Shown here: positions 1 to 60,286 of the stretch, piece after piece | How positions within the stretch are numbered: position 1 is the first letter of the stretch | Layout: every line of letters starts with the position of its first letter | IMG/VR virus record: IMGVR_UViG_3300027911_000003 | Coordinates: 1-60,286 of that record | From: a virus | Taxonomy: Duplodnaviria; Caudoviricetes | Length of the DNA: 60,286 nt | Strand: one strand, 5' to 3' | Program-made: the position numbers and the translations under genes | Notes under the pieces: generated by a model | Seen by the model: only the letters and a program-made list of their open reading frames with translations | Databases searched by the model: none | What the model was told of the DNA's origin: nothing

Positions 1-99
1 GATGCGAGTTTCGCCTTTTGCTCTTGCGGGGTCATCAGGTCGAATTTAAAGGCATCCGGATCCATACCGGCGTAATAGCCGGTTTTGAACTTTTGATAG
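1..99. repeat. Terminal direct repeat, copy 1 (circular assembly overlap)
   Basis: 1-99 is identical to 60188-60286; an ORF reads in frame across the join. Confidence 0.97.
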
Positions 100-1145
100 C
101 CTTGGAACCCCGGCGCCGCCATCGGCAAAGCCGCGTCCATGCGATCGCGCGCGACTTGATTCGTCAGCGTCGCGATAACGGCGGGCTTCGTCATTGTGTC
201 CGCGCTCGGGTTTGATCCTACCGCCGCCGCGAGGCCTTCATCGGAACGCCCTGCAGCCTTCACATTGGCGGAATATTGCAACAGATATTTGCCGAGTTCC
301 TGCCTCACTGCCGTATCGCTCGTATTAGGATCGATGATGCCGAGTTGCGATAAGGCGGCCTTGGCTTCTGTCCATCCTTTCGATAGCGGCCCGAAATTCG
401 GATCGTTGAGTTGTCGGACCAGCGGGAGGGCCTGTTGCAGCGGTCGAATGCCGGCCATGATCGCCGGGCTTTTGCTCTGATCGGCGATGTATTCCGCCTG
501 ATCGGCGGCCGCCTGCGGCGGCGGCTGCGTCGTGAGATTTTGGCCCGGTGCGGCGCCGCCCGGCCCGGTGAATGCCGCTTTGCCCGCCGTCGTGACCGTC
601 GGCTGATTGTTCGCTCCGACTTGACCCGGCTGTTGCCCCGCAGCAGCCGCTGGCCCCATGCCATAAGTCGTCAATTGAGCAATCTTGTCTTTCACATTGC
701 CGGCGTTTACGCCTGCAAGCCAGCCGTTGATGACCGATGCGTTAGCTCCGGGAAGCCTTGAAAGAAACCCAGCTAGATTATAGGCGTCTTCCATAGTTAG
801 GTTGGGTTTTTGATTAAGTGCCGCCATCGGAGCGGCGAGCGCACCGTAACTCTTGACGCCATATTCCAGCGCTGCGGTCGAGTTTTGAATATTCTGCTGC
901 CGCGCCTGAAGCGCCGTCGTGATGCCTTCCGGGGCCGCAAGCGCCGCGCTGGGGTCGGCGCCGATCGCGTTGAGGGTGACGCTAGGATCATAGGTTCCAT
1001 CAGGGCGCACACCCTGCTGAAACGCATTGCCGACCGCCCGCCGGGCCTGAAACTGTTGCATGCTTTGCAGCGCGGGAATGATCTGCCACGGGCTTGGCTG
1101 TTGCGGCGGCGGGTTCGCGTGCGGGTAAAGTGCGGCAACGCCCAT
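1..1145 (-). CDS. Internal virion/ejection protein (P22 gp20-like position), 5' part; 410 aa across the join
   Basis: Manual translation: ATG at 1145 (MGVAALYPHANPPPQQPSPWQ...) is open to base 1 and continues 60187->60100; A/Q/G-rich, no Cys; lies between ejection genes; absent from the ORF track. Confidence 0.8.
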   Translation of the reverse strand, partial: MGVAALYPHANPPPQQPSPWQIIPALQSMQQFQARRAVGNAFQQGVRPDGTYDPSVTLNAIGADPSAALAAPEGITTALQARQQNIQNSTAALEYGVKSYGALAAPMAALNQKPNLTMEDAYNLAGFLSRLPGANASVINGWLAGVNAGNVKDKIAQLTTYGMGPAAAAGQQPGQVGANNQPTVTTAGKAAFTGPGGAAPGQNLTTQPPPQAAADQAEYIADQSKSPAIMAGIRPLQQALPLVRQLNDPNFGPLSKGWTEAKAALSQLGIIDPNTSDTAVRQELGKYLLQYSANVKAAGRSDEGLAAAVGSNPSADTMTKPAVIATLTNQVARDRMDAALPMAAPGFQGYQKFKTGYYAGMDPDAFKFDLMTPQEQKAKLA

Positions 1146-1148
1146 TAT

Positions 1149-1358
1149 TTATATCTCCCGATTATCGTCCCAAAACTTACCCGCAATACCAATTAAACCC
1201 GCAGACAGTCCCAAGAGTGCGCGCCGAAGCGGGACGCGCAGTGGTGAGGCTCGAATTAATCTCACTAACAGACCATAGTGACCGGCCCGATATTGAGTTG
1301 GTTCTCGAAGCCGATATTGCTTCAACTGGCCAGCGTGGTATCTGCCGAACGGGACCAT
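1149..1358 (-). CDS. Small hypothetical protein
   Basis: 69 aa, TAATG-coupled to the upstream gene, fills the gap. Confidence 0.4.
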   Translation of the reverse strand: MVPFGRYHAGQLKQYRLREPTQYRAGHYGLLVRLIRASPLRVPLRRALLGLSAGLIGIAGKFWDDNREI

Positions 1359-1888
1359 TACTGCGCTCCTTGATAATGCTGCGTGAGCGCTCCGACCATC
1401 GCCTGATGCTGGTCAGGGTTAGGCGGCGTCGCGTCGGGCTGCTGATCGACAAAGCCCTGCTGATGGTGCGCGAGAAGCGCGGTCTGGGCCTGCACCGTCT
1501 GCATAAAGTGCTGCTCAAGCCATTGCCTCTGATCGAACGGGCGATCGGGGACTTGGCCGAGCTGCGTCACCGCCTGCGCCGCAGTCAAGATGCCCTTCGC
1601 CACAAGTCCCGTTGCGCCATCGATGATTTTCGATCGAATATCCGTCTTGCCGCAATCCGGGTCGCTGAGAAGCCCGGTCAATTCCACCTCGATCGCGTGC
1701 ATATGCCGCAATCCCACGACGACCTGCTGATGCGACGGCGGTGGCGGACCCTGCTGCCCTTGCATGGCGTTGGGCGCGCTAGGGCCGGGCGCTGACGCCA
1801 GCCCGTTGCCTTGAGGCTGTACCGCTCCCGCTGGCCCCGCATCTGGTGCTGGCGGTCCTCCTAGAGGCTCTGCGAAGGCGTTAGGCAT
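1358..1888 (-). CDS. Pro/Gln-rich virion-associated hypothetical protein
   Basis: 176 aa ORF within the ejection gene block. Confidence 0.7.
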   Translation of the reverse strand: MPNAFAEPLGGPPAPDAGPAGAVQPQGNGLASAPGPSAPNAMQGQQGPPPPSHQQVVVGLRHMHAIEVELTGLLSDPDCGKTDIRSKIIDGATGLVAKGILTAAQAVTQLGQVPDRPFDQRQWLEQHFMQTVQAQTALLAHHQQGFVDQQPDATPPNPDQHQAMVGALTQHYQGAQ

Positions 1889-1893
1889 CAGGG

Positions 1894-2241
1894 TTACGAC
1901 ACTGTTTCGACTGGCACGACGTAAAATCGCCGACGCGCCGCATCTAATTCCTCGGCCAAAGTGACTGAGTCTACTTTGTGGCCCAGAAACTCTCCCATAA
2001 GATCGGCTAACCGAACGCGAAATTCCTCACGTCCTAGCCCCATATCTTTTGGAAGCGGGTTCATTGCCAAGGCATCGCTCACTTTTTTCCTCTTTCGCGC
2101 CAAATCGGTTTTCGCAATTACATCGTCTATCTTTTTGAGAAGATATCCCGCAATTTCAGTTTGTGGCAAAAATTCTCGCGCAGTTTTGAGCGATCTGAAA
2201 AGATCGGCAATTAAAACCTCGTCTTCTATCGCGTTCGGCAT
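1894..2241 (-). CDS. Hypothetical protein, moron-like insert
   Basis: ATG 2241 overlaps the upstream TGA; AT-richer than neighbours; flanked by 14/15-nt direct repeats. Confidence 0.65.
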   Translation of the reverse strand: MPNAIEDEVLIADLFRSLKTAREFLPQTEIAGYLLKKIDDVIAKTDLARKRKKVSDALAMNPLPKDMGLGREEFRVRLADLMGEFLGHKVDSVTLAEELDAARRRFYVVPVETVS

Positions 2242-2960
2242 CAGGACGACCCCGTGAACCATGCGGGGTTTTGACCATAGGGCGCCGCGCCGCTGCCGTA
2301 AACCGAAGTTCCCGTGGAACCGCCCCCTCCGCCCAAAAGGGAACTTAGCAATAGCGAATTGCCGATGCCCCCCGCCGCGCTATTGAGACCGTTCGAAATC
2401 GCGCTCGCGCTCCCCAGCGTTCCCGCCGCCTGCGCGTTGCCAAGGTTTTGCAACGTACCGCCCTGAATTGCGCCCGCCTGATTTGCTCCGGACAAAAGCG
2501 AGGACGCGGACGCCGATCCGAGCCCCGCAGTGGTTTGCAACTGGTTGATGTATTGCGCATAATTCTGGCTCGCGAGCCCGTTATTGAACTGCGAAATGCC
2601 CGAGGCGAGGGGCCCTGTAGAACCCCCGAGCCCCTGCGCCGCGAGCGCGTTTTGCGTCGCTTTCGTTCCCCATTGCGAGGCGAACTGAAATCCAGGAAGG
2701 TTTTGCAGCGTCGACGCCGCTGTCCCGGGGTTTTGCAGGCTCGTCAGGGTCGGGAGCACGCTCGACCCCGCCGTAATGAACGGCTGCACCGCGGCTTGTC
2801 CTGTCGCGAATTGCTGCTGCTGAATGCCGAGCGCCTTGTTCGCAGTGGCCGCTTGCTGGCTTGAGGCTTTCTGTGCGGCGTTGGATTGGATCATGGACCC
2901 CCCGAGCGCCGCGACGCCCGTTAGAGCGGCTCCTCCGATGATTGCCGCTGCGATCCCCAT
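2241..2960 (-). CDS. DNA pilot/ejection protein (P22 gp7-like)
   Basis: Hydrophobic G/A-rich N-terminus, QQAATANKALGIQQQQF and LQNLPGFQF motifs; syntenic after gp14-like gene. Confidence 0.75.
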   Translation of the reverse strand: MGIAAAIIGGAALTGVAALGGSMIQSNAAQKASSQQAATANKALGIQQQQFATGQAAVQPFITAGSSVLPTLTSLQNPGTAASTLQNLPGFQFASQWGTKATQNALAAQGLGGSTGPLASGISQFNNGLASQNYAQYINQLQTTAGLGSASASSLLSGANQAGAIQGGTLQNLGNAQAAGTLGSASAISNGLNSAAGGIGNSLLLSSLLGGGGGSTGTSVYGSGAAPYGQNPAWFTGSS

Positions 2961-4021
2961 CAGTGCGCCCTCAAATTCAGCCGGAATAGTTCGCCGTCAG
3001 GAACCGCGCCAAGGCGCTTGTAGACGCTCGCCATGCGTGGGCCATCCCCACGGGGTCCCGCGCGAAAGAAAACCTCGTCTCGCCCTTCGGCCTTAAGATG
3101 CGAAACCGCCATGCGCTGCATTGTCATCCCAAGCCCCGGCGCATCCGGCGAAGCGAAGTGCGTAAGCTGGATCGCGCTGCGCAAATCTGGGCTTTCGAAG
3201 CTGGGCGCCAGGATCGTCATGAGATAACCGAACATGCGCCCGTTCGACCGAGCGGTAAGCATGACCATCCGGCCTTCATAGTCCACTTGGCGCATGAGCG
3301 CGATGTTTTTCAGAAGATGGCTATCGGGGGCCTCGCCTATCGCGACGACGTGCGCTTCCATGAGCGCCTTGCCATCGCGATAAAAGCTGTCGAAACTTTC
3401 CGCCTGGATCGTAAAGCCGTCCGGCGTTTTGACTGATTTGCGCGCGAGTTGCGCTCTGCTCGCGTGCGCCGCCAGTTTCGCCAGTTTCTCGATCTGCGGG
3501 CGATGCGCGTTCACGTAGCGGATTTGCTGCGACATCGGCACTTGCAGGTTGCATTCCTGCATTAGCGAATGCCAACTCGGATCGAAGCGACAGGGCAAGC
3601 AATGCTCGAAAATCACGCGCGCAACGCTCGGATCGTTCAAACTATCGTAGCGAACCGTTAAGCAATTGTTCGCGCGGACTTCGATCTGATCTAGCTTGTG
3701 GTCAAGCCGTTTCATTTCATCGCGAACACGAGGATGCTCAAGGCCGCATACCGCGAGACTTTTCAGGACCTCGCGAACCGGGCGCCGCACGACGAGAATG
3801 CGCGCATCCGGCGCATAGTCTTGAAGTAATCTCCAAAAAGGCGCGGCGGTTGTTTCCGCAGTTCCCGTGTTCGGTTGCGAAAGCCACGACTTCACATCGT
3901 CAAGCGAGCGCATGCGGCGGATTTCTTCGTGACCGCAATGCCAGCCGTTGTAGGATAGGAATTGTGATAGCCAAAATGTTCGCGAGCGAGGCAATGCAAA
4001 AATGACGAAGGGCGCGCTCAT
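2960..4021 (-). CDS. Sulfotransferase-like P-loop domain fused to a GNAT-like domain
   Basis: N-terminal FALPRSRTFWLS..HE resembles the PAPS-binding PRSGT loop; C-terminal ARSNGRMFGY...GLGMTM...YKRLG is GNAT-like. Confidence 0.6.
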   Translation of the reverse strand: MSAPFVIFALPRSRTFWLSQFLSYNGWHCGHEEIRRMRSLDDVKSWLSQPNTGTAETTAAPFWRLLQDYAPDARILVVRRPVREVLKSLAVCGLEHPRVRDEMKRLDHKLDQIEVRANNCLTVRYDSLNDPSVARVIFEHCLPCRFDPSWHSLMQECNLQVPMSQQIRYVNAHRPQIEKLAKLAAHASRAQLARKSVKTPDGFTIQAESFDSFYRDGKALMEAHVVAIGEAPDSHLLKNIALMRQVDYEGRMVMLTARSNGRMFGYLMTILAPSFESPDLRSAIQLTHFASPDAPGLGMTMQRMAVSHLKAEGRDEVFFRAGPRGDGPRMASVYKRLGAVPDGELFRLNLRAH

Positions 4022-4782
4022 GACGCCTTGATCGCCTTGAAGCTATCGCCCGTGATCTGCAACAGCACCCCAAACGCGACGATCATCGCGGGCTCGCGCG
4101 CAATCAAGCCCATCGGCGGCCAAAGCGCCATCTTCGCGTAATGGTTAAACCAAAGCACTCCCTTGTCGAACTGGCCCGCGAAAATCATCTCGAACGCAAA
4201 CCCGACATGCCGCGCGAGAGAAGGCGTCGCCATGCCGTTGATCAAATCGTCCGCTTCCCCGAGCATCGATTTTCGCGCGCTTTCTAAATCCGCCATCACA
4301 GTCAGTCCTAGAACCGACGAACGCCCCGCCTTGAACCATTCATCCAGCGTCAACTGATAAATGCTCGCGCCGTAGACCTCTCCGTCCTTCGGCCATGCGC
4401 CGGGGCGGTTCGCGATGTTCCGACCTCCGACCAGCTTCACCGCGATAAGCGCCGCCGCATTGCAAAGCGGAATGCGACAAAACAGCGTCACCGCATCCGA
4501 GTGCGTGAACATCCATGCAATCGCCTGCTTGATCGCGCTCTTGGCGTAGGCCCCGCGATATTCCGTCAGAAAGCTGCAATTCGTCTCGTAAATCCCCGGC
4601 TCGATTTGCGTGAACATGAAGGCCCCGCCCTCGATAATCATCCCGACGTTGCGAGGATCGGAAAGCAGGTTCGCGGTCGAAATCCGCTCGATCCCCGTTG
4701 TCGTGATCGCGGGGAACACATCAGGTGCATTGAAAATTACATCGAGTTCAAAGGCGTCGAACGTCCGCGCTAGTGCGTGCGT
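4018..4782 (-). CDS. GNAT-like virion assembly protein (P22 gp14-like position); start uncertain
   Basis: RTFDA...PGIYETNCSFLTEYRG...WMFTHSDA motifs; no ATG/GTG/TTG at the expected start, ACG at 4782 follows AGGGG. Confidence 0.6.
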   Translation of the reverse strand, partial: THALARTFDAFELDVIFNAPDVFPAITTTGIERISTANLLSDPRNVGMIIEGGAFMFTQIEPGIYETNCSFLTEYRGAYAKSAIKQAIAWMFTHSDAVTLFCRIPLCNAAALIAVKLVGGRNIANRPGAWPKDGEVYGASIYQLTLDEWFKAGRSSVLGLTVMADLESARKSMLGEADDLINGMATPSLARHVGFAFEMIFAGQFDKGVLWFNHYAKMALWPPMGLIAREPAMIVAFGVLLQITGDSFKAIKAS

Positions 4783-5561
4783 CGCGCCCCTAGGAACCCG
4801 AAGGCGCTTAACCCCCCGGCGAACGTCGCGTTGATCGAGAGGTAAACGGTCGTCGGGGCTGACAATAGCAAGCGGATCGTTCCGATTGGCCCCGCCAGCG
4901 GGAAGCTCGCCCCGCTCAGATATGCTCCCGAGTTCGGCGATCCTGGGTCCGTCGCCGACAAGGTGCTGATCCATGCTTTTGCCGAGGTCGGGGCGACGCT
5001 GACGCCTATGTTTGCCCATACGTCCCAATCTCCGGGGTTCAGCGTGATCGAGGTCACATTCGCGATGACCGTTGTCGTTAGCGCGACCGGCGCTCCGCTC
5101 GTGACCGTTGCACTTATATACTCGCCAATGTTGCCCGCAAGTGCATTGGTGTTTATCGTGACGCCGGGATATTGGCCCGCGAGACTAGTGAGGTCCGCGG
5201 GAACCAGCGTGCGAAAGGCGGGGACGACCGACCCGCCGGAAGTCGGCCCCGCGAAGATATTGTTTGCCGCCTGAACTGGGAAATTCGCACCGCTAAGAAA
5301 GCCCCATGCGGGAAATCCGCCCGAGACCTGCAAAACGGATGATGTCGCGCCGATGCCCAACGCCGTCCATGCTGACGACCCGCGGAATAGCGTCGAACCG
5401 GGAACCGTCGTGATACCGTCCAACTGCCCGGAAATGCCGCCCGATGAGCCGCCCGAGCGCGCGAATAGGCTTTGAAAGAATTGCAGCCAAGGCTGTGACG
5501 TGTTGCCCTGCTGATCTACCAGTGGGATCGCAAATGGGGGGCTGGTCTGCTGCGTCGCCAC
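4770..5561 (-). CDS. Tail needle/short fibre-like protein (cytoplasmic, no signal peptide)
   Basis: PLVDQQG...PWLQFF N-terminus and GNIGEYIS...ITLNPGDWDVW...GARR C-terminal domain; follows gp10-like gene. Confidence 0.65.
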   Translation of the reverse strand: MATQQTSPPFAIPLVDQQGNTSQPWLQFFQSLFARSGGSSGGISGQLDGITTVPGSTLFRGSSAWTALGIGATSSVLQVSGGFPAWGFLSGANFPVQAANNIFAGPTSGGSVVPAFRTLVPADLTSLAGQYPGVTINTNALAGNIGEYISATVTSGAPVALTTTVIANVTSITLNPGDWDVWANIGVSVAPTSAKAWISTLSATDPGSPNSGAYLSGASFPLAGPIGTIRLLLSAPTTVYLSINATFAGGLSAFGFLGARRTH

Positions 5562-7052
5562 TTAGGCGCCATGCTTGATCGGATCGACGTAGGCGCCCTG
5601 TAACGCGCTCTTGCCGGGATAGGACCAGAGTAGCTCGTAAACCCGGTCGCGCGCCATGCCAAGCCCTCGCCAGCGCATCAACCGACGATAGTTGCCGCTC
5701 GTCACGAGCCCCTTCTGCCGGTAAGGGCTCCACGTATTGCCCCCATCGTTCGAATAGCGCATTTGCAGCTTATACTGCGAGCCCTTGACTTCCGCGACTC
5801 CCGGCATTTCGCCCGCCTCAAAATCCGCCACGAAAGAAACGTGCGTGATCTCCTTCATGTCGCTAATTAAATGCGGAAACGTGCGCCGGCAAATAATCGG
5901 GGTCGCGACGCCGTCGAAAAAATAGGTCGGATCGAGCGAATAAATCTGTCCCGTCTGCCAGTCTTGGCCCAAAACCATCTTCGCATAACCCGCGAAGTTG
6001 CCGACCGGTCCGCCCACCGAGGCATAAAACGTCGCATTCTCCCGCTGCTGCTGCCCGAGCGCGTTGAGGGAAATCCGCCGGTGCCACTGCTTCGTCTGAA
6101 TATCATATCCCCAGCTTTTATTCGCGGTCGGGAAATGAAAGACGATGAAGGTATGCCCCGCCTGCTGAAACGAACTCGCGATGCAGTCGGAAACGATCGG
6201 ATAATTCGACCATTCGTATTCGAGAGCCGATGTCGTGATCCGCTCGATGTTCAGCCCATGCGTCTTGACTGCGATCACTTGGCCCTGGAAATTGCGCGAA
6301 AGCCAGAATAGATCAACGTCCGCTTGCGTGAGGCTGTAGTTCGCCGCGCATCCATAGGGAATGAAAATATTCGGCCATTCCTGATAAGGGAACGGCGTCG
6401 AGCCCGCGAGAAACCAGACCTCAGATGAGGTTGACCCGATCAACCAAGCCTGTCGAACGTTGAACGCGAGCGTTTCGATCGGATCGGGATTTGTCGCCTT
6501 CGCCGCGACTTGCAGAATATTGAAAGTCGCTTGCAGAGGGTTCGAGACGTACCATTGATTTGTGCCGGGAGCATTGAGCGCAAAGTATGTATCGCTATAT
6601 GCTATCCGCGTTGCGCCGACGAAAGTGCCCGTTCCATCAACCAAGGGCGCAAAGGCGTTGTTGCTCAGTGCTATCGTATAACCGTTTGGCGTGTTATCCA
6701 CAAGAATTGCGGTATTGCCATTGTCTTTGATCGAGACGGGCGTCGGCAAGTTCGCGATCTGGCCGAGCAGCGTCCAGACGCCCGCGGGATTGACGTAATA
6801 GACACTTGGGCCGACGACCGCGATTAGGTTGCCATTGGATAGCGCGAACAGGCCGCGGCCGGGAGCAGCGTTCGGAGGGGCGCTCCAGGGGCGCTCGCCC
6901 TCGCGGGGATAATGCGTGACCGCGACGGGCGGATTTGTGTCTTGCGGATTGGCTTCCGGGAAGAGATTTTCGCAAATCAGCGCATCCGCGACATATCCGC
7001 GCGCTTGATAGGCGCCCGAGGTCAGCGGAATTAGGGTTTCGCTTTGAAACAT
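5562..7052 (-). CDS. Tail hub / packaged-DNA stabilization protein (P22 gp10-like)
   Basis: 496 aa, beta-propeller-like; YSNDGGNTWS...WRGLGMARDRVYEL C-terminal motif. Confidence 0.88.
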   Translation of the reverse strand: MFQSETLIPLTSGAYQARGYVADALICENLFPEANPQDTNPPVAVTHYPREGERPWSAPPNAAPGRGLFALSNGNLIAVVGPSVYYVNPAGVWTLLGQIANLPTPVSIKDNGNTAILVDNTPNGYTIALSNNAFAPLVDGTGTFVGATRIAYSDTYFALNAPGTNQWYVSNPLQATFNILQVAAKATNPDPIETLAFNVRQAWLIGSTSSEVWFLAGSTPFPYQEWPNIFIPYGCAANYSLTQADVDLFWLSRNFQGQVIAVKTHGLNIERITTSALEYEWSNYPIVSDCIASSFQQAGHTFIVFHFPTANKSWGYDIQTKQWHRRISLNALGQQQRENATFYASVGGPVGNFAGYAKMVLGQDWQTGQIYSLDPTYFFDGVATPIICRRTFPHLISDMKEITHVSFVADFEAGEMPGVAEVKGSQYKLQMRYSNDGGNTWSPYRQKGLVTSGNYRRLMRWRGLGMARDRVYELLWSYPGKSALQGAYVDPIKHGA

Positions 7053-7136
7053 TTTGTGCTAAATCCCGTTTGGCCGGGACGCGGCAAGGATATGCGCGTT
7101 GAAATATTGAGGGTTGGATTCCCTCCCCGGCGACAA

Positions 7137-7540
7137 CTAAACCCCCATCGGCAACGGCGGCCACCAATAGACCTGCGCGCGCTTCTTTTCCGCCATTTGC
7201 AGGACCGTTTTCTTATCCGCGACCGCGACCGAAGGGCGAACCGGAGCATCGGCGGGAAACAGGCTCACGCGAAAGCGCTCCGAGGCAACCGCTTTCGCGT
7301 CATACCAAGCAAACAGCGTGCGCTTAATCTTCACATCATTGCCCAATACGCGCGAGAGTGAGCCGTCAATGTTCGCCAATGCGGCGACCATACGAAACGC
7401 TCACGCCCTTCGCTGGCCGCATCGATCAGATTTTCTTCATGCTCCGTGAATTCGATGCCATATTCACGGGGGCGAAGCGGACGCCATGGTTCGATTTCAA
7501 ACTCGTCCGTTCCTATAAGATATCTACCGAGCCAACGCAT
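7137..7540 (-). CDS. Hypothetical protein in two overlapping frames (7331-7540 and 7137-7391); possibly one frameshifted gene
   Basis: The frames join into one ORF by a -1 shift at CGT TTC GTA / TTT CGT ATG near 7395. Confidence 0.45.
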
Positions 7541-8028
7541 TACTTGCTAAACCAAATGCCCGTCTTGGCCGAAGAAAACGCCTGCGAATTGTGGCTCGTG
7601 ATCGTAACCGAGGTCGTATTGTTGATCGTGTCCTGCGCGCCCGTCGCGGGATTGTTAGCGACCGCTGGATAAATCGTCACCGTCTGCGCGCCGTTGTTGT
7701 AAACCAGCATATCCGTCCCCGCGACGGAGGTCGGAAGACACATGCCCGAGGATGCGGCCGCGGTATCGATCTCGACAAGATAGTCACCGCTCGGAATTTG
7801 GGAACATGTCGCTTGCGTCGTGCCCGCGGCGGTGAGACCATACACGTAAATATTGTTCAATCCCCCCGCCAAGCCTAGCAGCCATTGGCTATCCGTGAGG
7901 TTGAACCCCATCGCGGGGGGCTGCGTGCCAACTAACGCGCGAGCCTGATGCAACAGTATGTTGCCCCCAGCCCAGATCGAGACCGCCATGAGGCCCCCGA
8001 GCGCGATGTTTGCGAATTTCTTGAACAT
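7540..8028 (-). CDS. Signal-peptide-bearing virion decoration-like protein
   Basis: AGGAG RBS; MFKKFANIALGGLMAVSIWAGG...ARA; GLTAAGTTQAT...VYNNGAQTVTIYP; 2 Cys. Confidence 0.75.
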   Translation of the reverse strand: MFKKFANIALGGLMAVSIWAGGNILLHQARALVGTQPPAMGFNLTDSQWLLGLAGGLNNIYVYGLTAAGTTQATCSQIPSGDYLVEIDTAAASSGMCLPTSVAGTDMLVYNNGAQTVTIYPAVANNPATGAQDTINNTTSVTITSHNSQAFSSAKTGIWFSK

Positions 8029-8041
8029 TTTCGTTCTCCTG

Positions 8042-8803
8042 TTAGGTGTCCGAACTACCGTGATAGTCATACGCGCGACTTCCGCGTCCCCTTACAACGT
8101 CGGGCATTTGCAGCGTCGACATTGCCGAGTTTGCGCTGCGCAATGTGCCGAGCGCTCCCCGCGCGAGCGCGTTGATCTCCGGGTCGGGCGGCATTTGATA
8201 ACTCACCCGCAACCTCCTGGCTCCGCACCAATTCAGCGCGGCCTCGTATTCGGGAGGGAAGTTGATGAGTTGCGTCAGCGATACGAACCGCGGCAAAACT
8301 ACCTTAAAGCCAAAGTGCATTTCGTAAAGGCTCGCCTGCGGAATTGGCCACGGCTTCATAATCCCCACAGGCCATGACGGATCGTAAAACACTTTCCAAG
8401 GCAGCGTCCCGATCGTCTTGACCGCAATGCGCGAATAGTTCTCTGCGGACGGAATTATGTCCATCGGAATATCGACGGGAACCGAGGCGGTCGGGTTCAA
8501 CCGCAGATACGCATATTCAAGCCGATCGGGTCGCGGGCTGATGTTGATCGTTTGATTGAGGCCGACCGTATAGTTCAACGCCCCCGTCGAAGTCACCGCA
8601 TAGTCCTGAATGCGATAGACCAGCCAGCGTTTGCGCGCCCATTGGGCGATTAGCCAATTGATCTGACGAAAAGCCCGATTGATGATCGGTTGCTCGATTT
8701 CCTCATCGATGCCGACGATCCCCGCGTCGACGACCATATTCGTCAGCAAATCTTGAACGCTGTCGATCTTGATCGCTGGTTCGGCGGGAATGGGGAGCGT
8801 CAT
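8042..8803 (-). CDS. Head-to-tail adaptor (P22 gp4-like)
   Basis: DAGIVGIDE...QINWLIAQW...FPPEYEAALNW motifs; position upstream of gp10-like gene. Confidence 0.75.
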   Translation of the reverse strand: MTLPIPAEPAIKIDSVQDLLTNMVVDAGIVGIDEEIEQPIINRAFRQINWLIAQWARKRWLVYRIQDYAVTSTGALNYTVGLNQTINISPRPDRLEYAYLRLNPTASVPVDIPMDIIPSAENYSRIAVKTIGTLPWKVFYDPSWPVGIMKPWPIPQASLYEMHFGFKVVLPRFVSLTQLINFPPEYEAALNWCGARRLRVSYQMPPDPEINALARGALGTLRSANSAMSTLQMPDVVRGRGSRAYDYHGSSDT

Positions 8804-8815
8804 TCAGGCATTCCC

Positions 8816-9052
8816 CTATTCGACGCGCTTCACCATTTCGCGCAGAAAATCAAGTTGCGGTACGATGATTTCGCGTGTGAACTCGGCCTCGCTCATTTCG
8901 ACTTCTTTTCGTGTGAGCGAGACGGTCACTGAGTTGCCCGTTTGATCGTGAACCAATTCTTGGGCAACGCCCTTCAAGCGCAGCGATATTGTTCCCCCAG
9001 CGCCCCATTTTTCATTGGCGAGACGCTGGATATCGTCAAAACTGAGCATCAA
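8816..9052 (-). CDS. Hypothetical protein
   Basis: 78 aa coupled ORF. Confidence 0.55.
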   Translation of the reverse strand: MMLSFDDIQRLANEKWGAGGTISLRLKGVAQELVHDQTGNSVTVSLTRKEVEMSEAEFTREIIVPQLDFLREMVKRVE

Positions 9053-9873
9053 GCGACCTTGCTGGTTCGCTCCGCATCAGCGACATTGATCGCCTCGGAA
9101 AGACGCGCGAGGCCCCATCGCTTGTCGATCTTGATGCCGAGCCTGATCGCCGTCGCCTGCAATTCCGCGCGCTGGAATTCCTCGTCATCGTCGGCGCCGA
9201 GAGTTTCCGTGACTGGATCGCCGTCGCGGGGCGCCGCGAACGCGTTCGCTTGTGGATCCGCCGCCGCGACCTCCGCCGCTTTCTTGAACGCGACGAACTC
9301 CTGAAATTGCGCCCAAAGTTCTGGATCGCTCGTCGGCGCGCCAGTGGGAGCCGTGGGCTGGGCAACCCGGAGCGCCGCCGCGACCGCCGCCGCGACCTGT
9401 GGTATCATCCGCTCGATCATCGCGTTTTCGTTCTGCGAGCGGTTTTCCTGCCGGATTACGGTTTTCGCGTTCGTCACCTGATCGGGATTGAACTTGGTAT
9501 CGCGCTCGAATGGCGCGGCTCTCCACTCGCACTCGGGCGCATAATCCCAGACCGCCGAGACGCCGTAGGTTCCGCGCTCATGCACCGTCGCCTCGCGTCG
9601 GACAATCCCGAGTTGCGCCGCCTCATCCGCGCTTTTCAGCAGCCGCGGCGCTTCTTTCTCATGGTAAAACCACGCGGGATAGGTCTTCCCGCCCGTGCGC
9701 CCGAAATAGTGCCGGATCGATTTGACCTGGCTCAGATCTGGAATGATCGGCTTGACGGGCGGCGGCGCCCAATTGACGATTTCGCCGTCGCTGTGGATGA
9801 TCTTCGTGCCTTCGCCCGCAATCTCCGGATCGAGGTATCCGACTTGGCTTTTCGGAGGGAGAACGAAATTCAC
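9049..9873 (-). CDS. Hypothetical protein with C-terminal LGIKIDKRWG..RL (HeH/LEM-like) motif
   Basis: GTG 9873 overlaps the upstream TGA; YPAWFYH motif. Confidence 0.7.
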   Translation of the reverse strand: MNFVLPPKSQVGYLDPEIAGEGTKIIHSDGEIVNWAPPPVKPIIPDLSQVKSIRHYFGRTGGKTYPAWFYHEKEAPRLLKSADEAAQLGIVRREATVHERGTYGVSAVWDYAPECEWRAAPFERDTKFNPDQVTNAKTVIRQENRSQNENAMIERMIPQVAAAVAAALRVAQPTAPTGAPTSDPELWAQFQEFVAFKKAAEVAAADPQANAFAAPRDGDPVTETLGADDDEEFQRAELQATAIRLGIKIDKRWGLARLSEAINVADAERTSKVA

Positions 9874-10460
9874 TTGGATGCTCCCGCTTTGCTTACCGCA
9901 GCAGCGCGACGCTCGGCGCGACCCTTGCGCCATTCGTCAACCGCCGATACCTCATCCTTCGGCGGGGCGTTCGGATCATGCGCGACGTGGGCCGCGGTCA
10001 TCTCGTCCGCCTCCTCCTGATCCGACACGAGCACCGTCACCGCGCCGTCGCGCGCGACGTGATAGGGATAGTCCGCAACGATCGGCGGCGAAAGCTCGAC
10101 GGGCTTGGCCTCTCCCACCGCTGGCGCGAGATGACGCATGATATGGCTTTCATGCGGAGTGATCCACTTCGGCCATTCGTTCGTCGGGCGCGGCGGCAGA
10201 TGATGCGCGACGTACATCTTGCGGAACGCGGCGGTGATCTGCCCATCCGTCAGATTGTGGAGGCCGTGGACCGTTTTCGCCGCGGCGATCATTTCCGAGG
10301 TCACGGGGACCATCGCAGCCTTGTCGGCGGCGTCTCGGCGCGCTTGGCGGTCGGACTTGGTGGCCTCGGCCACAGGTTTTTCAGCCAGCGGAGACGCTGG
10401 CGCGAAAATGGGCGGGAACGGCGGAGTTGCGACAATTGGCGCGGGTGCGAGTTCGGTCAT
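9870..10460 (-). CDS. Hypothetical protein
   Basis: 196 aa, EWPKW motif, in the post-capsid block. Confidence 0.7.
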   Translation of the reverse strand: MTELAPAPIVATPPFPPIFAPASPLAEKPVAEATKSDRQARRDAADKAAMVPVTSEMIAAAKTVHGLHNLTDGQITAAFRKMYVAHHLPPRPTNEWPKWITPHESHIMRHLAPAVGEAKPVELSPPIVADYPYHVARDGAVTVLVSDQEEADEMTAAHVAHDPNAPPKDEVSAVDEWRKGRAERRAAAVSKAGASK

Positions 10461-10480
10461 GGCGAGAGCCTTTCAAATGA

Positions 10481-10519
10481 GAAAAACGACGCACTCGCGC
10501 CAAGTTACAGCGCGAGTGC
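10481..10519 (-). terminator. Putative intrinsic terminator after capsid/decoration genes
   Basis: Perfect 10-bp stem GCACTCGCGC/GCGCGAGTGC followed by GTCGTTTTTCTC on the minus strand. Confidence 0.6.
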
Positions 10520-10536
10520 AGAGATTGCAAACGAGA

Positions 10537-10890
10537 TCACGGCCCCGGAGCGGTCGGAACCGGCTGGGAGACCTTCGTCGCGTCGGCGATGTCCAAAACG
10601 ATGTTCGTCGGGCTCATATCCGCGACGATATCCACGATTTGCGTCGCGACCTTGAGGCCCTTCGAATCGCTGATCGTAACGGAAATCCCCGGCGACGCCT
10701 GCACTAAAGGCGTCAGCACTAAAGCGGGAGCCCCGCTGGCTAGCGCCGTGACCGCCACGCCGAGCGACGGACTTGACGACGCGACTGTGAACGTATCGCC
10801 CGCCGGAGCCGGAACCACGTCGCCGCCCGCATCCTGCGTCAGAATTGGGACAGTGACGACTTCATCATTGAACAGTTCGTAATTTGCCAT
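10537..10890 (-). CDS. Ig-like beta-rich capsid decoration candidate
   Basis: MANYELFNDEVVTVPIL..., V/T/S/P-rich, right after the capsid gene; an in-frame upstream ATG near 11022 is possible. Confidence 0.65.
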   Translation of the reverse strand: MANYELFNDEVVTVPILTQDAGGDVVPAPAGDTFTVASSSPSLGVAVTALASGAPALVLTPLVQASPGISVTISDSKGLKVATQIVDIVADMSPTNIVLDIADATKVSQPVPTAPGP

Positions 10891-11065
10891 GATTTGACCC
10901 TTTCGCGTTCGCACGGGAAATCCGAGCGTTATGCCCACGGCTGGAGCCGTGATTTGATAATCCGTCCCGCTCAAAATGTGCATCGCAATTCTGAGCAGGA
11001 TTTTTATCCGCCAAGAGTTCATTGCGTCGCCATCATGCTCGCGCTTTGTGACGACGCGGTTACGC

Positions 11066-12328
11066 TCACGGCACGATGTCGGCGACTTGGCACAACCATT
11101 CTGGCCGCGGAACCCCAGAACCGAACAAGATATCCAATCGGTCGATCGGCTGATCCGTCGCGGGCTCATAGCAAACCAGCGACCTCATGCTCAACTCATC
11201 GAAGTTGTGCCGGGCCGCCGCGATAACGCCCTTTCCGCTCGGCGGTATCCAAAGCGGCGCGACGACCATCGTAACGGCGTCGGGCGCGTAGGCGAGGTTC
11301 TCGCGATAGGTCACGCCCGCGTTTGCGAACGGAGTAATGACGGCATTGGCGGCAGGCGCCGCAGTGACGGTCTGGTATTGCTGCGGGGTATAGGGAAGCC
11401 CCGCATAGGGAACCGAAGACGCGGGCGGAATGATCGGCGGATAGAACGAAAGCGATGTGCCGCCGTTCGCGACGGGGGCGGTCGCGACGAACTGAGCCAA
11501 TGTTCCGAGCGTGTTGAAATTCGTTCGGTTGATCGCATTCACGCCCGCGATCGTAAAGACGTCGCCCGCGTTGATCGTTCCCGAGATCGCGGTGATCGTC
11601 AGCGTATTGCCCGTCTGCCCCGCCGTCGCGTTGACCGTGCCGGAAGCCATCGTGCCCGTGGTATGATTGATGACTGACTGATCCTCGAACCAGCGGAATT
11701 GCAGCGCCTCGTACATCATCGCGGCGTTGAACTGCTTCGAGATGGTCTCGACAGGGTTGAACAGGCCGCGAAGAGCGAGCTGCATGCGCGCGTCGGAGCG
11801 CGGGGCGAGCACGACCTTGCGAACACCCATTTCGCCGAAATTCGGCGCCGAGTTTTCCTCCAAGATCGCGCGCGCGAGCGCGAACGGGGTATCGCTCACG
11901 GGCAAGATATTATTGTTCGCGTCGACGTTCGCGGTGATGTTGCGTACGCTGTTCGCGGTGTTGACCATGATCTGAACCGCGACGTTCGCCGCCAGCGCGT
12001 TCACGCGCGGCAGCACGATGCGCTCCATGTAATCATCAATGTCCAGCGTGGTTTCGACCGTGGTAAATGCCACGTCCACATGGCGCTGCGTCGCGACGGT
12101 GAGCAGGAACTGCTGTTCGGTCGTGTCCTGAACCGCGAGGCCCGGGCCGTCTGTGACCGTATATTGGTTCGGATAGCGAATGCGAAGCTGGGCGCCGATG
12201 CGCGCGCCCTCGACGCCGTACTGATCTTCAAACTGACGGTTGATATTCTGCACGAAATAGTTCGTGTTCAGAAACATGCGGATGGAATACCGAGTGATCA
12301 TGCTCGGCGTAAGGATGTTGTTAGCCAC
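11066..12328 (-). CDS. Major capsid protein (P22 gp5-like coat)
   Basis: MANNILTPSMITR...GARIGAQLRIRYP...RLDILFG...RPEW; AAGGAG RBS. Confidence 0.95.
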   Translation of the reverse strand: MANNILTPSMITRYSIRMFLNTNYFVQNINRQFEDQYGVEGARIGAQLRIRYPNQYTVTDGPGLAVQDTTEQQFLLTVATQRHVDVAFTTVETTLDIDDYMERIVLPRVNALAANVAVQIMVNTANSVRNITANVDANNNILPVSDTPFALARAILEENSAPNFGEMGVRKVVLAPRSDARMQLALRGLFNPVETISKQFNAAMMYEALQFRWFEDQSVINHTTGTMASGTVNATAGQTGNTLTITAISGTINAGDVFTIAGVNAINRTNFNTLGTLAQFVATAPVANGGTSLSFYPPIIPPASSVPYAGLPYTPQQYQTVTAAPAANAVITPFANAGVTYRENLAYAPDAVTMVVAPLWIPPSGKGVIAAARHNFDELSMRSLVCYEPATDQPIDRLDILFGSGVPRPEWLCQVADIVP

Positions 12329-12334
12329 GGGATG

Positions 12335-12545
12335 GCTCCTTGAGAAAGCGCTGCACGATCCACGGCGAGCGATGATTTGGAGGGACCGCGCGAGGCGGCG
12401 ACTATCTCAGTTCCCAGGCCGAGACGATTATGGGTCGAGACCGAAGTCTCCGCGGCGTTATCGCAGCCGTGGCGCGGGCGCTCTGCCAGTCAAACGCGCG
12501 AAGCGTCGCGCATCAATGGAAATGGAACGCCTTCCATTCCGCAGT
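12335..12545 (-). ncRNA. Structured 5' leader of the capsid gene (candidate cis-regulatory RNA)
   Basis: Nested stems incl. CCACGGC/GCCGTGG, a GAGAC-UUCG-GUCUC tetraloop (12437-12450) and GGAAUGGAA/UUCCAUUUCC. Confidence 0.55.
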
Positions 12546-12550
12546 GAGAA

Positions 12551-12579
12551 AAACTACCGCAAGTATTATGGATAAGCAA
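12551..12579 (-). promoter_or_regulatory. Sigma70-like promoter for the capsid transcript
   Basis: TTGCTT-N17-TAGTTT. Confidence 0.45.
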
Positions 12580-12616
12580 ACCAGAGCGCGAAATGTCACG
12601 CCCGCTATTCGTGACA

Positions 12617-13420
12617 CTACCTGATCGCGCGACGCTTCGCCCACCGCTCGTTGAACTGGCGCGTGAACTGCTCGTCCGTGGCATCGTCCGAATATCCATC
12701 AACTTCCGGCTTGACGGCCGCGGGAGCGACAACGGGGGCCGGAGCCGGGGCTTTCGAGACGCCCCTGGGAGCGGGAACCGCTTGGGCGGCGGGGGCCGCA
12801 ATAGCCGCCGCAGCGGCTTCGGCTGCGGCAGGTGTCGCTTTCATTGACATTTTGACAAGCTCCGCAATTCTTTGACGCGAATTCAGACTCGCGAGACGAT
12901 TGGCTTCTTGCGGATTTGCCGCGAGGTCCGCGAACAGCTTATGGGCGCCCGCGCGATCGACCGCGAGAACGTCCTGCACGAAATCGTCCGTCGTCGCGCC
13001 GACCGCCGCGAGAACATTGCCGATTTCATCGAACTTGGCGCCCCCGTAGGCCGCATATCCCGCGCGGATAATATCGTCGCGTTGTTCCTTCATGATCATC
13101 TGCTGCGCGATCTGCTGCGGCGATTGTGAGGGCTGCGGAGGCGCGGGAGAGGGCGTCGGATTTGGCGCAGATGGGCTCGACGCAGTCTGCGCGGCGCGCG
13201 CAGCCATTGCTTCGGCGGTTGCGGCGCGCTCCTCGGCTTGGCGAGCGCGGGCGCGGGCGTTCGCGAGCTCCTCCAGATACCATGGCTTTGCGGCTGGCGC
13301 TGGCGGTGTTTCTGGCGCTGGCACTGGCTCAGGCGCGGCAATCGCGGCAGGAGGCTCTACGGGCTCCGCAGGCGCGGGAATTGGCGTTTGCTCGATGTTC
13401 TCGTCGGCCATCGTTCGCAT
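12617..13420 (-). CDS. Scaffolding protein
   Basis: P/A/E-rich N-terminus, coiled coil, LAANPQEANRLASL motif; immediately upstream of capsid. Confidence 0.8.
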   Translation of the reverse strand: MRTMADENIEQTPIPAPAEPVEPPAAIAAPEPVPAPETPPAPAAKPWYLEELANARARARQAEERAATAEAMAARAAQTASSPSAPNPTPSPAPPQPSQSPQQIAQQMIMKEQRDDIIRAGYAAYGGAKFDEIGNVLAAVGATTDDFVQDVLAVDRAGAHKLFADLAANPQEANRLASLNSRQRIAELVKMSMKATPAAAEAAAAAIAAPAAQAVPAPRGVSKAPAPAPVVAPAAVKPEVDGYSDDATDEQFTRQFNERWAKRRAIR

Positions 13421-13623
13421 CAGTCCTCAGTTATCGCGGCTCGCTGCAACCAAAGCGCCGCATAAGCCATCCGCTCTCTCGACATTCCAAAATGCGCCAT
13501 CTTAATTTCTTCATCCTTGGAAAATGTCATAATCACGAGGTTTGCGATTTCGTCATCTTCCATCACATGGGCGACAAGCGCGCGCCAGTTCTCAAATTTT
13601 CCCCTAAGTGCGACAATCGGCAT
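13420..13623 (-). CDS. Hypothetical protein
   Basis: 67 aa coupled ORF. Confidence 0.6.
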   Translation of the reverse strand: MPIVALRGKFENWRALVAHVMEDDEIANLVIMTFSKDEEIKMAHFGMSRERMAYAALWLQRAAITED

Positions 13624-13625
13624 CC

Positions 13626-14084
13626 TCAGTGCCTCGTTTTGAGAATTTTTGCCGCGCCGTTCGCCAGCGCAGCCCGAAAATTCGGCTTTTTCCCGAATTT
13701 GTCAAGAATAAGCGCATTCTCCCGCTTATCTCCGACGAATTGTTGCGTGTTCGGCTTCAATTGCAGGCGGGTATCGCTCTCCTGGCCTTGGGCAATCTTG
13801 CGCTCCAGCACCAGCGCCTTGAAAATCTGCTGCTTTTTGGCCTCCGGCACCTTTTTGTCCGCGAGTTGCGCGGTGTACATCTCGCGCGTCGCCTGAACGA
13901 ATGTTTTCCAGTTCGCTTTGACGAAAAGGTCCTCGTCGGGCCAGTTTATGCGGAATTTCTCGCTGCGGTTCATGCCGTGAAACTCGCCGGCGACCTGCGC
14001 GGCGTCGTTATAGAGCATCTGAATGAGCTTTGCGGCCTCGGAAACCGAGATTTGCTCGCCGTTGAGTTCGATTGTCCTGGTCAT
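13626..14084 (-). CDS. Hypothetical protein
   Basis: 152 aa coupled ORF. Confidence 0.7.
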   Translation of the reverse strand: MTRTIELNGEQISVSEAAKLIQMLYNDAAQVAGEFHGMNRSEKFRINWPDEDLFVKANWKTFVQATREMYTAQLADKKVPEAKKQQIFKALVLERKIAQGQESDTRLQLKPNTQQFVGDKRENALILDKFGKKPNFRAALANGAAKILKTRH

Positions 14085-14290
14085 AGGGGCTTGTTGATCT
14101 GGATAGGCGCAAGGATTTGACGCCCGAAGGCGTCGAACTGAAATGAAAAGCCGACGTAGAGCCCAGCTTTCCGAGCATCTTCCAGAATGAGGCCGACAGG
14201 CGCGAGAGCTTCGGTCAGGCGCCGGCGCAACTCCGCGGCGATCTCGGCATCCAAGGGCGCAGGCGAGACATGGACGATTTCAGCGCTCAT
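14081..14290 (-). CDS. Hypothetical protein
   Basis: 69 aa, ATGA-coupled. Confidence 0.6.
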   Translation of the reverse strand: MSAEIVHVSPAPLDAEIAAELRRRLTEALAPVGLILEDARKAGLYVGFSFQFDAFGRQILAPIQINKPL

Positions 14291-14448
14291 TTCTTCTTTC
14301 CTCTGCGCCCCTCGCTATAGCCGATCGCGAGCGCCTGAGCCTTGGATTTGACGATCGGGCCGGATTTGCTACCAGAGTGCAACTCGCCTTTGGAAAATTC
14401 CTTGGCGGCCTTCTCGACCTTGCGCTCCACGTTCGACTTGGCTTTCAT
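14287..14448 (-). CDS. Small basic protein (DUF6496-like)
   Basis: Manual translation MKAKSNVERKVEKAAKEFSKGELHSGSKSGPIVKSKAQALAIGYSEGRRGKKK. Confidence 0.75.
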   Translation of the reverse strand: MKAKSNVERKVEKAAKEFSKGELHSGSKSGPIVKSKAQALAIGYSEGRRGKKK

Positions 14449-14457
14449 CGCGCGTCC

Positions 14458-14682
14458 TCAATGCAACTGCCGGAAGCCGCCGCCAAAACTCGGCGCGGTT
14501 CCCGAAAGCGTCATCAGACAATAGATCAAAACCAGAATGAAGAAAATAAGCCAAATCGCGCGCTCGACCCGCGCATCCACAGCCATGAATGTCTTGACAG
14601 CCAGGAGCGCGAGGAAAACGACGCCGCCAAGGACGATGACGCCAATCGCGAGCCACAGGATGGAAATCGCAAGTCCGATCAT
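14458..14682 (-). CDS. Small two-TM membrane protein
   Basis: Two hydrophobic stretches; GGAG RBS. Confidence 0.7.
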   Translation of the reverse strand: MIGLAISILWLAIGVIVLGGVVFLALLAVKTFMAVDARVERAIWLIFFILVLIYCLMTLSGTAPSFGGGFRQLH

Positions 14683-14694
14683 GGCGAAACTCCG

Positions 14695-14907
14695 CTATTT
14701 GCGCTTGCCCTTGAGAACCCGATCGGCTTTCGCGTCGATCTTGGACTTTTCGGACGAGGACAGCCTGCCCTTGTGCTCCATCTCGGAAGCGCGCGCCTTC
14801 GCGTTGCGGGCGTGGGATTTGTCCTCGATCGGATACTTCCGCTCGCTCGGCTCCGCGAATTTGGCTTTCGGCAGTTCCTTGCGGTGCGCGCGAGATAGCT
14901 TGCTCAC
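14695..14907 (-). CDS. Small basic protein (RKYPIEDKSHARNA motif)
   Basis: GTG 14907 coupled to the upstream stop; motif seen in small basic phage proteins. Confidence 0.7.
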   Translation of the reverse strand: MSKLSRAHRKELPKAKFAEPSERKYPIEDKSHARNAKARASEMEHKGRLSSSEKSKIDAKADRVLKGKRK

Positions 14908-15143
14908 GGCATTTCTCCAAGGCCGAACGTGTCGGGTTCCGCGCCCAACCGTTCGATGAGCTGTTCGGCGGTCGCCAATCGTTGGGAAAGCTTTCGGACT
15001 TCCTTTATAAACCAAGGTTCATCATCGCAGATGCGTGCGATCTGCTCAGGTCGGACGCTACTCTTATCGCCTACTTTCTTAGCTTCGCGCATCAAGTCAA
15101 ACCAAGGTCTATTCGGGTTGAGCAACCTATTCATGTCCCTCAT
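14904..15143 (-). CDS. Hypothetical protein
   Basis: 79 aa coupled ORF. Confidence 0.55.
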   Translation of the reverse strand: MRDMNRLLNPNRPWFDLMREAKKVGDKSSVRPEQIARICDDEPWFIKEVRKLSQRLATAEQLIERLGAEPDTFGLGEMP

Positions 15144-15313
15144 TTCCGAGCGCCCTTGAATGTCTGTCCGCTCCGCGCCCCGCCCCGGCGCTTTTCGCCC
15201 TTGTTCACGGGGCTGTCAACATCGCGCGGGGAGCCAAGGCCCTTCTTGAGCCCAACCTTCAGACCTCCGCTGCTGCTGGCGTCCATCTTCTTGCCTTCCA
15301 TGCCCTTTGTCAT
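15140..15313 (-). CDS. Small basic K/G-rich protein
   Basis: GGAG RBS then ATG 15313. Confidence 0.6.
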   Translation of the reverse strand: MTKGMEGKKMDASSSGGLKVGLKKGLGSPRDVDSPVNKGEKRRGGARSGQTFKGARK

Positions 15314-15325
15314 TGGCTGCTCCAA

Positions 15326-15472
15326 TCAGGGGATTGTCGTTCCGAATATGCGGAAAACCACGAATGCAAGCGTTCCCGCACCCGCAAGCATTCCGAGAAT
15401 AAAGACGATCAGCGTTTGCATTCCAGCGCGTCCCGCTTCTTTGACCGCATCGAACCATGCAAGGCGGCTCAT
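15326..15472 (-). CDS. 48-aa single-TM peptide
   Basis: Manual translation MSRLAWFDAVKEAGRAGMQTLIVFILGMLAGAGTLAFVVFRIFGTTIP; ATGA-coupled. Confidence 0.55.
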   Translation of the reverse strand: MSRLAWFDAVKEAGRAGMQTLIVFILGMLAGAGTLAFVVFRIFGTTIP

Positions 15473-15690
15473 GCCGGCAGTTCAACCCCAGCTTGAGACC
15501 TCAGAAACTCGATGATCTTTCGCGCCTTCGCGCGCGCCGCTTGCTTTCCCGATCGAGTAGTATCCCGCTCCCAATCGAACATATCGTCGGAAGTAGTCGG
15601 CACCAACGCCTCGATGCTCGCGATATATTGGCTGAGGGCCTCTTGCACGCCGAAAGTCTCAACAAAGGCCGATCTCTTCGCCACTTTCAC
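15469..15690 (-). CDS. Hypothetical protein
   Basis: 73 aa, GTGA-coupled to portal. Confidence 0.55.
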   Translation of the reverse strand: MKVAKRSAFVETFGVQEALSQYIASIEALVPTTSDDMFDWERDTTRSGKQAARAKARKIIEFLRSQAGVELPA

Positions 15691-17882
15691 GCCCCGGAAC
15701 CGTTCGTCGAAGGCTTAGGCATAGCCGAATTGACTTGCATGTCAATGTCACCCTGGTTCGCCATCGTAATGTTATCCAGAACATGATCGTGCAGGCGCAG
15801 CCCTAATTCGTGCTCCATCCGCGCCTGCTCGCCCGCGGGCAACCCCAGTTTCGCCATCGCATCCACGATGACCTGTAGGCGCTTCGTCTCCGCGTTCGAC
15901 GCCTCCACATCCCTCCGCTCGTCTCTCCCCTTGATTTGCAAATCTTTCATCGCGAGCTTTTGCATCAATTCAGCATTGAGGGCGGTCAGTTTCTGCAACT
16001 GCTGCGTCGCCGCTGCGAGCGCGGGTTCCTTCGTCGGATCGAACAGATAAGGCTTCGTCGCCTTGATTTCTTTCTCCAAGCGCTCCGCGATATCGTCCGC
16101 GCCGGGGAAATCGCCGTACTTAAAGATCAAATCCCCAATAACTCCCGCGAGCGCCATATTCTGCTGCAAGATGAGCGAATAGGCCGCCCATGCCTCTTGA
16201 CGTTGCGTCGCATAATCCGGCCCCGGATCGCTGACGACCTCGAACTCCCCTAGCTTCGGGTTAAACGCGAGCCGCGTCGCTTCCTCGTCATCTTTCTCTC
16301 GCTGCAACTCGATCAAATCGTCCTGCTGGTTCGGGTCGATCTGTATCCAGAACTTCTCCCCGTCATCGCCCGTGATATGCAGCGCCCTCTTGGTGTCGTA
16401 TATCTTTGGATATAGGTCGATTAGCTGCCGCCCCGCATAGCGCAGCATCGCCGCGAAATTGTCCGGGAAATGGTGCGTTGCGGTATCGCCTTGCTGCTGG
16501 CGTTCGCCAATCGCCTTTCCGCTCGCGGCGCTCTGTTGGTCTTCCTCGCCCATTTGGGCCTGAAACTGGCCGGAAATCATCATCATCTGACGTTCCGCAG
16601 ACGCCGCGACGCTCATATGCGCTTGCGGCACATCGACCGGAGGTATCCGCGTCGGTGGCGGAATGATCTGCGTCTCGCCTTCGCCCTCTTCATCCACTCC
16701 CGTATACTGAAGCACTCCATAGGTCTGGACGTTGGCGTCTTTCCACTGCTCCTGCCCTTCGGTTGCCCTGCTATCCGCGAGCCATTGCGAGAGCACCCCG
16801 AGCGCGACTGCCTGAACCCCTCCACTCGCGCCGTAATTCAGCATGCGCTGCGCATCGATCAGCGGGCGCGTATGACCCTTCCGATCAAGCTGTCCATCAA
16901 CCACGATCTCACGCCCGATCGCGGGACAAATTGGAATGAACTTCCCCGGCCAGACGCCCCTGTCGATTATTACATCGCCGCCGATCAGAAACCATTCGAC
17001 CTTGGGATTGCCGACCTTTCGCGTGCGCCCGTCGATCCTGCCCTCTTTAATGTCCTCCATCAGCATCTTGAACAGATCGCGCCCTGCTTCGTCCTTCAGT
17101 TCGCTCGCGAGTTTTTCGACCTCGACGCCGTTCTCGTCAGTGTACGCGACAAGCGTGTCCGCCTTTTCGCTCTTGCGATAATATTTGACGACCATGACCT
17201 CTTTGTCGGTCAGCCAGTCCACAAGCCCGCTCTCAATCGGAGCCTGCCCGATCTTGTCCTTGAAATCAGGGTATTTGCGATTGAACTCATGCTTGGGAAA
17301 GCGCCGGAAAATAAACCCGAAATTACTATCAGACTTATCCGGCTCGCGCGCCCAAGGATCGAGCAGAATGCCGCCTGGGTCCTCGCCGACAGTCAGATAA
17401 ATGTCCTGATCGAACGAGCGCTCAGAAACATAGCGCGTTTCGAGCAACAGATAGCCAATTCCCCCGTCGACCTGATGCTCCGCGATCTTTCGCGCTTGGC
17501 TCGGAAACGCCGAAATGTCCTGTGTCCGCCGCACCAACTTCTGATACATTTCCGCGGCTTTATAGCTCGCTTTCCCCGCTGTTGGCCTGATCTTGACCGC
17601 ATAAGGCGTTTTCATCATCGAATTGATGATCATGTCGTTGTGGCCGCGAACCTTGTTGATCGTCAAACAAGGTAGCGATTTGTCATCCCGGAGCTTGAAT
17701 TGCTTCTGCGGCCATTGCCACATATTGCGGGCGTCAGCATTCGCATATTTGCGGTCCTCCGCCGCGTTGATGTCCTCAAGGCCCTGCCAGTCCTTCGCGG
17801 CCTTGTAGCGATAGGCAGCTTCTTTGACGATGTCGTGTTCGCTCGTCGCGGGCTTGCCGCTATCGTCAGCGCCGAACAGCAT
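15687..17882 (-). CDS. Portal protein (P22 gp1-like)
   Basis: 731 aa; PCLTINK, DAQRMLNY, SGKAI..RQQQG, GPDYATQRQEA motifs. Confidence 0.95.
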   Translation of the reverse strand: MLFGADDSGKPATSEHDIVKEAAYRYKAAKDWQGLEDINAAEDRKYANADARNMWQWPQKQFKLRDDKSLPCLTINKVRGHNDMIINSMMKTPYAVKIRPTAGKASYKAAEMYQKLVRRTQDISAFPSQARKIAEHQVDGGIGYLLLETRYVSERSFDQDIYLTVGEDPGGILLDPWAREPDKSDSNFGFIFRRFPKHEFNRKYPDFKDKIGQAPIESGLVDWLTDKEVMVVKYYRKSEKADTLVAYTDENGVEVEKLASELKDEAGRDLFKMLMEDIKEGRIDGRTRKVGNPKVEWFLIGGDVIIDRGVWPGKFIPICPAIGREIVVDGQLDRKGHTRPLIDAQRMLNYGASGGVQAVALGVLSQWLADSRATEGQEQWKDANVQTYGVLQYTGVDEEGEGETQIIPPPTRIPPVDVPQAHMSVAASAERQMMMISGQFQAQMGEEDQQSAASGKAIGERQQQGDTATHHFPDNFAAMLRYAGRQLIDLYPKIYDTKRALHITGDDGEKFWIQIDPNQQDDLIELQREKDDEEATRLAFNPKLGEFEVVSDPGPDYATQRQEAWAAYSLILQQNMALAGVIGDLIFKYGDFPGADDIAERLEKEIKATKPYLFDPTKEPALAAATQQLQKLTALNAELMQKLAMKDLQIKGRDERRDVEASNAETKRLQVIVDAMAKLGLPAGEQARMEHELGLRLHDHVLDNITMANQGDIDMQVNSAMPKPSTNGSGA

Positions 17883-17885
17883 CGA

Positions 17886-18098
17886 TCACCGCCCACATTC
17901 TCGCTGAGCGACGGCCGGTTTGTCAGGACTAAAAATGGCGCCCGGCACTCTCATCCAAGGCCGACCTTCTCGCAGTGTTTCTTCTAAATTAGGGTCATCG
18001 TCGATAGGAACGACTACATATAAAGGCGCATGCCAAGTCAGGATTGGCGCCTCCGACATCCATATTTGAATTGGGACGCCCAAAACGTCTTTCATCAT
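17886..18098 (-). CDS. Hypothetical protein between TerL and portal
   Basis: ATGA-coupled to TerL; AT-richer. Confidence 0.5.
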   Translation of the reverse strand: MMKDVLGVPIQIWMSEAPILTWHAPLYVVVPIDDDPNLEETLREGRPWMRVPGAIFSPDKPAVAQRECGR

Positions 18099-19780
18099 CG
18101 TCCCATCCAACCCGTCGCGCGCTCGTGCAAGCTTCCCGCGAGATCGGGCAGTTTAGGCGTTTCCGCGCGCCCCGCAAGACGTGCCCCGCGTTTGACCGCC
18201 GCGATAATCGCCTTTTCCCCCTCAGACCATGCCATAATCACCGCGTCCCCGCGATCAGGCGAGCGCCCGAGACGCTCAGGCTTTTTCAGGTCCTCTTTCC
18301 CCTCGATCTGAATGCCCGACTTCGACAGCTTCCATCGCGGCGCGGTCAAATCGGCGAATAGCGCGGGGTCGGGAGGAAGCGCGATCTGCGACCCGCCATC
18401 CTGATCCGGGTCGAGCGCCTCGCGAAACCGCCAGTGAACCTCAGCGCGCTTGTTGATGAATTTCAGCCTCGCCTTGTCCGCGGTCACGGCATCTGAGCCG
18501 TTGGCCCCATTGTACCGTCGCACCTCGATGTCGTTTTCCTCTAACCTTTCCGCAACTCCTCCGCCATAGCCCCCGCCCATATCGACCACGATCGCGCAAT
18601 TGTTCCGCCGATATTTCACGATCAACGCCGCGCTATCGCTCGGAAGCGGCACGCTCGCGCCCGGCCTAACAATTAACTCCGCATACCAAGGACCATGCCG
18701 GGGTGCTGCTACAAAGTCGTCCGCGCCCCCCTGAGCGATGTCCGCGGCGATCGCGGTCATCTGCGCCCCCTCGGGCGGCTCGGGCGTCCAGCGGGCTTGC
18801 GCGGCCCTTACCCACGCTGTCGGGATAACCTGCCATTCATGGTCCTGGCGCCCCGCGGTAAAATCGCCATGCAATAGTTGCGAGCGAAGCGGTTCGGGCA
18901 GGTTCTGCAACTCCGTCCGATAACCCGTGTTCCGCAGATATTTGTTGTCGTTTAGCCGACCGGGAATGAACGTCCTCGTTTTCGGCACGACAACATCGCT
19001 CACCGTATCGCCCTGCGCGCTTTGCGCCTCGATTTCCTCTTGGGTCGCGAGACGATATTTCAGCCCTTCCGTGAACACGATCGGCGAGCCGTCCTTAAGC
19101 CAGACTGTCGAGCCATCGCGATCCGGCCCTGTCGCGGCCCAGCGCAACTCTCCGGGCTTGGCGGGGTTTCCGAATCCCTTGTCAAGCCACGGCGCGAACC
19201 ATTCCATAAGCCATTCGCCCTCGCCTCCTGTCGGCGGGTTGCTCGCGATCACGATGCGCTTGCGCTGTCTCGGGTCCTCCGATCGAAGCCATCCGATAAC
19301 GAACTGCACTTTAGTGCGAGCGAGCTGCGCGCCCTCATCGAACCCATAGAAATCTCGTGGGCGCCCTTGATGCGACTTTTCCGAGCCCGGCTTTTCCAAA
19401 TGCGCAAGTTGTATCGATCTCCCGTCGCGCCGCAAGATATTGTCCGCGCCGTTCCATCCGTCGCGAGAGCCGTTGACCTCCAGCAGATATTCCTCAACGC
19501 CCTGCAAATCCGTTGCTTTGGCGCGGAAAATAACCGAACGCCGATGCTGCGTCATCCCAAGCCCAACGAGAAGCGATGTCTTTCCCGCTCCCGCCGCGCC
19601 CCCATAGAGCAGAATATCCGCTTTCGAATAGTAGGCGTCCGTCTGAGGCTTATTATCCGGGTCGGGAAGCCATCTCGCGGTCAATTGCTCCGCGATGATC
19701 GCGTCAAGCTCTTTCTTCGCATCAGGCGCTCTTGTCGAGACCCACGATTGAAACTCCGCGAGTGACGAAGGCACGCCCAT
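18095..19780 (-). CDS. terL: Terminase large subunit
   Basis: Walker A YGGAAGAGKT, Walker B YGFDEG, ASNP motif, nuclease ADIAQGGAD...RSPDRGDA. Confidence 0.95.
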   Translation of the reverse strand: MGVPSSLAEFQSWVSTRAPDAKKELDAIIAEQLTARWLPDPDNKPQTDAYYSKADILLYGGAAGAGKTSLLVGLGMTQHRRSVIFRAKATDLQGVEEYLLEVNGSRDGWNGADNILRRDGRSIQLAHLEKPGSEKSHQGRPRDFYGFDEGAQLARTKVQFVIGWLRSEDPRQRKRIVIASNPPTGGEGEWLMEWFAPWLDKGFGNPAKPGELRWAATGPDRDGSTVWLKDGSPIVFTEGLKYRLATQEEIEAQSAQGDTVSDVVVPKTRTFIPGRLNDNKYLRNTGYRTELQNLPEPLRSQLLHGDFTAGRQDHEWQVIPTAWVRAAQARWTPEPPEGAQMTAIAADIAQGGADDFVAAPRHGPWYAELIVRPGASVPLPSDSAALIVKYRRNNCAIVVDMGGGYGGGVAERLEENDIEVRRYNGANGSDAVTADKARLKFINKRAEVHWRFREALDPDQDGGSQIALPPDPALFADLTAPRWKLSKSGIQIEGKEDLKKPERLGRSPDRGDAVIMAWSEGEKAIIAAVKRGARLAGRAETPKLPDLAGSLHERATGWMGR

Positions 19781-19781
19781 T

Positions 19782-19958
19782 TCAGAGAATTACGCCTATG
19801 TATTGGCTGTTGCATGCCTGGCTGAAATCCAGCACGTTCGAACAGCCTCCCCCCGTTGCCGCATGCTTATGAAAGAAAATCTGCGGTAGGATTTGCGCAT
19901 AGGATTGCCCAACCCCGAACAGGACCGCGCACGCGAAGATCAGCAGCCGCCGCCTCAC
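19782..19958 (-). CDS. Secreted Cys-pair micro-protein
   Basis: GTGA-coupled; RRRLLIFACAVLFGVGQSYA|QILPQIFF...CSNVLDFSQACNSQYIGVIL. Confidence 0.7.
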   Translation of the reverse strand: MRRRLLIFACAVLFGVGQSYAQILPQIFFHKHAATGGGCSNVLDFSQACNSQYIGVIL

Positions 19959-20881
19959 GTCCATGATCCCGTGAATGAACCGAGCAAATAGTGCGTCGCA
20001 TCGCGGCCTAGGAAACACATCTGATCTCCAAGCGCCCCGCTCGACGTAATCGCGGTTCCGTTTGGAGATTTATACGCATAGGAGGTGTTCGTGACTTGGC
20101 TCCCCGTGGGCGTCACTTGGATCGTACTCGCCACTCCGGTATCGTTCTGGATGCAATATTGTACCCCTGCCGCTGGTATAGGCAATGTCACGGTGCAGGT
20201 TGCGGTGCATACAAAGCACGCGACCGCCCCGCTTAGAGTTGCGCTGGTGCCGATGGTTGTCGGGCAAACCCCGCTTCCGTATGTGATAAATCCGCCAGAC
20301 GCATTGACCGGATTTCCTGCTGCGGTCAGCACTCCCGTACCCGCGCCCGCGAGGTTCGCGACAGTGTAACCCGTACCCGCTGCGAGATTGCCGCTATTGA
20401 TCGTTCCGAGCGACGGCGTCACAAAGACGGGGCTTGTCGTCGCCGATAGTGCGCCGGAGCCATTTAGCGTAGCTGCTAGAGCCGTTCCGACGTTCGCGCC
20501 TAGTCCCGTAATCCCCGCGAGGGGAGCCGCGATGCTGTTCGTCGTGCATGCCGTCGCCTGGCCGCCCGCGTTCAGCGTGACGGTCGGAATCGCTGTGCTG
20601 GATCCGCATGCCCCCACATTCGCGTTCACGGTCGGTAGGGTGACAACGCCCGTTCCGCTGACATTGATCGCGCCGGACATTTGGCCATATACAAACGCCC
20701 CAACTTGCGTCGCCGTGCATTTATAATCGCTCGCGACGCCTACGGGACAGTAAAATAGCTGGCTTCCCACAATCGCAGGAGATGCCGTAAGCGCGTTGAC
20801 GGTGCTGCTCGCCGCGAGGCTCAAGGACGGCGCGAAGGCGAGAACCAGCGCCGAAACTATCGCACCTAAGCGCTTCAGCAT
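19955..20881 (-). CDS. Signal-peptide-bearing fibre-like protein
   Basis: MLKRLGAIVSALVLAFAPSLSLA|ASS...; TTSPVFVTPSLG and TVTLP fibre motifs; 10 Cys. Confidence 0.8.
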   Translation of the reverse strand: MLKRLGAIVSALVLAFAPSLSLAASSTVNALTASPAIVGSQLFYCPVGVASDYKCTATQVGAFVYGQMSGAINVSGTGVVTLPTVNANVGACGSSTAIPTVTLNAGGQATACTTNSIAAPLAGITGLGANVGTALAATLNGSGALSATTSPVFVTPSLGTINSGNLAAGTGYTVANLAGAGTGVLTAAGNPVNASGGFITYGSGVCPTTIGTSATLSGAVACFVCTATCTVTLPIPAAGVQYCIQNDTGVASTIQVTPTGSQVTNTSYAYKSPNGTAITSSGALGDQMCFLGRDATHYLLGSFTGSWT

Positions 20882-21111
20882 GAGACGGACCCCGTTAGAC
20901 AAAGGTTCGACAGTCCATCCACGAGCAACACGTTATTCGCGCCGCCTGCCACCAAAAGCAGCGCGCCCGTCTGCGGCGGCGGCCCAGCGTTGCCCACGAT
21001 ATGCTGTTGCATGAAAAACAGCCGCCTTGGCCCCACTCGCGTCGCCCCAAGCGCGTCGCCAGCGAGCACAAGGCCGATCGCGAGCGCCGCGAACGCAAGC
21101 CGCGCGCGCAT
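20875..21111 (-). CDS. Secreted small adaptor-like protein
   Basis: Signal peptide; C-terminal LLLVAGG..VLLVDGLSNLCLTGSVSC. Confidence 0.7.
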   Translation of the reverse strand: MRARLAFAALAIGLVLAGDALGATRVGPRRLFFMQQHIVGNAGPPPQTGALLLVAGGANNVLLVDGLSNLCLTGSVSC

Positions 21112-21743
21112 CAGTCCTGCGCCTCATAGGTCACGATGACGAACTTTTCCGCCGCGCCCGGGATATAAGCCCCCGTCGCCTCGATCGTCGCATAAATCGT
21201 CTCGCCGGGCGGAAACGACTTATAGACCGCGGGTGCGATATCAAGCGGACAGACATTCCAGCCCGAGCCATCTGTCGTTGTTGACCACGTCGTCTGCGCG
21301 CATGTCGCTTGGCCGATGTAGATCGCGGGCGCGGTCAGGTCCGCGAAATACGGCCCCGTGTATGCGGAATAGTCCGCGAGCCCCACGAAAGTCGGGGGCA
21401 ACGCAAAGAGGTAAATATTGAACGAGGCATTCGCAAACGAGCCCGTGCTCTTGGCGAGAATGACCTTGCTCAACAGCCCGCTACGCGGCGAGGTCGGAGA
21501 ACGACGCCCCGCCACGATTTGAATTGGCGCGCAGGTCGCGCCGCAAACAAGCTGCCCAGAGGCATAGGCTGTGATCGTCGCGGATCGCGTTAGCCCCGAG
21601 CAGGTGCTCGCGCCGCCTGTCGCTGCATTGCAACTGAAATCATCATAGCCGCCCGCTGAAACCGCAGCATCATAGGCGAATGAGGGCAGGCAACTCGCTA
21701 GGGCGAGGGCCAATGCGAGGGCATGGCTAACGATGCGGCGCAT
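21111..21743 (-). CDS. Signal-peptide-bearing (possibly lipoprotein, LASC) beta protein
   Basis: AGGAG RBS; MRRIVSHALALALALASCLPSFA|Y; 6 Cys in mature part. Confidence 0.75.
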   Translation of the reverse strand: MRRIVSHALALALALASCLPSFAYDAAVSAGGYDDFSCNAATGGASTCSGLTRSATITAYASGQLVCGATCAPIQIVAGRRSPTSPRSGLLSKVILAKSTGSFANASFNIYLFALPPTFVGLADYSAYTGPYFADLTAPAIYIGQATCAQTTWSTTTDGSGWNVCPLDIAPAVYKSFPPGETIYATIEATGAYIPGAAEKFVIVTYEAQD

Positions 21744-21844
21744 TGGCGCTCCTAGGGCGAGGGAAGTGGCGGGCGCCGGAGCATTCCAGCTATCCACGAG
21801 GCATTTGTAGCATCGCAGCGTTCAAGCGCCCAAGCTTTGCGGTC

Positions 21845-22042
21845 TCAGTCGATCTCGCGCTTTTTCGGCATCGGGATCGCGCACGGGGCCTCTCGCGAGC
21901 CATCGCGACCCGGATGCGTGTTGCCAGGGTTTTCCTTGCCCTTGCGCATCGGATCGTGCGCCCCGGCGCCCTTAGCTGTATTCAACTCCATCGAGCGCAT
22001 GTTGATGCCCTTGACGTCGCCGATATCGTTCTGACCTGCCAT
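21845..22042 (-). CDS. Small hydrophilic protein
   Basis: AAGGA RBS; 65 aa. Confidence 0.6.
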   Translation of the reverse strand: MAGQNDIGDVKGINMRSMELNTAKGAGAHDPMRKGKENPGNTHPGRDGSREAPCAIPMPKKREID

Positions 22043-22077
22043 GTTCGTTGTCCTTTTGCTTGAGAGAGGCCGCTATA

Positions 22078-22734
22078 TCACTGAATGCGATACCACGTCG
22101 TGTTCGATGCCTGATAGATGTATTCGACCTGAGATAGCGCGCCAGCCGCCGAGTTGTTCGTCTCGGCCGCGAGGTTCGTTGGCGCAACGCCCACCAGCGA
22201 TTGACCCGTGTTCGCCGTAACCGAGAACGTTGCGATGGCGGTCGAGGTCGAGTTCGCAAGCTGAACGCGCTGGCCATTGAACGGCGCCGGAGGCATTGTC
22301 ACCGCTTCCGTCGCGCCTACACCATTGAAAATCTGTGTGCCGGTCAGGTTCCCGAGCGTCACGGACGCGCCCGTCGTCTGCACAACCACATTGCCAGGGC
22401 TCAGGAGCGATAGCGGAATGAGAGCCGTTGTAGGGCCTCCCGCGAAGATCGGGCCAACGCCGGGCGTGTAAAGATCGACGGGAAGCACTTCCGAGCCAGT
22501 GAGGGTCGCAGGCCCCGCGGGAACCGTCTGGCCGCAAACTGCAGGAGGCGTTGTCGTGCCGCCGCCTGTGCCCGTAATTGTGCCCTGACCCGTGGGCGAG
22601 CCGATGTAGCTCGCGCAATAGGACGCGCCACCGATAATCGGAAGCGTCTGCCACAAACCCGCGCCGATCGCCGCATAACCGCCCGCGAGCAGGATCAGCC
22701 CCGCCAGAAGGCCCCGTGTCTTATTCAGTCGCAT
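22078..22734 (-). CDS. Signal-peptide-bearing fibre/decoration-like protein
   Basis: AAGGAG RBS; VTMPPAPFNGQRV...YIYQASNTTWYR C-terminal domain; 2 Cys. Confidence 0.8.
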   Translation of the reverse strand: MRLNKTRGLLAGLILLAGGYAAIGAGLWQTLPIIGGASYCASYIGSPTGQGTITGTGGGTTTPPAVCGQTVPAGPATLTGSEVLPVDLYTPGVGPIFAGGPTTALIPLSLLSPGNVVVQTTGASVTLGNLTGTQIFNGVGATEAVTMPPAPFNGQRVQLANSTSTAIATFSVTANTGQSLVGVAPTNLAAETNNSAAGALSQVEYIYQASNTTWYRIQ

Positions 22735-22780
22735 CGCACTTCTCCTTCTGTTTTCCGGGCGTCAGGCGGCCGGACGCCGT

Positions 22781-22942
22781 TCAGTCCATTCGTTGCAGAA
22801 CTTCAAGCGCGAGGACAATGGGAGCCTCAACATGAGACCATTTTCCCTGCGTTGCATGCGCCCATTGTCGAACGACGACCCAATATCGCGCGCGTTTTGG
22901 GATCAGATGCCATGCCACGAACTTCCAGAATTTCTCGCTCAT
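22781..22942 (-). CDS. 53-aa Trp-rich hypothetical protein
   Basis: Manual translation MSEKFWKFVAWHLIPKRARYW...; ATGA-coupled. Confidence 0.6.
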   Translation of the reverse strand: MSEKFWKFVAWHLIPKRARYWVVVRQWAHATQGKWSHVEAPIVLALEVLQRMD

Positions 22943-23034
22943 CTTGATTTACCCCACATGAAGCCGATCGCCAAGCCGCCCGCAAACCAGCCTAACGCCC
23001 AAACGCCAATCCACAAAATCGTAGAGAGGCTCAT
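22939..23034 (-). CDS. 31-aa TM micropeptide
   Basis: MSLSTILWIGVWALGWFAGGLAIGFMWGKSR; ATGA-coupled at both ends. Confidence 0.5.
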   Translation of the reverse strand: MSLSTILWIGVWALGWFAGGLAIGFMWGKSR

Positions 23035-23381
23035 TTCTTTTGCGCATCCAATGCAGCCTGCTTGGCGATGAACGCCGCGAGGGCTCGCGCGCGCTGCTCG
23101 TCGGTGTACTCGGTCACATCGCGAAATTCCAGCGGGCGTTTATCCATGCCGCCGACCTCGACCGAAGTCAGACGAGGGTGCACATAAGGCGCTGCGGACT
23201 TGGCCGCATCAAGCCGGGTCGCAAGCAATTCATCCTTGTTGCGCACCACAGCGAGCATCAATTCGAGCGGCGTCAGCCCTTCCGCAGCTATCTTGGATTC
23301 CTTTGCCAAGGTCGCCTTGTTGGGTACGCCTTTCTTGCGCCCGCCGCGACGCTCTCCAGGCGCGGAGCCATGTCCGGCCAT
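23031..23381 (-). CDS. terS: Terminase small subunit (putative)
   Basis: GERRGGRKKGVPNKAT...TPLELML...RLDAAKSAAPYVHPRL motif. Confidence 0.8.
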   Translation of the reverse strand: MAGHGSAPGERRGGRKKGVPNKATLAKESKIAAEGLTPLELMLAVVRNKDELLATRLDAAKSAAPYVHPRLTSVEVGGMDKRPLEFRDVTEYTDEQRARALAAFIAKQAALDAQKK

Positions 23382-23406
23382 TGCAATTTATCCTATCGCT
23401 ATTTTT

Positions 23407-23664
23407 TCAAGTCGCTTTGCTAACTTTTGCTTTTTTAGCAGCCCTGCGCTTGCGCATCAACTCGCGCTGGTAGGCGACGCGATCAAAAGCAGCTTGCGCC
23501 TTTGGTGAGCGCTGAGGAATTTCATCGGATTTTTGATTTTGACCGGCGTTGATGGATTGTCGCGATGGTAACGCGCCCACCATTTTACGCTTTGGCCGAG
23601 AGGAGCCTTGAGGCGGCTTTCCAGGATTTTGCGCGCCATTGATGTCCTCAAATCGGATTGCCAT
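23407..23664 (-). CDS. Hypothetical basic protein
   Basis: FDRVAYQRELMRKRRA C-terminal motif. Confidence 0.65.
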   Translation of the reverse strand: MAIRFEDINGAQNPGKPPQGSSRPKRKMVGALPSRQSINAGQNQKSDEIPQRSPKAQAAFDRVAYQRELMRKRRAAKKAKVSKAT

Positions 23665-23683
23665 GCTGTTAGACTAACACAAA

Positions 23684-24265
23684 TCATTGAGGGCGAACCA
23701 CCGATGACGCATTTATTGCACTCGGCGCGTTTCCCGTCAATCCGAGTAAAATGGCGAGGGCCGCAAGCGCATCGCGAAGGCCGACAAGCTCGATAAATCC
23801 CGCAGGGGAGCGGCCGATTCCCTCGCAGCACTCACGCATTGCGATTATGCTGCCTTTGGTGAGGCCAAGCGCGCGAAGATCGGAAATCAGCCGGTCAAAG
23901 CGCAGGATTGCGAGGCGACTGGCTTTGTCGCTAGATCCGTTTGGGGAAGAGCCTGGGGACCTTGGCTCTAGGTTTGGGCTCTTGATGTCGGCTGAGGGCA
24001 TATCGAGCGCCCTTGCGCGTTTCTGAGCGATTGCGGCCCACTGTAGCGCGGCGGCATATTGCGTTTCATTGAGCTTGCCTTGGAGGGTTAGGCGTCCGAC
24101 CGACGTTCCATAGGCGCTTTGATGCACAAGGCGAATGTCAGCATCCATCAGGCGCTTTATCGCGCAGGGGGATCGGTCTGAGGAAGGTTCGCGATTGGCG
24201 ATTGCGCGCGAGGGCTGGCCATTTGGCTGCCTAGGTCCTGATTTTCGCTTGCGCCCGCTCGCCAT
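23684..24265 (-). CDS. Putative late transcription regulator (Q-like position)
   Basis: GRKRKSGPRQPNG basic N-terminus; directly upstream of the late operon. Confidence 0.55.
   Translation of the reverse strand: MASGRKRKSGPRQPNGQPSRAIANREPSSDRSPCAIKRLMDADIRLVHQSAYGTSVGRLTLQGKLNETQYAAALQWAAIAQKRARALDMPSADIKSPNLEPRSPGSSPNGSSDKASRLAILRFDRLISDLRALGLTKGSIIAMRECCEGIGRSPAGFIELVGLRDALAALAILLGLTGNAPSAINASSVVRPQ
23712..23740 (-). promoter_or_regulatory. Candidate late promoter
   Basis: TTGACG-N17-AATAAA in the 3' end of the regulator gene. Confidence 0.35.
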
Positions 24266-24318
24266 GCAGAGTCGATCTTACGGGGAGTTAGCGGGATAGT
24301 AAACCCTGGCAACCGGCT

Positions 24319-24522
24319 TCACGGCATCTGAACTCCGTTCGGCACGAACTTGATCCCCCCCGCCTCAAGCGCCCCCCGTAGCGCAGCGACATACAGCGGT
24401 CCTGTTGGCTTATCGTTTTCAAACCGGATAATCTGCGCTTCCGAGACCTTGGAACGGGCCGCGAGGTCCTTTATCGTCCAGTCAAGCAGCCCGCGGGCCG
24501 CTCGGCAATGGGAAGGCTTCAT
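24319..24522 (-). CDS. XRE-family HTH protein
   Basis: CRAARGLLDWTIKDLA..SKVS..QIIRFE...ALEAGGIKF. Confidence 0.85.
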   Translation of the reverse strand: MKPSHCRAARGLLDWTIKDLAARSKVSEAQIIRFENDKPTGPLYVAALRGALEAGGIKFVPNGVQMP

Positions 24523-24743
24523 TTGGGAGGCTCGGGCAAGGGCATCCAATGCGTGGGCGGTACCTCACGCGACTGCGACCGCCCATGCCCTTCCACGCGC
24601 CGCCAGAATGCACGCGGCTTTTTCGCATATCGGTCAAGATCATAGACGCCAATTCCGCAGGTCACTCCAGTCCATAATCCCGGCGCGATTAGAATATACG
24701 TCCCGTCCTTCGGTGCGGTTTCGATTGGTTGCCACTCGCTCAT
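24519..24743 (-). CDS. DUF551-like protein
   Basis: WQPIETAPKDG...PTHWMPLPEPP. Confidence 0.85.
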   Translation of the reverse strand: MSEWQPIETAPKDGTYILIAPGLWTGVTCGIGVYDLDRYAKKPRAFWRRVEGHGRSQSREVPPTHWMPLPEPPK

Positions 24744-25096
24744 GCCACCAGCCCCATTTCGACTTCAAGCGCGAGCCGAGCCTCGCAACGCGCTTCGATC
24801 GCGTTCGTAAGCTGGTCGATCTTCACGCCCGCGTCGAAATACACTTCGTTTCCGTCCCTGCTGATCGGCTGCAAACCACGAGCATACATCCAGAATTCAA
24901 GCGTCGCCTTTTCCGATTGCGTCCATTCACAGGAAAGTTGACGCTCCCAGATCGGCCAGCGCTCGAAGCTCGCTTCCTCGCGGACTTGACGCGCGAGATA
25001 GGCGCGCTGCCACTCGGGGCGCCCAGCCATGCGGCGATCGACCTCTTGAGCCTCCGCCTGGGAGTTCCAAGCGCCGTTTTCGTGGACCAAAGCCAT
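24740..25096 (-). CDS. Hypothetical protein
   Basis: GGAG RBS; 118 aa. Confidence 0.65.
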   Translation of the reverse strand: MALVHENGAWNSQAEAQEVDRRMAGRPEWQRAYLARQVREEASFERWPIWERQLSCEWTQSEKATLEFWMYARGLQPISRDGNEVYFDAGVKIDQLTNAIEARCEARLALEVEMGLVA

Positions 25097-25119
25097 TGTT
25101 GTTTCTCCCGAATAAGCCC

Positions 25120-25359
25120 CTATGGTGTTGATTTCTCGCCTCTCTCAATTTCATCGGCGATCATTCTCAAAGTGGCGGCCGCCCCAGCATAGCCTGACCA
25201 GATTGCCGCCTCTGTCTGGCTATAAGATAGACCAAATCCTTGAACCATTTCGTTTTGATTTTGGGCTTGACTCGAGGCTGCTTGCCCAAGCATTCGCATT
25301 CTCGGGTCCATCGCGGCGACAACCCGAGCAGCGCGCCTATATGTCTCTGATTCTTTCAT
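25120..25359 (-). CDS. Hypothetical protein
   Basis: GAGG RBS; 79 aa. Confidence 0.6.
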   Translation of the reverse strand: MKESETYRRAARVVAAMDPRMRMLGQAASSQAQNQNEMVQGFGLSYSQTEAAIWSGYAGAAATLRMIADEIERGEKSTP

Positions 25360-25379
25360 CTCGCTACCTCTGCGACCAA

Positions 25380-25450
25380 TATCTACCCCATATCGTTTTT
25401 CCTGTCAATAGCATTTTTCGCTTGCGCTTCATTATTTTCTGCGCTATGGT
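25380..25450. promoter_or_regulatory. Back-to-back divergent sigma70-like promoters
   Basis: Minus TTGACA-N17-TAGATA (25408-25380); plus TTGCGC-N17-TATGGT (25422-25450). Confidence 0.65.
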
Positions 25451-25488
25451 CTTTTCAGGGCGAGCGAACGCCCGAATGGAGAGCGAAA

Positions 25489-25716
25489 ATGAAGCGAACG
25501 AGGTCATCTCACGCGGTCGAGTTGCGCCGTCTTTTAACTCGCGGTCCGGCTTTCAGCTTTGCGGTTTTTGGCGTGGATGGAGCCCGCGACATGACGCCAG
25601 AAGTTCGACATGCAGTCCAAGTCGCCGTTGAAGCTGCTACGCGCGGCTGGCTACAAACATGGGTGTTGCCCGAGGTTGCGGCGCTTGTTCCAGAGTTTAA
25701 GGATTGGCGATCATGA
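25489..25716 (+). CDS. Hypothetical protein
   Basis: GGAG RBS; first gene of a plus-strand unit. Confidence 0.65.
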   Translation: MKRTRSSHAVELRRLLTRGPAFSFAVFGVDGARDMTPEVRHAVQVAVEAATRGWLQTWVLPEVAALVPEFKDWRS

Positions 25717-25814
25717 CCTTCTTCGCACATCTGATCTGGGCTGCTATCTCGCTGGCCTGCGCTGTTGCTGGGGCTATCGGCGGAGCGACTGTTCTCATAG
25801 GAGCATTGTCATGA
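25713..25814 (+). CDS. 33-aa TM micropeptide
   Basis: MTFFAHLIWAAISLACAVAGAIGGATVLIGALS; ATGA-coupled at both ends. Confidence 0.6.
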   Translation: MTFFAHLIWAAISLACAVAGAIGGATVLIGALS

Positions 25815-26116
25815 GCTACCTTATTGGAAAACTGCCACAACATATGCACGGCGCTATAATGCGATGGATCAATAATGGCACACCGCCGGGCGACTTCCTG
25901 ACAGCGCTGCTTTCTAATGATCTTCGAGAGACGTTCGCGAAAGCCGACGACACGAATGCCTTGTGCATTAAAGACTGCATCATATTCTTTTATAACGCCG
26001 CACCGTCCGGCTGCTGGGGCTCTCCTGAGAATGTCCAATCGTGGGCCGCTCATAATGGGCTGAAGGGTCTGCGCGCGCGTCATCAGCGTGTAACTGCGGA
26101 GGACGATCCATCATGA
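25811..26116 (+). CDS. Phage hypothetical protein
   Basis: PPGDFLTALLSNDL...APSGCWGSPE motif. Confidence 0.75.
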   Translation: MSYLIGKLPQHMHGAIMRWINNGTPPGDFLTALLSNDLRETFAKADDTNALCIKDCIIFFYNAAPSGCWGSPENVQSWAAHNGLKGLRARHQRVTAEDDPS

Positions 26117-26220
26117 CCCATCAGAGCCCCGCACAAATCGCGACATTCGACCTCTTGGCATTCATCGGAGCCGTCATTGCGGCTCTGGCGGTTCTCTACG
26201 CTGCGGGGGCGATACCATGA
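26113..26220 (+). CDS. 35-aa TM micropeptide
   Basis: MTHQSPAQIATFDLLAFIGAVIAALAVLYAAGAIP; ATGA-coupled. Confidence 0.6.
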   Translation: MTHQSPAQIATFDLLAFIGAVIAALAVLYAAGAIP

Positions 26221-26348
26221 GCCAGCGCGCTCGATTTCTCGTCCTCACAGCGATATTCGCGCTTCTGATGTTCATGCTCGGGCGCCTGACGGGCGAAGCA
26301 GCGCCGTCCCTCGGCCCGCAAGCCAAAATCACGGAGAGGATCGCTTAG
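26217..26348 (+). CDS. 43-aa TM/signal micropeptide
   Basis: MSQRARFLVLTAIFALLMFMLGRLTG...; ATGA-coupled. Confidence 0.55.
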   Translation: MSQRARFLVLTAIFALLMFMLGRLTGEAAPSLGPQAKITERIA

Positions 26349-26535
26349 GGTCCATCCACGCCAGCGCGGGGAGTGTCACGTCGCAGCGCTCCCCGACTAT
26401 CGACTTGCGAACGATACGACGAATTGGCTTTGGCGCGGGAAACGATTTGTCCCAAGAGCGTCGTCTGTTCGCCGCGGTGCGCTCGGCAATTGTTGATCGA
26501 AAATGAGCCGCGAGATAGGTCGGGGAATGACTCAT
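26329..26535 (-). CDS. Hypothetical basic protein
   Basis: 68 aa, ATGA-coupled. Confidence 0.5.
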   Translation of the reverse strand: MSHSPTYLAAHFRSTIAERTAANRRRSWDKSFPAPKPIRRIVRKSIVGERCDVTLPALAWMDPKRSSP

Positions 26536-26771
26536 TGCTTTGTCCAGCGTTTGGCTGGCTCATTCGTGCAGAGCATCTTTTCGATGAAGGCTTTGGTTTC
26601 TTCCGACACCGGCGGCGCGATCAAGGCATAATAAAACACCTTGACGTTTCCGTCATGGCCCCCATGCTGATTGGACAACTTGACCAGGCTCTCGAAGTGC
26701 CGGGCCTCATCGGGATTGCAAAGGAGCCGCGCGCGCTCGATCATGGTTTGCTTATCGGGTTCATTTGTCAT
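26532..26771 (-). CDS. Hypothetical protein
   Basis: 79 aa. Confidence 0.6.
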   Translation of the reverse strand: MTNEPDKQTMIERARLLCNPDEARHFESLVKLSNQHGGHDGNVKVFYYALIAPPVSEETKAFIEKMLCTNEPAKRWTKQ

Positions 26772-27042
26772 TGGTCGCCTTCCGCGCTTGATTAATCACT
26801 ATGGCCGCATTGAGCGTGTTCCACGGCTTCCATCCCCCCATCATCATATCGTACAGCGTCGTCAGCCCGTGGCGATCCCCGTTCTCGTACATCCGCTCGG
26901 CCATTGCGATGTGAGGGCACCAGTCGTCTCCTAAGACCCGTATCTCTGTCCGCAGAACTCCGCCTACATTGATAGCCCTCGTGACGTAGTGAGGGCCGAA
27001 GCGGGTGCGGATTTCGTTGAGCATAATTTGGAGGTCTTTCAT
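26761..27042 (-). CDS. Hypothetical protein
   Basis: ATGA-coupled at 27042. Confidence 0.6.
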   Translation of the reverse strand: MKDLQIMLNEIRTRFGPHYVTRAINVGGVLRTEIRVLGDDWCPHIAMAERMYENGDRHGLTTLYDMMMGGWKPWNTLNAAIVINQARKATNDK

Positions 27043-27332
27043 TCGAAACCCCAAACAGTCGCATGGTCAACACTGTGGGACACAAAAGTCGGACAATAAT
27101 CTGCGGCTCCTGTCATTTGATTGATGAAACAGCCGGTCCCTAGATCGAAGAAATGACTGATGTCGTTGTCGTCTCGACCATAACAGGAGCGCAAAGCGTA
27201 AAAGGCTTGAGGCCTTGGCGTCATGTCGCATGCGCCAATGCGGAGCGGAGCGGAGTGCTCTTGAAACACCGCGACCGTGGCAACGCCTAGGGCGACGCAG
27301 ACAACGATGCCGCCGATATGACTGTCTTTCAT
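27039..27332 (-). CDS. Membrane-anchored Cys-containing protein
   Basis: N-terminal TM followed by 4 Cys. Confidence 0.6.
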   Translation of the reverse strand: MKDSHIGGIVVCVALGVATVAVFQEHSAPLRIGACDMTPRPQAFYALRSCYGRDDNDISHFFDLGTGCFINQMTGAADYCPTFVSHSVDHATVWGFE

Positions 27333-27562
27333 GGCTTCTGCACTCCGAACAACTCCCGAAGGGCGGTCACGACCTCTTCAAGAGACATGCTTTCGAAACC
27401 AAGCCGTTCCAATTCGGTTATCTTGTTCTCCGCTATCTTCACCGCTTCGGCTCCGATAAGGGCAATAATCTCGTTGCATAGACGCTCGCAGCAGTCAACG
27501 CAAGGACAGCTACCACCCCGAGCTATCGTAAGGGCTCGACTCCGCATTTCCTCTCTATTCAT
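27329..27562 (-). CDS. Hypothetical protein, paralog of 37226-37459
   Basis: GAEAVK and ALRELFxVxKP shared; CPCVDCC in the variable part. Confidence 0.7.
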   Translation of the reverse strand: MNREEMRSRALTIARGGSCPCVDCCERLCNEIIALIGAEAVKIAENKITELERLGFESMSLEEVVTALRELFGVQKP

Positions 27563-27565
27563 GAT

Positions 27566-27841
27566 TCACTCCGGTTTGATGGCGGCGAGAAGGGAGACGC
27601 GGGCACGTTCGCGATAATCATTTCGAACGTATTCAGTTTCGTCATTCCACTCAGGAGTGAAAAACATTCGTACATTACGTTCGTATTGTTCCTTCGCCCC
27701 TCTCTCCACCATATCCTTGAACTCTTGGGAATCGGGGTTTGTGGGGACGAGGGCGAAGTTATTAAGGCTGAGCTTTTCGATGAACTCTTTCGCCGAACTG
27801 CTGTTACGTATTGCAAATACAACCGCCTGTTCCGCCGTCAT
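27566..27841 (-). CDS. Hypothetical protein
   Basis: 91 aa, ATGA-coupled. Confidence 0.6.
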   Translation of the reverse strand: MTAEQAVVFAIRNSSSAKEFIEKLSLNNFALVPTNPDSQEFKDMVERGAKEQYERNVRMFFTPEWNDETEYVRNDYRERARVSLLAAIKPE

Positions 27842-28299
27842 TGGCTCGCCCCTGAGTTAGAGAGGGCGGCGTCGATAACTTTCAAAATATCCCTGCCCCA
27901 TGTCACGCCATACAGGTCTTGTTGCTGCTCTATCCAATCGCCGGCCTGCTTGAGGGCTTCCTGATATCTATCCCGATAGGCTTGCGCGGGAGCCAGCCGA
28001 CTTGCATATAGCTCAGCATCGGCCGTCGCCTTCGCCAACGCCTCCCGCAGTTCCGCGATGGTTGCGTCGCGAGCGGCGGATTCATCATTATGAGCCTTCT
28101 TTAACGCAAGTATTGTGCTTTCGAGATAGTATTTCGCCTCGGCGGCGCTGTTGGCGGCTCTTTGCTCAACTTCGGTGAGAGTGGCGCGGAGGGCGTCCCG
28201 TTCGGCCAGGACCCGACCGAATACGGTCGCCGACACGGCTTCCGAATAGATGGGCCCAATCTTGAGCAGCGATCCCTCGCTAATATCCACTTCGCTCAT
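27838..28299 (-). CDS. Coiled-coil hypothetical protein
   Basis: 153 aa, A/E/L/R-rich heptads. Confidence 0.7.
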   Translation of the reverse strand: MSEVDISEGSLLKIGPIYSEAVSATVFGRVLAERDALRATLTEVEQRAANSAAEAKYYLESTILALKKAHNDESAARDATIAELREALAKATADAELYASRLAPAQAYRDRYQEALKQAGDWIEQQQDLYGVTWGRDILKVIDAALSNSGASQ

Positions 28300-28302
28300 C
28301 GG

Positions 28303-28689
28303 TCAATATCCACTGCTAGAGCCATCGCCGCTGCTGGAAGAAGTTGCACCATCAGCATTGCCGCCCGCATCAGCCGCGCCGCTAGTCGAGCTACCGTAGC
28401 CTGCGTTGGGACTGCCGTTGTTGCTCGTGCCAGCGCCGCCAGCGGGTGGATCGGGGACGCACCCTTGGCCTCTTATGTCGTTACAGGCGTAGGGGTAGAC
28501 CGGGTCGGCTGGTGCGGTTGACGGTGTGGCTATGGTGCGGGGTGTGTCGATGAGGCAATAGCCATGGTACAGATCCTCGTCGAGTGGGCAGGAGGTGAGG
28601 TTTTGGGCGCTAGCTGCGCCTAGCCAGAACGCTAACCCTGTGGCCGGAAGGGCTAGGGCCAGTGCAAACGCCTTATCTACTTCGCTCAT
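28303..28689 (-). CDS. Secreted protein, 4 Cys plus G/S-rich tail (moron-like)
   Basis: Hydrophobic leader ending ASA|Q; flanked by 17/18-nt direct repeats. Confidence 0.65.
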   Translation of the reverse strand: MSEVDKAFALALALPATGLAFWLGAASAQNLTSCPLDEDLYHGYCLIDTPRTIATPSTAPADPVYPYACNDIRGQGCVPDPPAGGAGTSNNGSPNAGYGSSTSGAADAGGNADGATSSSSGDGSSSGY

Positions 28690-29006
28690 CGCTCGGTCTC
28701 CGCTTCATCCGCCGACCAAACATTCTCGACAATCCATCGCGAGAGATGAGGGCCAACCTTTGGCGGGTCGGCTCGGTATTCCGCCGTCAAGCGCGCGGTT
28801 TTCGCGATTGGTAATTCCGAATATTTGCGGTCGATTTGGTTAGCCTGCCGAGTTGCTAGGCTTTCAGCCAATGTCGCCAGACCTGCAGATACCCGCGCTC
28901 GCTCTGCCGGATCGATAACCTGACCAGGGGGTGCTTCGCGGTAATGCGACATTTTGAACCGCTGCAACGCGGGAAGCGCCGATACGGGAGCCGCTCGTTT
29001 TTTCAT
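28686..29006 (-). CDS. Hypothetical protein downstream of the initiator-like gene
   Basis: ATGA-coupled; 106 aa. Confidence 0.6.
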   Translation of the reverse strand: MKKRAAPVSALPALQRFKMSHYREAPPGQVIDPAERARVSAGLATLAESLATRQANQIDRKYSELPIAKTARLTAEYRADPPKVGPHLSRWIVENVWSADEAETER

Positions 29007-29383
29007 GGCCGTGGCTCCGCCGATGCGAGCCCAGCGCCATTCGGCGGCCATTCTGACGGGAAGTGCCATCCTATTCCCAGTTTATCGACGGGGGGCGTTT
29101 TGCCCTTAGATCGTCGATACTCGATTTCCCATGCCGCCCACTGCGGCGTTCCTATTTTGACGAATACTTTGCCGTTTTCGTGTTCAGACGTCTTATTAAG
29201 ACCATTTAAGACGTTTTCAGACGTCTTAGTAAGACTTTTAAGATAATATCTTCGGTTTATCGCCTGTCTCACGGGATTTACCTCTCGCTTATGGCTATCG
29301 ATGACAATTTGGATAACCGCCTGCAACTTGTCCCCAAGTTCGAGCGCTAGCAGCCGCTCCAATGTTGCCGCCGATATGCCCAC
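29003..29383 (-). CDS. Small replication initiator-like protein with internal iterons
   Basis: RQAINRRYY basic helix, internal DNA repeats, VFVKIGTPQWAAW...GWHFPSEWPP C-terminus; lambdoid O position. Confidence 0.55.
   Translation of the reverse strand: MGISAATLERLLALELGDKLQAVIQIVIDSHKREVNPVRQAINRRYYLKSLTKTSENVLNGLNKTSEHENGKVFVKIGTPQWAAWEIEYRRSKGKTPPVDKLGIGWHFPSEWPPNGAGLASAEPRP
29183..29244. repeat. Iteron-like repeats (candidate origin)
   Basis: TTCAGACGTCTTA(T/G)TAAGAC at 29183 and 29216 (19/20 identical, 33-bp period); AGAC/AGAT at 29186, 29199, 29209, 29219, 29232, 29241; AT-rich. Confidence 0.65.
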
Positions 29384-29399
29384 TTCGTCCCTACCAGTC

Positions 29400-29865
29400 T
29401 TATTTTCCTATGTTCATGCTTGTTGGTGAGGTCTGAGTAAGGGCATAGGACGACCAGCCCTGCTGAATTAGCAAGGCCAGTCCCCACGCCCTCACCGATC
29501 TTGCTTGCCGGAGCCAGCCGTCGTTTCGGGCGGCAATCTCGCGACGCTGCGGATTGCCTTGGCGCCTACTTTTCAGAGCTTTGCGTCGCTCTAGCGGTCG
29601 GACCTCGCGCCTTTCGGACCAGTCCTGCATCTTTGCCGCGCCCCCTGGTGATGCTTTTTGCCTGATTCGCCCCAGCGTCCTCAGTTTCTGGAACCGCCGA
29701 CGAATTAGGATGCTTCGAAAGCCTCCTTTGTTAGGATGAACGAACAGACGAACGTCATGCGCCCAGCCCTAGGGCTTGCGTTCGGATGCGCGAAACTGTA
29801 TATGGGTTGTCGGTCACGATTGCTCCGTGGCTCGCCTAGACCAGGGTCGGCAAACCCCCTAGGCA
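29400..29865 (-). ncRNA. Long structured RNA (about 470 nt) upstream of the initiator-like gene
   Basis: No credible CDS; many stems; roughly 28-bp hairpin at 29436-29496 with G-U pairs valid only on the minus strand. Confidence 0.65.
29775..29804 (+). promoter_or_regulatory. Antisense-RNA promoter
   Basis: CTTGCG-N17-GTATAT, close to the rhizobial CTTGAC-N17-CTATAT consensus. Confidence 0.55.
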
Positions 29866-29870
29866 TCTAT

Positions 29871-29901
29871 ACGATAGGCGCAAATCATGCGCTTCGTCAA
29901 G
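29871..29901 (-). promoter_or_regulatory. Promoter of the long RNA
   Basis: CTTGACG-N18-TATCGT; predicted start near 29864 matches the first hairpin GCCTAG/CTAGGC. Confidence 0.5.
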
Positions 29902-29903
29902 AA

Positions 29904-29937
29904 CCGCTCGGCAGCCCCAGCCGGGCGGTTTTTCGTT
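29904..29937 (+). terminator. Intrinsic terminator antisense to flanking genes
   Basis: 9-bp stem CCGCUCGGC/GCCGGGCGG (U-G wobble only on plus strand) then UUUUUCGUU. Confidence 0.7.
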
Positions 29938-29968
29938 AGAGGGCGCGCCAACAATTCCTCGTAAGCGC

Positions 29969-30382
29969 TCACGCTCGTTTCCTCGCTTCTCGCGTCCAAG
30001 CAAGCGCCTCGGCGATGGCGGTCGCAACGCGGGCTTCCGATTGGGCCAGGGCGCGCGCGATTTGCCAACTGTTGAATTTGCTTGGGCCTGCGAACAGTTC
30101 AAGCGCTACCCGGTGAAAGTCCGTCATGCGAGGTTCTGCATCTGCTAGAACCTCGCAAGAGTTATTCCCAATAACTTCATCGGCGCAGCAGATGAAATCA
30201 GCGTGGAAGGAATACGGCTTTTTGTTATGGTCCCATTTTATCCATAGACAATCAGCGAGGGTGCTATGTCCGGTCACTGTGCCACGGAATGTAGGACGTT
30301 CTGGCATCGTCTGCCAGAGACGGTCTATCCCTTTCGGAGACAGCTTAACCCGATCTCCCACACGAAAGTCAGGCATCTTCAC
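29969..30382 (-). CDS. Hypothetical protein (SH3-like N-terminus, HTH-like C-terminus)
   Basis: FRVGDRVKL; NSWQIARALAQSEARV. Confidence 0.6.
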   Translation of the reverse strand: MKMPDFRVGDRVKLSPKGIDRLWQTMPERPTFRGTVTGHSTLADCLWIKWDHNKKPYSFHADFICCADEVIGNNSCEVLADAEPRMTDFHRVALELFAGPSKFNSWQIARALAQSEARVATAIAEALAWTREARKRA

Positions 30383-30525
30383 GGCCTCTTCTTTTTCAAA
30401 CGCTTTACCGCATCCTCGAACTGTATCCCTTGAAGTTCAACGATCTTCGCAACCAAGATTTCGAGCGCGGTTATCCGCTTTTCAAGGGCGGCGATCGTCA
30501 ATCGAAGCGCGGCGTCGTCAGTCAT
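30379..30525 (-). CDS. 48-aa coiled-coil peptide
   Basis: MTDDAALRLTIAALEKRITALE...; coupled at both ends. Confidence 0.55.
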   Translation of the reverse strand: MTDDAALRLTIAALEKRITALEILVAKIVELQGIQFEDAVKRLKKKRP

Positions 30526-30857
30526 CGAATGACCTCAGTGATTTTTATTCCGTAGTACAATTCAGCCGCTTTCTTACGCAGACGATAAGCCGCATCCATC
30601 GCTGTGCCTGTTGACTTTGTGTCCTCCACGACACGCCCGCACCGCTTGTCTAAGTAGGAAAAGTCCGCAGTATATGTGCAGAAGTGCTTTCCCATTATGA
30701 GGACAGGATAAGCGGGCTGAATTAGGATGTCGCAGATAATCCCCGCTCGCTCTAACAGCTTCAGTTCCTTGTATCTCTCGGCCTCTTTCTTGCTGTCGAA
30801 TAGAATGCCGTCAACGAAACGGTCGCGCTTGTCGGCAACAGGAAAGCGAGATGTCAT
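30522..30857 (-). CDS. DUF1064-like PD-(D/E)XK nuclease
   Basis: VDGILFDSKKEAERY...YTADFSY...VVEDTK. Confidence 0.85.
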   Translation of the reverse strand: MTSRFPVADKRDRFVDGILFDSKKEAERYKELKLLERAGIICDILIQPAYPVLIMGKHFCTYTADFSYLDKRCGRVVEDTKSTGTAMDAAYRLRKKAAELYYGIKITEVIR

Positions 30858-31225
30858 AGACAACCCCCATGTCCGTCGCGAATCAGTTCGGCGTGCTCCT
30901 TTGCGAGATCGTGCATATTCTCATTGATATTAATCGCATATTGAAATGTGCATAAGAAAAAATAGATATTAGCGCAATCAAGGCAGAGGAAATACGGCGC
31001 GCGTGGCGGCCCATTTTCATACTCTTCGCCATAGATTTTACGTTCAATCTCGCATTCAGGAATTTTCCATCGCTTGAATTTTGCTGACAACTCTCCTGGC
31101 CTAACGATGTTATTGCACGACCGGCATTTTGTCGCTCGCTTCCGGTCGCATGGCGCTATTTTATTGCAGGCCGTCCAGCAAATAGCGCCAGGCTTTGGAT
31201 CCCAATCGTAATCGCATGTCAGCAT
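30854..31225 (-). CDS. Cys-rich putative Zn-binding protein
   Basis: CRSC and CLDC pairs. Confidence 0.65.
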   Translation of the reverse strand: MLTCDYDWDPKPGAICWTACNKIAPCDRKRATKCRSCNNIVRPGELSAKFKRWKIPECEIERKIYGEEYENGPPRAPYFLCLDCANIYFFLCTFQYAININENMHDLAKEHAELIRDGHGGCL

Positions 31226-31458
31226 TTCTTTCGCCTCTTTCTCGGCGCCCAGAGATCGGGCCGCAACGCGCTCCGCTTGATCCTGCCCTTGGTGGCGGTC
31301 TCAATCGCTATCGCGACCTTCGGGCCGCACCAGTTCGTCTTGATGCTGATGTTGATCGCGGCTTCCGTGATCGCGCCTAACCGCGCGAGTTCGGCCTGAG
31401 AGCCGACAATCTCTATGGCTTGGCGCAATCTCTCTGCGACTTGGCTATTTTCTGACAT
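31219..31458 (-). CDS. Cro/YdaS-like HTH regulator
   Basis: AIEIVGSQAELARLGAITEAAI...IETATKGRIKRSALRPDLW. Confidence 0.85.
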   Translation of the reverse strand: MSENSQVAERLRQAIEIVGSQAELARLGAITEAAINISIKTNWCGPKVAIAIETATKGRIKRSALRPDLWAPRKRRKKC

Positions 31459-31465
31459 GGTTGCT

Positions 31466-31553
31466 TGCTTAAAGCGATTTGCGGCGTTTGGCAAGAGGGA
31501 GTTAAAATAATTTTCGCAGAGGGCTTGCGCGGCGCGGAAAAATGATTTAAGCC
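31466..31553. promoter_or_regulatory. Divergent early promoters
   Basis: Minus TTGCCA-N17-TAAGCA (31494-31466); plus TTGCGC-N17-TAAGCC (31525-31553). Confidence 0.6.
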
Positions 31554-31615
31554 TCTGTCTCGCCGTTACGGTTGCTTGCGAATCAACCGGGCAACCGATG
31601 GCGATTGGAGATGAT

Positions 31616-31900
31616 ATGATGCCCCGTCCTGTTCTTGTCACTACAGAATTTCGCGCCGTATTCTTCGGTTATGCCGAGGATACTAGCGGCGATCCGATCA
31701 CGCTGACTAACGCTCGCAACTGCATTTATTGGCCTTTGGCAAATGGCGGGTTCGGTGGTCTCGCTAGCGAAGGGCCGGCGAAAGGATCGCGCATCGGGGC
31801 GGTTGTTCCAAAACTGGAGCTTCGTAAGATCACGTCTGTCGCAGAAGTCTCCGAAGTCGCCGCCAAGGAATGGGAAAGCGCGAAGGTGTATCGTGGTTAA
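31616..31900 (+). CDS. DUF6948-like phage protein
   Basis: VLVTT...VFFG...LTNARNCIYW...LASEGP motif; GGAG RBS. Confidence 0.75.
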   Translation: MMPRPVLVTTEFRAVFFGYAEDTSGDPITLTNARNCIYWPLANGGFGGLASEGPAKGSRIGAVVPKLELRKITSVAEVSEVAAKEWESAKVYRG

Positions 31901-32066
31901 GGGCGGCTCCGGCTACGGCTCCGGCTCCGGCTACGGCTCCGGCTCCGGCTACGGCTACGGCTACGGCTACGGCTACGGCTCCGGCGATGGCGATGGCTAC
32001 GGCTACGGCTCCGGCTACGGCTACGGCTACGGCGATGGCTCCGGCGATGGCGATGGCGAAAAATAG
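31893..32066 (+). CDS. Gly-X repeat (GYG/GSG/GDG) micro-protein
   Basis: GTG 31893 overlaps the end of the upstream gene; tandem GGCTAC/GGCTCC/GGCGAT hexamers. Confidence 0.65.
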   Translation: MVKGGSGYGSGSGYGSGSGYGYGYGYGYGSGDGDGYGYGSGYGYGYGDGSGDGDGEK

Positions 32067-32090
32067 CTTTCAATCATTGGAGATAAAGCG

Positions 32091-32294
32091 ATGACCATGT
32101 CCATAATATTTGAGCGGCGGCTTCCGGATGGTTCGGTTGGATGCCTAGGGACGGCGTATGAGAGCCCGCGCGGATGGCGTTTTGTACCCGCCGTTGCTTC
32201 TCATAAGCCCAGCCGAAAAGTCCATGCGACTATGGAAAGGTGTCTGCCTCGCTGGCTTCATTATCCGGACGGATGCGAAAGCCGGAGTGTCTGA
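32091..32294 (+). CDS. Hypothetical protein
   Basis: GGAG RBS; 67 aa. Confidence 0.6.
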   Translation: MTMSIIFERRLPDGSVGCLGTAYESPRGWRFVPAVASHKPSRKVHATMERCLPRWLHYPDGCESRSV

Positions 32295-32295
32295 A

Positions 32296-32472
32296 ATGAC
32301 ATCATTTTCGGAAGGCGATATCGCAGAGATAATCGTTCAAATTCTACAAGGGGAGTTGCCGCCAGTGACAGCGGCAACCCTTGGATGGCAGATGACCGCG
32401 TGGGATTTCGGAGAAATCGAGATTATCACAAAGGATGGCTCGAAATTCATCCTCGTCGTTACGAAAGAATGA
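32296..32472 (+). CDS. Hypothetical protein
   Basis: GGAG RBS; 58 aa. Confidence 0.55.
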   Translation: MTSFSEGDIAEIIVQILQGELPPVTAATLGWQMTAWDFGEIEIITKDGSKFILVVTKE

Positions 32473-32588
32473 CAGACCCGAAGGCGTATCCGGGTGCTCC
32501 CTAGTCGCAGGGAAAGCAGACGCCGAGCGACGTGTCGAAGGACGAAGCCGGTTAGCACCTCGCCGGCACAGATTTTGGAGATCAATCA

Positions 32589-33296
32589 GTGAAAACCTCG
32601 CCTGAAACTAACGAAATTTCCGCCGCTCTCGCGAAAGCGCAGGGGGTTATGAACAATCCAGGCAAGGGCGCGAAAAACCCGCATTTCAAATCCAATTATG
32701 CGGATTTGTCGTCTGGCATCAATGCGATCCGAGAAGGTCTCTCCGCCAATGGAATTGCGGTTATCCAAGCGCCGCGCCTAGAGGGCGATGTGATGATGCT
32801 CGATACGCGCCTCACGCATGGGTCGGATCAGTATTTCGAAAGCGAGTGGCCCATTTGCAAGTTGCCTGCTCCGCCACAACAAATCGGGTCTGCGCTGACC
32901 TATGCGCGTCGCTACGCTCTATTCGCGATGGTTGGCATCGCGGGGGAAGACGACGATGGCAATGCCGCCAACGCGAGTGCAACACCCGCGCCGCCAGTGC
33001 CGGGGCCGTTGACGGACGAGCAGATCAACCATCTTTACGATTTGATCCGGCGAGCGAAGCCAAACCTCGTTTCCTTCCTCGATTTCTTCGGCCTGATCGG
33101 TCCTACCCCCGAAGAATTCGTCAACGCGGATCCGAAAATGCGCCGCAAGGAATTTCTCACGGATTGGGCAGCGACTACGAATGAGACCGACAGTCTAGCT
33201 CTGGTCGCGCATCTGAACCCCGGACGCTTTAACGAGGCGGTCGGCTTTCTCAATCAAAAGCTGGAATTGGCGGCGAAAAAGGAAGCGAGCAAATGA
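32589..33296 (+). CDS. erf: ERF-family ssDNA annealing protein
   Basis: NPHFKSNYADL...GSALTYARRYALFAMVGIAGEDDDGN. Confidence 0.92.
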   Translation: MKTSPETNEISAALAKAQGVMNNPGKGAKNPHFKSNYADLSSGINAIREGLSANGIAVIQAPRLEGDVMMLDTRLTHGSDQYFESEWPICKLPAPPQQIGSALTYARRYALFAMVGIAGEDDDGNAANASATPAPPVPGPLTDEQINHLYDLIRRAKPNLVSFLDFFGLIGPTPEEFVNADPKMRRKEFLTDWAATTNETDSLALVAHLNPGRFNEAVGFLNQKLELAAKKEASK

Positions 33297-33613
33297 ACGG
33301 GACAACCGATGCAGACGTGGAGCGAGCGGAGCTAGTGCGCCGCGCCGCGAACGAACAGGCGGAGCGCGAGCGTCAGGCGACTGTGGCTGCACTTCTCGCG
33401 CGCAATGCCGAACAGAAGGCGGCGGAGGACATGGTCGCAAAGCATCAAGCCGAGAACCGCGAACACCGAGCAAAGGTCCATCGCGAGGCTGCTGAGGACT
33501 TTGCAGAAGCGTTGGCGGGAGACCGCGATCCGGCGATCATGATGGATGCGGCGCTGGCGCTCGTGAAAATGATCGTGCGAGATAAAATCCGTCACATTAT
33601 GATCGAGTATTGA
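33293..33613 (+). CDS. Coiled-coil hypothetical protein
   Basis: NREHRAKVHREA...IRHIMIEY. Confidence 0.7.
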   Translation: MNGTTDADVERAELVRRAANEQAERERQATVAALLARNAEQKAAEDMVAKHQAENREHRAKVHREAAEDFAEALAGDRDPAIMMDAALALVKMIVRDKIRHIMIEY

Positions 33614-33614
33614 A

Positions 33615-34211
33615 ATGCCGCTCGAAATCTTCGAAAATATCGTGCAAGGAACTCCGGAATGGATTTCCCTACGCCTCGGCCTGCCGACAGCCTCTTGTTT
33701 TGGAAAGATTTTAGCAAAGGGCGAAGGCAAAACGCGCGCTCAATATATGCGTAGGATCGCGGGAGAAATCCTAACCGGAGAACCCGCGGAAAGTTTTGTC
33801 AGCAATGAGATGGTGCGGGGAACCGTTCTCGAACCAGAAGCCCGCGCCGCTTACGCGCTTATCACCGGGCATGACGTTTATGAGATCGGTTTTGGCATCA
33901 ATCACGGGGCCGGGGCGTCTCCAGATGGATTGATCGGCACTGACGGCGCGGTCGAGTTCAAGGCGGCCAAGCCGGAAATTCTGCTCGAAATTCACGAACG
34001 TGGAGTAATCCCGCCCGAGCACGTTGCGCAGTGTCAAGGCGTCCTCTGGGTTCTGGAGCGCCAATGGATTGATTTCGTCGCATATTGGCCGAAGATGAAA
34101 CTATTTATCACGCGGATCGAACGTAATCCCGCCTATATCGCGACGCTCGCGGCGGCGGTGAAAGCGTTTCAAGCCGACGTTGCGGCACTGGTTGAGAGGC
34201 ACCGAGCATGA
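33615..34211 (+). CDS. YqaJ/lambda-type exonuclease
   Basis: QGTPEW...TAS...GASPDGLIG...VEFK...QCQG. Confidence 0.92.
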   Translation: MPLEIFENIVQGTPEWISLRLGLPTASCFGKILAKGEGKTRAQYMRRIAGEILTGEPAESFVSNEMVRGTVLEPEARAAYALITGHDVYEIGFGINHGAGASPDGLIGTDGAVEFKAAKPEILLEIHERGVIPPEHVAQCQGVLWVLERQWIDFVAYWPKMKLFITRIERNPAYIATLAAAVKAFQADVAALVERHRA

Positions 34212-34573
34212 TTAACAAGCCCGCGCATGGCGCGCCTTGCAATCGCTGTGGCAAGTGTTGCGAGGACGATCAATGCCCACTCTCTGTTAAAGTATTCGGA
34301 GAGATTGGCGCATGTCCAGCATTAGAATGGGAGGGCGATCGATCATCCTGCGGGCTGGTTTCCAATCCCCGCGTTTATGCTCCGGTCTCGGTTGCTCGAT
34401 ATGGCGCGCAGCGTATGTCTAGGGGCGCGCTAATGCTGATCGGATCGTTCGGACATTGTGATGGGCAGTTAGAGGACGAACCATATGATTATTCCTTACG
34501 GGACAAAATGAGCGAATACGACAGAGTAAATCGTTCGTCAATCGCCGATGGATTTAAGGTTTGGAGACTATGA
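34208..34573 (+). CDS. CxxCxxCC (YkgJ-like) Cys-cluster protein
   Basis: CNRCGKCC...ACPAL...SSCGL. Confidence 0.7.
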   Translation: MINKPAHGAPCNRCGKCCEDDQCPLSVKVFGEIGACPALEWEGDRSSCGLVSNPRVYAPVSVARYGAQRMSRGALMLIGSFGHCDGQLEDEPYDYSLRDKMSEYDRVNRSSIADGFKVWRL

Positions 34574-35118
34574 GCCGCGCTCAATTCATCCTCTCAAATG
34601 ACGACGTGCGAGATCGCGTTTGTCAGATAGTGGTCGGCGCTCCTGGCGGAACCCGCGTTCTCATTCAAGACCCGAAAAGGACAATTCCGCAAAATTCTCT
34701 GCTTTGGTTGCTTCTCACGGAAATCTCTCGATCAGTCACGCATCAGGAAAGAACCTACACGCCGGAAGAATGGAAGGTGTTAGCGCTTCACGCCCTCGGG
34801 CGAGAACTGAAATTCTTGCCCGCGCTTGATGGTAGAACATTCGTGCCGTTTGGATATTCGTCCTCTGATTTGTCGAAGGATGAAATGTCGGAAATGATTG
34901 AGTTTTTATATTGCTTCGCCGCTCAGCATGGCGTCGTTTTCACAATGCCTGATAGCGCGCTGCCTTCGCAGGCACGGCGCACAGAGACCCGCACTTCGCA
35001 GGTGCGGTGGCCAGTCGGCTCATCAATGCCGATCAAGCCAGAAGGCCCGGAACCGTACACGCCGTTGTCTCCAGCGGCGCTCCCCCCGGTTCCGGGCCAA
35101 GCGGAGGATATGCCGTGA
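34570..35118 (+). CDS. ninB: NinB-like recombination protein
   Basis: KRTIPQNSLLW..L.EIS...EEWK...SSSDLSKDEMSEMIEFLYCFAAQHGV. Confidence 0.88.
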   Translation: MSRAQFILSNDDVRDRVCQIVVGAPGGTRVLIQDPKRTIPQNSLLWLLLTEISRSVTHQERTYTPEEWKVLALHALGRELKFLPALDGRTFVPFGYSSSDLSKDEMSEMIEFLYCFAAQHGVVFTMPDSALPSQARRTETRTSQVRWPVGSSMPIKPEGPEPYTPLSPAALPPVPGQAEDMP

Positions 35119-35261
35119 TGCAGTTCTTAGCACTCTTTGCCATGCTACTTTGGACAATACTCCTAGCGCGATGGATTTCTAGACTAGAAAAAGAGATTGA
35201 TCTCATTCGCCGATCAGTCGTCGATAGCCGGCCGGACTATTTATGGAAGGATCGCCCGTGA
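35118..35261 (+). CDS. 47-aa TM peptide
   Basis: MQFLALFAMLLWTILLARW...; TGATG-coupled. Confidence 0.55.
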   Translation: MQFLALFAMLLWTILLARWISRLEKEIDLIRRSVVDSRPDYLWKDRP

Positions 35262-35515
35262 AATACGAGTTCATGTTTATCACCCTCGCATTGCTCGCGC
35301 CTGCGGTCTCTCGCGCCGACTGCAACGAGGATCAGAAACTCGAAACAAGTCTCGACATTTCCGATGTTCTCGACCGTTGCGGAGAGCCCGTCACGATCAC
35401 GCGGTCGGAAAGCGATAGGGACGTAACTTTCGTCTATGGCAACGGCGATGTGATCGACTTTCGTGGCGGGTTAGTCCAGCGCCTTTATACGCGCCGAAAT
35501 GTGACCGAGAAATGA
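35258..35515 (+). CDS. Secreted small protein (BamE/DUF2845-like pattern)
   Basis: Signal peptide ending SRA|D; DVLDRCGEP...FVYG...IDFRGGLV; 2 Cys. Confidence 0.6.
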   Translation: MKYEFMFITLALLAPAVSRADCNEDQKLETSLDISDVLDRCGEPVTITRSESDRDVTFVYGNGDVIDFRGGLVQRLYTRRNVTEK

Positions 35516-36234
35516 GAGCGATAATGGTTGATCGTCCAATGCTATTCTCCGCGCCTATGGTTGTCGCGCTACTAGAGGGGCGAAAGACGCAGACGCGGCG
35601 AATTATCAAACTTCCTACCAAGGGAGAATATTTCCGCAAAGACATGGGCGGATGGGCCTCCACCACGAGCGGAGGGGGCGGTTGTTTTACGATAGCACGC
35701 GATGGTTCACACATTCCCGCCCCAGAAGAAATAGCCATCTGGAACCAGACAACTGGGACCTGCATCGTGATGCCATATCAAATCGGCGATAATCTTTGGG
35801 TCCGTGAGAGGTTCGCTTTCACCAATAAAGAGCGGACCGAAGTCGGCTATATCGCCGAGAGTACCGCGCGGGATTACGAGATCAAGGATGCGGGCTACAA
35901 ACTGCGCCCGTCTATCCATATGCCGCGCGTTCATTCGCGTCTTACGTTAACCGTTATCGAAGTTCGGGTACAGCGGCTTCAAGATATCAGCGAAGAGGAT
36001 GCTCAAGCCGAAGGAATGGGCGATCCCTATTTGGGCGACGGTGATCCGCCGTGGGAGGAACAGGCGACTTGGATTAGGCGCCGCCAACAATTCCGCAATC
36101 TTTGGAACTCGCTTCATGGTCCCAGCGCATGGCAAGAGAACCCTTGGATTGTCGCGCTGACCTTTACCGTTCGCAAAGGCAACATCGATGCCGTGAGATG
36201 CGAGCCGAAAGAGGAAAAGACACTCGATGAATAA
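35512..36234 (+). CDS. ASCH/PUA-like phage protein
   Basis: PMLFSAPMV.ALLEGRKTQTRR...PSIHMPR..SRLTL...NPWIVALTF. Confidence 0.85.
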   Translation: MRAIMVDRPMLFSAPMVVALLEGRKTQTRRIIKLPTKGEYFRKDMGGWASTTSGGGGCFTIARDGSHIPAPEEIAIWNQTTGTCIVMPYQIGDNLWVRERFAFTNKERTEVGYIAESTARDYEIKDAGYKLRPSIHMPRVHSRLTLTVIEVRVQRLQDISEEDAQAEGMGDPYLGDGDPPWEEQATWIRRRQQFRNLWNSLHGPSAWQENPWIVALTFTVRKGNIDAVRCEPKEEKTLDE

Positions 36235-36640
36235 GCGACGTGAATTCACAAAAGCCGTCAAAGTCGAGATTATCAAGCGGGCCTCGCGGATGACATTTAA
36301 CTATCCACGCCCCTACTGTGAACAATGCGAAAGTTCAGCCGACAAGTTCGAGATCGACCACATCACGCCCGATGGCCTCTCAGTCGATAAATCCGCCCCG
36401 CTGACGGCCAAGGACGGAATGCTTCTCTGCATACCCTGTCACAAGGAAAAGACAGCCAGTGACGTCGCCAGCATCGCCAAGGCCAAACGGATCGAGGCGA
36501 AGCACATCGGGGCTGACCGTCCCGCGGGCAAACTGCAATCCCGCGGCTTTCCGAAATCCGAACGCGCCTCGAAAATCGCGCGCGTGAAGATAGACAAGCA
36601 CGCCATTCCGGCGTTGCCTAGAAAGGAACTTGGAAAATGA
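36227..36640 (+). CDS. HNH endonuclease
   Basis: CEQC...EIDHI...LCIPCHKEKT. Confidence 0.88.
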   Translation: MNKRREFTKAVKVEIIKRASRMTFNYPRPYCEQCESSADKFEIDHITPDGLSVDKSAPLTAKDGMLLCIPCHKEKTASDVASIAKAKRIEAKHIGADRPAGKLQSRGFPKSERASKIARVKIDKHAIPALPRKELGK

Positions 36641-37173
36641 CCGACACAGCCGAACAGGACCATTTTGAGAAGCGCCCGAAATTGGGAAGACATCTTGCCG
36701 CAGTGGAAGCCCTTGAGACCGCCGCCGCGCGCGAGCGCCAGCGCCAGGCGGATATGGATAGGACTGACGGACGGGAAGCGGAGATCGGGATGGTAGGAAT
36801 GCCGGGAGTGAATCCTTACCTGACGCAAGAGAGCCTATATCTTCCCGACCTTCCCGCCTACCAACATCTGCAAAATTCCGCTCTTCGACAAGATGCGGCT
36901 ACCGACACGAAAACCGACGCCATCATGGCCGAGCGCTATGCGGTTCGCCGGACGCAACTCGCGGTCAATATGTGTCTTCACGTCGAAGGCCAGCGCGGGC
37001 GGTCCATGCTGACCGACAAGGGCGCCCAGATCGCGCGGATCATCAACGGGCTTCTCGATGAGATTTACGCGGAGGACAATCCGCCGGTCCTGCGCGAGTT
37101 GGACAAGGACGCCTTTGGCGGGTCGGCGAAGGTCGATCTGGATGCGATCGGAAGCCTCCTGAAGAAGCCGTAA
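36637..37173 (+). CDS. Hypothetical protein
   Basis: 178 aa, ATGA-coupled. Confidence 0.7.
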   Translation: MTDTAEQDHFEKRPKLGRHLAAVEALETAAARERQRQADMDRTDGREAEIGMVGMPGVNPYLTQESLYLPDLPAYQHLQNSALRQDAATDTKTDAIMAERYAVRRTQLAVNMCLHVEGQRGRSMLTDKGAQIARIINGLLDEIYAEDNPPVLRELDKDAFGGSAKVDLDAIGSLLKKP

Positions 37174-37176
37174 CGC

Positions 37177-37206
37177 AAAACGCCCGGCCGCGCGAGGCGG
37201 CCGGGC
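37177..37206 (-). terminator. GC-rich hairpin with U-tract on the minus strand
   Basis: 10-bp stem GCCCGGCCGC/GCGGCCGGGC preceded by AAAA on plus. Confidence 0.5.
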
Positions 37207-37225
37207 TACATTGACGGAGTTAGCC

Positions 37226-37459
37226 ATGACGAGAGAAGAATTGCGTGGGGAGATCATAGCGCGGCTTGATGGTAGAAACCCTCCGGCTTTGTACTCGGAA
37301 AGAACCGCCGACGCTATTCTTGCTATTGTTGGAGCCGAGGCGGTGAAGGTGGCGATGACCTTCCCAACGCTTGAGTTTCGCGGAGGGCTTGAGCCAACCA
37401 TTCATGGCGAGAAGATCGCCGCTGCCCTTCGTGAGTTGTTCGAAGTGGAGAAGCCATGA
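37226..37459 (+). CDS. Hypothetical protein, paralog of 27329-27562
   Basis: GGAG RBS; GAEAVK and ALRELFEVEKP. Confidence 0.7.
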   Translation: MTREELRGEIIARLDGRNPPALYSERTADAILAIVGAEAVKVAMTFPTLEFRGGLEPTIHGEKIAAALRELFEVEKP

Positions 37460-37875
37460 ACGGTCCGCGCGACCCAGAACGGGTCCTAGCGATCATCAAG
37501 GCCCGAGAGGTCGATCATTTGACCTTTGGCCAAATTGCAAGGCTGGGCGGCCATCTTGGCAGCGCGCCGAACATTTTCAAGCTCTATGAGCGATGGCATG
37601 GGATAGATTGGACATCCCCGCCGTCTTTTCCGCTCGCGTCGAAGGTCACGGTGAGAAAGCGAATTTTCGCGGCGTTGCGTGAGGGGAACCCGATGACAGA
37701 GCCGCAAATCCGCAAGGCGATCGGCGCGAATGGAACCTTGTCAGCGACGATTTCCATCATGATCTACCGCGGGGAGATCGTCAGCCTTGGACCTGACCTC
37801 GAGCGTCATACGCGCGCGGGTCGTAAACCGCATCGCTATATTCTCAAAAGCAAACTGAAAGGGCCGCTCGCATGA
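37456..37875 (+). CDS. Putative HTH DNA-binding protein
   Basis: LTFGQIARL and MTEPQIRKAIG HTH-like segments. Confidence 0.6.
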   Translation: MNGPRDPERVLAIIKAREVDHLTFGQIARLGGHLGSAPNIFKLYERWHGIDWTSPPSFPLASKVTVRKRIFAALREGNPMTEPQIRKAIGANGTLSATISIMIYRGEIVSLGPDLERHTRAGRKPHRYILKSKLKGPLA

Positions 37876-38009
37876 ATAGGCGACAAATCTATGTGCTCGT
37901 GGCCGCAGCTACTGTCTTCGCTGCGATTATAGATGCTGCATACACATCTCTGCACGCGCCGACCGTTCAACGCGATGTAGACTTCACGGAAATCTTCTCG
38001 TCTCGCTAG
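37872..38009 (+). CDS. 45-aa TM peptide
   Basis: MNRRQIYVLVAAATVFAAII...; ATGA-coupled; last plus-strand gene of the early arm. Confidence 0.5.
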   Translation: MNRRQIYVLVAAATVFAAIIDAAYTSLHAPTVQRDVDFTEIFSSR

Positions 38010-38104
38010 CCCTTCCCCGCCAGCATCAAAACGAGCAGCGCCACGCCGATCACAACCGTCAGCGAATCCCAAAAGAGATCGAAGACCCTATATGCGGCGC
38101 ACAT
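38006..38104 (-). CDS. 32-aa TM micropeptide
   Basis: MCAAYRVFDLFWDSLTVVIGVALLVLMLAGKG; convergent stop overlap (CTAG). Confidence 0.35.
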   Translation of the reverse strand: MCAAYRVFDLFWDSLTVVIGVALLVLMLAGKG

Positions 38105-38165
38105 AGGCCATATTTTATTCAACTTCAGGGGGTTACGGCACTCTGCTTTTGGAGAGTGCGCGCTA

Positions 38166-38309
38166 CTATTGGTTGCACCCGCACAGCCAAGAGAAAAACG
38201 CCGGGTTGGAATGCCGAATTGCCCAGACCGCCAATCCGACGACCGTCAGGACCTTCGCCGCTGTCCAAACATAGCTTCCTAGGACCGCCAGCGGGGAGAT
38301 CACGTTCAT
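38166..38309 (-). CDS. 47-aa TM peptide
   Basis: ATGA-coupled; hydrophobic. Confidence 0.5.
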   Translation of the reverse strand: MNVISPLAVLGSYVWTAAKVLTVVGLAVWAIRHSNPAFFSWLCGCNQ

Positions 38310-38572
38310 TTCGCCAAGCTTTGCAATTGATCGTGTATCCATTGAAATATCGAATTTTTCAGCGCCCACAAAGCCACGGCAATGGCGCTTATCCAGACCA
38401 CCCCGAGATAAAGGCTGTGAACCATCGCCCCTAGGGCTTTGCGCGCTCGGGACCATTGCGCGATTTCCTTTAATTCTCGGATTTCATCAGGAGTAAATCT
38501 CGGGTTGTTGTCTCTGTCTGTGACGCGCGTCACATCGTGATGATGGAAAAACTCCTGCTCATCGTCGCCCAC
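38306..38572 (-). CDS. Single-TM membrane protein (holin-like)
   Basis: Charged N-terminus then a TM segment. Confidence 0.6.
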   Translation of the reverse strand: MGDDEQEFFHHHDVTRVTDRDNNPRFTPDEIRELKEIAQWSRARKALGAMVHSLYLGVVWISAIAVALWALKNSIFQWIHDQLQSLAK

Positions 38573-38576
38573 AGCA

Positions 38577-38708
38577 TTAGGTCAGTGTCGGAAAGATTAT
38601 GCTTCCCATCCCGACGAGGTGCGCACACTCAAGCGGCTTCCACAACACAAGTAGGATCACGATCGCGATTCCGAGTTGAAAAAGTGTCGCAATTCCAAAT
38701 CCACACAT
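38577..38708 (-). CDS. 43-aa TM peptide
   Basis: GGAGG RBS; MCGFGIATLFQLGIAIVILLVLWKP... Confidence 0.55.
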   Translation of the reverse strand: MCGFGIATLFQLGIAIVILLVLWKPLECAHLVGMGSIIFPTLT

Positions 38709-38717
38709 GGCATCCTC

Positions 38718-40847
38718 CTATGGTTGAACAAACGGCGTCCCATTGTCGACCCGAGCCTTGGCGGGCAAGCCGGAGCATGGCCCGCTGACATTAGCCGTGC
38801 AGTTGGTTGTCGTAGGCCCCGACTGGACTTTGGTCGAGCCCTGCGCGTTTACCCAGGGCCAGGTATATCCGCTTCCCGAAGCAAAGAACGCAGGCGCCAC
38901 GCTCGTATAAAAAGAGTTTGGCACTGCTGGATTACTCGGATCGTTGAGCGAATTCGTAACGTAGTCATAGTTGGAGAGGCGAAGCAGCGGACATTGATCG
39001 CTTCCGTCGGTACAAGCCCCCGCTGTGCCCTGCTGGCTCCATACCTCTGGATCTGAACCTGGATCTCCGCCGTCCGACCCTCCCGTTACCCAGATCGCGT
39101 TCGATCCGCCCTGAACATGGAAAGACCATCCTGTCATTGCGCCGGACGTTCCAATCACATTTCCAATGAAGGAGTACCAATATTCGGCAAGAGCGACCGC
39201 CATACCAGTCGCGCCATTATCGAAGGAGCCGCCCCCCCCAGCGCCAGGGATGCTTGCAGCATCATTGATCGTGATATTGTTGTGGTAGTCGTGAAAAGGC
39301 GTGCGGAAGCCAGTCACGTCGTTCCGAAAAAATGTCTGGAATGGCGTGCCGCCCCACACGGGATCGGAGCTGGCTTGAAACGACCAGTTGCCCTCGAACA
39401 ACGTGTGATGAGTCCCCCACCAGTGACTGGCGTTCATCCCGACTTCCGATTCGCCTACGGTGCTATCACCCAAAAGAGAATCGTCAAAATAATTATAGGC
39501 GATGACCGAACCTCCTCCGGCCCCGCGCATCACCATAACTTTGTCGGCGAGAGTGGAAATACTATTCTCTATGAGGTTTTCGGATGACCCCCTATCAATT
39601 GACCAATTGTATGAATGTCCGCCAGAAGTGGGATTAGCTGAAATATGACTGTAGATTCCTTCTATTTGACAGCGGAAGCACGCTTCAAGCGCTATATCCC
39701 CTTGATTATAATATCCAAAGTATATCGTTGACTCCACGTTCTTAGCCCAACAATAGGCGCACGCTGCCATCATTATGGATGAGGCGTCCGCATTTTGCAA
39801 AGTCATGTTTTCGAGCCCAGCCATAGATACAATTGGCGCGGAACTACTCGCGCCGCCATATACATTTTGTATTTGGGCCGTCATAGCGGTGCGATAAGAG
39901 ATCATAATCGGCGAGTCGAAGGTAATCGTGCCGCTGCCTATCGATGCAATTTGTTTCATTTCGCTCGTAACATTCAGGCAATTGTTAGGAGATCCGCTAT
40001 AGCTAACAATGCAAGGGTTAGTTACCGGTGTGGATCCTCCGTTGCAATTCCTCGATCCAGATTGACAGGTCGGGTTCTGCGCCCGCCAGTTGTCCCGGTA
40101 ATCTGGAGTGCTCCATTGAGTTTCACCAACCCAAGTCCAGGACGTTTGCCAACCCAAGTTGGAAGCAACTTCGCTGAGCAAGACTTGCGTTCCCACCGTG
40201 AAGCCGGTGGTGCTGGCAACGCTGATCGTGCTCGCCCCAGCCGCAGCGTCAGATGTTAGATTGGTTGGCGCGCTAAGACTTACATTCCCATATCCGTCCG
40301 TCCCGCCGATCAAAAAATGCGCGCTTACACTTAGCCCCTGCGACGAACCAATTACCGCCCCGCCCGATCGGCGGATCAGCGTGCATGTCGTCATCGACGG
40401 CGTAGAGGGATAGCCAGTCCCGCCGCTCGCCGGAACAATGGGGCTAACTCCTGCCGCCCCTGCGCATGCGCCCGATCCGCGTACAGTGATCGACCTGTTG
40501 ATAGCGACCGAGCTTCCCTCAGCGATGGTGAAGGTGCCGACCGATAGCAAGACGTAATCATTCACCGCACAGGCGTTGATCGCGGCCTGGATGGCGCTGC
40601 TGTCGTCACTCCCGCTTCCAATAGGCGTGAGCGTCGCTCCGCACTGTGTGGTGCGGTTCGGAATCCCGCCTATGGATTGAAGCCCGGCTTTCGTCCAGTT
40701 GACCCAAGCGCTACGATCCGCAGGAAGCAGTCCAGCGGTCGGATCACTAACGACACTGCCCGCAGTCATAAATATGGCAAACGCCGCTATGGCCGGAGCG
40801 GCGGAAACAATCGCCCCCAACACACCAATTGCAACGGGCCATCGCAT
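38718..40847 (-). CDS. Secreted right-handed beta-helix (pectate-lyase-like) tailspike/depolymerase
   Basis: Signal peptide; DDSSAIQAAINAC..YVLLSVGTF start motif; ENLIENS..., HHTLFEGN coils; 16 Cys. Confidence 0.8.
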   Translation of the reverse strand: MRWPVAIGVLGAIVSAAPAIAAFAIFMTAGSVVSDPTAGLLPADRSAWVNWTKAGLQSIGGIPNRTTQCGATLTPIGSGSDDSSAIQAAINACAVNDYVLLSVGTFTIAEGSSVAINRSITVRGSGACAGAAGVSPIVPASGGTGYPSTPSMTTCTLIRRSGGAVIGSSQGLSVSAHFLIGGTDGYGNVSLSAPTNLTSDAAAGASTISVASTTGFTVGTQVLLSEVASNLGWQTSWTWVGETQWSTPDYRDNWRAQNPTCQSGSRNCNGGSTPVTNPCIVSYSGSPNNCLNVTSEMKQIASIGSGTITFDSPIMISYRTAMTAQIQNVYGGASSSAPIVSMAGLENMTLQNADASSIMMAACAYCWAKNVESTIYFGYYNQGDIALEACFRCQIEGIYSHISANPTSGGHSYNWSIDRGSSENLIENSISTLADKVMVMRGAGGGSVIAYNYFDDSLLGDSTVGESEVGMNASHWWGTHHTLFEGNWSFQASSDPVWGGTPFQTFFRNDVTGFRTPFHDYHNNITINDAASIPGAGGGGSFDNGATGMAVALAEYWYSFIGNVIGTSGAMTGWSFHVQGGSNAIWVTGGSDGGDPGSDPEVWSQQGTAGACTDGSDQCPLLRLSNYDYVTNSLNDPSNPAVPNSFYTSVAPAFFASGSGYTWPWVNAQGSTKVQSGPTTTNCTANVSGPCSGLPAKARVDNGTPFVQP

Positions 40848-40848
40848 C

Positions 40849-41589
40849 CTATTGCCCGACGCCCATCAGGGTACGTAGGGGTACCGCTGCGACGCTTCCT
40901 GACGCCTTAACCGCGTCAACAACCGTCTCATGGCAAACAGGCGTGTTCGACCAGCCAACGGGAAGAGCTGTCTGCGTCGCCGAAACCACCTTATAGGCGT
41001 TTCCGAGATAATCCCCAGGAGCCCCCGTCAAGTCCGTGAACCCAGCAACGGGCGTCGCATTCGACGTATTCCCTGCGTTGCAAAAGCCAAAAATCATGTC
41101 ATTCGCATTTGTCGTGGTGATGTTCACACTATCTGCTAGGGCCGACGGCGGCGTGGTAATATTCCCATCGAAGTTAACACTGGTCCCCGACGAGCTACAG
41201 CCTGAAATCGCCACCGCCTGAATGGCCGTAAAGGCCGTTCCTGTTTGCGTGGCAGTAATCACATCGCTAGACAAGGTTCCTGATACTGCCGTGCTCCACT
41301 CCGACGTGTTATATCCTGTCGATCCAGGATCATACGGCGATCCAGACCTCGCGGTCCAGGTGCTTCCAGCAGTATCTGCAAGAGTGTGCGTAGCTCCAGT
41401 TCCGCCCCCGCTAGTCACGATAACGATGATGCAGTCCCCTGCATTGGTCGTGCTTAGGGTCACAGCGGTAGTTGTCGAACTCCCTGTCGCATTAATCGGA
41501 TGAGAACTCGCATTCGGATCAATCGCTATTACGGCCGAGGCCGGAAACAGCCACAGGAACCCAAGAAGGAAGGCGGCAAGAAATCTCAT
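40849..41589 (-). CDS. Secreted beta-sandwich appendage protein
   Basis: Signal peptide; TTNAGDCIIV / TTNANDMIFG internal repeat; ends RTLMGVGQ; 4 Cys. Confidence 0.78.
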   Translation of the reverse strand: MRFLAAFLLGFLWLFPASAVIAIDPNASSHPINATGSSTTTAVTLSTTNAGDCIIVIVTSGGGTGATHTLADTAGSTWTARSGSPYDPGSTGYNTSEWSTAVSGTLSSDVITATQTGTAFTAIQAVAISGCSSSGTSVNFDGNITTPPSALADSVNITTTNANDMIFGFCNAGNTSNATPVAGFTDLTGAPGDYLGNAYKVVSATQTALPVGWSNTPVCHETVVDAVKASGSVAAVPLRTLMGVGQ

Positions 41590-43628
41590 TGCTGCACGTA
41601 AGCTACCTGCCCCGAGGTCTGTCCCGTTCCACTAAGCAGCAGACACACGTTCGCCGCAGTCGCGTTCGTATCAGCGGATGGGGAAATCACTGTTCCGACC
41701 CCAGAGCCTTCATTATGGCCGCCATTTGCCGCCAAGTTCCATCCTGTGGCCGCAGTCGTTCCGCCTGCCAGGCCAAAAATATTCGTTGCGCACGTTGTTC
41801 CCGTCCCCTCGACAAGAGCGATATTTTGCGCAGTCGCTGAAACGAGATTGAGAGCGCAAATGTAGGTTTTCTTGCTCGCGGTCCCCGTAATGACTTGACC
41901 ACTCGCGGTCAGATTGATGACACCGCCAGATTTTGCCGACCCAAGGCACGGATCGCCAGCGGGGCTAAGCGCCACCACGAGCGCAGGGTCCGCCGCAACC
42001 GCAGCCGTGCTCGCAGCTTTTGTCGCGGCGGCGGCATGGATTCCGTCCGTGATCTCGGTGAACCCCGGATTCGTGACAGAAAGCGCCGTGCCATTCACCT
42101 GCGTCTGGTTCACCGCTAAGGGCGTCATTGAGGCGACGCCTTGGACGGTCAAGATATTCCCCGATGCCGCTCCCGCAGTTCCGAGGCCCTGCATCGTCAC
42201 CTGCCCGCTTGCCCCATTCCCGACGACCTTGACGTTCCCGCTTCCGTCCCCCGCCATCTGGATCCAGTTCGATCCGTTTGATACATAGTTGAACCCCACA
42301 GCGGGAGTATTAGCGAGAGAGGCCGAGTTCGCGATCGTCGCGTTGTTCGCGACAAGCGTGGGCGTATTCGGCAGTTGCGGAAGCGCCGCCGCCACCCCGC
42401 TCCAATCAGACGCTTGAACAGCGATCGTCGCGGTCCCCGACGTGAACGCCGTCGCGCGAACCCGAAAATGGGTCGCCCGCGCGACATTGGCATAGCCGGC
42501 AAAGTTGCCCGTCACGCCAGCTCCTGAGAACGTAGAATGACCGCCGATTATCCCATCCTGAAAGATCGGCACGGCGAAATAGGTCGTGCCGCCATCCATC
42601 GAAACTTCGGTTTGGAGTGTCAGACTGTGCGTGCCTGTGACTTGGACGCCGATGCTTTGCGTGCCGGGCGTCAGCGCATAAGTCGCAAAGCTGGCGGCGG
42701 TCGGCGTCCCCGTAACCGCGGACTGAGAGTTCGACCATGAGGCCGATGTCGTCGCAGCGTCAGCGGCGGTAATGCTCGAACTGCCCGCTGTCGCGGTCAA
42801 TGTCTGGTCAGCCGGAAGGGTAACAGGAGACGAATTCGCTGGAGCTGCGGCGCCGTTCGCATTTGTGTTCGTCACAAAGGCGTTGAAGCCGGGAACCAAG
42901 ACCGCTCCCGGCGAAGTCCCGTAATTCGCCATCGCGCCCAACGTGCCGCCGCCCCAGCCCGTAATGGAGGTTGAAGACGAGCACCCCGTGATGCAGTTAA
43001 CACGCAGGTTGCCAGCCACATCGAGCGAAAGCGGGTCAGTCTGCGCATTCGTATAGCTGGGCGGGCTTGTCGTTACGGCGCCCATCGAGAGCCCACCGCT
43101 TTGCCCAGAAGTCGTTGACCCGAGAGTGGCCGCCGTCGGTTGATTGGTGGAAGTGGCCGCGCCACTAGGCAGCGGGAGCGACGCGGCGCTCACCGGCTGC
43201 GTCGTCTGCCAAAAGGTCCCCGAAACGGGAAACGTCGCCCCTGTGCCCGGCGATACGAACCATGGCGTTCCCGCGGTGTTGGCGGTAAGGCCGACCGTCC
43301 AAGTTCCCGACTGCGCCACAGGAGGAGGCGATGAAAACGCCGGCAATGTCCCCGTAATCCCAACCGATCCAGCGACAATGTCCGCATTAACCCCGATGCC
43401 GTTTGTCGGCGCCACACCCCATGCCGTCACGTTCGCATGAGTGAGCGGCGTAGTTCCATCGCCGATGACGACGGTTCCCGTGCAATTGCCCGAGGCGTCA
43501 ACCACGACCGCTAAATTCTGCGTCACGCCCCCCGCATCCTTGCCCGTGAGAGGGCTTGGGCAGGCCGCAAAGGCTGCGGTAGGGATCATCAGCAACAGGG
43601 CCGAGAGAAGCCACGATTTGATTATCAT
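41586..43628 (-). CDS. Secreted fibre-like protein (paralog of 54458-55327)
   Basis: MIIKSWLLSALLLMIPTAAFA|AC; FWQTTQPVSAASLPLPSGAATS fibre motif; 8 Cys. Confidence 0.82.
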   Translation of the reverse strand: MIIKSWLLSALLLMIPTAAFAACPSPLTGKDAGGVTQNLAVVVDASGNCTGTVVIGDGTTPLTHANVTAWGVAPTNGIGVNADIVAGSVGITGTLPAFSSPPPVAQSGTWTVGLTANTAGTPWFVSPGTGATFPVSGTFWQTTQPVSAASLPLPSGAATSTNQPTAATLGSTTSGQSGGLSMGAVTTSPPSYTNAQTDPLSLDVAGNLRVNCITGCSSSTSITGWGGGTLGAMANYGTSPGAVLVPGFNAFVTNTNANGAAAPANSSPVTLPADQTLTATAGSSSITAADAATTSASWSNSQSAVTGTPTAASFATYALTPGTQSIGVQVTGTHSLTLQTEVSMDGGTTYFAVPIFQDGIIGGHSTFSGAGVTGNFAGYANVARATHFRVRATAFTSGTATIAVQASDWSGVAAALPQLPNTPTLVANNATIANSASLANTPAVGFNYVSNGSNWIQMAGDGSGNVKVVGNGASGQVTMQGLGTAGAASGNILTVQGVASMTPLAVNQTQVNGTALSVTNPGFTEITDGIHAAAATKAASTAAVAADPALVVALSPAGDPCLGSAKSGGVINLTASGQVITGTASKKTYICALNLVSATAQNIALVEGTGTTCATNIFGLAGGTTAATGWNLAANGGHNEGSGVGTVISPSADTNATAANVCLLLSGTGQTSGQVAYVQQ

Positions 43629-43813
43629 CTTACCACCGTGAAGTTGGTCATTATATCGCAGCCGACGTCTGAATAATCCGTGCTTATGTTGATCGCGCAT
43701 GGCGTCCCCGCATTCCCGTGCGTCCAAGCATAACTAACTCTCGCAACGAACAGTAGCATCAAAAGGGTGAGAACCGCAGCTATTGGCCGAAAACGCATTT
43801 TTGCATCGGTCAC
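43625..43813 (-). CDS. Secreted Cys-pair micro-protein, mature N-terminus WTHG
   Basis: Signal peptide ending SYA|WTHG; CAINISTDYSDVGC. Confidence 0.65.
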   Translation of the reverse strand: MTDAKMRFRPIAAVLTLLMLLFVARVSYAWTHGNAGTPCAINISTDYSDVGCDIMTNFTVVR

Positions 43814-44001
43814 TTTACGAGCGAGACCGTTCCCTTGTTTGAGTGCGAGGAATTGTATGTCTTCGCCTTCGTGTTACTCTTGGACGAGTTATAGTTGATG
43901 GACGCGCGATTGTTGTTCGTGTTCGAATGCGATTTGACCTTCGCGGCGGCAAGGGCGTTCGACGCCAAAAGCATCGCGGAAAGAAAGATCAGCGCTCTCA
44001 T
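43810..44001 (-). CDS. Secreted S/N/K-rich peptide with three S(H/K)SN motifs
   Basis: AGGAG RBS; signal peptide ending ALA|A. Confidence 0.65.
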   Translation of the reverse strand: MRALIFLSAMLLASNALAAAKVKSHSNTNNNRASINYNSSKSNTKAKTYNSSHSNKGTVSLVK

Positions 44002-44846
44002 GGATGCACTCCTGCGAACCGAGTTATTATATCGACCAAAATAGCGGCGGCAACGCCTGCTACTATAGCTATCCCGACTATAATGGCGCCCGCCTGCCCA
44101 AGCCCTTTTTCGCGTCCGGCTCCTGAATCCGCATGGGTCCGCAAAAGCGTAATCGCATTCGCCATATCGCGAAGCGCGTTCGCGGTCGTCGGATCAGAGA
44201 TACTCGTTCGGCTTTCCATCGCGACAATGCGGTCCTTCAAATCATTCACCTTGTCGTCGCTGTTGCGTTTGATATCATTCAGCTTGTCATCGAGCGATTT
44301 GGCGCTCCCAGCGACATTGAGGGCGAGAGTATCCAGCGCTTTGGTGAAGGCGGCTTCCTGTTTCTGGCTCGCGAGATAATTCGCTTGATTTTGCGTCGCC
44401 ACGCCCGTTGCCGCCGCCGCGAACGCGGCATCCACGGCGCTTTTAACGTCCGCCGCCGCTTTAATGGTCGCCTTGTCATTGAGGTCGAATCGATCATGGA
44501 CAAGTTGTCGGTTGGCCGCTACCGTGTCTGATAGCGCTGCGATCTTTGTCGTCAGCAATTCCTTGACGGCATCACGGCCATTTTGCGCTTTTTCGACTTC
44601 GGCGTTAATTTGAATAGCAAACCGTTTTTCAATATCGCTTATCGCAATATCGACGTGCCGATTGAGCGTGGTTTCAATCGACCTGATATGTCCTTCAAGA
44701 CCCGTAACGCGTGTCTCGATGATATCGCGTAGGCTCGATGTCGCCTTCGTCACTAACTCATTAGTGAGTTGCGTCGGGTCTGGAACAGGTCGTGTGCCGC
44801 CAGCAAACTGAACCATTTCCGATTGAGAAGGCAATCTTTCGACCAT
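43998..44846 (-). CDS. Long coiled-coil protein with C-terminal TM anchor
   Basis: AAGGAG RBS; heptads; GAIIVGIAIVAGVAAAILV. Confidence 0.78.
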   Translation of the reverse strand: MVERLPSQSEMVQFAGGTRPVPDPTQLTNELVTKATSSLRDIIETRVTGLEGHIRSIETTLNRHVDIAISDIEKRFAIQINAEVEKAQNGRDAVKELLTTKIAALSDTVAANRQLVHDRFDLNDKATIKAAADVKSAVDAAFAAAATGVATQNQANYLASQKQEAAFTKALDTLALNVAGSAKSLDDKLNDIKRNSDDKVNDLKDRIVAMESRTSISDPTTANALRDMANAITLLRTHADSGAGREKGLGQAGAIIVGIAIVAGVAAAILVDIITRFAGVHP

Positions 44847-44852
44847 CGCTCC

Positions 44853-45641
44853 TTAATTCCCGAACGCGAGGAGATCGGATTGAAGCTGCCCGATGTCGAA
44901 ACCAGAGGGCGCTTTCGCGGTCGCATCATTAACCCAATCGGCGCTTAGGATCGCGTAGGTCTCGCCATGAAACCGCGGAGTTCCATACTTGGCCAGAAAC
45001 TCGGGCGTCATCGCCCCGCGCATGCCCCACGTCGAGATTTGCAGATTTTTCTTGGCGTCATAGCCGAGCGCGCACCAGCAATGCCCATTCGCGTCGCTCG
45101 GCGCCCCAGACGTGTCGCTCCAAACGAAACCACTCTCTTGCGGAAACGGATTGACCGCGCTATCGGGAAGGCTCGCGCCGATATAGATGTTGCCAAACAA
45201 CCAAATCGCCGCGCGCACAAGGTCTATATCTCCCCCGTCAACCGCAACCCAAGCACTCATCTTGTGCGGGGGCTTCGTTCCCAGGCCATTCTCCGCCCAA
45301 TAGTTCATGACCGTGACTTCATCGCCGCCATTGTCTGTCTCGGGCTTTCCTGGGACATAGCCCGTTGTCAGCGAATAAAATTTGATCGCGTCTTCTTTGG
45401 TGAAAGTGATCGGCTTGCCGTTGTTGGCGAGCCATGAACCCGCGATATGAAAGGCCCCCGCCGCAGTGCAATCCCCGAGTTCGTCATTCGCGAGCATCTG
45501 ATCGAGCCATTTGACCGCCTTGAGCGTATAATCGCACTCGAGCGGGGGCGTAGGCAGAATACTCTTATCGACGTAGGTTCCGAACGTCAGCGGCGGGGAG
45601 GAAAAGCGCGGACGGATGCGCCCCATTCGGAACGTTTTCAT
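44853..45641 (-). CDS. Papain-fold cysteine peptidase
   Basis: NDELGDCTAAG (Cys), GHCWCALGYD (His), ISTWG. Confidence 0.75.
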   Translation of the reverse strand: MKTFRMGRIRPRFSSPPLTFGTYVDKSILPTPPLECDYTLKAVKWLDQMLANDELGDCTAAGAFHIAGSWLANNGKPITFTKEDAIKFYSLTTGYVPGKPETDNGGDEVTVMNYWAENGLGTKPPHKMSAWVAVDGGDIDLVRAAIWLFGNIYIGASLPDSAVNPFPQESGFVWSDTSGAPSDANGHCWCALGYDAKKNLQISTWGMRGAMTPEFLAKYGTPRFHGETYAILSADWVNDATAKAPSGFDIGQLQSDLLAFGN

Positions 45642-46150
45642 TTGATCGTCCTCGCGCTCGGCTCCGCCACCGGCGCCAATTTCGCCCCAAGAGCCCATAA
45701 GACCCACATGAAAGTGTCCGGCGTTATCGTGCGCAGGGGATCGGGCTTGATCGGCGCTCCCATGCCAATTTCTACCAGAGATTGTAGCATTACGGCGCTG
45801 CAATACCAAGCGTTCGGCCAGCCAGCGGCGCGGTTCCACTCCGCGAAGGCGTTTTCCGCCATGCCTAGGATCGCCGCCCAATCGTATTTTTTGCCGATCT
45901 GCGACGTCAGCCAATTACGATGCCGAACCGCCTGTGAATCGCTGACCTGCAATGTCGCCCATGTCCACGAGAGCGACGGCAATTCGCTTTCGATCGTCCG
46001 AACCTGAAATCCATCGCCCAAATGCGCGGATATGAGACCGTCGCCATAGCGGCATCCGACATGGGAATAATGCGTGCCGAGCCCTGCGAGGCGGATAACG
46101 CGGGAGAATAACCTATTTGAAGTCGTGGCGTAGAAGACGATCTGCGCCAC
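45638..46150 (-). CDS. Permuted papain-like (YiiX/YebB, NlpC/P60-type) enzyme
   Basis: YSHVG (His) precedes QIGKKYDW...WYCS (Cys)...ITP. Confidence 0.8.
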   Translation of the reverse strand: MAQIVFYATTSNRLFSRVIRLAGLGTHYSHVGCRYGDGLISAHLGDGFQVRTIESELPSLSWTWATLQVSDSQAVRHRNWLTSQIGKKYDWAAILGMAENAFAEWNRAAGWPNAWYCSAVMLQSLVEIGMGAPIKPDPLRTITPDTFMWVLWALGAKLAPVAEPSARTIK

Positions 46151-46152
46151 TG

Positions 46153-46710
46153 TCAGGGCCTAGCAAGGCCGCATGTCGCCGCGCGCCTCTCGGACTGCCA
46201 AAATGTCGGGAAGCCACCCTTGGCGTGCGACGCGGACACTAGCTCGAAGAAATGCGCCATCCAAGCCGGATCGGTCGAAGGATCGCTGTGGCCGCCGCCG
46301 AGCGGACCCGTTTCGTAATGCGAGCAAATCCCAGGCGTCCGTCCCGCCTGAGATCGAACGCAAGGAATATCCATCGCGTGGAGATGGAAAGCGAAGATAT
46401 CGGCGAGCGCCTGGATTTCGACCGCAGCGAACCCCTTGGCGGAAATACCCGCCATCTCGAACCCGATCGAACGTGGATTGACGTTGCAGGCATGCCAAGC
46501 CTTCATGCCGATGTCGACCATTTGCGTCGCCTCGCCGCCATCCTCCCGAATGACGAAATGCGCGCTGACTTGGCTCTGCCGCATCTGAAACCAAGAGACG
46601 GCGCCCGAATAGCCGCCCTCCGTATCGTGAAGGACAAGCAAGTCGATGTGCGCGCCGCCGCGAGATGAGAAATTCGGCGAGGGAACCCATTTGAGAGGAG
46701 GTAGCGTCAT
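46153..46710 (-). CDS. Endolysin, N-acetylmuramoyl-L-alanine amidase (Amidase_2)
   Basis: SPNFSSR..LVLHDTEG..VSAHFVI..KAWHA..N.RSIGFE..H..HSDP. Confidence 0.92.
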   Translation of the reverse strand: MTLPPLKWVPSPNFSSRGGAHIDLLVLHDTEGGYSGAVSWFQMRQSQVSAHFVIREDGGEATQMVDIGMKAWHACNVNPRSIGFEMAGISAKGFAAVEIQALADIFAFHLHAMDIPCVRSQAGRTPGICSHYETGPLGGGHSDPSTDPAWMAHFFELVSASHAKGGFPTFWQSERRAATCGLARP

Positions 46711-47000
46711 CGTCGTATCATCCACGGGTCAGAGCCACGGATCGGATTACGCACTTGGGCTTCCGGCTTTGAATATTTCGCCAGCGCAAGCCCGGCTTTG
46801 AACGCATGCGGGCCTATGTCTTTGACAATTCCGAACGAGAACGGCGTGTGAGAAAAAATCGCGCAGCCAATGTCGATCATCGTCATCGGGACATAAAGCA
46901 ACTGCAACTCGTTATCTGGAATCGCATCCGCAAACTGAACAACCAGAGGATGCGTAACTGCGCAAACAATGGCCGCGACGAGAATGATCGGCGCGGCCAT
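46707..47000 (-). CDS. Membrane protein
   Basis: Hydrophobic N-terminus; lysis region. Confidence 0.55.
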   Translation of the reverse strand: MAAPIILVAAIVCAVTHPLVVQFADAIPDNELQLLYVPMTMIDIGCAIFSHTPFSFGIVKDIGPHAFKAGLALAKYSKPEAQVRNPIRGSDPWMIRR

Positions 47001-47003
47001 GCG

Positions 47004-47225
47004 TTAGCTCTTTAGCGCGGCCTTGATACTCGCGAAGAAAGGACCGATCGCGTTCTTGACGCCGTCCAATGCCGACTGCCGAGCGAAAAAAGGCACGTTC
47101 GCGTCGATCATGTCTGCGAGCGCTTTGTCGAGAATAGGACCCGAGGTCGGGACAATCGCGTAACCCGCCATTTCAAGCGCGGCCTCAAGATCGGGGCCTA
47201 GAATCGTGTCGAGAGGCGTGGTCAT
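47004..47225 (-). CDS. Hypothetical protein
   Basis: 73 aa. Confidence 0.6.
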   Translation of the reverse strand: MTTPLDTILGPDLEAALEMAGYAIVPTSGPILDKALADMIDANVPFFARQSALDGVKNAIGPFFASIKAALKS

Positions 47226-47231
47226 GCGAAA

Positions 47232-47744
47232 TTATCCCATACCCGTAGAGATTTCCTGTTGCATCATCATGATGATTTGCAGCGGATTGGCCGGCGGAGG
47301 CGTCGTCATCAAAGACTGCGCCTGCCCGACAATCGCAGCCGATGCACCGGGGACCAGCGCGAGTTGTTTTGCTTCCTCGTAGAGAAGCGCCGGATTGCTG
47401 GAGACTGCCGCCATCGTTGTGATCAACTGCTTTTCCGCAGCGAGACCCGGATGCGTGAGACCGATAATCGCGGACACGCCGCCCGGGATCGCGCTCGCGT
47501 TGGCGCCTAGGCCCGTCAGCAATTGGCCCAGCCCATTGCCGAGGCCTGTCCAGTTCGTGCCTTTGCGCAGAATGCCGCCGCGCGCGTGGGTCAGACTGAT
47601 GATGGACGCGACGCCCGCAGGGATTTTCGCGGGTTCGATTTTGAGAGTGGTCAGGACCTTCGTCAGGCCCGCGTGGAGATCGGGCGGGGCTGATGCGCCG
47701 GGGTCCGGATGCACCGCGTCCTTGGTCGTCGGATAGGCTGTCAT
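47232..47744 (-). CDS. Hypothetical protein with internal repeat
   Basis: AAGGAG RBS; IPAGVASIISLTH / IPGGVSAIIGLTH. Confidence 0.7.
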   Translation of the reverse strand: MTAYPTTKDAVHPDPGASAPPDLHAGLTKVLTTLKIEPAKIPAGVASIISLTHARGGILRKGTNWTGLGNGLGQLLTGLGANASAIPGGVSAIIGLTHPGLAAEKQLITTMAAVSSNPALLYEEAKQLALVPGASAAIVGQAQSLMTTPPPANPLQIIMMMQQEISTGMG

Positions 47745-47757
47745 GGGCTGCTCCTTT

Positions 47758-48192
47758 TCACGAGGGATAAGGGTCGTAAGGGTTCGACGGATTTACCGCC
47801 GCGCCCGGCTGTATAGCCGATACCGGGACTAAAACATAGCCCGTAGGCGGCGTTGTCCACCCAGGCGGACGATAGGGCCAGTCCGGGTGATAGGGGTTCC
47901 ATGGGTTCGGGTCCCAAGGCGGCTGATGGTCCCAAGGGCGGTGCCAGTCAGGGTGCGATGGGTTCCACGGCGGCGGAGGCATGCCTGACGAGATTTGCGG
48001 CAATCGCCAATCTGTCGGGTCGTTTGGATTGTAGGGCCGGTTCGGATCGTTCGGGTTCCAATGCGGCGGGTCGGGCTGACGCTGCGGCCAGTTAGGATGC
48101 GGCATTTCTGGCGGCGAGGGTGCGGGCGATACTGGCACGCCCGACCGATCGTGATCGTCATCGTGCGCGTGAGGTCCATCGTTTGGCGTCAT
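47758..48192 (-). CDS. Pro/Trp/Asp/His-rich repeat protein
   Basis: GGAGG RBS; WNPxHPDW-type repeats. Confidence 0.7.
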   Translation of the reverse strand: MTPNDGPHAHDDDHDRSGVPVSPAPSPPEMPHPNWPQRQPDPPHWNPNDPNRPYNPNDPTDWRLPQISSGMPPPPWNPSHPDWHRPWDHQPPWDPNPWNPYHPDWPYRPPGWTTPPTGYVLVPVSAIQPGAAVNPSNPYDPYPS

Positions 48193-48201
48193 TGCGGCCT
48201 C

Positions 48202-48864
48202 CTAGTGTGCGGGTGGCGCCCCAAGCGTGGGAACAGTTGGACTTGTCGCCGCGCCGGGGACGGGAAGGACCACCGGTGGAACCGGTGCCGCGGTCGTCGC
48301 CGCGAGAGAAATCTGCGGAATGTTCGAACACACATCGCCGAACGGATTGAACTGCGCGCCTACAATATTCGTGCTGATCGGCAACGCGGACTTGATCCGC
48401 TTTATCCATGCCGCCGCATCGTTGAAAACCGTCGTACACGCGGGCATTGCGCAGACTTTGTTGAGCACGATGTTGACGAGACGGAGGTTCTCGATGTCCG
48501 GCGCGATGTGAAGCGTCGCGGGCACGGGATGCGCTTTGACGATGCGGCCCAGCGGTGCAAACGCGGCCCAGCACGCGGCTCCGTTCGGGTCCTGCACGTC
48601 AGGGTCGGCTGTTGCCGCCGCCGCCGCGGCGATGAAATCGCTGTTGATAATGTCGGCGATCTGCGCGAGAGGGCCGGTTTTGAAAATATCGTTGTCCGCC
48701 GATGGTCCGTTCGTTGTCGATCCGGCATTGTTCAATCCGGCGGGATCAAAGGGAAGCGGGATCGGCAATTTCGCGCTCATTCCCCGATCTACAGGCGTAA
48801 AGTTCGGGTCGGCCATCGCGGGAACCGAAAACGCGATCAGGGCGATGATGAGAGCGCGGCGCAT
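48202..48864 (-). CDS. Secreted helical protein, 4 Cys
   Basis: MRRALIIALIAFSVPAMA|D; follows the holin-like gene. Confidence 0.75.
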   Translation of the reverse strand: MRRALIIALIAFSVPAMADPNFTPVDRGMSAKLPIPLPFDPAGLNNAGSTTNGPSADNDIFKTGPLAQIADIINSDFIAAAAAATADPDVQDPNGAACWAAFAPLGRIVKAHPVPATLHIAPDIENLRLVNIVLNKVCAMPACTTVFNDAAAWIKRIKSALPISTNIVGAQFNPFGDVCSNIPQISLAATTAAPVPPVVLPVPGAATSPTVPTLGAPPAH

Positions 48865-49304
48865 TAGGAAGCGACCTTTATTGGAGCCGCGTTTTTCAAG
48901 TCAGGATGCGGCTCGGGAACCGGCGCCGAGTTCGATTGCAGCTTGCCGATCTCGCCCGCGACCTTGGCCGCGATCCATTCCGGCGTCACGCCAAGCGTTT
49001 CGATCGCTTTCGGCTCGCTGCTTTGGATTGACCGCACCGCGTCTGCAACCATCGGGTTCTTGACCGTGACCGTCGTGTTGGAGAGGTTGTCAGCCGCCTT
49101 CGCGACCATGACGCCCGCTTGCGTCGCAGCGGCTTTTTCGATCCGATCGAGCGCCTGCTGATCTAGGCGGATGCCCGTATATTTCTGCCAAGCCATTGCG
49201 AGCCAGCCGACCGCGCCCGCGACCAAAATCCCGACGATAGGCGAGATCAATTGCGCGATCAGATTGATTGTCGGCGCGAGGGACACTGTTTCTTCGGTCG
49301 TCAT
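48864..49304 (-). CDS. Holin-like single-TM protein
   Basis: AAGGAG RBS; N-terminal TM then amphipathic cytoplasmic domain (LL-H holin-like layout). Confidence 0.6.
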   Translation of the reverse strand: MTTEETVSLAPTINLIAQLISPIVGILVAGAVGWLAMAWQKYTGIRLDQQALDRIEKAAATQAGVMVAKAADNLSNTTVTVKNPMVADAVRSIQSSEPKAIETLGVTPEWIAAKVAGEIGKLQSNSAPVPEPHPDLKNAAPIKVAS

Positions 49305-49352
49305 GTTCGCTCCTTTTTACAGCCTAAATGCGTCATGGGCATGATCGCCCAT

Positions 49353-52300
49353 TTAGCAGGGATTCGCGGGCGCGTTTATTCGCACAATTGATCCGTAGTC
49401 CGGCGAGCCCGTGATTGGCAACCCCGCATCGCAGGTCACGTGATCGAGAACCCAGCCGCCATAAGTTCCGACAACGTTTGTAAACGACTGCCCCGTACCA
49501 TTAAAGATGTCATCCTGTATAAGAACATTATTGAACGTATTAGGAGAATATGGAACCGCGAAATCTCCGGTCGGATCAAAGGCTATGTTTCCAGAGGCGT
49601 TATTGGATGAGAGAAGAGTGGATTCCGCAACAACGGAGTTCGTGATCAAGGCGCCGCCCTTTGCAAACCATGCGCGAGCATTAGTGTGCGCTTGATTCGT
49701 CACTGTTGCTTTGTAAACGATCAGATTTGTGAATCCGGTTTCGTCGTTCCAATAGACAACATCCGAGTGGATTTCCCCTTGGCTGATTTGGACGGTAGAT
49801 CCCGCAGTTATGCCGCCAGCAGCTATTGGGTAATTGAAAGTGATCCGCGCGTGGTAGCCGGAATTCCCGGTCAACTGGCCGCATCCGCTCGGCTGCCCAT
49901 AGGATAGATCATCCAAGCACGAGATGACTGGAATGTTTCCTGCCGCCCCCGTGAAGGCCGCACTATTGTTGATCGCCCATTGGTTCGCATTCTGCCCGCA
50001 ATAGGCTTGGCTCGCGCCGTTGGTATTGCAATTGGAATCGTATGATCCGATGAGGTTCGAGGCGATGCTTGTGACCGCACTACCCGTGAAAGTCAGAGCG
50101 AAGCATGCGCCGACGCCACTCGACCCGGAAACCGTCGATTGGCAGACAGTGATCGGGTTCGGCGAAGGCGTTGTGCAGTTGCCTGCATTCGATCCGTTCG
50201 TTCCCGGGGGAGAAATCGCAATGATCTGCCCGTTGTAAATGTTGACTGCGTTGGCCGCCGGAAGCGCAACTGTTGGAGCCGTAACGCACGTCAGCCCCGC
50301 CGCCGCGATGTTGAGTGAAATGATATTATTTGCGCTGTAGTTGAAGCTCCCGTTGCCATAGGGCGAGAACGGGAAGTTACCCGCGTTTGTATCGGGAACC
50401 GCTGCCGTTGAATTTCCGGGATTTGGTAAATTTGCGACGAGATTGAGCGTCCACGGGCCGACGCCCGCGCAAGATGGCGCGCAGCTTGTGGCGGTCCCGC
50501 CGGCAAATACGGTCCAGCTATTGCCCTGCCAATACCCGACCGTGTCCAGCGTCGCGATGTTAGCGACGGCGTTGCCAACGCCGGGCGCTTGGCCGCCGAT
50601 GCGCACAAACGTCACATTGTCGTCGTAAGAGCCGAGATTGCGCGTGATATATTTTTCGGTCGTATTCGAGGTATAGACCGCGCCGCCGATGAAATTGTCC
50701 TGCGTTACCGTTCCCGGGCACGCGCCGGCATAATTGATCGGCTTCGAGCAGCCGGCCTGGTTTAAGAGGCCATTGTTAGTCTCGCCCGCGCCGATCACCA
50801 AAGCCCCGTTCAACCAGGCCATGGTCTGGCCGTTCATCACCGGCGTGATCTGGGTTCCGGAAAAATCGATCTTGCCGTCGTAGGACCACGCCTGGATGCC
50901 GCCGCTGGCGGTCACGGCGGTGGTGACGGATTGGTAGTTTCCAGACTGCCCGGCGCAATGCTGGCTGATTTTGCCCCAGCCATTGCCAACGGCGATCACG
51001 GCGCCGGCATTGATGCCTTGCTGAGAGGTGACGCCAATCCACGCATATTGCTGCGGAAAACTGGCGGTTCCGTCCATCAGGCAAAACGTCAGTTCATCGC
51101 TGATGCTGACGGCCTGAGACGTGCCCGCATAGGTGCTCAGCGCGCAGACATTCGCCGTGCTGTTTGGATTGGTCGAGAGCGTCACCGTGGCGCTGCCGGC
51201 GGTGAGGCCGTTCGAACTCACGACATAGAGCGGTTGCTGCGGACTGACGGTCGCGCCGCCCGTCGCCGCTGTCGTCATAATTGAACCCGCCGGACTAATA
51301 CTTGCGAAGGTCAACTCGTCGCCAGCAACGAACGCGCCGAGCGAGGCGGGCGATTGAAACTCCCACGCATAGACCGTGAACGTCGAGACTGTGCTGCCAC
51401 AGGAGCTAGAGGAACCGGTCGGCGACGCCGTCGTGTTGGTCGTTCGCGCCGAATAGCTCTTCATCGCGAGCCCGACGGCATAGGAGAGATTGTTGCACGG
51501 CGCGGTCGAGGTCAGGCAATTGCCGCTATCGCTCGCCGCGCTCGTCGCGGTCGCGCAATTGGCCCCGGCGGTTTGAGCGCAAATCCAGAAGGTGTGCGTC
51601 GATGCGAAGGCGGTCAGATTGCCGTTGGCATTGGTGTTGATCCAGAGCGAATCGGAGAGCGAGTTGCCCTGGATGCCGGCGCGCTTGAGCGTAAGCTGCC
51701 CGTCCGTGCAATCGTTGGCGCCGCCGTCGGTCATATCGACGCCGCCGCTGAATGTCAGCGTCTGCGAGACCGTCCCATAGCCGCCTGCGGTCGTGATGTT
51801 GTAGGTCGCGCCGCTGCTGCCCGCCGTACCGCTCGCGAGCGCTCCCGTCGAATAGATCGTCCCGCTTTCGTTGAAATTCGCGCTCGTAACTTTGAGTTCG
51901 CCGCCCGTACCGAAGCCGCCAGATAACGTTACGATTCCGCTCGGGCCGGTGAGATAGTTTCCGCCCGCGCTGATCGAGCCGGCGGTGATGCCGCCGTTGC
52001 CATCGATCGCCGAGACCGTGAAGGTCGCCTGCGTAAAAAGCCCGGAACCGCCGGCGATATTGAGCACGTCGCCGTTGTGATAGCCATTGCCGGTCGTGGT
52101 CCCCGCCCCGGCGAGCGCCCCCGCCGTCGCCGACCCGGAAACATAGGTCATCGTGAAGGCGGCGCCGCGATTGGTGGTCCTGTCCGGGCTGACGGACGAC
52201 TGAACGACTGGATTGGATGGCGTAACCGAATAGGTTCCGGCGGTCTGGATTGAGAACGTCAGGATCGCGCCATTCGCGTCGACGCTCAAAACCTTGAGGA

Positions 52301-53462
52301 CGGTCGCGGTCGTGAACGTGCCACCGGCGAGCGTCAGTAGATCATTGACCGCGTAGTTGTAGCCACCCGGCCCGACCGCGGCGGCGTTGACATATTGCAC
52401 CGTCCAAGAAACCGTCGAATCGAACAGCGCGGCTTTGCCGTAGGCGCTGGTGAAATTCGAGCCCAGCGTCAGCACGCCGCCAGAGATCGATCCGGTGACG
52501 CTACCGCTATGCGCAAGGCCGAATGCGTTGCCGGTGTAATTGCTGTCGGTGCGGACGGCGTAGGATGTGTCGCTCGTGCTCAGGCACAGCGCCGCGCCGC
52601 TGGTTCCGGTCAGCGTCAGCGCGACGCCCGAATTCCAGCCATGCGGCTCGGGGTTGGCGCCAGTAAAGACGCTCTCCGAAATGACTGTCGCGGTCGGCGA
52701 GCCCGTTCCCGCGCCGCTCAGGGTTTGTGAGCCCTGCGGGCCGGCGGTGGTATAAACGCCGCCGCCGCTATAGGCGGCTTTTGCGCTGGCGATGGCGCTG
52801 CCGCTGATGGTCGAGACCGTCCCGAACGCCGCCGTGGTGACGCCGCTGCCGCCGCCGATGGTGACCGCGGCCCCTGTCGCCCAGCCGCTGCCGCCAGAGG
52901 CGCCGCTGATGCTGGAGACGCCCTGGTAGCTCGCCGAATAGCCCCGGCTGTCTTGCAGGACAAAAGGCGGCCCGACGACAGGATAAATGATCGCTCGGAT
53001 TTCGTGCCGCCCATCCGTCCAAGTCGCGGGGTTGAACGGGACGCAATAGAGAGCAAGCCCGTCCAGCGGCGTCATCGCCGTGGCGGCTGTTCCCCCATCC
53101 GCAAAAAACGCGACTTTGTAAATCCCCGGCGTCGTGACGGTTCCGCTCGAGCCTGGCTTGGCATGGAACCCGTCGACGCAGAAATAATTCGTTCCCGAGA
53201 TGAAGGTTTGAAACGGTCGAAGCGTATTTGTCGGATTGCCGCTCCAAACGCCAAAAGCGTCGAAGCCGTAGCCGTAGGTTGAAGAGTTAAACCCGAGGTT
53301 CGTCTGGGGCGCGGGCTCGGCGATTGGAGCCCATGCCGAGCCTTGGACTGACCCCGGCACGAGAAACCCCGGCGAGCCGTGCGTCCATGCGTCCGCGAAC
53401 TGAGGGAGGGCGAGCAGGCTGCAAACGAGCGCCCCTAGGACAAGGGCGAGACGCTTCAGCAT
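49353..53462 (-). CDS. Giant secreted multidomain fibre/adhesin, 1369 aa
   Basis: MLKRLALVLGALVCSLLALPQFADA|WTHG; G/S/T/A-rich beta repeats; 26 Cys; ends in Cys. Confidence 0.85.
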   Translation of the reverse strand: MLKRLALVLGALVCSLLALPQFADAWTHGSPGFLVPGSVQGSAWAPIAEPAPQTNLGFNSSTYGYGFDAFGVWSGNPTNTLRPFQTFISGTNYFCVDGFHAKPGSSGTVTTPGIYKVAFFADGGTAATAMTPLDGLALYCVPFNPATWTDGRHEIRAIIYPVVGPPFVLQDSRGYSASYQGVSSISGASGGSGWATGAAVTIGGGSGVTTAAFGTVSTISGSAIASAKAAYSGGGVYTTAGPQGSQTLSGAGTGSPTATVISESVFTGANPEPHGWNSGVALTLTGTSGAALCLSTSDTSYAVRTDSNYTGNAFGLAHSGSVTGSISGGVLTLGSNFTSAYGKAALFDSTVSWTVQYVNAAAVGPGGYNYAVNDLLTLAGGTFTTATVLKVLSVDANGAILTFSIQTAGTYSVTPSNPVVQSSVSPDRTTNRGAAFTMTYVSGSATAGALAGAGTTTGNGYHNGDVLNIAGGSGLFTQATFTVSAIDGNGGITAGSISAGGNYLTGPSGIVTLSGGFGTGGELKVTSANFNESGTIYSTGALASGTAGSSGATYNITTAGGYGTVSQTLTFSGGVDMTDGGANDCTDGQLTLKRAGIQGNSLSDSLWINTNANGNLTAFASTHTFWICAQTAGANCATATSAASDSGNCLTSTAPCNNLSYAVGLAMKSYSARTTNTTASPTGSSSSCGSTVSTFTVYAWEFQSPASLGAFVAGDELTFASISPAGSIMTTAATGGATVSPQQPLYVVSSNGLTAGSATVTLSTNPNSTANVCALSTYAGTSQAVSISDELTFCLMDGTASFPQQYAWIGVTSQQGINAGAVIAVGNGWGKISQHCAGQSGNYQSVTTAVTASGGIQAWSYDGKIDFSGTQITPVMNGQTMAWLNGALVIGAGETNNGLLNQAGCSKPINYAGACPGTVTQDNFIGGAVYTSNTTEKYITRNLGSYDDNVTFVRIGGQAPGVGNAVANIATLDTVGYWQGNSWTVFAGGTATSCAPSCAGVGPWTLNLVANLPNPGNSTAAVPDTNAGNFPFSPYGNGSFNYSANNIISLNIAAAGLTCVTAPTVALPAANAVNIYNGQIIAISPPGTNGSNAGNCTTPSPNPITVCQSTVSGSSGVGACFALTFTGSAVTSIASNLIGSYDSNCNTNGASQAYCGQNANQWAINNSAAFTGAAGNIPVISCLDDLSYGQPSGCGQLTGNSGYHARITFNYPIAAGGITAGSTVQISQGEIHSDVVYWNDETGFTNLIVYKATVTNQAHTNARAWFAKGGALITNSVVAESTLLSSNNASGNIAFDPTGDFAVPYSPNTFNNVLIQDDIFNGTGQSFTNVVGTYGGWVLDHVTCDAGLPITGSPDYGSIVRINAPANPC

Positions 53463-54448
53463 GTGCCAGCACCCGAGAGAGTGTTGAGGCTCGTGCAGAG
53501 CGAGCTGATATTCCCCGTCGTCAGCGCAGTCGTGCCCCACCCGATCGCGGCGGTCACTTGACCCTTGAGGGGGGCCGCCGTAGTGTTGTTGCTATTCACG
53601 CCCAAATTAAGTGCGTACGTGCTTGATCCAGTTGGGGTCGACGATGTGGCGTTCGCCGAGCCACAAGTACCGCCGACGCAGGCCGTTCTGCTTGTGGCGG
53701 ACGCGAAAATGCCTGACCACATGTTCCATATAGGCGCTGTACCGCCTGCCTGAGCGCTCAAGGGGAATGCCCCGCCGTGCGCCTCTATAGCACTAAGGGT
53801 AATAACGCTGCTGCCATTAAGTGTATTTTGTATATAATGGCCTTCCCAAGTGGAAATTGCATGATCTATGAAGGAAAACGGGACTATGCTTGTGCTCGCC
53901 GCATTATTTTCATAAGCGTATACTGCCATAGTAAACGGAGTAACCGGGCCGGTGATCCCGGTAAATATGTAATTAACGGCCGTGCCATCAAATACAGTGC
54001 AATCCCCCGGAGTCGTCACGCAAGCGCCGGCCTGCAAATACACCCCGCTATGATTATTCGCAGATGTTCCAGTACGAGAATTACCTGTCTGGTCATAATA
54101 AAAATTAGTATAGCAAGTGCTCAGGCATGTTACGCTTATTAAGGCATTTGCGGTCCCGGCAGTGCTTGAGTAACTTGCCGTGCCGCCGTTGCAGACAATC
54201 GCAGTCCTACTTACGCTCGATGCAGCATTGATATTATCGCCAATCAGCGCGACGACAAAGTTAGCGCTGAGGGCGCTGCTAAGACAACGAGTGCTCCATC
54301 CGAAATAGGGCGTACCCGCAACAGAAATATCAAGCGGCAGGCCTGAGGCGACTGCTGGTACGGACTTCCAAATGCCGAAGCCCATGTCCGCCTGGGCCGG
54401 GCAAGCAAGCGACAGGCACGCTAGAAGCGCGATAAATAGTTTTCGCAT
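53456..54448 (-). CDS. Secreted LamG/ConA-like lectin-domain protein
   Basis: Signal peptide ending AQA|D; YDQTGNSR, WNMWSG, LKGQV..AI.W pattern; 10 Cys; ends in Cys. Confidence 0.75.
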   Translation of the reverse strand: MRKLFIALLACLSLACPAQADMGFGIWKSVPAVASGLPLDISVAGTPYFGWSTRCLSSALSANFVVALIGDNINAASSVSRTAIVCNGGTASYSSTAGTANALISVTCLSTCYTNFYYDQTGNSRTGTSANNHSGVYLQAGACVTTPGDCTVFDGTAVNYIFTGITGPVTPFTMAVYAYENNAASTSIVPFSFIDHAISTWEGHYIQNTLNGSSVITLSAIEAHGGAFPLSAQAGGTAPIWNMWSGIFASATSRTACVGGTCGSANATSSTPTGSSTYALNLGVNSNNTTAAPLKGQVTAAIGWGTTALTTGNISSLCTSLNTLSGAGTC

Positions 54449-54457
54449 CGGCGGCGC

Positions 54458-55327
54458 TCAGTTGTAGGTCATGCTCAGCGTGGCCCCAACGACCGCGTTG
54501 CCGTTGTCGGTCGTTGCCGCGGGATTGCCGAAAGCCACGAGACAATAGCTGATGCCCGTGCTGAAAGCGCGGCCAACCGGATATGTCAGATGATAGCCGG
54601 GACTCGTCGCGTTCGAGGGGATTGGGATGATGTCGATTAGGCTCGTGCCGCTTGAGCATGTCGGAGAAGTCGATGTATTGTAGAGCTTCAACTCCATCGC
54701 CGTCGTGGTCGATTGTGTCACCGTCACCGAGTAGAGCGTGCCCGCCGACGCCTTGACGTTCGTCGCATTGTTGGACGCCGCGCTCGCGAGCCACGTCGAG
54801 CTAAGGGCTGCGCCGGTTGTGCCCGCAACGGGGACCGTGCCGCCGATGGTCGCCGATCCAGCGGGAACTGACGCCCCCGTATTTGTGGCGATCGTCGCGA
54901 GGCTGCCAATCTCGGTTGTCTGGTTGGCTGCGGTCGCGGTCCCGTTGAGCGTTCCGAGGTTGACGGTCGGCGTGTTCGTAATAGCGGCGTTGACGCCGGG
55001 AACAAGAACGGCGCCAGGCGACGTGCCGTAGTTCGCCATCGCGCCCAGAACGCCGCCGCCCCACGTAATGACGTTGTCGTTGGCGCTGAGAGCGTTCGTC
55101 CCCGCCGTTCCCCACGCGGTCACGCTCGCATAAAGCGTCGAGTTGTTCGGATCAGATAGACCGATGATCGGAAAAAGATAGCCCGTCGCGGTCTGCTGAC
55201 CTTCTAGCATCGTGGCGCCCGCGCCGGGCGTAACCGTCAGCGTCGTGACGCCTGCGTTTGCCACAGATAGGCTGCCCGCGAGAAAGAGCGCCGCCACGCC
55301 CGCCGCAAGAATATGTCTCTTGATCAT
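54458..55327 (-). CDS. Secreted fibre/adaptor protein (paralog of 41586-43628)
   Basis: MIKRHILAAGVAALFLAGSLSVANA|G; NVKASAGTLY...LKLYN...FSTGISY C-terminal domain; 2 Cys. Confidence 0.8.
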   Translation of the reverse strand: MIKRHILAAGVAALFLAGSLSVANAGVTTLTVTPGAGATMLEGQQTATGYLFPIIGLSDPNNSTLYASVTAWGTAGTNALSANDNVITWGGGVLGAMANYGTSPGAVLVPGVNAAITNTPTVNLGTLNGTATAANQTTEIGSLATIATNTGASVPAGSATIGGTVPVAGTTGAALSSTWLASAASNNATNVKASAGTLYSVTVTQSTTTAMELKLYNTSTSPTCSSGTSLIDIIPIPSNATSPGYHLTYPVGRAFSTGISYCLVAFGNPAATTDNGNAVVGATLSMTYN

Positions 55328-55353
55328 GGTCGCTTCTTTCTGGGTTATCATTC

Positions 55354-57345
55354 TCAATACCTAGATGAGAAATCGAGCGTAAACATTTGTCCGAACGCCC
55401 CCGATGAGTTACCAAAGCTATAGAAATTGCTATTTGTTCCTATTACTGGATAATCCTGTGCAGCATAAGTATGTTTTCCAATAATAGGAGCCGATGGGCA
55501 ATGAGCGATAGCACTTCCTTGGACAGTTCCCGTCGACGATGCGTTATCCCACGGCGTTCCCGCAACACATACCGGAGTTGCTGCATCGATGCTAACGCCT
55601 ATAAATGCCGCTGATCCAGAATTTCCATTTGATGTTGACGTGAAGCCCATATAATTGGCTTCAACCGTATCTTCATTTACTCCAGAAACGACGGTTATTA
55701 TATTCTTTGTCGTTCCATTATCATGAGCGACCCATGTCGCCGACGCCGATGGCACAAACGCCGACCCAGAATTGTCCAGAACAATCGCCTTGACATTAAC
55801 GCGATTGTAGTAATTCCAGCAATTTATTACTGCGCCTCCGACAGGACCGCCGCTCGCCCCAGCCGGAAACGCGTTAAATGTAAACGTTGCGGCGGCTGGA
55901 TCCGTCGCGCATGTGCCTAAATACGTCGCCTGATTGGCCGGCACGGCGAAAGAGGTCGACCCATTATAGCAATTCGAAAGCGCATTTTTGTTCGTTACGT
56001 AAGACCGCGTCGAGAAATCCAGCTGTGAATATCCAGTTCCGCGCGCGGTATTTGAACCGCCTGTGTCGCTCGCCCAGCCCCCGCCGCTTCCATTCGTCGC
56101 GTGGCAGATAACGCTTCCGACAATCGCCCATTCATCAAACACGCCCGCGGCGTTGGCAGTGCCGGTGCCGCTTGCCGGAATAGTGTCGCTGAGTTCGTTC
56201 GCCGTGATCGTCGCCGTCTGATCTGCGGTTCCATTGAAATAAGGATAGCCATTTGCCACATAGCTATCGTAAAAGATCGTTGCTTTCGCGAGTTGCGGCG
56301 TCGTCATAACGGGCGTGTGCGACGCGAGGGTAAGCCGTCCGCCCGGGATCGTGTTCGTACCCCCCCCGCTAAATAGCGCGAAACCACCCGACGTTCCCGC
56401 CGCGACGCCAAGCGGAGTGACGTTCGCCGCATTGATGCCGAGATAGGGCAGGTTTGGGATCGGCGAATAGATAAACCAGCCAGGACCGCCCCCGCTGACG
56501 CTCGCCTGATAGACGATCATGTATTCCGTGTTCGGCTGGATTTCGCCGCCCGTGAGCGCCGTAGGGCCGCTGGGACCTGATTTCCAAACTGAAAGCGCCC
56601 CCGTGCCGACATTGATCGTTGCGGCCCCCGTGTTCGCTGCGGCTCCGACAAAGAAAATCGCGGTTCCGTTTGCCGAACTAAACCCAGCGTCCGTGACGGT
56701 TATTGTGTTTGCGCTACCCGTCGCGGCTCCCGCGTAGAAGGGGTTTCCTCCCGCGACCTGCACGAGTTTATCCCAAATCACATTTCCGAGACTGTCATAG
56801 ACGATCTGGCGATATTGGCCGACCCCCCAGATCGTCGCGCAGCCGTTGCTATCGAGGCCGATCGGATTGGTGTTGAGGATCGTCTGCGTCGGGTTTTGCC
56901 ACGTCTGCGAAGGCGTGAGAGTGCTCGGGATATACATGCCGACGCTGCCGCCCGCGATTGCGCTGTTGACTGTCGTCGCGAGGACGGGAACGGAAAAGCC
57001 CGAAACGCCGCCGATCGTCCCGCTCGCGGCGCTTAGGACATCCGCGACGACATAATTGATGCCCGGATTGAGAATGACGACCGCCGTCACCGTCCCGCCC
57101 GCAACCGTTATGTTGGCCGTTGCGGTGGTCCCTGAGCCGCCTGTCAGCGTGACGTTCGTGTATGTCCCCGCCGTGCCGCCGCTGCCGCCTGTGATCGTCC
57201 CTAGGACCGCGACTTGCCCGTTAATGCCGACCGTGGCTTGAAAACAAACTTCCCCCGGAGGAATCTGGTTCGCTTGCGCGAAAGCGTGCGCGGTACTAAA
57301 AGCAAGAAGAACGGCCGCCGCGAGATATTTTGCAATGCGAACCAT
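55354..57345 (-). CDS. Tailspike/fibre with podovirus virion-attachment domain and a signal peptide
   Basis: MVRIAKYLAAAVLLAFSTAHAFA|Q; AGGSVGMYIPSTLTPSQTWQ...NTNPIGLDSNG..IWG.GQYRQIVYDSLGNVIWD; ANTGAATIN and PGGRLTL fibre motifs; 8 Cys. Confidence 0.85.
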   Translation of the reverse strand: MVRIAKYLAAAVLLAFSTAHAFAQANQIPPGEVCFQATVGINGQVAVLGTITGGSGGTAGTYTNVTLTGGSGTTATANITVAGGTVTAVVILNPGINYVVADVLSAASGTIGGVSGFSVPVLATTVNSAIAGGSVGMYIPSTLTPSQTWQNPTQTILNTNPIGLDSNGCATIWGVGQYRQIVYDSLGNVIWDKLVQVAGGNPFYAGAATGSANTITVTDAGFSSANGTAIFFVGAAANTGAATINVGTGALSVWKSGPSGPTALTGGEIQPNTEYMIVYQASVSGGGPGWFIYSPIPNLPYLGINAANVTPLGVAAGTSGGFALFSGGGTNTIPGGRLTLASHTPVMTTPQLAKATIFYDSYVANGYPYFNGTADQTATITANELSDTIPASGTGTANAAGVFDEWAIVGSVICHATNGSGGGWASDTGGSNTARGTGYSQLDFSTRSYVTNKNALSNCYNGSTSFAVPANQATYLGTCATDPAAATFTFNAFPAGASGGPVGGAVINCWNYYNRVNVKAIVLDNSGSAFVPSASATWVAHDNGTTKNIITVVSGVNEDTVEANYMGFTSTSNGNSGSAAFIGVSIDAATPVCVAGTPWDNASSTGTVQGSAIAHCPSAPIIGKHTYAAQDYPVIGTNSNFYSFGNSSGAFGQMFTLDFSSRY

Positions 57346-57541
57346 CGTCTGTGTCCTGCTAATGATCGCGTTCGGCTATGGTCTGCATTGGCTGTTTTTC
57401 GGCATAAGCGAAGACTTTGGCCACGGCCTATTTGTCGGCATCGTCTTGATGTATGCCGCAATTTTCACGGCTTGGAAAGTCGCACCGGAAACCTTTTTCA
57501 AGGGACAGCAAGAGCGTTTCGATTTTGATCGCCGCCAATGA
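57335..57541 (+). CDS. Small two-TM protein on the opposite strand (exclusion/moron candidate)
   Basis: 68 aa, two hydrophobic helices, fills the gap between late genes. Confidence 0.55.
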   Translation: MRTIVCVLLMIAFGYGLHWLFFGISEDFGHGLFVGIVLMYAAIFTAWKVAPETFFKGQQERFDFDRRQ

Positions 57542-60098
57542 AATAATTCGAAGGCGGGATTGAACGGGTTAGCAGATTTCCAACCCGCGCCGCGCCGTTA
57601 GAAAGCGCATTGTGTGCGCCCATTGTCGCAAAAGCACGTTGAACCTCCCCCAAGAATTTCTGCGCGTCCGCACCGCTGGCGCTGAGACCCTGAGCACTTT
57701 GTTTCATGAGATTTCCAAGGCGGAAATTCTGCCATTCGTTGTGAAGCGCGTTGATCGCGCGCGAACCTAATGAGCCCGCTATAGCGCCCGGCCCTCCCGG
57801 CGCCACAGCCTCACCAATAAGCGTCCCCGCCACGCCGCCCGGACTATTCTGCGGCAACGAATAGCGTTCCGCGATCGAACGATTAATTGCGGTCTGCGAC
57901 CCCGAGCGGACGACGTTCTCGGTGTTTCGCATCGCGGCTTCGCCGTGGATCATATCGAAGACATCGCCAGCGTTCGGAAATAGGGCATCGAGCTTTTGCC
58001 GATTTGCAGATGACTTGCCAAACATCGAACGCGCACCGGCCAATACCCCTTGCCGCGCTTGCTCTAAGGCATCCCCGATCGCCACACGCGCGCCCTGCCG
58101 ATAGGCGTCAACTTCGGCAGGAGACATGCTCGCGAGTTCACGCTGAAATTCCTCCGGGCGAACCCCGCGAGTAAATAGCTTCGTTCCCGCGTCCATCGCG
58201 TCTTTCAGCCGCATTTGCGAAGAAAACGCCAAATCGCCTTCTTCAATAAACGGGTCGGATTTCAGAACTCCGTCAATCTGGCTGCGAATGTCGTTCGCTG
58301 CTCGATAGGCGCTTTTTCCCGCCGAAGTCCCGTCAATGGTCGCATTGCGTTCCATCGATTGAATGTCCCCGTCGAGCGCTTGGCGCACCTTGAGCAGGGC
58401 TCCCGGGTCTGACTTCGGAACGATCATTGTCGTGGGCTTGCCGTCAGGCCCGGGAATGCCAACTTTCGCGTCCGTCAAATATCCTTTCGCCTTCGCCAGA
58501 ATAGCCGCCTCTCCCCCAACAGCGTCTTTCAATTGCGCGTCGATACTGTTCAATACAGGCGTGATATTCAGCGGGGTTCCGTTTTCGCGCGCAGCATTGT
58601 ACCAAGGTCCCGCCGCAGTTTGGGCGCGACTGACAATATCCGACTTCGCCATTTCCAAGTCTGGTTTTGGCCCTAGCGTCTGGTCAATCGCTTGCGATAC
58701 GCGATCGTCGGCCCCCGCCGCGCGCGCCATCATCGCATTGCGAAGGATCGAAGTCGGAGCGCCGCCCTTTTGCGCGAGGCCCCCGGCTTCTGAGGTTAGC
58801 GAAGGTTCGATGTCCGCCAACGTCGCGTTCGGACCCATCGCCGTTAGATCACTCTGCGCCTTCCACGGATTTAGACCGCTTTCCGCCATACGCTCAGCAA
58901 TGTTGCGCGCCCCCGGTCCGACGCTCGCCAGCCGGTTCGCGATCGAGCCGACGCCCGCGCCAATCGCCGCGCCTACGGGCGGAGCCAGCGCACCAAGTCC
59001 GCCGCCCCATTCCGCACCGCGCACCGCTGCACTAGGATCGCCACCAGAACGCACAAACGCGTCCGCGCCGCCAATACCCGCGCCAGTCACGCCGCTGGCC
59101 AGCCCTCGCGCGAGCATCGGCATTCCCGCGCTGACGCCGAATGCCGCGGGAGCCGCCGCCATTGCCGGAATTGTCGCCGCCACGCCGCCTGCGATGTTGG
59201 CCGCACCGCTGAGATAGGGATGCGCCGCAGCAAACCCAGTATCCATGCCCTGCTGCTGTTTCAGCGCATTCGCATAGCGCTGCGACCACGTATCGCCCTG
59301 CAGTTGGTTTTGCGGCGCGAACATCGGATTGAGAGCGGGCGCGAGCGTCGCATTCGTCGCAGCGTCGGCCATATTGAGCGCGCCGCCAATGATCGGCATG
59401 CCGCTTGAAAGCCCGCGCACGATGTTGTTCGCAGTTCCCGTCGCGGTTTCCGGGGCGACCGGAGCCGATTGCGCGGCGGGTGCGGGCGCTGCGGCGTTCA
59501 TATATTTCTGGACGAGCGGATCGATGGAAAGATCGGGCGCGCTCGCGGTTGGCGCATTCGAGTTAGCGGGCGTTTGGGGCGCGCTTGGCTTCATATATTT
59601 TTGCACAAGTGGATCGTTGGCCGGGTCTGGGTTCCCCCCAAAGAACTTGTGAGCGCCGATCGTTTGCCCTGTCCCGTCATCCCATGCGGGCGGCGTTCGC
59701 CCCAGCGCCTTTTGCGCCGTCGGGCTGTAGAACATCGTCGCGCCACCTGTGGGATCGGGAGTTGTTCCCGACAAGACGTTATCCACAACTTTCGCAGCGT
59801 TTTTATATGCGGGCGCAGTCGTCGGAACGGCGGCCAAATTCTGCCGTTGCCATGCCTCGAATTGGTTCGGTGCAAGCACGACGTTTTTCGCGCTCTGTCC
59901 CGTTGATTTCATGCGATTGGCGATAACTGCGGCCACGCCCGATGCGCTCGGATCGCTTCCCGCCTCGCCCATGACTGTGCGGATCATGTAATCGCGATCG
60001 ATCGGTGACATGCCCGTGGCAATGCCGCCATAGGGCGAATTTGACAGATCGCCGGGCGGAGCCGGGTCGTCCTCGACCGTGACGTGCGCCTGAGCCAC
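57498..60098 (-). CDS. Large ejection protein (P22 gp16-like position) with N-terminal SleB/Hydrolase_2 cell-wall hydrolase
   Basis: IRTVMGEA...VAAVIANR...VVLAPNQFEAW...DPTGGATMFY...IGAHKFF; helical A/G-rich remainder. Confidence 0.85.
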   Translation of the reverse strand: MAQAHVTVEDDPAPPGDLSNSPYGGIATGMSPIDRDYMIRTVMGEAGSDPSASGVAAVIANRMKSTGQSAKNVVLAPNQFEAWQRQNLAAVPTTAPAYKNAAKVVDNVLSGTTPDPTGGATMFYSPTAQKALGRTPPAWDDGTGQTIGAHKFFGGNPDPANDPLVQKYMKPSAPQTPANSNAPTASAPDLSIDPLVQKYMNAAAPAPAAQSAPVAPETATGTANNIVRGLSSGMPIIGGALNMADAATNATLAPALNPMFAPQNQLQGDTWSQRYANALKQQQGMDTGFAAAHPYLSGAANIAGGVAATIPAMAAAPAAFGVSAGMPMLARGLASGVTGAGIGGADAFVRSGGDPSAAVRGAEWGGGLGALAPPVGAAIGAGVGSIANRLASVGPGARNIAERMAESGLNPWKAQSDLTAMGPNATLADIEPSLTSEAGGLAQKGGAPTSILRNAMMARAAGADDRVSQAIDQTLGPKPDLEMAKSDIVSRAQTAAGPWYNAARENGTPLNITPVLNSIDAQLKDAVGGEAAILAKAKGYLTDAKVGIPGPDGKPTTMIVPKSDPGALLKVRQALDGDIQSMERNATIDGTSAGKSAYRAANDIRSQIDGVLKSDPFIEEGDLAFSSQMRLKDAMDAGTKLFTRGVRPEEFQRELASMSPAEVDAYRQGARVAIGDALEQARQGVLAGARSMFGKSSANRQKLDALFPNAGDVFDMIHGEAAMRNTENVVRSGSQTAINRSIAERYSLPQNSPGGVAGTLIGEAVAPGGPGAIAGSLGSRAINALHNEWQNFRLGNLMKQSAQGLSASGADAQKFLGEVQRAFATMGAHNALSNGAARVGNLLTRSIPPSNYFIGGDQNRNALAVP

Positions 60099-60099
60099 G

Positions 60100-60187
60100 T
60101 TATTGCCCCTGATCGGGGGACATCACTTTGTCAGCGATGGCGAGTGACGATCGGAATTTGGCGGTTGCGGCGGGATTGCCTTTGAGC
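60100..60187 (-). CDS. 3' end of the join-spanning ejection protein (...KVMSPDQGQ*)
   Basis: In frame with 1-1145; TAA at 60100-60102 abuts the GTG of the next gene at 60098. Confidence 0.8.
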
Positions 60188-60286
60188 GATGCGAGTTTCG
60201 CCTTTTGCTCTTGCGGGGTCATCAGGTCGAATTTAAAGGCATCCGGATCCATACCGGCGTAATAGCCGGTTTTGAACTTTTGATAG
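60188..60286. repeat. Terminal direct repeat, copy 2
   Basis: Exact copy of 1-99. Confidence 0.97.

What the first reader, a model, noticed from the sequence alone, without database searches (positions are those of the whole stretch)
29400..29937. Long structured RNA plus convergent antisense RNA at the replication locus (RNA II/RNA I-like)
Seen: about 540 bp without a credible CDS in an otherwise densely packed genome. A minus-strand promoter (29901-29871) fires into a hairpin-rich stretch of about 470 nt ending at the initiator-like gene. A plus-strand promoter (29775-29804) and a plus-only intrinsic terminator (29904-29937) define an RNA of about 125 nt that overlaps the first 55 nt or so of the long RNA and its promoter. 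Established: ColE1 (RNA II primer about 550 nt, RNA I about 108 nt) and repABC ctRNAs use a similar geometry. No primase, helicase or polymerase gene is evident. Inference: an RNA-primed or antisense-controlled replicon in a P22-like phage.
Basis: partly seen in the sequence, partly recalled or inferred. Interest (0 to 1): 0.85.

Follow-up and report, generated by a model that had tools for sequence, protein, structure and literature searches.

The report
Conserved structured RNA before phage initiator gene
The gene-free stretch in front of this phage's small replication-initiator gene holds a folded RNA element of about 280 bases that recurs in a few other phages, plus a strong terminator on the opposite strand, but nothing shows that it works like the plasmid ColE1 primer system.

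Summary
There is a 585-bp gap (29384-29968) with no credible conserved gene inside the minus-strand early operon of a complete 60-kb phage, just upstream of a 126-aa iteron-bearing initiator-like gene. The plus-strand terminator (29902-29930 plus T5) is real and is the cleanest in the genome. Both proposed promoters are weak consensus matches.

The new result is that the gap has two parts. The proximal 280 nt or so (29397-29678, minus strand) is homologous to noncoding DNA upstream of small initiator-like genes in three other phage or metagenome contigs, with a partial copy in a fourth. It folds into at least four helices. Three of them have 11 of 21 pairs changed on both sides, with 58 of 62 cells paired and 0 of 500 shuffles as good. 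The fold is better on the sense strand in every locus. No Rfam family matches.

The distal 290 nt or so, which holds the terminator and both promoters, is unique to this phage.

The RNA II/RNA I (ColE1) reading is not supported: there is an initiator gene with iterons, the antisense unit is not conserved, and it does not overlap the conserved structure. My best reading is a new cis-acting structured leader RNA at a lambda-like replication module, with a lineage-specific antisense unit resembling lambda pO/oop or a ctRNA. Its function is untested.

The parts
29969..30382 (-). Upstream early-operon gene, 137 aa, unknown function. By my reading its C-terminus looks HTH-like; this is not supported by any search.
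   Evidence: ORF. No Pfam hit. Weak phrog_11307 hit, E 0.0086.
29679..29968 (.). Distal part of the gap. Unique to this phage. Carries the terminator and both putative promoters.
   Evidence: No blastn match to L061, L064, L062 or L032, while the neighbouring 29397-29678 matches.
29899..29937 (+). Intrinsic terminator on the strand antisense to the early operon. Core stem 29902-29930, T run 29929-33.
   Evidence: (I3).
29775..29804 (+). Putative promoter of a plus-strand RNA of about 125 nt (CTTGCG-N17-GTATAT). Unverified.
   Evidence: Read from the sequence. Not reported by the scan. The -35 resembles the early promoters described in note e1-6282959 (sequence).
29871..29900 (-). Putative minus-strand promoter (TTGACG-18-TATCGT). 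Unverified.
   Evidence: 9 of 12 matches. About half of such sites are expected by chance.
29397..29678 (-). Conserved structured RNA element; a new motif.
   Evidence: blastn to L061 7172-7452 (68% identity, E 7e-30) and to L064 7544-7747 (E 7e-18). L064 matches L032 at E 2e-15. Alignments.
29600..29625 (-). Helix Pa. A 4-5 bp stem closing a 16-nt loop that holds the conserved UCCGAAAG.
   Evidence: helix 1: 2 of 5 pairs changed on both sides.
29574..29593 (-). Helix Pb, a 6-bp hairpin.
   Evidence: helix 2. Four different arm sequences in four loci, all forming the hairpin.
29532..29558 (-). Helix Pc, a 10-bp hairpin with a bulged A on the 3' side in all four loci.
   Evidence: helix 3: 7 of 10 pairs changed on both sides, 96.7% of cells paired.
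29509..29520 (-). Conserved block CGGCYGGCUCCG.
   Evidence: Invariant apart from the Y in 5 loci. Used as a search anchor.
29436..29496 (-). Helix Pd, a long hairpin of 27 bp with many G-U pairs and a 2-nt bulge. The 3' arm holds the conserved CCUAUGCC.
29425..29433 (-). Conserved block GACCUCACC(A), 41 nt upstream of the GTG start.
   Evidence: Invariant in 5 loci.
29003..29383 (-). 126-aa initiator-like gene. It has internal iterons (29179-29240, GTCTTA/TAAGAC core) and a C-terminal W-rich module shared with DUF1376/DnaT-type phage replication proteins.

Best explanation
The region is the long untranslated leader that separates the upstream early genes from the small iteron-bearing initiator-like gene. 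The replication module is lambda-like: a Cro/YdaS-like gene leads the minus-strand operon and recombination genes lie on the other arm.

SHOWN. The proximal 280 nt or so (29397-29678, minus strand) is a conserved multi-helix structured element (Pa, Pb, Pc, the block CGGCYGGCUCCG, the long hairpin Pd, the block GACCUCACCA). It recurs upstream of small initiator-like genes in L061, L064 and L032. L062 has a partial copy, with no initiator match found there. The helices keep pairing through compensatory changes, and the fold is better on the sense strand. It is in no Rfam family.

INFERRED. The element acts in cis on the early-operon transcript to set how much initiator (and downstream replication protein) is made. 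The route could be processing or stability (a 27-bp helix is RNase III-sized), protein binding or antitermination. Direct occlusion of the ribosome-binding site is unlikely to be the conserved mechanism, because the distance to the start codon varies (14-131 nt).

The distal 290 nt or so is specific to this phage. It carries the genome's cleanest intrinsic terminator on the antisense strand. INFERRED: a short antisense transcript (about 50-125 nt; promoter unverified) ends there. By duplex formation or by convergent transcription it would damp read-through, or a local minus-strand promoter, into the leader. This resembles lambda pO/oop or a plasmid countertranscript. Replication itself is most likely initiator-and-iteron driven, not RNA-primed.
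For: Operon context. YdaS/Cro-like and DUF1064 genes lie upstream on the same strand. ERF, YqaJ and NinB lie on the divergent arm.

Initiator. Its iterons are conserved as a GTCTTAA-type core between this phage and L032. A profile search found 264 representative proteins sharing the C-terminal module, most of them 280-320 aa. One long-type relative (L002) scores DUF1376 and DnaT.

Element homology. E 7e-30, 7e-18 and 2e-15.

Covariation, helices Pa to Pc. A model seeded from this phage plus L061 finds L064 (29.7 bits, E 1.6e-5). On that alignment 58 of 62 cells pair (93.5%) and 11 of 21 pairs change on both sides. None of 500 shuffles reaches this on any measure. Slid controls give 30-40% pairing and 1-2 such pairs.

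Covariation, helix Pd. A model seeded from this phage plus L064 finds L061 (68 bits). 71 of 81 cells pair and 6 of 27 pairs change on both sides (9 of 500 shuffles as good). Slid controls give 39-49% pairing. L032 and L062 have unrelated hairpin sequences at the same place.

Strand. Pd is more stable on the sense strand in 5 of 5 loci. For the 215-nt element, sense z is -3.4, -1.9, -1.9 and -2.8, against antisense -0.6, +1.0, -1.4 and -1.6.

Not coding. The frames through the element are open for 122, 86, 59, 46 and 89 codons, with inconsistent starts and ends. The conserved CCUAUGCC is read in different frames in different loci. BLASTP between the two longest ORFs gives E 1.3.

Terminator..

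Literature analogues. The repABC ctRNA, the large leader stem-loop and the oriV inside repC: PMC3155836 (passages read). Lambda pO/oop as a convergent promoter next to ori, once thought to be a primer: PMC3985674 (passages read).
Against: There is no transcript evidence for either strand. The one RNA-library contig that maps (28808-29070) lies outside the gap and could be DNA carry-over.

Only 4 full homologous loci and 1 partial locus exist. Each formal pair count used 3 sequences, on alignments fitted to a structure derived from this phage's own sequence, so the counts are inflated to an unknown degree.

Model R2 missed L032 at E <= 0.001. Through genome search it matched only 1 of 3 records: L061's, but not L064's. 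Model R3 missed L032 and L062.

The cis-regulatory function is pure inference. The variable distance to the start codon and the absence of a conserved pairing with the ribosome-binding site argue against the simplest translational model. The antisense unit is absent from L032, L061 and L064, so it is not part of the conserved mechanism. Both promoters are weak. Long stop-free frames end at the initiator start in this phage (25 of 2000 shuffles as long) and in L032 (73 of 2000), so a translated leader ORF is not fully excluded.
Confidence: 0.45

Rival explanations
1. Origin RNA. The conserved structured RNA is made next to the iterons and is processed to prime DNA synthesis, or it forms an R-loop that opens the origin. 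That would be a hybrid of lambda-type and ColE1-type initiation. The plus-strand RNA would be its inhibitor in this phage.
For: The element lies directly upstream of the iteron array in 3 of the 4 full loci: iterons inside the gene here and in L032, and GGTGGAA x4 between element and gene in L061. No primase, helicase or polymerase was found among the ORFs scanned. The strongest sequence conservation is at the 3' end (CCUAUGCC...GACCUCACCA), as might be expected for a processing site. The distance to the start codon varies, so the element is not tied to translation.
Against: An initiator-like protein with iterons is present, so a primer RNA is not needed. For lambda, the idea of oop as a primer was abandoned because DnaG suffices (PMC3985674). 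No RNA I, RNA II or ctRNA family matches. The antisense unit does not overlap the conserved element and is not conserved. I saw no G-rich/C-rich hybrid-forming tract, but I did not test for one formally.
Confidence: 0.1
2. A stand-alone non-coding RNA gene. The element would be cut out of the early transcript, or separately transcribed, and act in trans, for example as a decoy, an anti-defence RNA or a regulator of host or phage mRNAs. It would merely be parked next to the replication genes.
For: Several covarying helices and a size of 215-280 nt are typical of functional ncRNAs. The flanking genes differ between loci: the upstream gene is unrelated in all four, and the initiators share mainly the C-terminal module. 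The spacing to the downstream gene varies.
Against: In all 4 full loci the element sits immediately upstream of an initiator-like gene on the same strand. No conserved promoter or terminator brackets it. Only one copy was found per record.
Confidence: 0.15
3. A single-stranded DNA signal rather than an RNA. The strand-specific hairpins would form on the displaced or lagging template and act as a primosome-assembly or priming site for the origin.
For: The strand bias fits ssDNA as well as RNA. Long-type relatives of the initiator carry a DnaT-like domain, which links the family to primosome biology. The element adjoins the iterons.
Against: Many positions rely on G-U/G-T wobble pairs, which are weaker in DNA. 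Known sites of this kind (recalled, not checked here) are shorter, single hairpin clusters. I did not fold the element with DNA parameters.
Confidence: 0.1
4. The gap is protein-coding after all. A 76-aa basic protein (29400-29630, -), or a translated leader ORF coupled to the initiator, explains the conservation.
For: A stop-free frame of 122 codons ends 17 nt before the initiator start (25 of 2000 shuffles as long). In L032 an 89-codon frame overlaps the start as GTGA (73 of 2000). Both read the GACCUCACC block as T-S-P. A gene caller predicted the ORF once (P0152).
Against: Across 5 loci the frame has inconsistent starts and ends. In L062 there is no start codon until 6 codons before the stop. 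In L064 the frame runs 160 nt into the initiator gene. In L061 it ends 107 nt short. CCUAUGCC is read in different frames in different loci. BLASTP between the two ORFs gives E 1.3. There are no homologues. The codon-usage score does not single out the frame: -0.20, against -0.22 for another frame. Helices covary at the nucleotide level.
Confidence: 0.07
5. The distal unit is an opposite-strand 'moron': a small plus-strand gene (67-aa ORF, 29736-29939) with its own promoter and terminator, inserted between early genes.
For: The ORF fits the phage-specific insert 29679-29968. It has a strong terminator at its end. Its in-frame codon score (-0.12) is better than its other frames (-0.52, -0.37).
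Against: The stop codon (29937-29939) lies after the terminator's T run (29929-29933), so terminated RNA would lack a stop codon. The ATG at 29736 lies upstream of the only plausible promoter. There are no homologues, and no gene call for it exists in the protein collection. There is no Pfam or PHROG hit.
Confidence: 0.05

Closest known systems
repABC plasmids: the inc-alpha region with its ctRNA and leader stem-loop upstream of repC (PMC3155836, passages read)
   Same: An intergenic region inside an operon, directly upstream of the initiator gene. A large stem-loop in the sense leader. An antisense RNA gene with an intrinsic terminator. The origin lies inside the initiator's coding sequence (here inferred from the iterons).
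   Different: No match to any Rfam family, ctRNA families included, at E up to 10. The initiator is not RepC (no Pfam hit). Here the antisense unit lies about 400 nt from the big hairpin, is not conserved, and does not overlap the conserved structure. The sense element is much larger, with at least four helices. This is a phage, not a plasmid.
Phage lambda cII - pO/oop - O (ori-lambda) region (PMC3985674, passages read)
   Same: A lambdoid early operon. An antisense-oriented transcription unit placed just upstream of an initiator gene that carries iterons. A convergent-promoter geometry that could limit transcription reaching the origin. Historically, oop was also proposed as a primer.
   Different: The putative antisense RNA ends about 32-35 nt short of the upstream gene and so overlaps no coding sequence, whereas oop is described as antisense to the cII transcript. 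Lambda has no counterpart of the 280-nt structured element. No sequence or Rfam similarity.
ColE1 RNA II / RNA I
   Same: A long structured sense RNA near an origin, and a shorter antisense RNA with a terminator. This is geometry only.
   Different: ColE1 needs no plasmid initiator protein or iterons (recalled); both are present here. The antisense RNA here does not pair with the structured part. No Rfam match. No evidence for RNase H or Pol I dependence.
Antisense-controlled rep leaders of plasmids R1 (CopA/CopT, tap) and the IncB/IncI-alpha group
   Same: A structured leader upstream of a rep gene, with possible coupling to an upstream reading frame.
   Different: The leader ORF is not conserved. 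The antisense unit is far from the initiator's start. No similarity was tested or found.

Membership tests
ColE1-type RNA II / RNA I replication control | Sequence and structure match to the RNA I family in Rfam | tested here: not met
   No family reached its gathering score in the whole window. At E up to 10 over 29300-30050 and 29780-29960 only unrelated sub-threshold hits appeared.
ColE1-type RNA II / RNA I replication control | Replication independent of an element-encoded initiator protein and iterons (feature recalled from memory) | tested here: not met
   A 126-aa initiator-like gene with internal iterons lies directly downstream. That it is the functional initiator is inferred.
ColE1-type RNA II / RNA I replication control | The antisense RNA is complementary to the structured 5' part of the primer RNA | tested here: not met
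   The putative plus-strand RNA (about 29810-29934) lies wholly in the non-conserved part 29679-29968. The covarying helices lie at 29436-29625. No trans complementarity beyond chance (77 of 300 shuffles as good).
ColE1-type RNA II / RNA I replication control | Primer maturation by RNase H and extension by DNA polymerase I | not testable with these tools
   Needs experiments.
repABC ctRNA / inc-alpha | Rfam ctRNA family match | tested here: not met
repABC ctRNA / inc-alpha | Antisense RNA gene in the intergenic region before the initiator gene of an operon | tested here: inconclusive
   The terminator is present on the antisense strand. The promoter is unverified. The unit lies about 520 nt from the initiator start, and no such unit was found in L032, L061 or L064.
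repABC ctRNA / inc-alpha | RepC-family initiator | tested here: not met
   No Pfam hit for the 126-aa protein or its relatives.
Lambda pO/oop antisense unit | Antisense RNA overlapping the 3' end of the upstream (cII) gene | tested here: not met
   The T run ends at 29933. The stop codon of the upstream ORF occupies 29969-29971.
Lambda pO/oop antisense unit | Placed between an early regulator gene and an initiator gene that carries the origin iterons | tested here: met
   Gene order and iterons. The identity of the 137-aa protein is unknown.
New structured leader element (defined here) | Ordered helices Pa, Pb, Pc (with a bulged A), the CGGCYGGCUCCG block, the long hairpin Pd and the GACCUCACCA block, on the sense strand upstream of a small initiator-like gene with the W-rich C-terminal module | tested here: met
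   This phage, L061, L064 and L032 have all the parts. L062 has only the two blocks and the hairpin, and no initiator match was found there.

The most novel reading that the evidence does not exclude
The 280-nt element is a new class of origin RNA. Under this reading it is a structured transcript made beside the iterons of a minimal initiator-plus-iteron phage replicon that has no primase or helicase of its own. It would open or prime the origin, so that initiation needs both an initiator protein and a dedicated structured RNA. In this phage a short antisense RNA from the adjacent insert would throttle its synthesis.
Probability: 0.1. Interest if true: 0.85.

Novelty: new variant of a known kind. 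Interest (0 to 1): 0.62.

Why it matters
Structured leaders and countertranscripts are classic controllers of plasmid replication, but they are little documented for phage initiator genes beyond lambda oop.

This work defines a conserved, covarying, strand-specific RNA element of about 280 nt that no Rfam family matches. It sits next to the iterons of a widespread but uncharacterised family of phage initiator-like proteins, whose C-terminal module is shared with DUF1376/DnaT-type replication proteins. That makes the element a concrete handle on how minimal, host-dependent phage replicons regulate or fire their origins.

If the element proves to be part of the origin mechanism, it would link protein-initiated and RNA-initiated replication. 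If it is a regulatory leader, it is still a new RNA motif with clear mutational tests.

Tried and rejected
Is the gap a decayed N-terminus of a long initiator? tblastn of the 306-aa (L002) and 317-aa (L031) relatives against 28900-30100 matched only the C-terminal module. Stand-alone homologues of 107-135 aa exist. Rejected.

Leader-ORF and translational-coupling model. It looked attractive from two loci but was not upheld by five.

Three-part switch (GGUGAGG / CCUCACC / ribosome-binding site) from note e1-6282949. In the minimum-energy fold CCUCACCA pairs with UGGUAGGG near the start. The pairing partner is not conserved in L032, L061 or L064, and the 27-bp hairpin is far more stable than the alternative. 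Not adopted.

Rhizobiales-2 RNA (RF01723). It scored 23.9 bits against a threshold of 40, at E 0.39-1.6, mainly through the terminator hairpin. It did not register in a family search of the record. Two papers only list the name (listing seen). Dropped.

Trans pairing of the plus-strand RNA with the initiator leader. No better than shuffles (77 of 300).

Searches that found no further loci: phage-collection blastn; protein-pattern scans; the pattern scan.
- One search gave 25 loci. The 24 I examined were 20 complete long-type genes of 235-398 aa, one 142-aa protein that shares only the C-terminal part, and 3 fragments cut by contig ends. The 25th is the L002 contig.
- One search gave one weak Tannerella MAG locus (L058), which I did not follow.
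- Five phages with related TerL lack the region (0 of 5 by DNA; 0 of 5 with model R3). One of the five has a long-type protein.

Reads. Three DNA runs were identical to the window over what they cover, with no variants. The RNA run gave one 265-nt contig outside the gap. Parts without cover say nothing.

Of the 12 loci, I judged 9 (L059, L060, L063, L065-L070) to be chance matches in GC-rich DNA. The reasons: no initiator match, no flank similarity, and no hits with models R1 or R3. This judgement was partly by eye.

Literature. A search for bacteriophage + iterons + antisense RNA + initiator + leader found 0 papers. A search for DUF1376 found 6 papers, none relevant by title or abstract. The library lacks most subscription journals, and supplements were closed.
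Full report
CONTEXT. The window is a complete virus record of 60,286 bp with direct terminal repeats. It has no tRNA genes. Its TerL is about 42% identical to terminases of Acidovorax AP1, BPP-1-like and Caulobacter podophages. DNA runs that hold the region are freshwater metagenomes.

The finding lies in a minus-strand early operon. A YdaS/Cro-like gene (31219-31641) leads it, followed by a 123-aa ORF, a DUF1064 gene, a 48-aa ORF and a 137-aa ORF (29969-30382). Then comes the gap (29384-29968), then a 126-aa ORF (29003-29383) and further small ORFs. The divergent plus-strand arm encodes DUF6948, ERF, YqaJ, NinB and HNH proteins. The layout is therefore lambdoid. None of the ORFs I scanned is a helicase, primase or polymerase, but I did not scan all ORFs.

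THE INITIATOR-LIKE GENE. The 126-aa ORF contains 24-nt repeats at 29179-29202 and 29212-29235, built on GTCTTA/TAAGAC.
- It has a 51%-identical 122-aa homologue (P0002) and a 42%-identical 131-aa homologue on the metagenome contig L032. L032 also carries GTCTTAA-type repeats inside the gene.
- A profile search of 1.84 billion representative proteins found 264 proteins at E <= 0.001. About ten are short, full-length relatives (107-190 aa). Most are 280-320-aa proteins that share only the C-terminal W-rich module of about 45 aa.
- One long-type example (L002) scores DUF1376 and DnaT.
- Calling the gene 'initiator-like' is therefore reasonable but inferred.
- The gap is not a decayed N-terminus of a long form.

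CHECKING THE OBSERVATION. The gap holds no ORF with a family or homologue. The codon-usage score does not single out any frame.

The plus-strand terminator is real and outstanding. The stop codon of the 67-aa plus-strand ORF lies after the T run, which argues against that ORF.

The two promoters are weak consensus matches. The minus-strand one scores 9 of 12, and such sites are only twice as frequent as in shuffles. The plus-strand one was not reported by the scan. A second plus-strand candidate (TCGGCA-N17-TACGAT, 29847-29875, my reading) would give an RNA of about 52 nt.

The 492-nt minus-strand stretch as a whole is only modestly structured (z -1.98). The hairpin at 29436-29496 is exceptional and strand-specific.

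HOMOLOGOUS LOCI. The contig L032 showed the same layout: an upstream gene (the end of a DnaA_C-like ORF), a 380-bp gap, a hairpin, a conserved block and a GTG start aligned with ours.

From the two shared blocks I built a pattern, and my last viral scan returned 12 loci. Two of them (L061, L064) encode initiator-like proteins just downstream (tblastn; ORFs of 107 and 109 aa). A third (L062) shares the blocks, a hairpin and 14 identical bases downstream, but no initiator match was found there. I judged the other nine to be chance matches.

The homology reaches far beyond the anchors:
- window 29678-29397 matches L061 7172-7452 (68% identity, E 7e-30);
- window 29619-29417 matches L064 7544-7747 (E 7e-18);
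- L064 7467-7741 matches L032 300-577 (E 2e-15).

L061 also has a Cro/YdaS-like gene two genes upstream. It carries four GGTGGAA repeats at a 12-nt period between the element and its initiator gene.

Nothing in these loci matches window 29679-29968.

STRUCTURE AND COVARIATION. Folding the aligned sub-regions one locus at a time gave the same architecture in all four full loci, despite different arm sequences:
- Pa, a 4-5 bp stem closing a 16-nt loop with the conserved UCCGAAAG;
- Pb, a 6-bp hairpin;
- Pc, 6-8 bp plus 3-4 bp separated by a single bulged A on the 3' side;
- Pd, a long hairpin.

To avoid circularity as far as I could, I seeded one covariance model (R2: Pa to Pc) from this phage plus L061 only. 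It found L064 at 29.7 bits (E 1.6e-5) but missed L032 at E <= 0.001. On the resulting three-sequence alignment:
- 58 of 62 cells pair (93.5%);
- 11 of 21 pairs change on both sides;
- 0 of 500 shuffles reach any of the five measures;
- sliding the 3' partners by 1-3 columns gives 30-40% pairing and 1-2 such pairs.

Model R1, which was trained on all four loci, aligned L032 with no non-standard pair flagged.

A second independent model (R3: Pd plus blocks, seeded from this phage plus L064) found L061 at 68 bits and nothing else among 69 sources. On that alignment 71 of 81 cells pair and 6 of 27 pairs change on both sides. Between 9 and 25 of 500 shuffles reach four of the five measures, and 138 of 500 reach the count of further pair types. 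Slid controls give 39-49% pairing.

Pd is more stable on the sense strand in 5 of 5 loci. The 215-nt element has a more negative z on the sense strand in 4 of 4 loci.

Caveats: there are few sequences, the alignments are fitted to the structure, and the structure was derived from this phage's own sequence. Through genome search, R2 matched L061's record but not L064's.

CODING? Long stop-free frames end at the initiator start here and in L032. Over five loci, however, the frame's starts and ends are inconsistent, and the conserved CCUAUGCC is read in different frames. The two ORF products are unrelated. I consider a conserved protein unlikely, but a translated leader is not excluded.

WHAT IT IS. 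The gap has two parts.

Part 1 (29397-29678, minus strand) is a conserved structured element found with small initiator-like genes. It is a new motif, matched by no Rfam family. Its distance to the start codon varies (41, 14, 131 and 38 nt). The conserved role is therefore probably not simple masking of the ribosome-binding site. Candidates are processing or stability, protein binding, antitermination, or an origin-linked role.

Part 2 (29679-29968) is specific to this phage. It holds a strong antisense-strand terminator and two face-to-face weak promoters whose -10 regions overlap (my reading). It most plausibly makes a short antisense RNA, or simply sets up convergent transcription. Either would limit transcription entering the leader.

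The closest analogues are lambda pO/oop and the repABC ctRNA region. In repABC a ctRNA, a large leader stem-loop and an origin inside repC coexist (PMC3155836, passages). For lambda, pO lies next to the origin and opposes pR, and oop was once thought to be a primer until DnaG was shown to suffice (PMC3985674, passages).

WHY NOT ColE1-LIKE. An initiator-like gene with iterons is present. There is no RNA I or ctRNA family match. The antisense unit does not touch the structured part and is absent from L032, L061 and L064. L062 has a strong antisense-strand terminator about 270 nt upstream of its hairpin, which I did not follow up. An origin-RNA role for the conserved element cannot be excluded, and I keep it as the boldest open reading (probability about 0.1).

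NO EXPRESSION DATA. The only RNA-library contig that maps lies at 28808-29070, and the DNA runs show no variants.

VERDICT. The substantive result is a new, covariation-supported structured RNA element at a phage replication module. Its function is unknown. My best guess is a cis-acting leader (confidence about 0.45).

Noticed in passing
window 29003-29383; P0002-P0034; L002, L031, L033-L057: A W-rich module of about 45 aa (...GTPQW.AW...GW.FPSEWPP) ends both small proteins (107-190 aa) and 280-320-aa phage proteins. The long-type example L002 scores DUF1376 and DnaT. 264 representative proteins match at E <= 0.001. The module appears to have no Pfam model of its own.
   Followed up: partly
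window 29179-29240 and L032 777-856: The iteron core GTCTTAA is conserved between two loci whose proteins are 42% identical. It is translated as K/L-rich peptide repeats (LKSL.K.SENVLNGL). The DNA repeats and the protein linker are therefore the same sequence.
   Followed up: partly
L061 7509-7556: Four (C/T)GGTGGAA repeats at a 12-nt period lie between the structured element and the initiator-like gene. This looks like an iteron array outside the gene in this relative.
   Followed up: no
window 31459-31468 and 31571-31580: GGTTGCTTGC occurs twice in the divergent Cro-side control region. These may be operator or promoter elements (compare note e1-6282959).
   Followed up: no
window 37182-37206 (-): A strong minus-strand terminator-like hairpin (10 G-C pairs, then GTTTTGCGTT) lies at the end of the plus-strand recombination-gene arm, on the opposite strand.
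   Followed up: no
window 28808-29070: A metatranscriptome run (X6) holds one 265-nt contig identical to the 127-aa ORF region just downstream of the initiator gene. It could be RNA or DNA carry-over.
   Followed up: partly
window 29428-29441: An iteron-like 14-mer (12 of 14 identical to the iteron GACGTCTTAGTAAG) overlaps the base of hairpin Pd and the conserved block. It may be an initiator-binding site in the leader (autoregulation) or a chance match.
   Followed up: no
L062 6739-6766 (-): A very strong antisense-strand terminator (12-bp stem, -27 kcal/mol, T4) lies about 270 nt upstream of the L062 hairpin. This is a second locus with an antisense terminator upstream of the element.
   Followed up: no
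window 29842-29931 (+): Sub-threshold similarity of the putative plus-strand RNA to the Rhizobiales-2 RNA (RF01723): 23.9 bits against a threshold of 40. All three model hairpins align, and the terminator stem is nearly identical in sequence.
   Followed up: partly
window 25610-26116 (+): A 168-aa plus-strand ORF with a plausible protein-like C-terminal half sits among minus-strand early genes. The best promoter-like site of the region (10 of 12) lies at 25832-25860. It may be an opposite-strand insert.
   Followed up: no

What the first reader, a model, noticed from the sequence alone, without database searches (positions are those of the whole stretch)
38718..57345. Sec-exported, disulfide-folded virion appendage system: 16 late genes with signal peptides
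Seen: 16 late-arm ORFs (lower coordinates 7540, 19782, 19955, 20875, 21111, 22078, 38718, 40849, 41586, 43625, 43810, 48202, 49353, 53456, 54458, 55354; about 17 kb, about 28% of the genome) begin with a basic/hydrophobic/AxA-type leader. Most mature parts are G/S/T/A/N-rich and carry phage fibre, beta-helix or lectin motifs. Established: tailed-phage structural proteins normally fold and assemble in the cytoplasm without signal peptides. Inference: this phage exports its fibre/spike parts to the periplasm for oxidative folding, and they dock on cytoplasmic particles at or after lysis. An alternative is a phage-encoded surface structure on the infected cell. This is my best candidate for an undescribed system.
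Basis: partly seen in the sequence, partly recalled or inferred. Interest (0 to 1): 0.93.

Follow-up and report, generated by a model that had tools for sequence, protein, structure and literature searches.

The report
Phage tail fibre with export signals
This uncultured P22-like phage puts ordinary bacterial secretion signals on its only tail fibre and on 15 other late proteins, which suggests that its outer, host-recognising parts mature in the periplasm rather than in the cytoplasm where tailed-phage particles are built.

Summary
All 16 minus-strand ORFs begin with a basic/hydrophobic/AxA leader. Fifteen of 16 pass my heuristic, against 9 of 497 other ORFs. Together they make up 28.3% of the genome.

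The key gene, 55354-57345, is the phage's only carrier of a P22-type particle-binding domain. Its predicted cleavage site exposes the same N-terminus that leaderless fibres of cultured phages start with. Leaders are kept in nearly all of 120 listed relatives and obey the -3/-1 rule. Two invariant Cys occur only in this leader-bearing lineage. Mature Cys counts are even, 26 to 3, against 115 to 128 in other ORFs.

A second leader protein, 22078-22734, has a capsid-spike/tailspike-type domain. By contrast, 38718-40847 belongs to a secreted beta-helix family that is also chromosomal in bacteria.

Export is well supported. Docking onto particles at lysis is inferred and not shown. Disulfide folding cannot be the only reason for export, because compact relatives carry leaders without the Cys pair.

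Eight literature searches found no description of this. This scan has noted the same phenomenon before on other DNA.

The parts
55354..57345 (-). Tail fibre precursor, 663 aa. Leader residues 1-23 (57277-57345). Conserved mature N-terminus residues 24-37 (57235-57276). Insert of about 90 aa with a GGSG-rich beta module (about 56971-57234). Core of the P22-type particle-binding domain residues 126-201 (56743-56970). Fibre shaft residues 203-296. TNF/C1q-like tip residues 515-663 (55357-55803).
   Evidence: Leader. Homology of the mature N-terminus and of residues 130-200 to leaderless fibres and spikes. Fold. Family of 429 proteins with swapped C-termini. C34 and C169 invariant. Only copy of the domain in the window.
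54458..55327 (-). Leader-bearing 289-aa protein directly after the fibre; 2 Cys; function unknown.
   Evidence: No Pfam or PHROG family. Shares a 15-residue identical stretch with 41586-43628.
53456..54448 (-). Leader-bearing 330-aa protein; 10 Cys in the mature part; function unknown.
   Evidence: No family.
49353..53462 (-). Leader-bearing giant protein, 1369 aa, 26 Cys in the mature part; mature N-terminus WTHG.
   Evidence: Weak PHROG hit to a 'head decoration' family at residues 357-448. Atlas leads to beta-helix proteins score only 0.77-0.81. No PDB sequence relative.
48202..48864 (-). Leader-bearing 220-aa Ala/Pro-rich protein inside the lysis cluster; 4 Cys; no lipobox.
   Evidence: No family.
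43810..44001 (-). Leader-bearing 63-aa Ser/Asn/Lys-rich peptide; no Cys.
   Evidence: No PHROG.
43625..43798 (-). Leader-bearing 57-aa peptide; the mature 33 aa begin WTHG, like the giant protein; 2 Cys.
41586..43628 (-). Leader-bearing 680-aa protein; 8 Cys; resembles clusters that are about 90% viral.
   Evidence: Atlas score 0.93 with 191-194 shared features. G003 encodes leader-bearing proteins with a similar mature N-terminus, judged by eye.
40849..41589 (-). Leader-bearing 246-aa protein; 4 Cys.
   Evidence: G003 encodes a 249-aa leader-bearing protein with a similar mature N-terminus, judged by eye.
38718..40847 (-). Leader-bearing 709-aa protein with 16 Cys; last gene of the late arm; probably a secreted beta-helix glycan-active enzyme.
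   Evidence: 248 homologs, one named 'Pectate lyase superfamily protein', 14 of 119 listed on contigs over 100 kb. 79 of 119 have leaders. No Pfam hit for the window protein itself.
22078..22734 (-). Leader-bearing 218-aa protein with a capsid-spike/tailspike-type C-terminal domain; 2 nearly invariant Cys; first gene of a five-gene leader cassette between terS and terL.
   Evidence: 177 representative relatives. 87 of 94 full-length relatives have leaders; Cys parity 85 even, 1 odd, 1 zero. C40 and C67 nearly invariant. Fold.
19782..21743 (-). Four further leader-bearing ORFs of that cassette: 21111-21743 (210 aa), 20875-21111 (78 aa), 19955-20881 (308 aa, 10 Cys), 19782-19958 (58 aa). Functions unknown.
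   Evidence: No PHROG or Pfam for those scanned.
7540..8028 (-). Leader-bearing 162-aa protein between the gene in the gp4 position and the hub gene; 2 Cys; weakest leader of the 16.
   Evidence: Score 4.12. The homolog in the same slot of prophage L043 scores 5.62. No PHROG.
5562..7052 (-). Context: tail hub-type protein (PHROG 'head closure Hc3'); no leader.
   Evidence: phrog_578, E 1.3e-67. Homologs in relatives.
57498..60098 (-). Context: 866-aa ejection-type protein with a cell-wall hydrolase domain, directly upstream of the fibre; no leader.
   Evidence: PF07486 and phrog_5880.
46153..46725 (-). Context: Amidase_2 endolysin without a leader or membrane segment, which implies release by a holin.
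   Evidence: PF01510, E 2.4e-19. No TM-like segment.

Best explanation
The window is a complete 60-kb P22-like podovirus genome, probably from a phage of soil Hyphomicrobiales. Its core particle proteins (terminase, portal, scaffold, coat, hub, ejection proteins) have no leaders. Its peripheral proteins do. The single tail fibre, a spike-type protein encoded beside terL and several unassigned G/S/T-rich proteins are made as precursors with Sec-type signal peptides. They are translocated to the periplasm and cut by signal peptidase I. For the fibre, this exposes the same N-terminus that leaderless relatives have. Many are then locked by disulfide bonds. Fibre-less, DNA-filled particles finish in the cytoplasm. 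They meet the periplasmic fibres when the holin opens the inner membrane or when the cell bursts, and the fibre's P22-type domain then docks on the tail hub. At least one of the 16 (38718-40847) is more likely a free secreted glycan-degrading enzyme than a particle part. Shown here: the leaders, their conservation, the cleavage-site logic, the fibre and spike folds, and the Cys pattern. Inferred: actual export, actual cleavage, and docking after membrane permeabilisation.
For: (1) Leaders: 15 of 16 ORFs pass, against 9 of 497 other ORFs. (2) Conservation: 84 of the 88 fibre relatives that match a strict motif have a leader ahead of it. Leader sequences diverge, while the mature sequence is conserved from the first residue. 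(3) Cleavage rule, anchored on the conserved mature N-terminus: -3 is A/V/S/G/T in 102 of 109 and -1 is A/G/S in 97 of 109. (4) Leaderless proteins of Ralstonia phage P4282, Pseudomonas phage PAE2 and a 'colanidase' phage start (M)TQLLPNGKQHF, VATLLPNGKQQF or MQLLQNAKTQF. These align to the residues just after the predicted cut. PAE2 and the colanidase phage carry the gene in the same slot, after the ejection proteins. All share phrog_26190. (5) Fold: residues 30-198 match P22 gp9N (2vnl Z 7.5, 81 aligned, rmsd 2.5; 8tvr Z 7.6; 8eb7 Z 7.5), Sf6 gp14N (7sg7 Z 7.3) and cyanopodophage fibres (7eeq Z 8.1). Residues 203-296 match a phage tail fibre (9b45 Z 8.7, 31% identity). The tip is a TNF-like lectin (9ib6 Z 11.9). 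(6) This is the only copy of that domain in the genome, and no leaderless fibre or spike turned up among the late proteins scanned. (7) C34 and C169 are invariant in 89 family members. Both positions are non-Cys in the leaderless homologs, and no compact relative has the pair. (8) Cys parity: 26 even to 3 odd in leader proteins, against 115 to 128 in others; Fisher p 7.8e-6. In the 22078 family it is 85 even to 1 odd. (9) 22078-22734 matches the Pa223 capsid spike (9ny6 Z 9.6) and CBA120 TSP4 (7rej Z 9.5), with the next unrelated hit at Z 6.2. (10) The trait is clade-wide: 4-8 leader proteins in each of five related records, against 0 of 46 and 3 of 56 genes in two control podoviruses. It also occurs in a prophage on a 634-kb Xanthobacteraceae contig. 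(11) Leader state changes at least 15 times on a tree of 212 attachment domains, so both forms seem viable for the same domain. (12) The endolysin has no leader, so a holin that opens the inner membrane is expected. From memory, not from a call: P22 tailspike addition is the last assembly step and works in vitro.
Against: No experiment or proteome shows that any of these proteins is exported, cleaved or present in particles. SignalP could not be run, and my heuristic is crude. The Z scores of 7.3-8.1 for the particle-binding domain lie in the range the tool calls common for unrelated matches, so that call rests on several concordant entries plus sequence homology. Between 23 and 44 of about 111 compact relatives have leaders but no Cys pair, so disulfide locking is not the general driver, and the selective advantage of export is unexplained. 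Twelve of the 16 proteins have no assigned fold or family. 38718-40847 belongs to a family that is also chromosomal in bacteria. The tree uses 78 columns, and its branch support was not examined. Recombination of N-termini would inflate the count of changes.
Confidence: 0.55

Rival explanations
1. The proteins are exported but none joins the particle. They act on the infected cell's own envelope, for example by degrading or masking receptors and polysaccharide so that progeny are not trapped and superinfection is blocked, or by forming a surface structure. The particle would then use some unrecognised receptor-binding protein.
For: 38718-40847 belongs to a secreted beta-helix family that is widespread on large bacterial contigs. 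Twelve proteins have no virion-type assignment. A follow-up on another genome read a similar cassette this way (e1-3283919; an unchecked note).
Against: The fibre keeps a strongly conserved particle-binding module in front of swapped C-termini: 32 invariant columns lie within its first 264 residues, and relatives that share only the N-terminal part are 53-64% identical there. That is hard to explain unless it binds the particle. It is the only such domain in the genome, and no leaderless fibre was found. Leaderless relatives occupy the same slot as the sole fibre.
Confidence: 0.2
2. The leader works only partly, or differently. It may hold the fibre at the inner membrane as an anchor, or export may be inefficient so that a cytoplasmic fraction is what gets assembled while the exported fraction has a second role (dual localisation).
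For: Leaders were gained or lost many times between near-identical attachment domains. That is easiest if assembly tolerates both states. Compact relatives have leaders without Cys pairs.
Against: A canonical cleavage site is conserved at exactly the mature N-terminus. Even Cys counts and the invariant Cys pair point to an oxidising compartment. Unlike SAR domains, these leaders have a c-region.
Confidence: 0.2
3. The leaders are chance hydrophobic N-termini or gene-calling artefacts.
For: The heuristic gives 1.8-3.9% false positives. The 7540-8028 leader is weak.
Against: 15 of 16 pass, against a 1.8% background. The leaders are conserved in position across hundreds of relatives while their sequence varies.
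Confidence: 0.02

Closest known systems
P22 gp9 and Sf6 gp14 tailspikes (N-terminal particle-binding domain; PDB 2vnl, 8tvr, 8eb7, 7sg7)
   Same: The domain fold at the N-terminus. The gene slot after the ejection proteins in a P22-type head and tail module. A modular design with swapped distal parts.
   Different: The window protein has a 23-residue Sec-type leader, an insert of about 90 aa splitting the domain, an invariant Cys pair, and a fibre with a TNF-like tip instead of a beta-helix spike. No Pfam family matches it.
Leaderless fibres and spikes sharing phrog_26190: Ralstonia phage P4282 'bacteriolytic protein' BAB13694, an unannotated ORF of Pseudomonas phage PAE2, 'colanidase' UOF78609, and prophage proteins of Ralstonia, Achromobacter and Phyllobacterium
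   Same: 40-54% identity over residues 130-200, and the same first dozen residues of the mature protein. PAE2 and the colanidase phage carry the gene in the same slot.
   Different: They start directly at that N-terminus and have no leader, no insert and no Cys pair.
Leader-bearing compact fibres, for example 'tail fiber protein [Methylobacterium persicinum]' (P0344)
   Same: A leader placed directly before ATLLPPG, with A-x-A at the junction.
   Different: No insert and no Cys pair.
Phage proteins known to use Sec: secreted or SAR endolysins and spanins
   Same: Phage late proteins that are sent across the inner membrane.
   Different: Those are lysis proteins, not particle parts. SAR domains lack a cleavage region (passages of PMC3765740), whereas these leaders have one.
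Filamentous phage coat proteins (pIII, pVIII); recalled, not from a call
   Same: Virion proteins made with signal peptides and assembled outside the cytoplasm.
   Different: Those belong to ssDNA phages that extrude through the envelope. This is a tailed dsDNA phage with terminase, portal and coat.
Bdellovibrio fibre adhesins (PDB 8okw, 8ol4, 8ond)
   Same: Secreted fibre proteins with tips of a similar fold (8okw Z 7.8, 8ol4 Z 7.1; 8ond listed).
   Different: They are cellular adhesins of a predator and have no phage particle-binding domain.
Acetobacter phage phiAX1 (LC644973)
   Same: A cultured temperate phage with a P22-type portal (35% identity) and two leader-bearing proteins of 321 and 641 aa inside its structural module.
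   Different: Those proteins are unrelated in sequence to the window's fibre. In the passages I read, the paper reports neither signal peptides nor virion proteomics.

Membership tests
Sec-type signal peptide cleaved by signal peptidase I | Positively charged n-region followed by an uncharged hydrophobic h-region of about 8-18 residues | tested here: met
   15 of 16 ORFs pass the heuristic and the 16th scores just below the threshold.
Sec-type signal peptide cleaved by signal peptidase I | Small residues at -3 and -1 before the cleavage site | tested here: met
   Fibre family: -3 is A/V/S/G/T in 102 of 109 and -1 is A/G/S in 97 of 109, anchored on the mature N-terminus.
Sec-type signal peptide cleaved by signal peptidase I | Actual translocation and cleavage | not testable with these tools
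   This needs reporter fusions or N-terminal proteomics.
P22-type tailspike particle-binding (head-binding) domain | The fold of gp9N or gp14N | tested here: met
   2vnl Z 7.5 (81 aligned, rmsd 2.5), 8tvr Z 7.6, 8eb7 Z 7.5, 7sg7 Z 7.3, 7eeq Z 8.1. These Z values are middling, but six phage entries agree.
P22-type tailspike particle-binding (head-binding) domain | Sequence match to a curated Pfam head-binding family | tested here: not met
   No Pfam family matched at E up to 0.01 for the whole protein, or up to 1 for residues 1-300.
P22-type tailspike particle-binding (head-binding) domain | Gene directly after the ejection proteins in a P22-type module | tested here: met
   The gene follows the 866-aa ejection-type protein. 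Leaderless homologs lie in the same order in PAE2, MW202557 and L045.
P22-type tailspike particle-binding (head-binding) domain | Binding to the tail hub of the particle | not testable with these tools
   This needs virion proteomics, in vitro tailing or cryo-EM.
phrog_26190 N-terminal module of podovirus fibres and spikes | Profile match | tested here: met
   Window residues 126-201, E 7.3e-8. The four leaderless proteins match at residues 7-101, E 1e-10 to 1.7e-14.
TNF/C1q-like trimeric lectin tip | Jelly-roll fold of the distal domain | tested here: met
   9ib6 Z 11.9 (129 aligned, rmsd 2.4), 1rj7 Z 10.0, 4d7y Z 9.9.
TNF/C1q-like trimeric lectin tip | Trimeric state and sugar binding | not tested
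   A monomer was modelled, and no ligand test was made.
SAR (signal-arrest-release) domain | Weakly hydrophobic N-terminal segment without a signal-peptidase site | tested here: not met
   The leaders have a conserved A-x-A c-region.
o-spanin or lipoprotein (considered for 48202-48864) | Lipobox with Cys at +1 | tested here: not met
   The leader ends ...SVPAMA|DPNF with no Cys nearby. Only 21111-21743 has a lipobox-like LASC.
Pectate-lyase-like beta-helix enzymes (considered for 38718-40847) | Profile match to a beta-helix or pectate-lyase family | tested here: inconclusive
   The window protein has no Pfam hit. One of 119 listed homologs is named 'Pectate lyase superfamily protein'. No fold was predicted.
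Virion spike/tailspike accessory domain (for 22078-22734) | Fold shared with a capsid spike or tailspike domains | tested here: met
   9ny6 Z 9.6, 7rej Z 9.5, 9f4a Z 9.1, 24qj Z 8.7. The next hits are Z 6.2 and 4.7.

The most novel reading that the evidence does not exclude
Tailed phages of soil Alphaproteobacteria, and by this scan's other notes several further lineages, use a two-compartment assembly line. The DNA-filled particle is built in the cytoplasm. Every part that is added last and faces outward (tail fibre, capsid or tail spikes, accessory adhesins) is sent through Sec, trimmed by signal peptidase and often disulfide-locked in the periplasm. The two halves are joined only when the holin breaches the inner membrane. 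Leaders were gained and lost repeatedly on the same attachment domain, so this would be a general, switchable route of morphogenesis that has not been described.
Probability: 0.5. Interest if true: 0.9.

Novelty: new variant of a known kind. Interest (0 to 1): 0.78.

Why it matters
Textbook assembly of tailed phages takes place entirely in the cytoplasm. If receptor-binding proteins of whole phage lineages mature in the periplasm, several things follow. The last assembly step would be tied to the lysis programme. Host Sec, signal peptidase and Dsb functions would become host-range factors. Disulfide-locked fibres could help explain particle stability in soil. Genome annotation pipelines that treat a signal peptide as evidence against a virion role would mislabel the very proteins that set host range. 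The question can be tested directly in culturable hosts, because leader-bearing relatives occur in a Methylobacterium genome and in Acetobacter phage phiAX1.

Tried and rejected
- Megablast of 15 kb against GenBank phages found no match.
- Sequence searches of three large leader proteins against PDB chains found nothing usable.
- Pfam on the ten largest leader proteins gave 0 families. PHROGs gave two weak hits.
- A portal-based prophage scan of bacterial genomes confirmed no relative. The second scan, with the fibre alignment, gave 13 loci.
- The survey of 301 genomes of the order of G006 with P0344 hit 43 genomes, mostly through the C-terminal collar domain. About six had the N-terminal domain, and the three other genomes I read were leaderless. 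It therefore said little about leader frequency.
- All-against-all BLAST of the 16 proteins found only a 15-residue identical stretch (41586 and 54458) and one weak pair. I did not confirm two paralogous three-gene cassettes. The low-complexity filter may hide more.
- Atlas leads for the giant protein were below the trust level.
- Model coordinates are not exposed, so the C34-C169 distance could not be measured.
- Complex prediction of three copies of fibre residues 24-203 with hub residues 1-460 returned 'no answer' (score 0.00 against a mark of 0.32; controls not run).
- I considered and rejected a Tat signal (no twin-arginine motif in the 16 leaders), a lipoprotein signal (only 21111-21743 has a lipobox-like LASC) and a SAR domain (a c-region is present).
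- Eight literature searches found no paper describing Sec signal peptides on fibres or spikes of tailed phages. I read only matched passages of PMC13001222, PMC3556154, PMC8566455, PMC12923769, PMC3765740 and PMC13412088. None bears on the point. Subscription journals are not covered, and supplements were closed; Table S4 of PMC8566455, the phiAX1 annotation, might be relevant.

Full report
WHAT THE WINDOW IS. The window is a complete virus record of 60,286 bp with direct terminal repeats. The repeat is 99 bp, so 60,187 bp are unique. It has no tRNA genes and no near match among GenBank phages. The late genes run on the minus strand. They include a small terminase at 23031-23381 and a large terminase at 18095-19780. 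The P22-type portal is at 15687-17882 (PF16510, E 6e-132) and the P22-type coat at 11066-12328 (PF11651). The hub-type protein is at 5562-7052 (phrog_578). A 'DNA ejection' protein lies at 2241-2960, followed by a 410-aa protein that runs across the record ends. An 866-aa ejection-type protein with a cell-wall hydrolase domain lies at 57498-60098. The early region is lambdoid in type, with ERF, YqaJ, NinB and a Cro-like protein. Eleven uncultured viral contigs share the portal at 47-62% identity. The nearest cultured phages share it at only 27-40%.

THE OBSERVATION. With refined starts, each begins with a basic, hydrophobic, small-x-small leader. SignalP was not available, so I wrote a heuristic. 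Fifteen of 16 score at least 4.6. The background is 9 of 497 other six-frame ORFs and 31 of 800 shuffled N-termini. The weakest leader, 7540-8028, has a homolog with a strong leader in the same slot of a prophage. The 16 ORFs sum to 17,028 nt, or 28.3% of the genome. The same heuristic on greedy gene calls gives 14 of 94 genes (26% of residues) in the window. Two of those 14 are probably not secreted proteins, and the caller missed four of the 16. The five related records give 4-8 genes each, or 7-16% of residues. Two control podoviruses give 3 of 56 genes (PAE2, 3.5% of residues) and 0 of 46 (MW202557). A third control, Acetobacter phage phiAX1, gives 5 of 77.

THE KEY GENE. 55354-57345 follows the ejection proteins, which is the slot of the tailspike in P22-type genomes. 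It has 429 relatives in the large protein collection. About 280 N-terminal residues are conserved (53-64% identity where only that part is shared). The C-termini are swapped and include collar, pectate-lyase-like and other domains, which is the usual design of receptor-binding proteins.

Against GenBank phages, only residues 130-200 match, and they match residues 19-89 of leaderless proteins. These are the Ralstonia phage P4282 'bacteriolytic protein' (54% identity), an unannotated ORF of Pseudomonas phage PAE2 and a 'colanidase'. In PAE2 and the colanidase phage the gene sits after the ejection-type proteins. The leaderless proteins begin (M)TQLLPNGKQHF, VATLLPNGKQQF or MQLLQNAKTQF. The window family reads A-x-A, then (Q/A)ATxLPPGExCF. 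Cutting at the predicted site would therefore regenerate the N-terminus that the leaderless proteins have by nature. All five proteins hit phrog_26190.

An AlphaFold model built on 89 relatives (mean pLDDT 78) shows a helix at residues 2-17, a low-confidence linker, and then confident beta domains. Residues 30-198, skipping the insert, align to these entries:
- P22 tailspike head-binding domain: 2vnl Z 7.5; in-situ complexes 8tvr Z 7.6 and 8eb7 Z 7.5
- Sf6 gp14N: 7sg7 Z 7.3
- cyanopodophage fibres: 7eeq Z 8.1; 9vyg Z 7.3

Residues 203-296 align to a Pseudomonas phage tail fibre (9b45 Z 8.7, 31% identity). Residues 515-663 align to TNF/C1q-type lectins (9ib6 Z 11.9). The viral structure library gives 280 hits at E up to 0.001, and the named ones are tail fibres. 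The Z values for the N-domain are middling by the tool's own note. I accept the assignment because six phage entries agree and because sequence homology and gene order say the same. tblastn finds only this one copy of the domain in the window. No leaderless fibre or spike appeared among the other late proteins scanned.

ARE THE LEADERS FUNCTIONAL? In the 120 listed relatives, 84 of the 88 that match a strict motif have a scored leader ahead of it. Most of the rest show one by eye, behind a variant motif or an over-extended start. I also anchored on the conserved mature N-terminus, which does not depend on my heuristic. All 109 sequences with the anchor carry at least 12 residues ahead of it. 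Position -3 is A/V/S/G/T in 102 of 109, -1 is A/G/S in 97 of 109, and -2 is bulky. This is the signal peptidase I rule. The leader sequences themselves are poorly conserved, while the mature protein is conserved from its first residues.

CYSTEINES. C34 and C169 are invariant in all 89 aligned family members. The leaderless homologs have H/Q and E/Q at those positions. None of the 112 compact relatives tabulated has Cys at both. Across the six clade genomes, leader proteins of at least 100 aa have even mature Cys counts in 26 cases and odd counts in 3. Two of the odd cases are cleavage-site miscalls with the Cys inside the leader. Other ORFs split 115 even to 128 odd, giving Fisher p 7.8e-6. 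In the window, every Cys-containing mature protein has an even count. For 21111-21743 this holds only if it is cut after SFA or lipidated at its LASC. These patterns fit folding in an oxidising compartment.

A COMPLICATION. I searched with the leaderless N-domain of a Beijerinckiaceae-MAG prophage (L045) and found 347 compact relatives. Of about 111 with the anchor, 67 are leaderless and 44 carry at least 12 residues ahead of it. The stricter heuristic counts 23 of 112 as leader-bearing. These leaders read A-x-A|ATLLP and come without the insert or the Cys pair. Named examples split by taxon. The leader-bearing forms are 'tail fiber protein [Methylobacterium persicinum]' and a Beijerinckiaceae MAG protein. 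The leaderless forms come from Ralstonia, Achromobacter and Phyllobacterium. On a FastTree of a 78-residue core from 212 sequences, leader state changes at least 15 times. The five shuffles I printed gave 52-60 changes. So the leader is labile on one and the same attachment domain, and disulfide locking is an add-on rather than the cause. The tree is short and I did not examine its support.

THE OTHER PROTEINS. 22078-22734 heads a five-gene leader cassette between terS and terL. Leader-bearing proteins that share its mature N-terminal motif sit in G001, G004 and G005. It has 177 representative relatives. Of 94 full-length relatives, 87 have leaders, and Cys parity is 85 even, 1 odd, 1 zero. 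Its model (pLDDT 83) matches these entries at residues 77/115-218:
- Pseudomonas phage Pa223 capsid spike: 9ny6 Z 9.6
- CBA120 TSP4: 7rej Z 9.5
- Klebsiella phage baseplate protein: 9f4a Z 9.1
- Acinetobacter phage tailspike: 24qj Z 8.7

The next hits are Z 6.2 and 4.7. It is thus a spike-type particle protein by fold.

41586-43628 resembles viral clusters (Atlas 0.93). 38718-40847 has 248 relatives, 14 of the 119 listed on contigs over 100 kb. One is named 'Pectate lyase superfamily protein', and 79 of 119 have leaders. I read it as a secreted enzyme shared between bacteria and phages, not necessarily a particle part. The giant 49353-53462 gave only weak leads. The remaining proteins have no assignment.

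HOST. The fibre alignment found a relative on a 634-kb contig of a Xanthobacteraceae MAG. A portal 49% identical to the window's lies on the same contig. The locus has the same leader-bearing genes: a 163-aa protein before the hub gene, the fibre, and a 1005-aa protein with 16 Cys. Another relative lies on a 57.9-kb contig of a Beijerinckiaceae MAG. The host is therefore probably a diderm alphaproteobacterium of the Hyphomicrobiales, so a periplasm exists.

MECHANISM. I propose that the leaders drive Sec export. Signal peptidase I would then release the mature proteins, and many would be disulfide-locked. The fibre and spike-type proteins would join cytoplasmic particles once the holin opens the inner membrane or the cell bursts. 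The endolysin (Amidase_2, 46153-46725) has no leader or membrane segment, so a holin that opens the membrane is expected. From memory, not from a call: in P22 the tailspike is added last, and adding it to spike-less heads works in vitro. The class of proteins carrying leaders here is the class that can be added last. Export, cleavage and docking are all inferred. I put 0.55 on the full chain and roughly 0.9 on export alone.

RIVALS. (1) The exported proteins act on the cell envelope and none is a particle part (0.2). This is hard to square with the conserved attachment domain and the lack of any other fibre. (2) The leader works only partly, or as an anchor, and assembly uses a cytoplasmic fraction (0.2). 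(3) Artefact (0.02).

WHAT IS KNOWN. Phage proteins known to use Sec are lysis proteins and, in filamentous phages, coat proteins. Eight full-text searches found no report of signal peptides on fibres or spikes of tailed phages. That library lacks most subscription journals. This scan's notebook holds follow-ups on other genomes that reached the same reading for a P22-like phage, a T7-type phage, a 110-kb soil phage and a 66-kb Bradyrhizobium-type phage. These are unchecked AI notes, so they do not count as independent evidence, but they show that the trait is not peculiar to this window.

VERDICT. This is a new variant of a known kind, namely podovirus tail fibres and spikes that carry export signals. 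If the docking step is real, it implies an assembly route that has not been described.

Noticed in passing
L021:5908-7950 (OK041467.1, about 14828-16870, plus strand): The tailspike-type gene of Pseudomonas phage PAE2 (681-codon open frame; phrog_34100 'tail protein', E 1e-260) is not annotated in the GenBank record. The record lists two small opposite-strand ORFs (PAE2_16, PAE2_17) there instead.
   Followed up: partly
L040:26418-29312 (Acetobacter phage phiAX1, LC644973): Two leader-bearing proteins lie inside the structural module of a cultured phage. One is a 321-aa fibre-like protein. The other is annotated 'cycloisomaltooligosaccharide glucanotransferase'; its annotated start (27492) skips an in-frame upstream start (27387) that would add a signal peptide.
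   Followed up: partly
window 47758-48192 (-): A 144-aa ORF in the lysis cluster is extremely rich in Pro, Asn, Asp and Trp (repeats such as PNDPNRPYNPNDP and HPDW). It has no PHROG family and no membrane segment.
   Followed up: no
window 1-99 and 60188-60286: A 99-bp direct terminal repeat. A 410-aa ejection-position protein starts at 1145 (-) and continues across the record ends.
   Followed up: yes
window 43625-43798 and 49353-53462 (-): A 33-residue mature peptide and the 1344-residue mature giant protein both begin WTHG directly after their leaders. The meaning is unknown.
   Followed up: no
window 43998-44846 (-): A 282-aa coiled-coil-like protein with a single C-terminal membrane segment, next to the lysis genes. 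It could be a spanin-like or tail-anchored protein. It has no family match.
   Followed up: no
window 45638-46150 (-): A 170-aa ORF overlapping the 5' part of the long ORF 44853-45914 hits phrog_1128. The true start of 44853-45914 is probably the Met at about residue 92 (MKTFRM...).
   Followed up: no
L045:9944-11269: A Beijerinckiaceae-MAG prophage has the same gene order but a leaderless 441-aa fibre as its only fibre. It is a natural comparison partner for experiments.
   Followed up: partly
L058 (G009:C1:275704-277659): The portal homolog in the Rhodanobacter glycinis genome is read through 4 TAG codons, so it may be a decayed prophage.
   Followed up: no

What the first reader, a model, noticed from the sequence alone, without database searches (positions are those of the whole stretch)
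55354..57345. Podovirus virion-attachment domain behind a signal peptide and split by an inserted module
The gene after the large ejection protein (the tailspike slot) has a recognisable tail-attachment domain (IPPG..F...AGG.V..YIP.T.TP..TWQ...NTNPI.LD..G...IWG.G.YRQ.V.D..GN.IWD). Here it follows a 23-aa signal peptide, is interrupted by a roughly 80-aa GGSG-type beta module and contains two Cys (EVCF, NGCA). This is the strongest link between the exported set and the virion: a part that must bind the tail hub appears to be routed out of the cytoplasm.
Basis: partly seen in the sequence, partly recalled or inferred. Interest (0 to 1): 0.82.

Follow-up and report, generated by a model that had tools for sequence, protein, structure and literature searches.

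The report
Phage tail fibre with export signal
The host-recognition fibre of this uncultured short-tailed phage has a genuine virion-attachment domain behind what looks like a bacterial secretion signal, so it may mature outside the cytoplasm and join the virus particle only at lysis.

Summary
Gene 55354-57345 (-) encodes a 663-aa protein in the tailspike slot of a complete P22-like podovirus genome. It has a 23-aa Sec/SPase-I-type leader, then a tailspike head-binding domain (HBD). The HBD model matches solved Pam1, P22, Sf6 and Pan3 domains at Z 7.5-8.6 (unrelated folds Z 5.6 or less). An 87-aa module splits the HBD after its first strand. A Pa193-fibre-like domain and a TNF-like lectin tip (Z 12.1) follow.

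Of 73 aligned homologues, 72 have such a leader; both HBD cysteines are invariant. Leaderless orthologues (PAE2, L012) begin at the residue where the leader is predicted to be cut, and they lack the module and both cysteines. No in-frame ATG/GTG/TTG could give a leaderless isoform that keeps the domain.

In a sister family, 70 of 120 proteins carry a leader and 50 do not. Cysteine counts are even in 67/70 against 28/50. A tree-controlled test of this had no power.

Export, cleavage and virion attachment are inferred, not shown. The hub-binding prediction gave no verdict.

Earlier notes of this scan, found by word search, report leader-bearing fibres on other phage genomes. I found no description in print.

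The parts
57277..57345 (-). Leader, residues 1-23: Sec/signal-peptidase-I-type signal peptide, predicted cut after AFA23
   Evidence: Sequence. AF2 shows a helix at 2-16, then a disordered stretch at 18-25. Family-wide features: median length 24, uncharged run median 14, K/R in the first 10 residues in 114/117, -1 is A/G/S in 105/117, -3 is A in 93/117, lipobox 0/117.
57220..57276 (-). Head-binding domain, first segment (residues 24-42), holding invariant Cys34. The predicted mature N-terminus is QANQIPPGEVCF.
   Evidence: It aligns with residues 2-19 of the leaderless orthologues. The VIA ranges begin at model residue 6-11, which is precursor residue 29-34.
56959..57219 (-). Inserted GGSG-type beta module (residues 43-129)
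   Evidence: Absent from the leaderless orthologues PAE2, MW202557, P4282 and L012. Matches phrog_5342 tail fibre E 1.7e-8 and phrog_438 baseplate wedge E 0.0076. Present twice in P0021, P0089 and P0111. pLDDT 93-97.
56752..56958 (-). Head-binding domain, main part (residues 130-198), holding invariant Cys169
   Evidence: tblastn to phage tailspike N-termini, 40-54% identity. BLASTP to L012, 41% identity, E 5e-31. Fold matches Z 7.5-10.0 to Pam1, P22, Sf6 and Pan3 HBDs.
56461..56751 (-). Third conserved N-terminal domain (residues 199-295), tail-fibre-like
   Evidence: VIA match 9b45_2, Pseudomonas phage Pa193 tail fibre: Z 8.1, 31% identity, model 176-276. Shared with the L012 orthologue.
56356..56460 (-). 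Low-confidence linker (residues 296-330). The conserved N-terminal part ends here and the variable distal part begins.
   Evidence: pLDDT below 50 over 296-330. The homologues split into two groups: about 41-47% coverage with other C-termini, and about 85-98% coverage.
55357..56355 (-). Distal part (residues 331-663) with 6 Cys. Residues 515-663 form a TNF/C1q-like jelly-roll tip.
   Evidence: VIA matches: 9ib7_B, TNF-like lectin PLTL, Z 12.1, rmsd 2.4, 130 aligned; 6tid BC2L-C lectin, Z 12.0. Foldseek probability 1.0.
57498..60098 (-). Upstream neighbour: large ejection protein with an N-terminal cell-wall hydrolase domain
   Evidence: Pfam Hydrolase_2 E 3e-12 and phrog_5880 E 1.4e-71. The same gene precedes the fibre gene in L002, L003, L010 and L012.
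5562..7052 (-). gp10-like tail hub, leaderless: the expected docking partner
   Evidence: phrog_578, E 1.3e-67. No leader and 4 Cys.
8042..8803 (-). gp4-like adaptor candidate, leaderless
Evidence: phrog_12985, E 1.1e-17.

Best explanation
The gene encodes the phage's tailspike-slot receptor-binding fibre, made as a secretory precursor.

Proposed route:
1. The 23-aa leader takes the unfolded chain through SecYEG (inferred).
2. Signal peptidase I cuts after AFA23 (inferred). This exposes the same N-terminal segment with which leaderless orthologues begin (shown by alignment).
3. Cys34-Cys169 in the head-binding domain and three further pairs in the distal part are oxidised in the periplasm (inferred from invariance and even counts).
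4. The chain trimerises.
5. When the holin opens the inner membrane, DNA-filled particles carrying the leaderless gp4-like/gp10-like hub meet the periplasmic fibre pool. The split P22-type head-binding domain then docks on the hub (inferred). In P22, tailspike addition is the last assembly step and works in vitro; this is established knowledge, recalled here.
6. The TNF-like lectin tip then binds a surface glycan of the next host, probably a soil alphaproteobacterium.
For: HBD fold and homology.

Genomic slot: the gene lies right after the ejection protein in 4 of 4 leader-bearing genomes examined (window, L002, L003, L010).

Sole copy: the genome gives one match to the N-terminal 300 aa, so I found no leaderless paralogue to serve as the real spike.

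Modular pattern: the N-terminus is conserved (50-64% identity) and the C-termini are swapped (Collar, pectate-lyase-like and others). This is typical of virion-anchored receptor-binding proteins.

Leader: of SPase-I type in 72 of 73 aligned homologues and variable in sequence.

Cut site: it coincides with Met1/Ala2 of the leaderless orthologues (PAE2, MW202557, L012, and 50 of 120 sister proteins).

Cysteines:
- C34 and C169 are invariant in 73/73 and absent from the leaderless orthologues.
- Mature Cys counts are even in 102 of 117 family members.
- All 11 leader-bearing proteins of this genome have even counts (taking 41586-43727 as cut before its Cys).
- Cys density is 95/4967 in leader-bearing proteins against 28/6022 in leaderless virion proteins.
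- In the sister family, 67/70 leader-bearing against 28/50 leaderless proteins have even counts.

Host: a homologue lies on a 634-kb Xanthobacteraceae MAG contig, which suggests a diderm host.
Against: No experiment and no trained signal-peptide predictor was available.

The Cys-parity contrast is inflated by relatedness. On a tree of the mature N-termini only 1 supported independent pair exists (7 on all branches), so the controlled test has no power. By C-terminal module clusters the contrast is weaker: 10 even / 2 odd / 4 zero-or-tie against 7/6/6.

15 of 117 family members have odd counts.

In the sister family the leader occurs without the HBD Cys pair, so leader and pair are not strictly linked.

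WceF shows that an exported protein can keep a P22-like head domain without a virion.

No sequence profile hit links the family directly to a solved HBD or to a Pfam family.

Later checks recorded in the scan's notes priced the same bold reading on other genomes at 9-30 in 100.
Confidence: 0.5

Rival explanations
1. The protein is exported but is not a virion part. It acts in the envelope of the infected cell, as WceF does: it could bind, mask or modify the receptor glycan, give superinfection exclusion, or help the progeny get free. The head-binding domain would be kept only for trimer stability.
For: WceF is Tat-exported, keeps a P22-like head domain and needs it for solubility (PMC7949094, passages read); 6tgf_F appears at Z 5.1. 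The genome has 11 leader-bearing proteins, some far from the tail genes. Virion attachment is untested.
Against: I found no leaderless HBD paralogue or other large leaderless fibre that could serve as the receptor-binding protein. The gene occupies the tailspike slot in 4 of 4 related genomes. The N-terminus is strongly conserved against swapped C-termini. The mature N-terminus is the same as in the leaderless orthologues. The signal is Sec-type, not Tat. The body is a lectin-tipped fibre, not a beta-helix enzyme.
Confidence: 0.25
2. The leader does not route the virion pool out of the cytoplasm. Export could be partial or late, or the hydrophobic N-terminus could only tether the precursor at the inner membrane. 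The cytoplasmic fraction would then assemble as in P22, and disulfides would form after release.
For: Textbook tailed-phage assembly is cytoplasmic. Close relatives work without a leader (50 of 120), and the leader state changes at least 8 times on the tree, so the hub interface tolerates both forms. Even Cys counts would also fit oxidation after release.
Against: The n-, h- and c-regions and the -3/-1 rule are kept in 72 of 73 aligned homologues, although the sequence is free to vary. An uncharged run of about 14 residues is too short for a stable membrane anchor. With a positive N-terminus, the body of the protein would be placed outside the membrane. An uncleaved leader would cover the N-terminal segment that is conserved with the leaderless orthologues.
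Confidence: 0.17
3. The start is miscalled, or an internal start gives a leaderless isoform that is the real virion protein.
For: Nothing beyond the general possibility. Some homologues have gene calls that are too long upstream.
Against: The ATG at 57345 is the first start of the frame and has AGGA 8 nt upstream. There is no in-frame ATG/GTG/TTG at codons 2-85. GTG 86 and ATG 137 lack a Shine-Dalgarno-like site and would remove the first HBD strand and Cys34. The leader reading frame is kept open in 72 of 73 aligned homologues.
Confidence: 0.03

Closest known systems
Podovirus tailspike head-binding domains: P22 gp9N (2vnl, 8eb7, 8tvr), Sf6 gp14N (7sg7), cyanophage Pam1 (7eeq) and Pan3 (9vyg)
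   Same: The fold is the same (Z 7.5-10.0, rmsd 2.1-3.1, 78-91 aligned). The domain sits at the start of the mature protein. The gene follows the ejection genes in a P22-like module with gp4-like and gp10-like hub genes.
   Different: The domain lies behind a Sec-type leader, is split after its first strand by an 87-aa module, and holds an invariant Cys pair. Sequence identity to the solved domains is only 14-20%. There is no direct profile hit.
Leaderless orthologues: the unannotated tailspike of Pseudomonas phage PAE2 (L006:8944-10953), the MW202557 'colanidase', the Ralstonia phage P4282 'bacteriolytic protein', and the fibre of the L012 Beijerinckiaceae MAG prophage
   Same: The HBD is 40-54% identical. 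The N-terminal motif is the same (LLPNGxQxF type). The slot after the homologous ejection protein is the same. L012 also shares the third domain.
   Different: They start with Met exactly where the target's leader is predicted to be cut. They have no inserted module and no Cys at either HBD position.
Pantoea stewartii WceF (PDB 6tgf; PMC7949094)
   Same: It is a trimeric tailspike-like protein with a P22-like head domain behind a cleavable export signal.
   Different: WceF uses a Tat signal, is encoded in a chromosomal exopolysaccharide cluster, and has a beta-helix glycanase body. The target has a Sec-type leader, lies in a phage virion module, and has a lectin-like tip.
Leader-bearing sister family of HBD fibres, for example the protein that NCBI names 'tail fiber protein [Methylobacterium persicinum]' (P0172)
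   Same: It has a Sec-type leader that ends right before ATLLPPG, the same HBD and third domain, and even Cys counts.
   Different: It has no inserted module and no Cys pair in the HBD. Its C-terminus is mostly of the Collar type (PF07484).
TNF-like bacterial lectins PLTL (9ib7) and BC2L-C N-terminal domain (6tid)
   Same: The fold of residues 515-663 is the same (Z 12.0-12.1, about 130 aligned), and it is a trimeric jelly roll.
   Different: Sequence identity is 5-7%. Sugar-binding residues were not compared.

Membership tests
Podovirus tailspike head-binding domain (P22 gp9N type) | Beta-sandwich fold of the solved head-binding domains | tested here: met
   six of the top seven chains are such domains (Z 7.5-8.6), and the next unrelated chain has Z 5.6. 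Pan3, Z 10.0, rmsd 2.1, 79 aligned over residues 29-196.
Podovirus tailspike head-binding domain (P22 gp9N type) | Detectable sequence homology to a solved or curated member | tested here: inconclusive
   Homology is seen only through a chain: target to PAE2 and L012 (E 5e-7 and 5e-31), and PAE2 to 7eeq_A (E 2.9e-5). A direct profile of 73 sequences against the PDB gave no HBD hit. Pfam gave 0 families.
Podovirus tailspike head-binding domain (P22 gp9N type) | Position at the N-terminus of the mature receptor-binding protein, and a gene in the tailspike slot of a P22-like module | tested here: met
Podovirus tailspike head-binding domain (P22 gp9N type) | Binds the gp4/gp10 tail hub | not testable with these tools
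   This needs virion proteomics or a structure. The one prediction job gave no verdict (see Tried and rejected).
Sec signal peptide cleaved by signal peptidase I | Positive n-region, an h-region of about 7-15 residues, and small residues at -3 and -1 | tested here: met
   Target: K6, uncharged run YLAAAVLLAFSTA, and AFA before Q24. Family.
Sec signal peptide cleaved by signal peptidase I | No lipobox and no twin-arginine motif | tested here: met
   Lipobox 0/117; twin-arginine-like motif 4/117, and none in the target.
Sec signal peptide cleaved by signal peptidase I | Call by a trained predictor, or shown export and cleavage | not testable with these tools
WceF-like exported tailspike-like glycanase | Tat signal, beta-helix catalytic body, and a chromosomal polysaccharide gene cluster | tested here: not met
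   The leader has no RR motif. The distal part has a TNF-like jelly-roll fold, and Pfam found no beta-helix family. The gene lies in a phage virion module of a complete viral genome.
TNF/C1q-like trimeric lectin tip | Jelly-roll fold | tested here: met
   Z 12.1, rmsd 2.4, 130 of 136 residues aligned. The sugar-binding site was not tested.

The most novel reading that the evidence does not exclude
In this P22-like phage family the whole receptor-binding apparatus, including the protein that plugs into the tail hub, is exported by Sec, cut by signal peptidase I and disulfide-bonded in the periplasm. It is added to cytoplasmic, fibre-less particles only when the inner membrane is breached at lysis. 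Tailed-phage assembly would then have an obligatory extracytoplasmic last step, and lineages would switch between the cytoplasmic and the exported route simply by gaining or losing a leader in front of an unchanged N-terminus.
Probability: 0.45. Interest if true: 0.9.

Novelty: new variant of a known kind. Interest (0 to 1): 0.74.

Why it matters
Tailed phages are taught to assemble wholly in the cytoplasm. A hub-docking fibre made as a secretory protein would mean that the final assembly step takes place after membrane breach. This would change several things:
- how lysis timing, burst infectivity and fibre folding are understood;
- how such fibres should be expressed for host-range work, because they would need an oxidising compartment;
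- how phage annotation pipelines treat signal peptides.

This gene is a clean test case. Its attachment domain has solved relatives, and its predicted cut site recreates the N-terminus of leaderless orthologues. A leader-bearing sister protein is named by NCBI as a Methylobacterium persicinum tail fiber protein (P0172), a possible system for experiments.

Tried and rejected
Direct sequence links. phmmer of the protein and a 73-sequence profile against PDB sequences gave only chance-level hits (VP1, VPS35, E 0.2-0.7). Pfam gave nothing for the protein or for residues 24-202. Foldseek on both models gave no hit at E 0.001 or better. The HBD link came from VIA-align and from the leaderless orthologues.

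Hub binding. One complex-prediction job was run with three copies of residues 29-198 and the gp10-like protein (residues 1-488), both as alignments. The result was 'no answer' (score 0.01, mark 0.32), and the controls were not run. This is neither support nor evidence against.

Phylogenetic control of the link between leader and even Cys counts. Only 1 supported independent pair was found, so the test had no power. A first clustering of C-termini merged 204 of 237 proteins and was useless. A stricter clustering gave 55 clusters and a weaker contrast, and its fixed cut point splits Cys pairs in the target family.

Cultured relatives. tblastn of the target against 50,697 phage records found 4 records, all covering the HBD only (query residues 130-200; the three I inspected are leaderless). 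tblastn of P0172 found mostly Collar-domain hits.

Literature. Five searches found no paper that describes signal peptides on tailspikes or tail fibres of tailed phages. Three papers were read by passages:
- The Tunturi phage paper (PMC11924767) mentions neither signal peptides nor proteomics.
- Matrishin et al. (PMC10367356) reports signal peptides on phage genes of unknown function and names no tail fibres.
- The WceF paper (PMC7949094) is covered above.
Supplements were closed and might hold virion proteomics.

Earlier notes. A look-up of earlier notes by this sequence found nothing. The three family members that my motif did not match (P0039, P0068, P0113) were left out of the counts. L009, L011 and L013-L022 were not examined beyond the table (L013 also through).

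Rejected reading: internal start or miscalled start.
Full report
**What the window is.** The window is a complete viral record with direct terminal repeats. PHROG matches give a P22-like podovirus layout on the minus strand:
- large terminase, 18095-19780
- portal, 15687-17882
- major head protein, 11066-12328
- an adaptor candidate, 8042-8803
- a gp10-type hub, 5562-7052 (phrog_578, E 1.3e-67)
- ejection proteins, 2241-2960 and 57498-60098 (the latter with a Hydrolase_2 domain)

The closest portal among cultured phages is that of Pseudomonas phage PAE2, at 40% identity.

**The gene.** ORF 55354-57345 (-) encodes 663 aa. Its ATG is the first start codon of the open frame and has AGGA 8 nt upstream. 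There is no in-frame ATG, GTG or TTG between codons 2 and 85. The next starts (GTG 86, ATG 137) have no Shine-Dalgarno-like site and would remove the first part of the attachment domain.

**The leader.** Residues 1-23 have a lysine in the n-region, an uncharged run of about 13 residues, and AFA before Q24. AF2 models a helix at 2-16 followed by a disordered stretch.

The database holds at least 429 homologues, of which the best 120 were fetched. I aligned 73 sequences (the target and 72 of these); 72 of them have such a leader and one is truncated. A motif placed 117 of the 120 proteins, and over these 117:
- median leader length is 24, and the median uncharged run is 14;
- K/R occurs in the first ten residues in 114;
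- residue -1 is A, G or S in 105, and residue -3 is A in 93;
- none has a lipobox, and 4 have a twin-arginine-like motif.

The leader sequence itself is not conserved, but the residues after the cut are: (Q/A)A-x-(L/Q)-(L/V)-P-P-G-E-x-C-F. This is the pattern of a working signal peptide.

**The attachment domain.** tblastn against phage records hits only residues 130-200. The hits are the N-termini of the Ralstonia phage P4282 'bacteriolytic protein' (54% identity), a PAE2 frame, and a metagenomic 'colanidase'. In those proteins the domain starts at about residue 19-20. The PAE2 protein is an unannotated 669-aa beta-helix tailspike that follows the ejection protein. Its N-terminus matches PDB 7eeq_A, 'Tailspike head-binding domain', at E 2.9e-5.

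An AF2 model of residues 24-300 (pLDDT 87.8) was aligned against 48,161 PDB representatives:

| Chain | Source | Z |
|---|---|---|
| 7eeq_A | Pam1 | 8.6 (rmsd 2.1, 78 aligned) |
| 2vnl_A | P22 head-binding domain | 8.4 |
| 8eb7_0 | P22 gp4-gp10-gp9N | 8.1 |
| 8tvr_A | P22 hub:tailspike | 8.0 |
| 7sg7_A | Sf6 gp8:gp14N | 7.9 |
| 9vyg_n | Pan3 | 7.5 |
| next unrelated chain | | 5.6 |

The full-length model gives Pan3 Z 10.0 over residues 29-196. Each match spans about 170 model residues with about 80 aligned, so the domain is interrupted.

**The insert.** A leaderless orthologue lies in the same slot of a prophage-like stretch in a Beijerinckiaceae MAG (L012, 441 aa). It aligns to target residues 130-283 at 41% identity (E 5e-31). 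Its first 19 residues correspond to target residues 24-42. This leaves residues 43-129 (87 aa) as the insert. The insert matches phrog_5342 (tail fibre, E 1.7e-8), and three of the 20 homologues that I read in full have two copies.

**The other domains.**
- Residues 199-295 resemble the Pa193 tail fibre (Z 8.1, 31% identity).
- Residues 296-330 are a low-confidence linker.
- Residues 515-663 have a TNF-like lectin fold (PLTL Z 12.1, BC2L-C Z 12.0).

Homologues share the N-terminal roughly 290 aa and carry different distal parts (Collar, pectate-lyase-like and others). This is the usual pattern of virion-anchored receptor-binding proteins.

**Evidence that the leader works.**

1. The cut site. 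Leaderless relatives begin Met-Ala-Thr-Leu-Leu-Pro (or Met-Thr-Gln-Leu-Leu-Pro), exactly where the leader-bearing proteins are predicted to be cut. Among the 120 best hits of the L012 N-terminus, 70 have a leader of 17-32 aa (a few gene calls are longer) that ends just before that motif, and 50 have none. Both routes would therefore give the same mature N-terminus.

2. The cysteines.
   - C34 and C169 are invariant in 73 of 73 aligned homologues. They are replaced by Q/T and E/R in the sister family, with one exception each.
   - Mature Cys counts are even in 102 of 117 family members.
   - In this genome, 11 minus-strand proteins have such leaders. They hold 95 Cys in 4967 residues, against 28 in 6022 for 16 leaderless proteins, and all 11 counts are even. 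This agrees with an earlier first-reader note.
   - In the sister family, counts are even in 67 of 70 leader-bearing and 28 of 50 leaderless proteins. Among those with at least one Cys the figures are 55 of 58 and 17 of 39.

**Limits of that evidence.** These rows are related to one another.
- On a quick tree of the mature N-termini the leader state changes at least 8 times, but only one supported independent pair exists. The controlled test therefore has no power.
- Counted by C-terminal module clusters, the contrast is weaker: 10 even / 2 odd / 4 zero-or-tie for leader-bearing, against 7/6/6 for leaderless.
- Within the largest shared module cluster, leader-bearing sister proteins are even in 40 of 40. 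Leaderless ones are 3 even, 5 odd and 7 with no Cys. This cluster may be a single clade.
- The leader occurs in the sister family without the HBD Cys pair.
- I had no trained predictor, no coordinates to measure the C34-C169 distance, and no experiment.

**Is the protein on the virion?** In favour:
- The gene follows the ejection protein in all four leader-bearing genomes examined (window, L002, L003, L010).
- The genome gives a single match to the N-terminal 300 aa.
- All large fibre-like proteins of the genome carry leaders, while the hub and adaptor do not.

Against: WceF of Pantoea is a Tat-exported tailspike-like enzyme that keeps a P22-like head domain without any virion. The one complex prediction gave no verdict.

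**Host.** A homologue with a leader lies on a 634-kb Xanthobacteraceae MAG contig. Others are binned with Beijerinckiaceae. A diderm alphaproteobacterial host is therefore likely.

**Prior notes and literature.** A word search of this scan's earlier notes returned 105 findings in at least 97 genomes. The eight notes shown describe leader-bearing fibres or tailspikes on other phages. Where a later check is recorded, the export-then-assemble reading was priced at 9-30 in 100. These are AI notes, not independent evidence. My own additions are the match between the cut site and the orthologue start, the split HBD with solved relatives, and the comparison inside the sister family. Five literature searches found no description of signal peptides on tailed-phage fibres.

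**Verdict.** The protein is a new variant of a podovirus head-binding fibre. Export is likely (about 0.8). Export followed by attachment to the virion at lysis is the best single reading (about 0.5) but is unproven.

Noticed in passing
window 57335-57541 (+); L003 9749-9991 (-): The 152-bp gap between the ejection gene and the fibre gene is filled, on the opposite strand, by a 68-aa ORF with two hydrophobic segments. A relative has an 80-aa ORF with two hydrophobic segments in the same place, but L002 has none. It may be a small membrane-protein moron or a chance ORF.
   Followed up: partly
L006 8944-10953 (+) = OK041467.1, Pseudomonas phage PAE2: A 669-aa beta-helix tailspike with an N-terminal head-binding domain is not annotated in the GenBank record. 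The record lists small opposite-strand hypothetical genes there instead (PAE2_16, PAE2_17).
   Followed up: yes
window 19955-22734, 38718-43727, 48202-55357 (-): Ten further minus-strand proteins have signal-peptide-like N-termini, among them proteins of 709, 680 and 1369 aa. Their Cys density is about four times that of the leaderless virion proteins, and all their Cys counts are even.
   Followed up: partly
P0124-P0242; P0172: A sister family of head-binding-domain fibres without the insert is polymorphic for the leader: 70 have one and 50 do not. A leader-bearing member (P0172) is named by NCBI as a tail fiber protein of Methylobacterium persicinum and lies on a 5.2-Mb contig, which offers a possible experimental system.
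   Followed up: partly
P0021, P0089, P0111: These homologues carry two tandem copies of the GGSG-type module inside the head-binding domain, so the insert behaves as a mobile, duplicable unit.
   Followed up: no
window 7540-8070 (-): A 176-aa ORF between the adaptor-like and hub genes has a hydrophobic N-terminal segment after an internal Met (MFKKFANIALGGLMAV...). It may be another membrane or exported protein inside the tail module.
   Followed up: no
window 49353-53540 (-) and 54458-55357 (-): The mechanical ORF calls start upstream of the likely true starts (Met27 and Met11), and the signal-peptide-like segments begin at those Met residues.
   Followed up: partly
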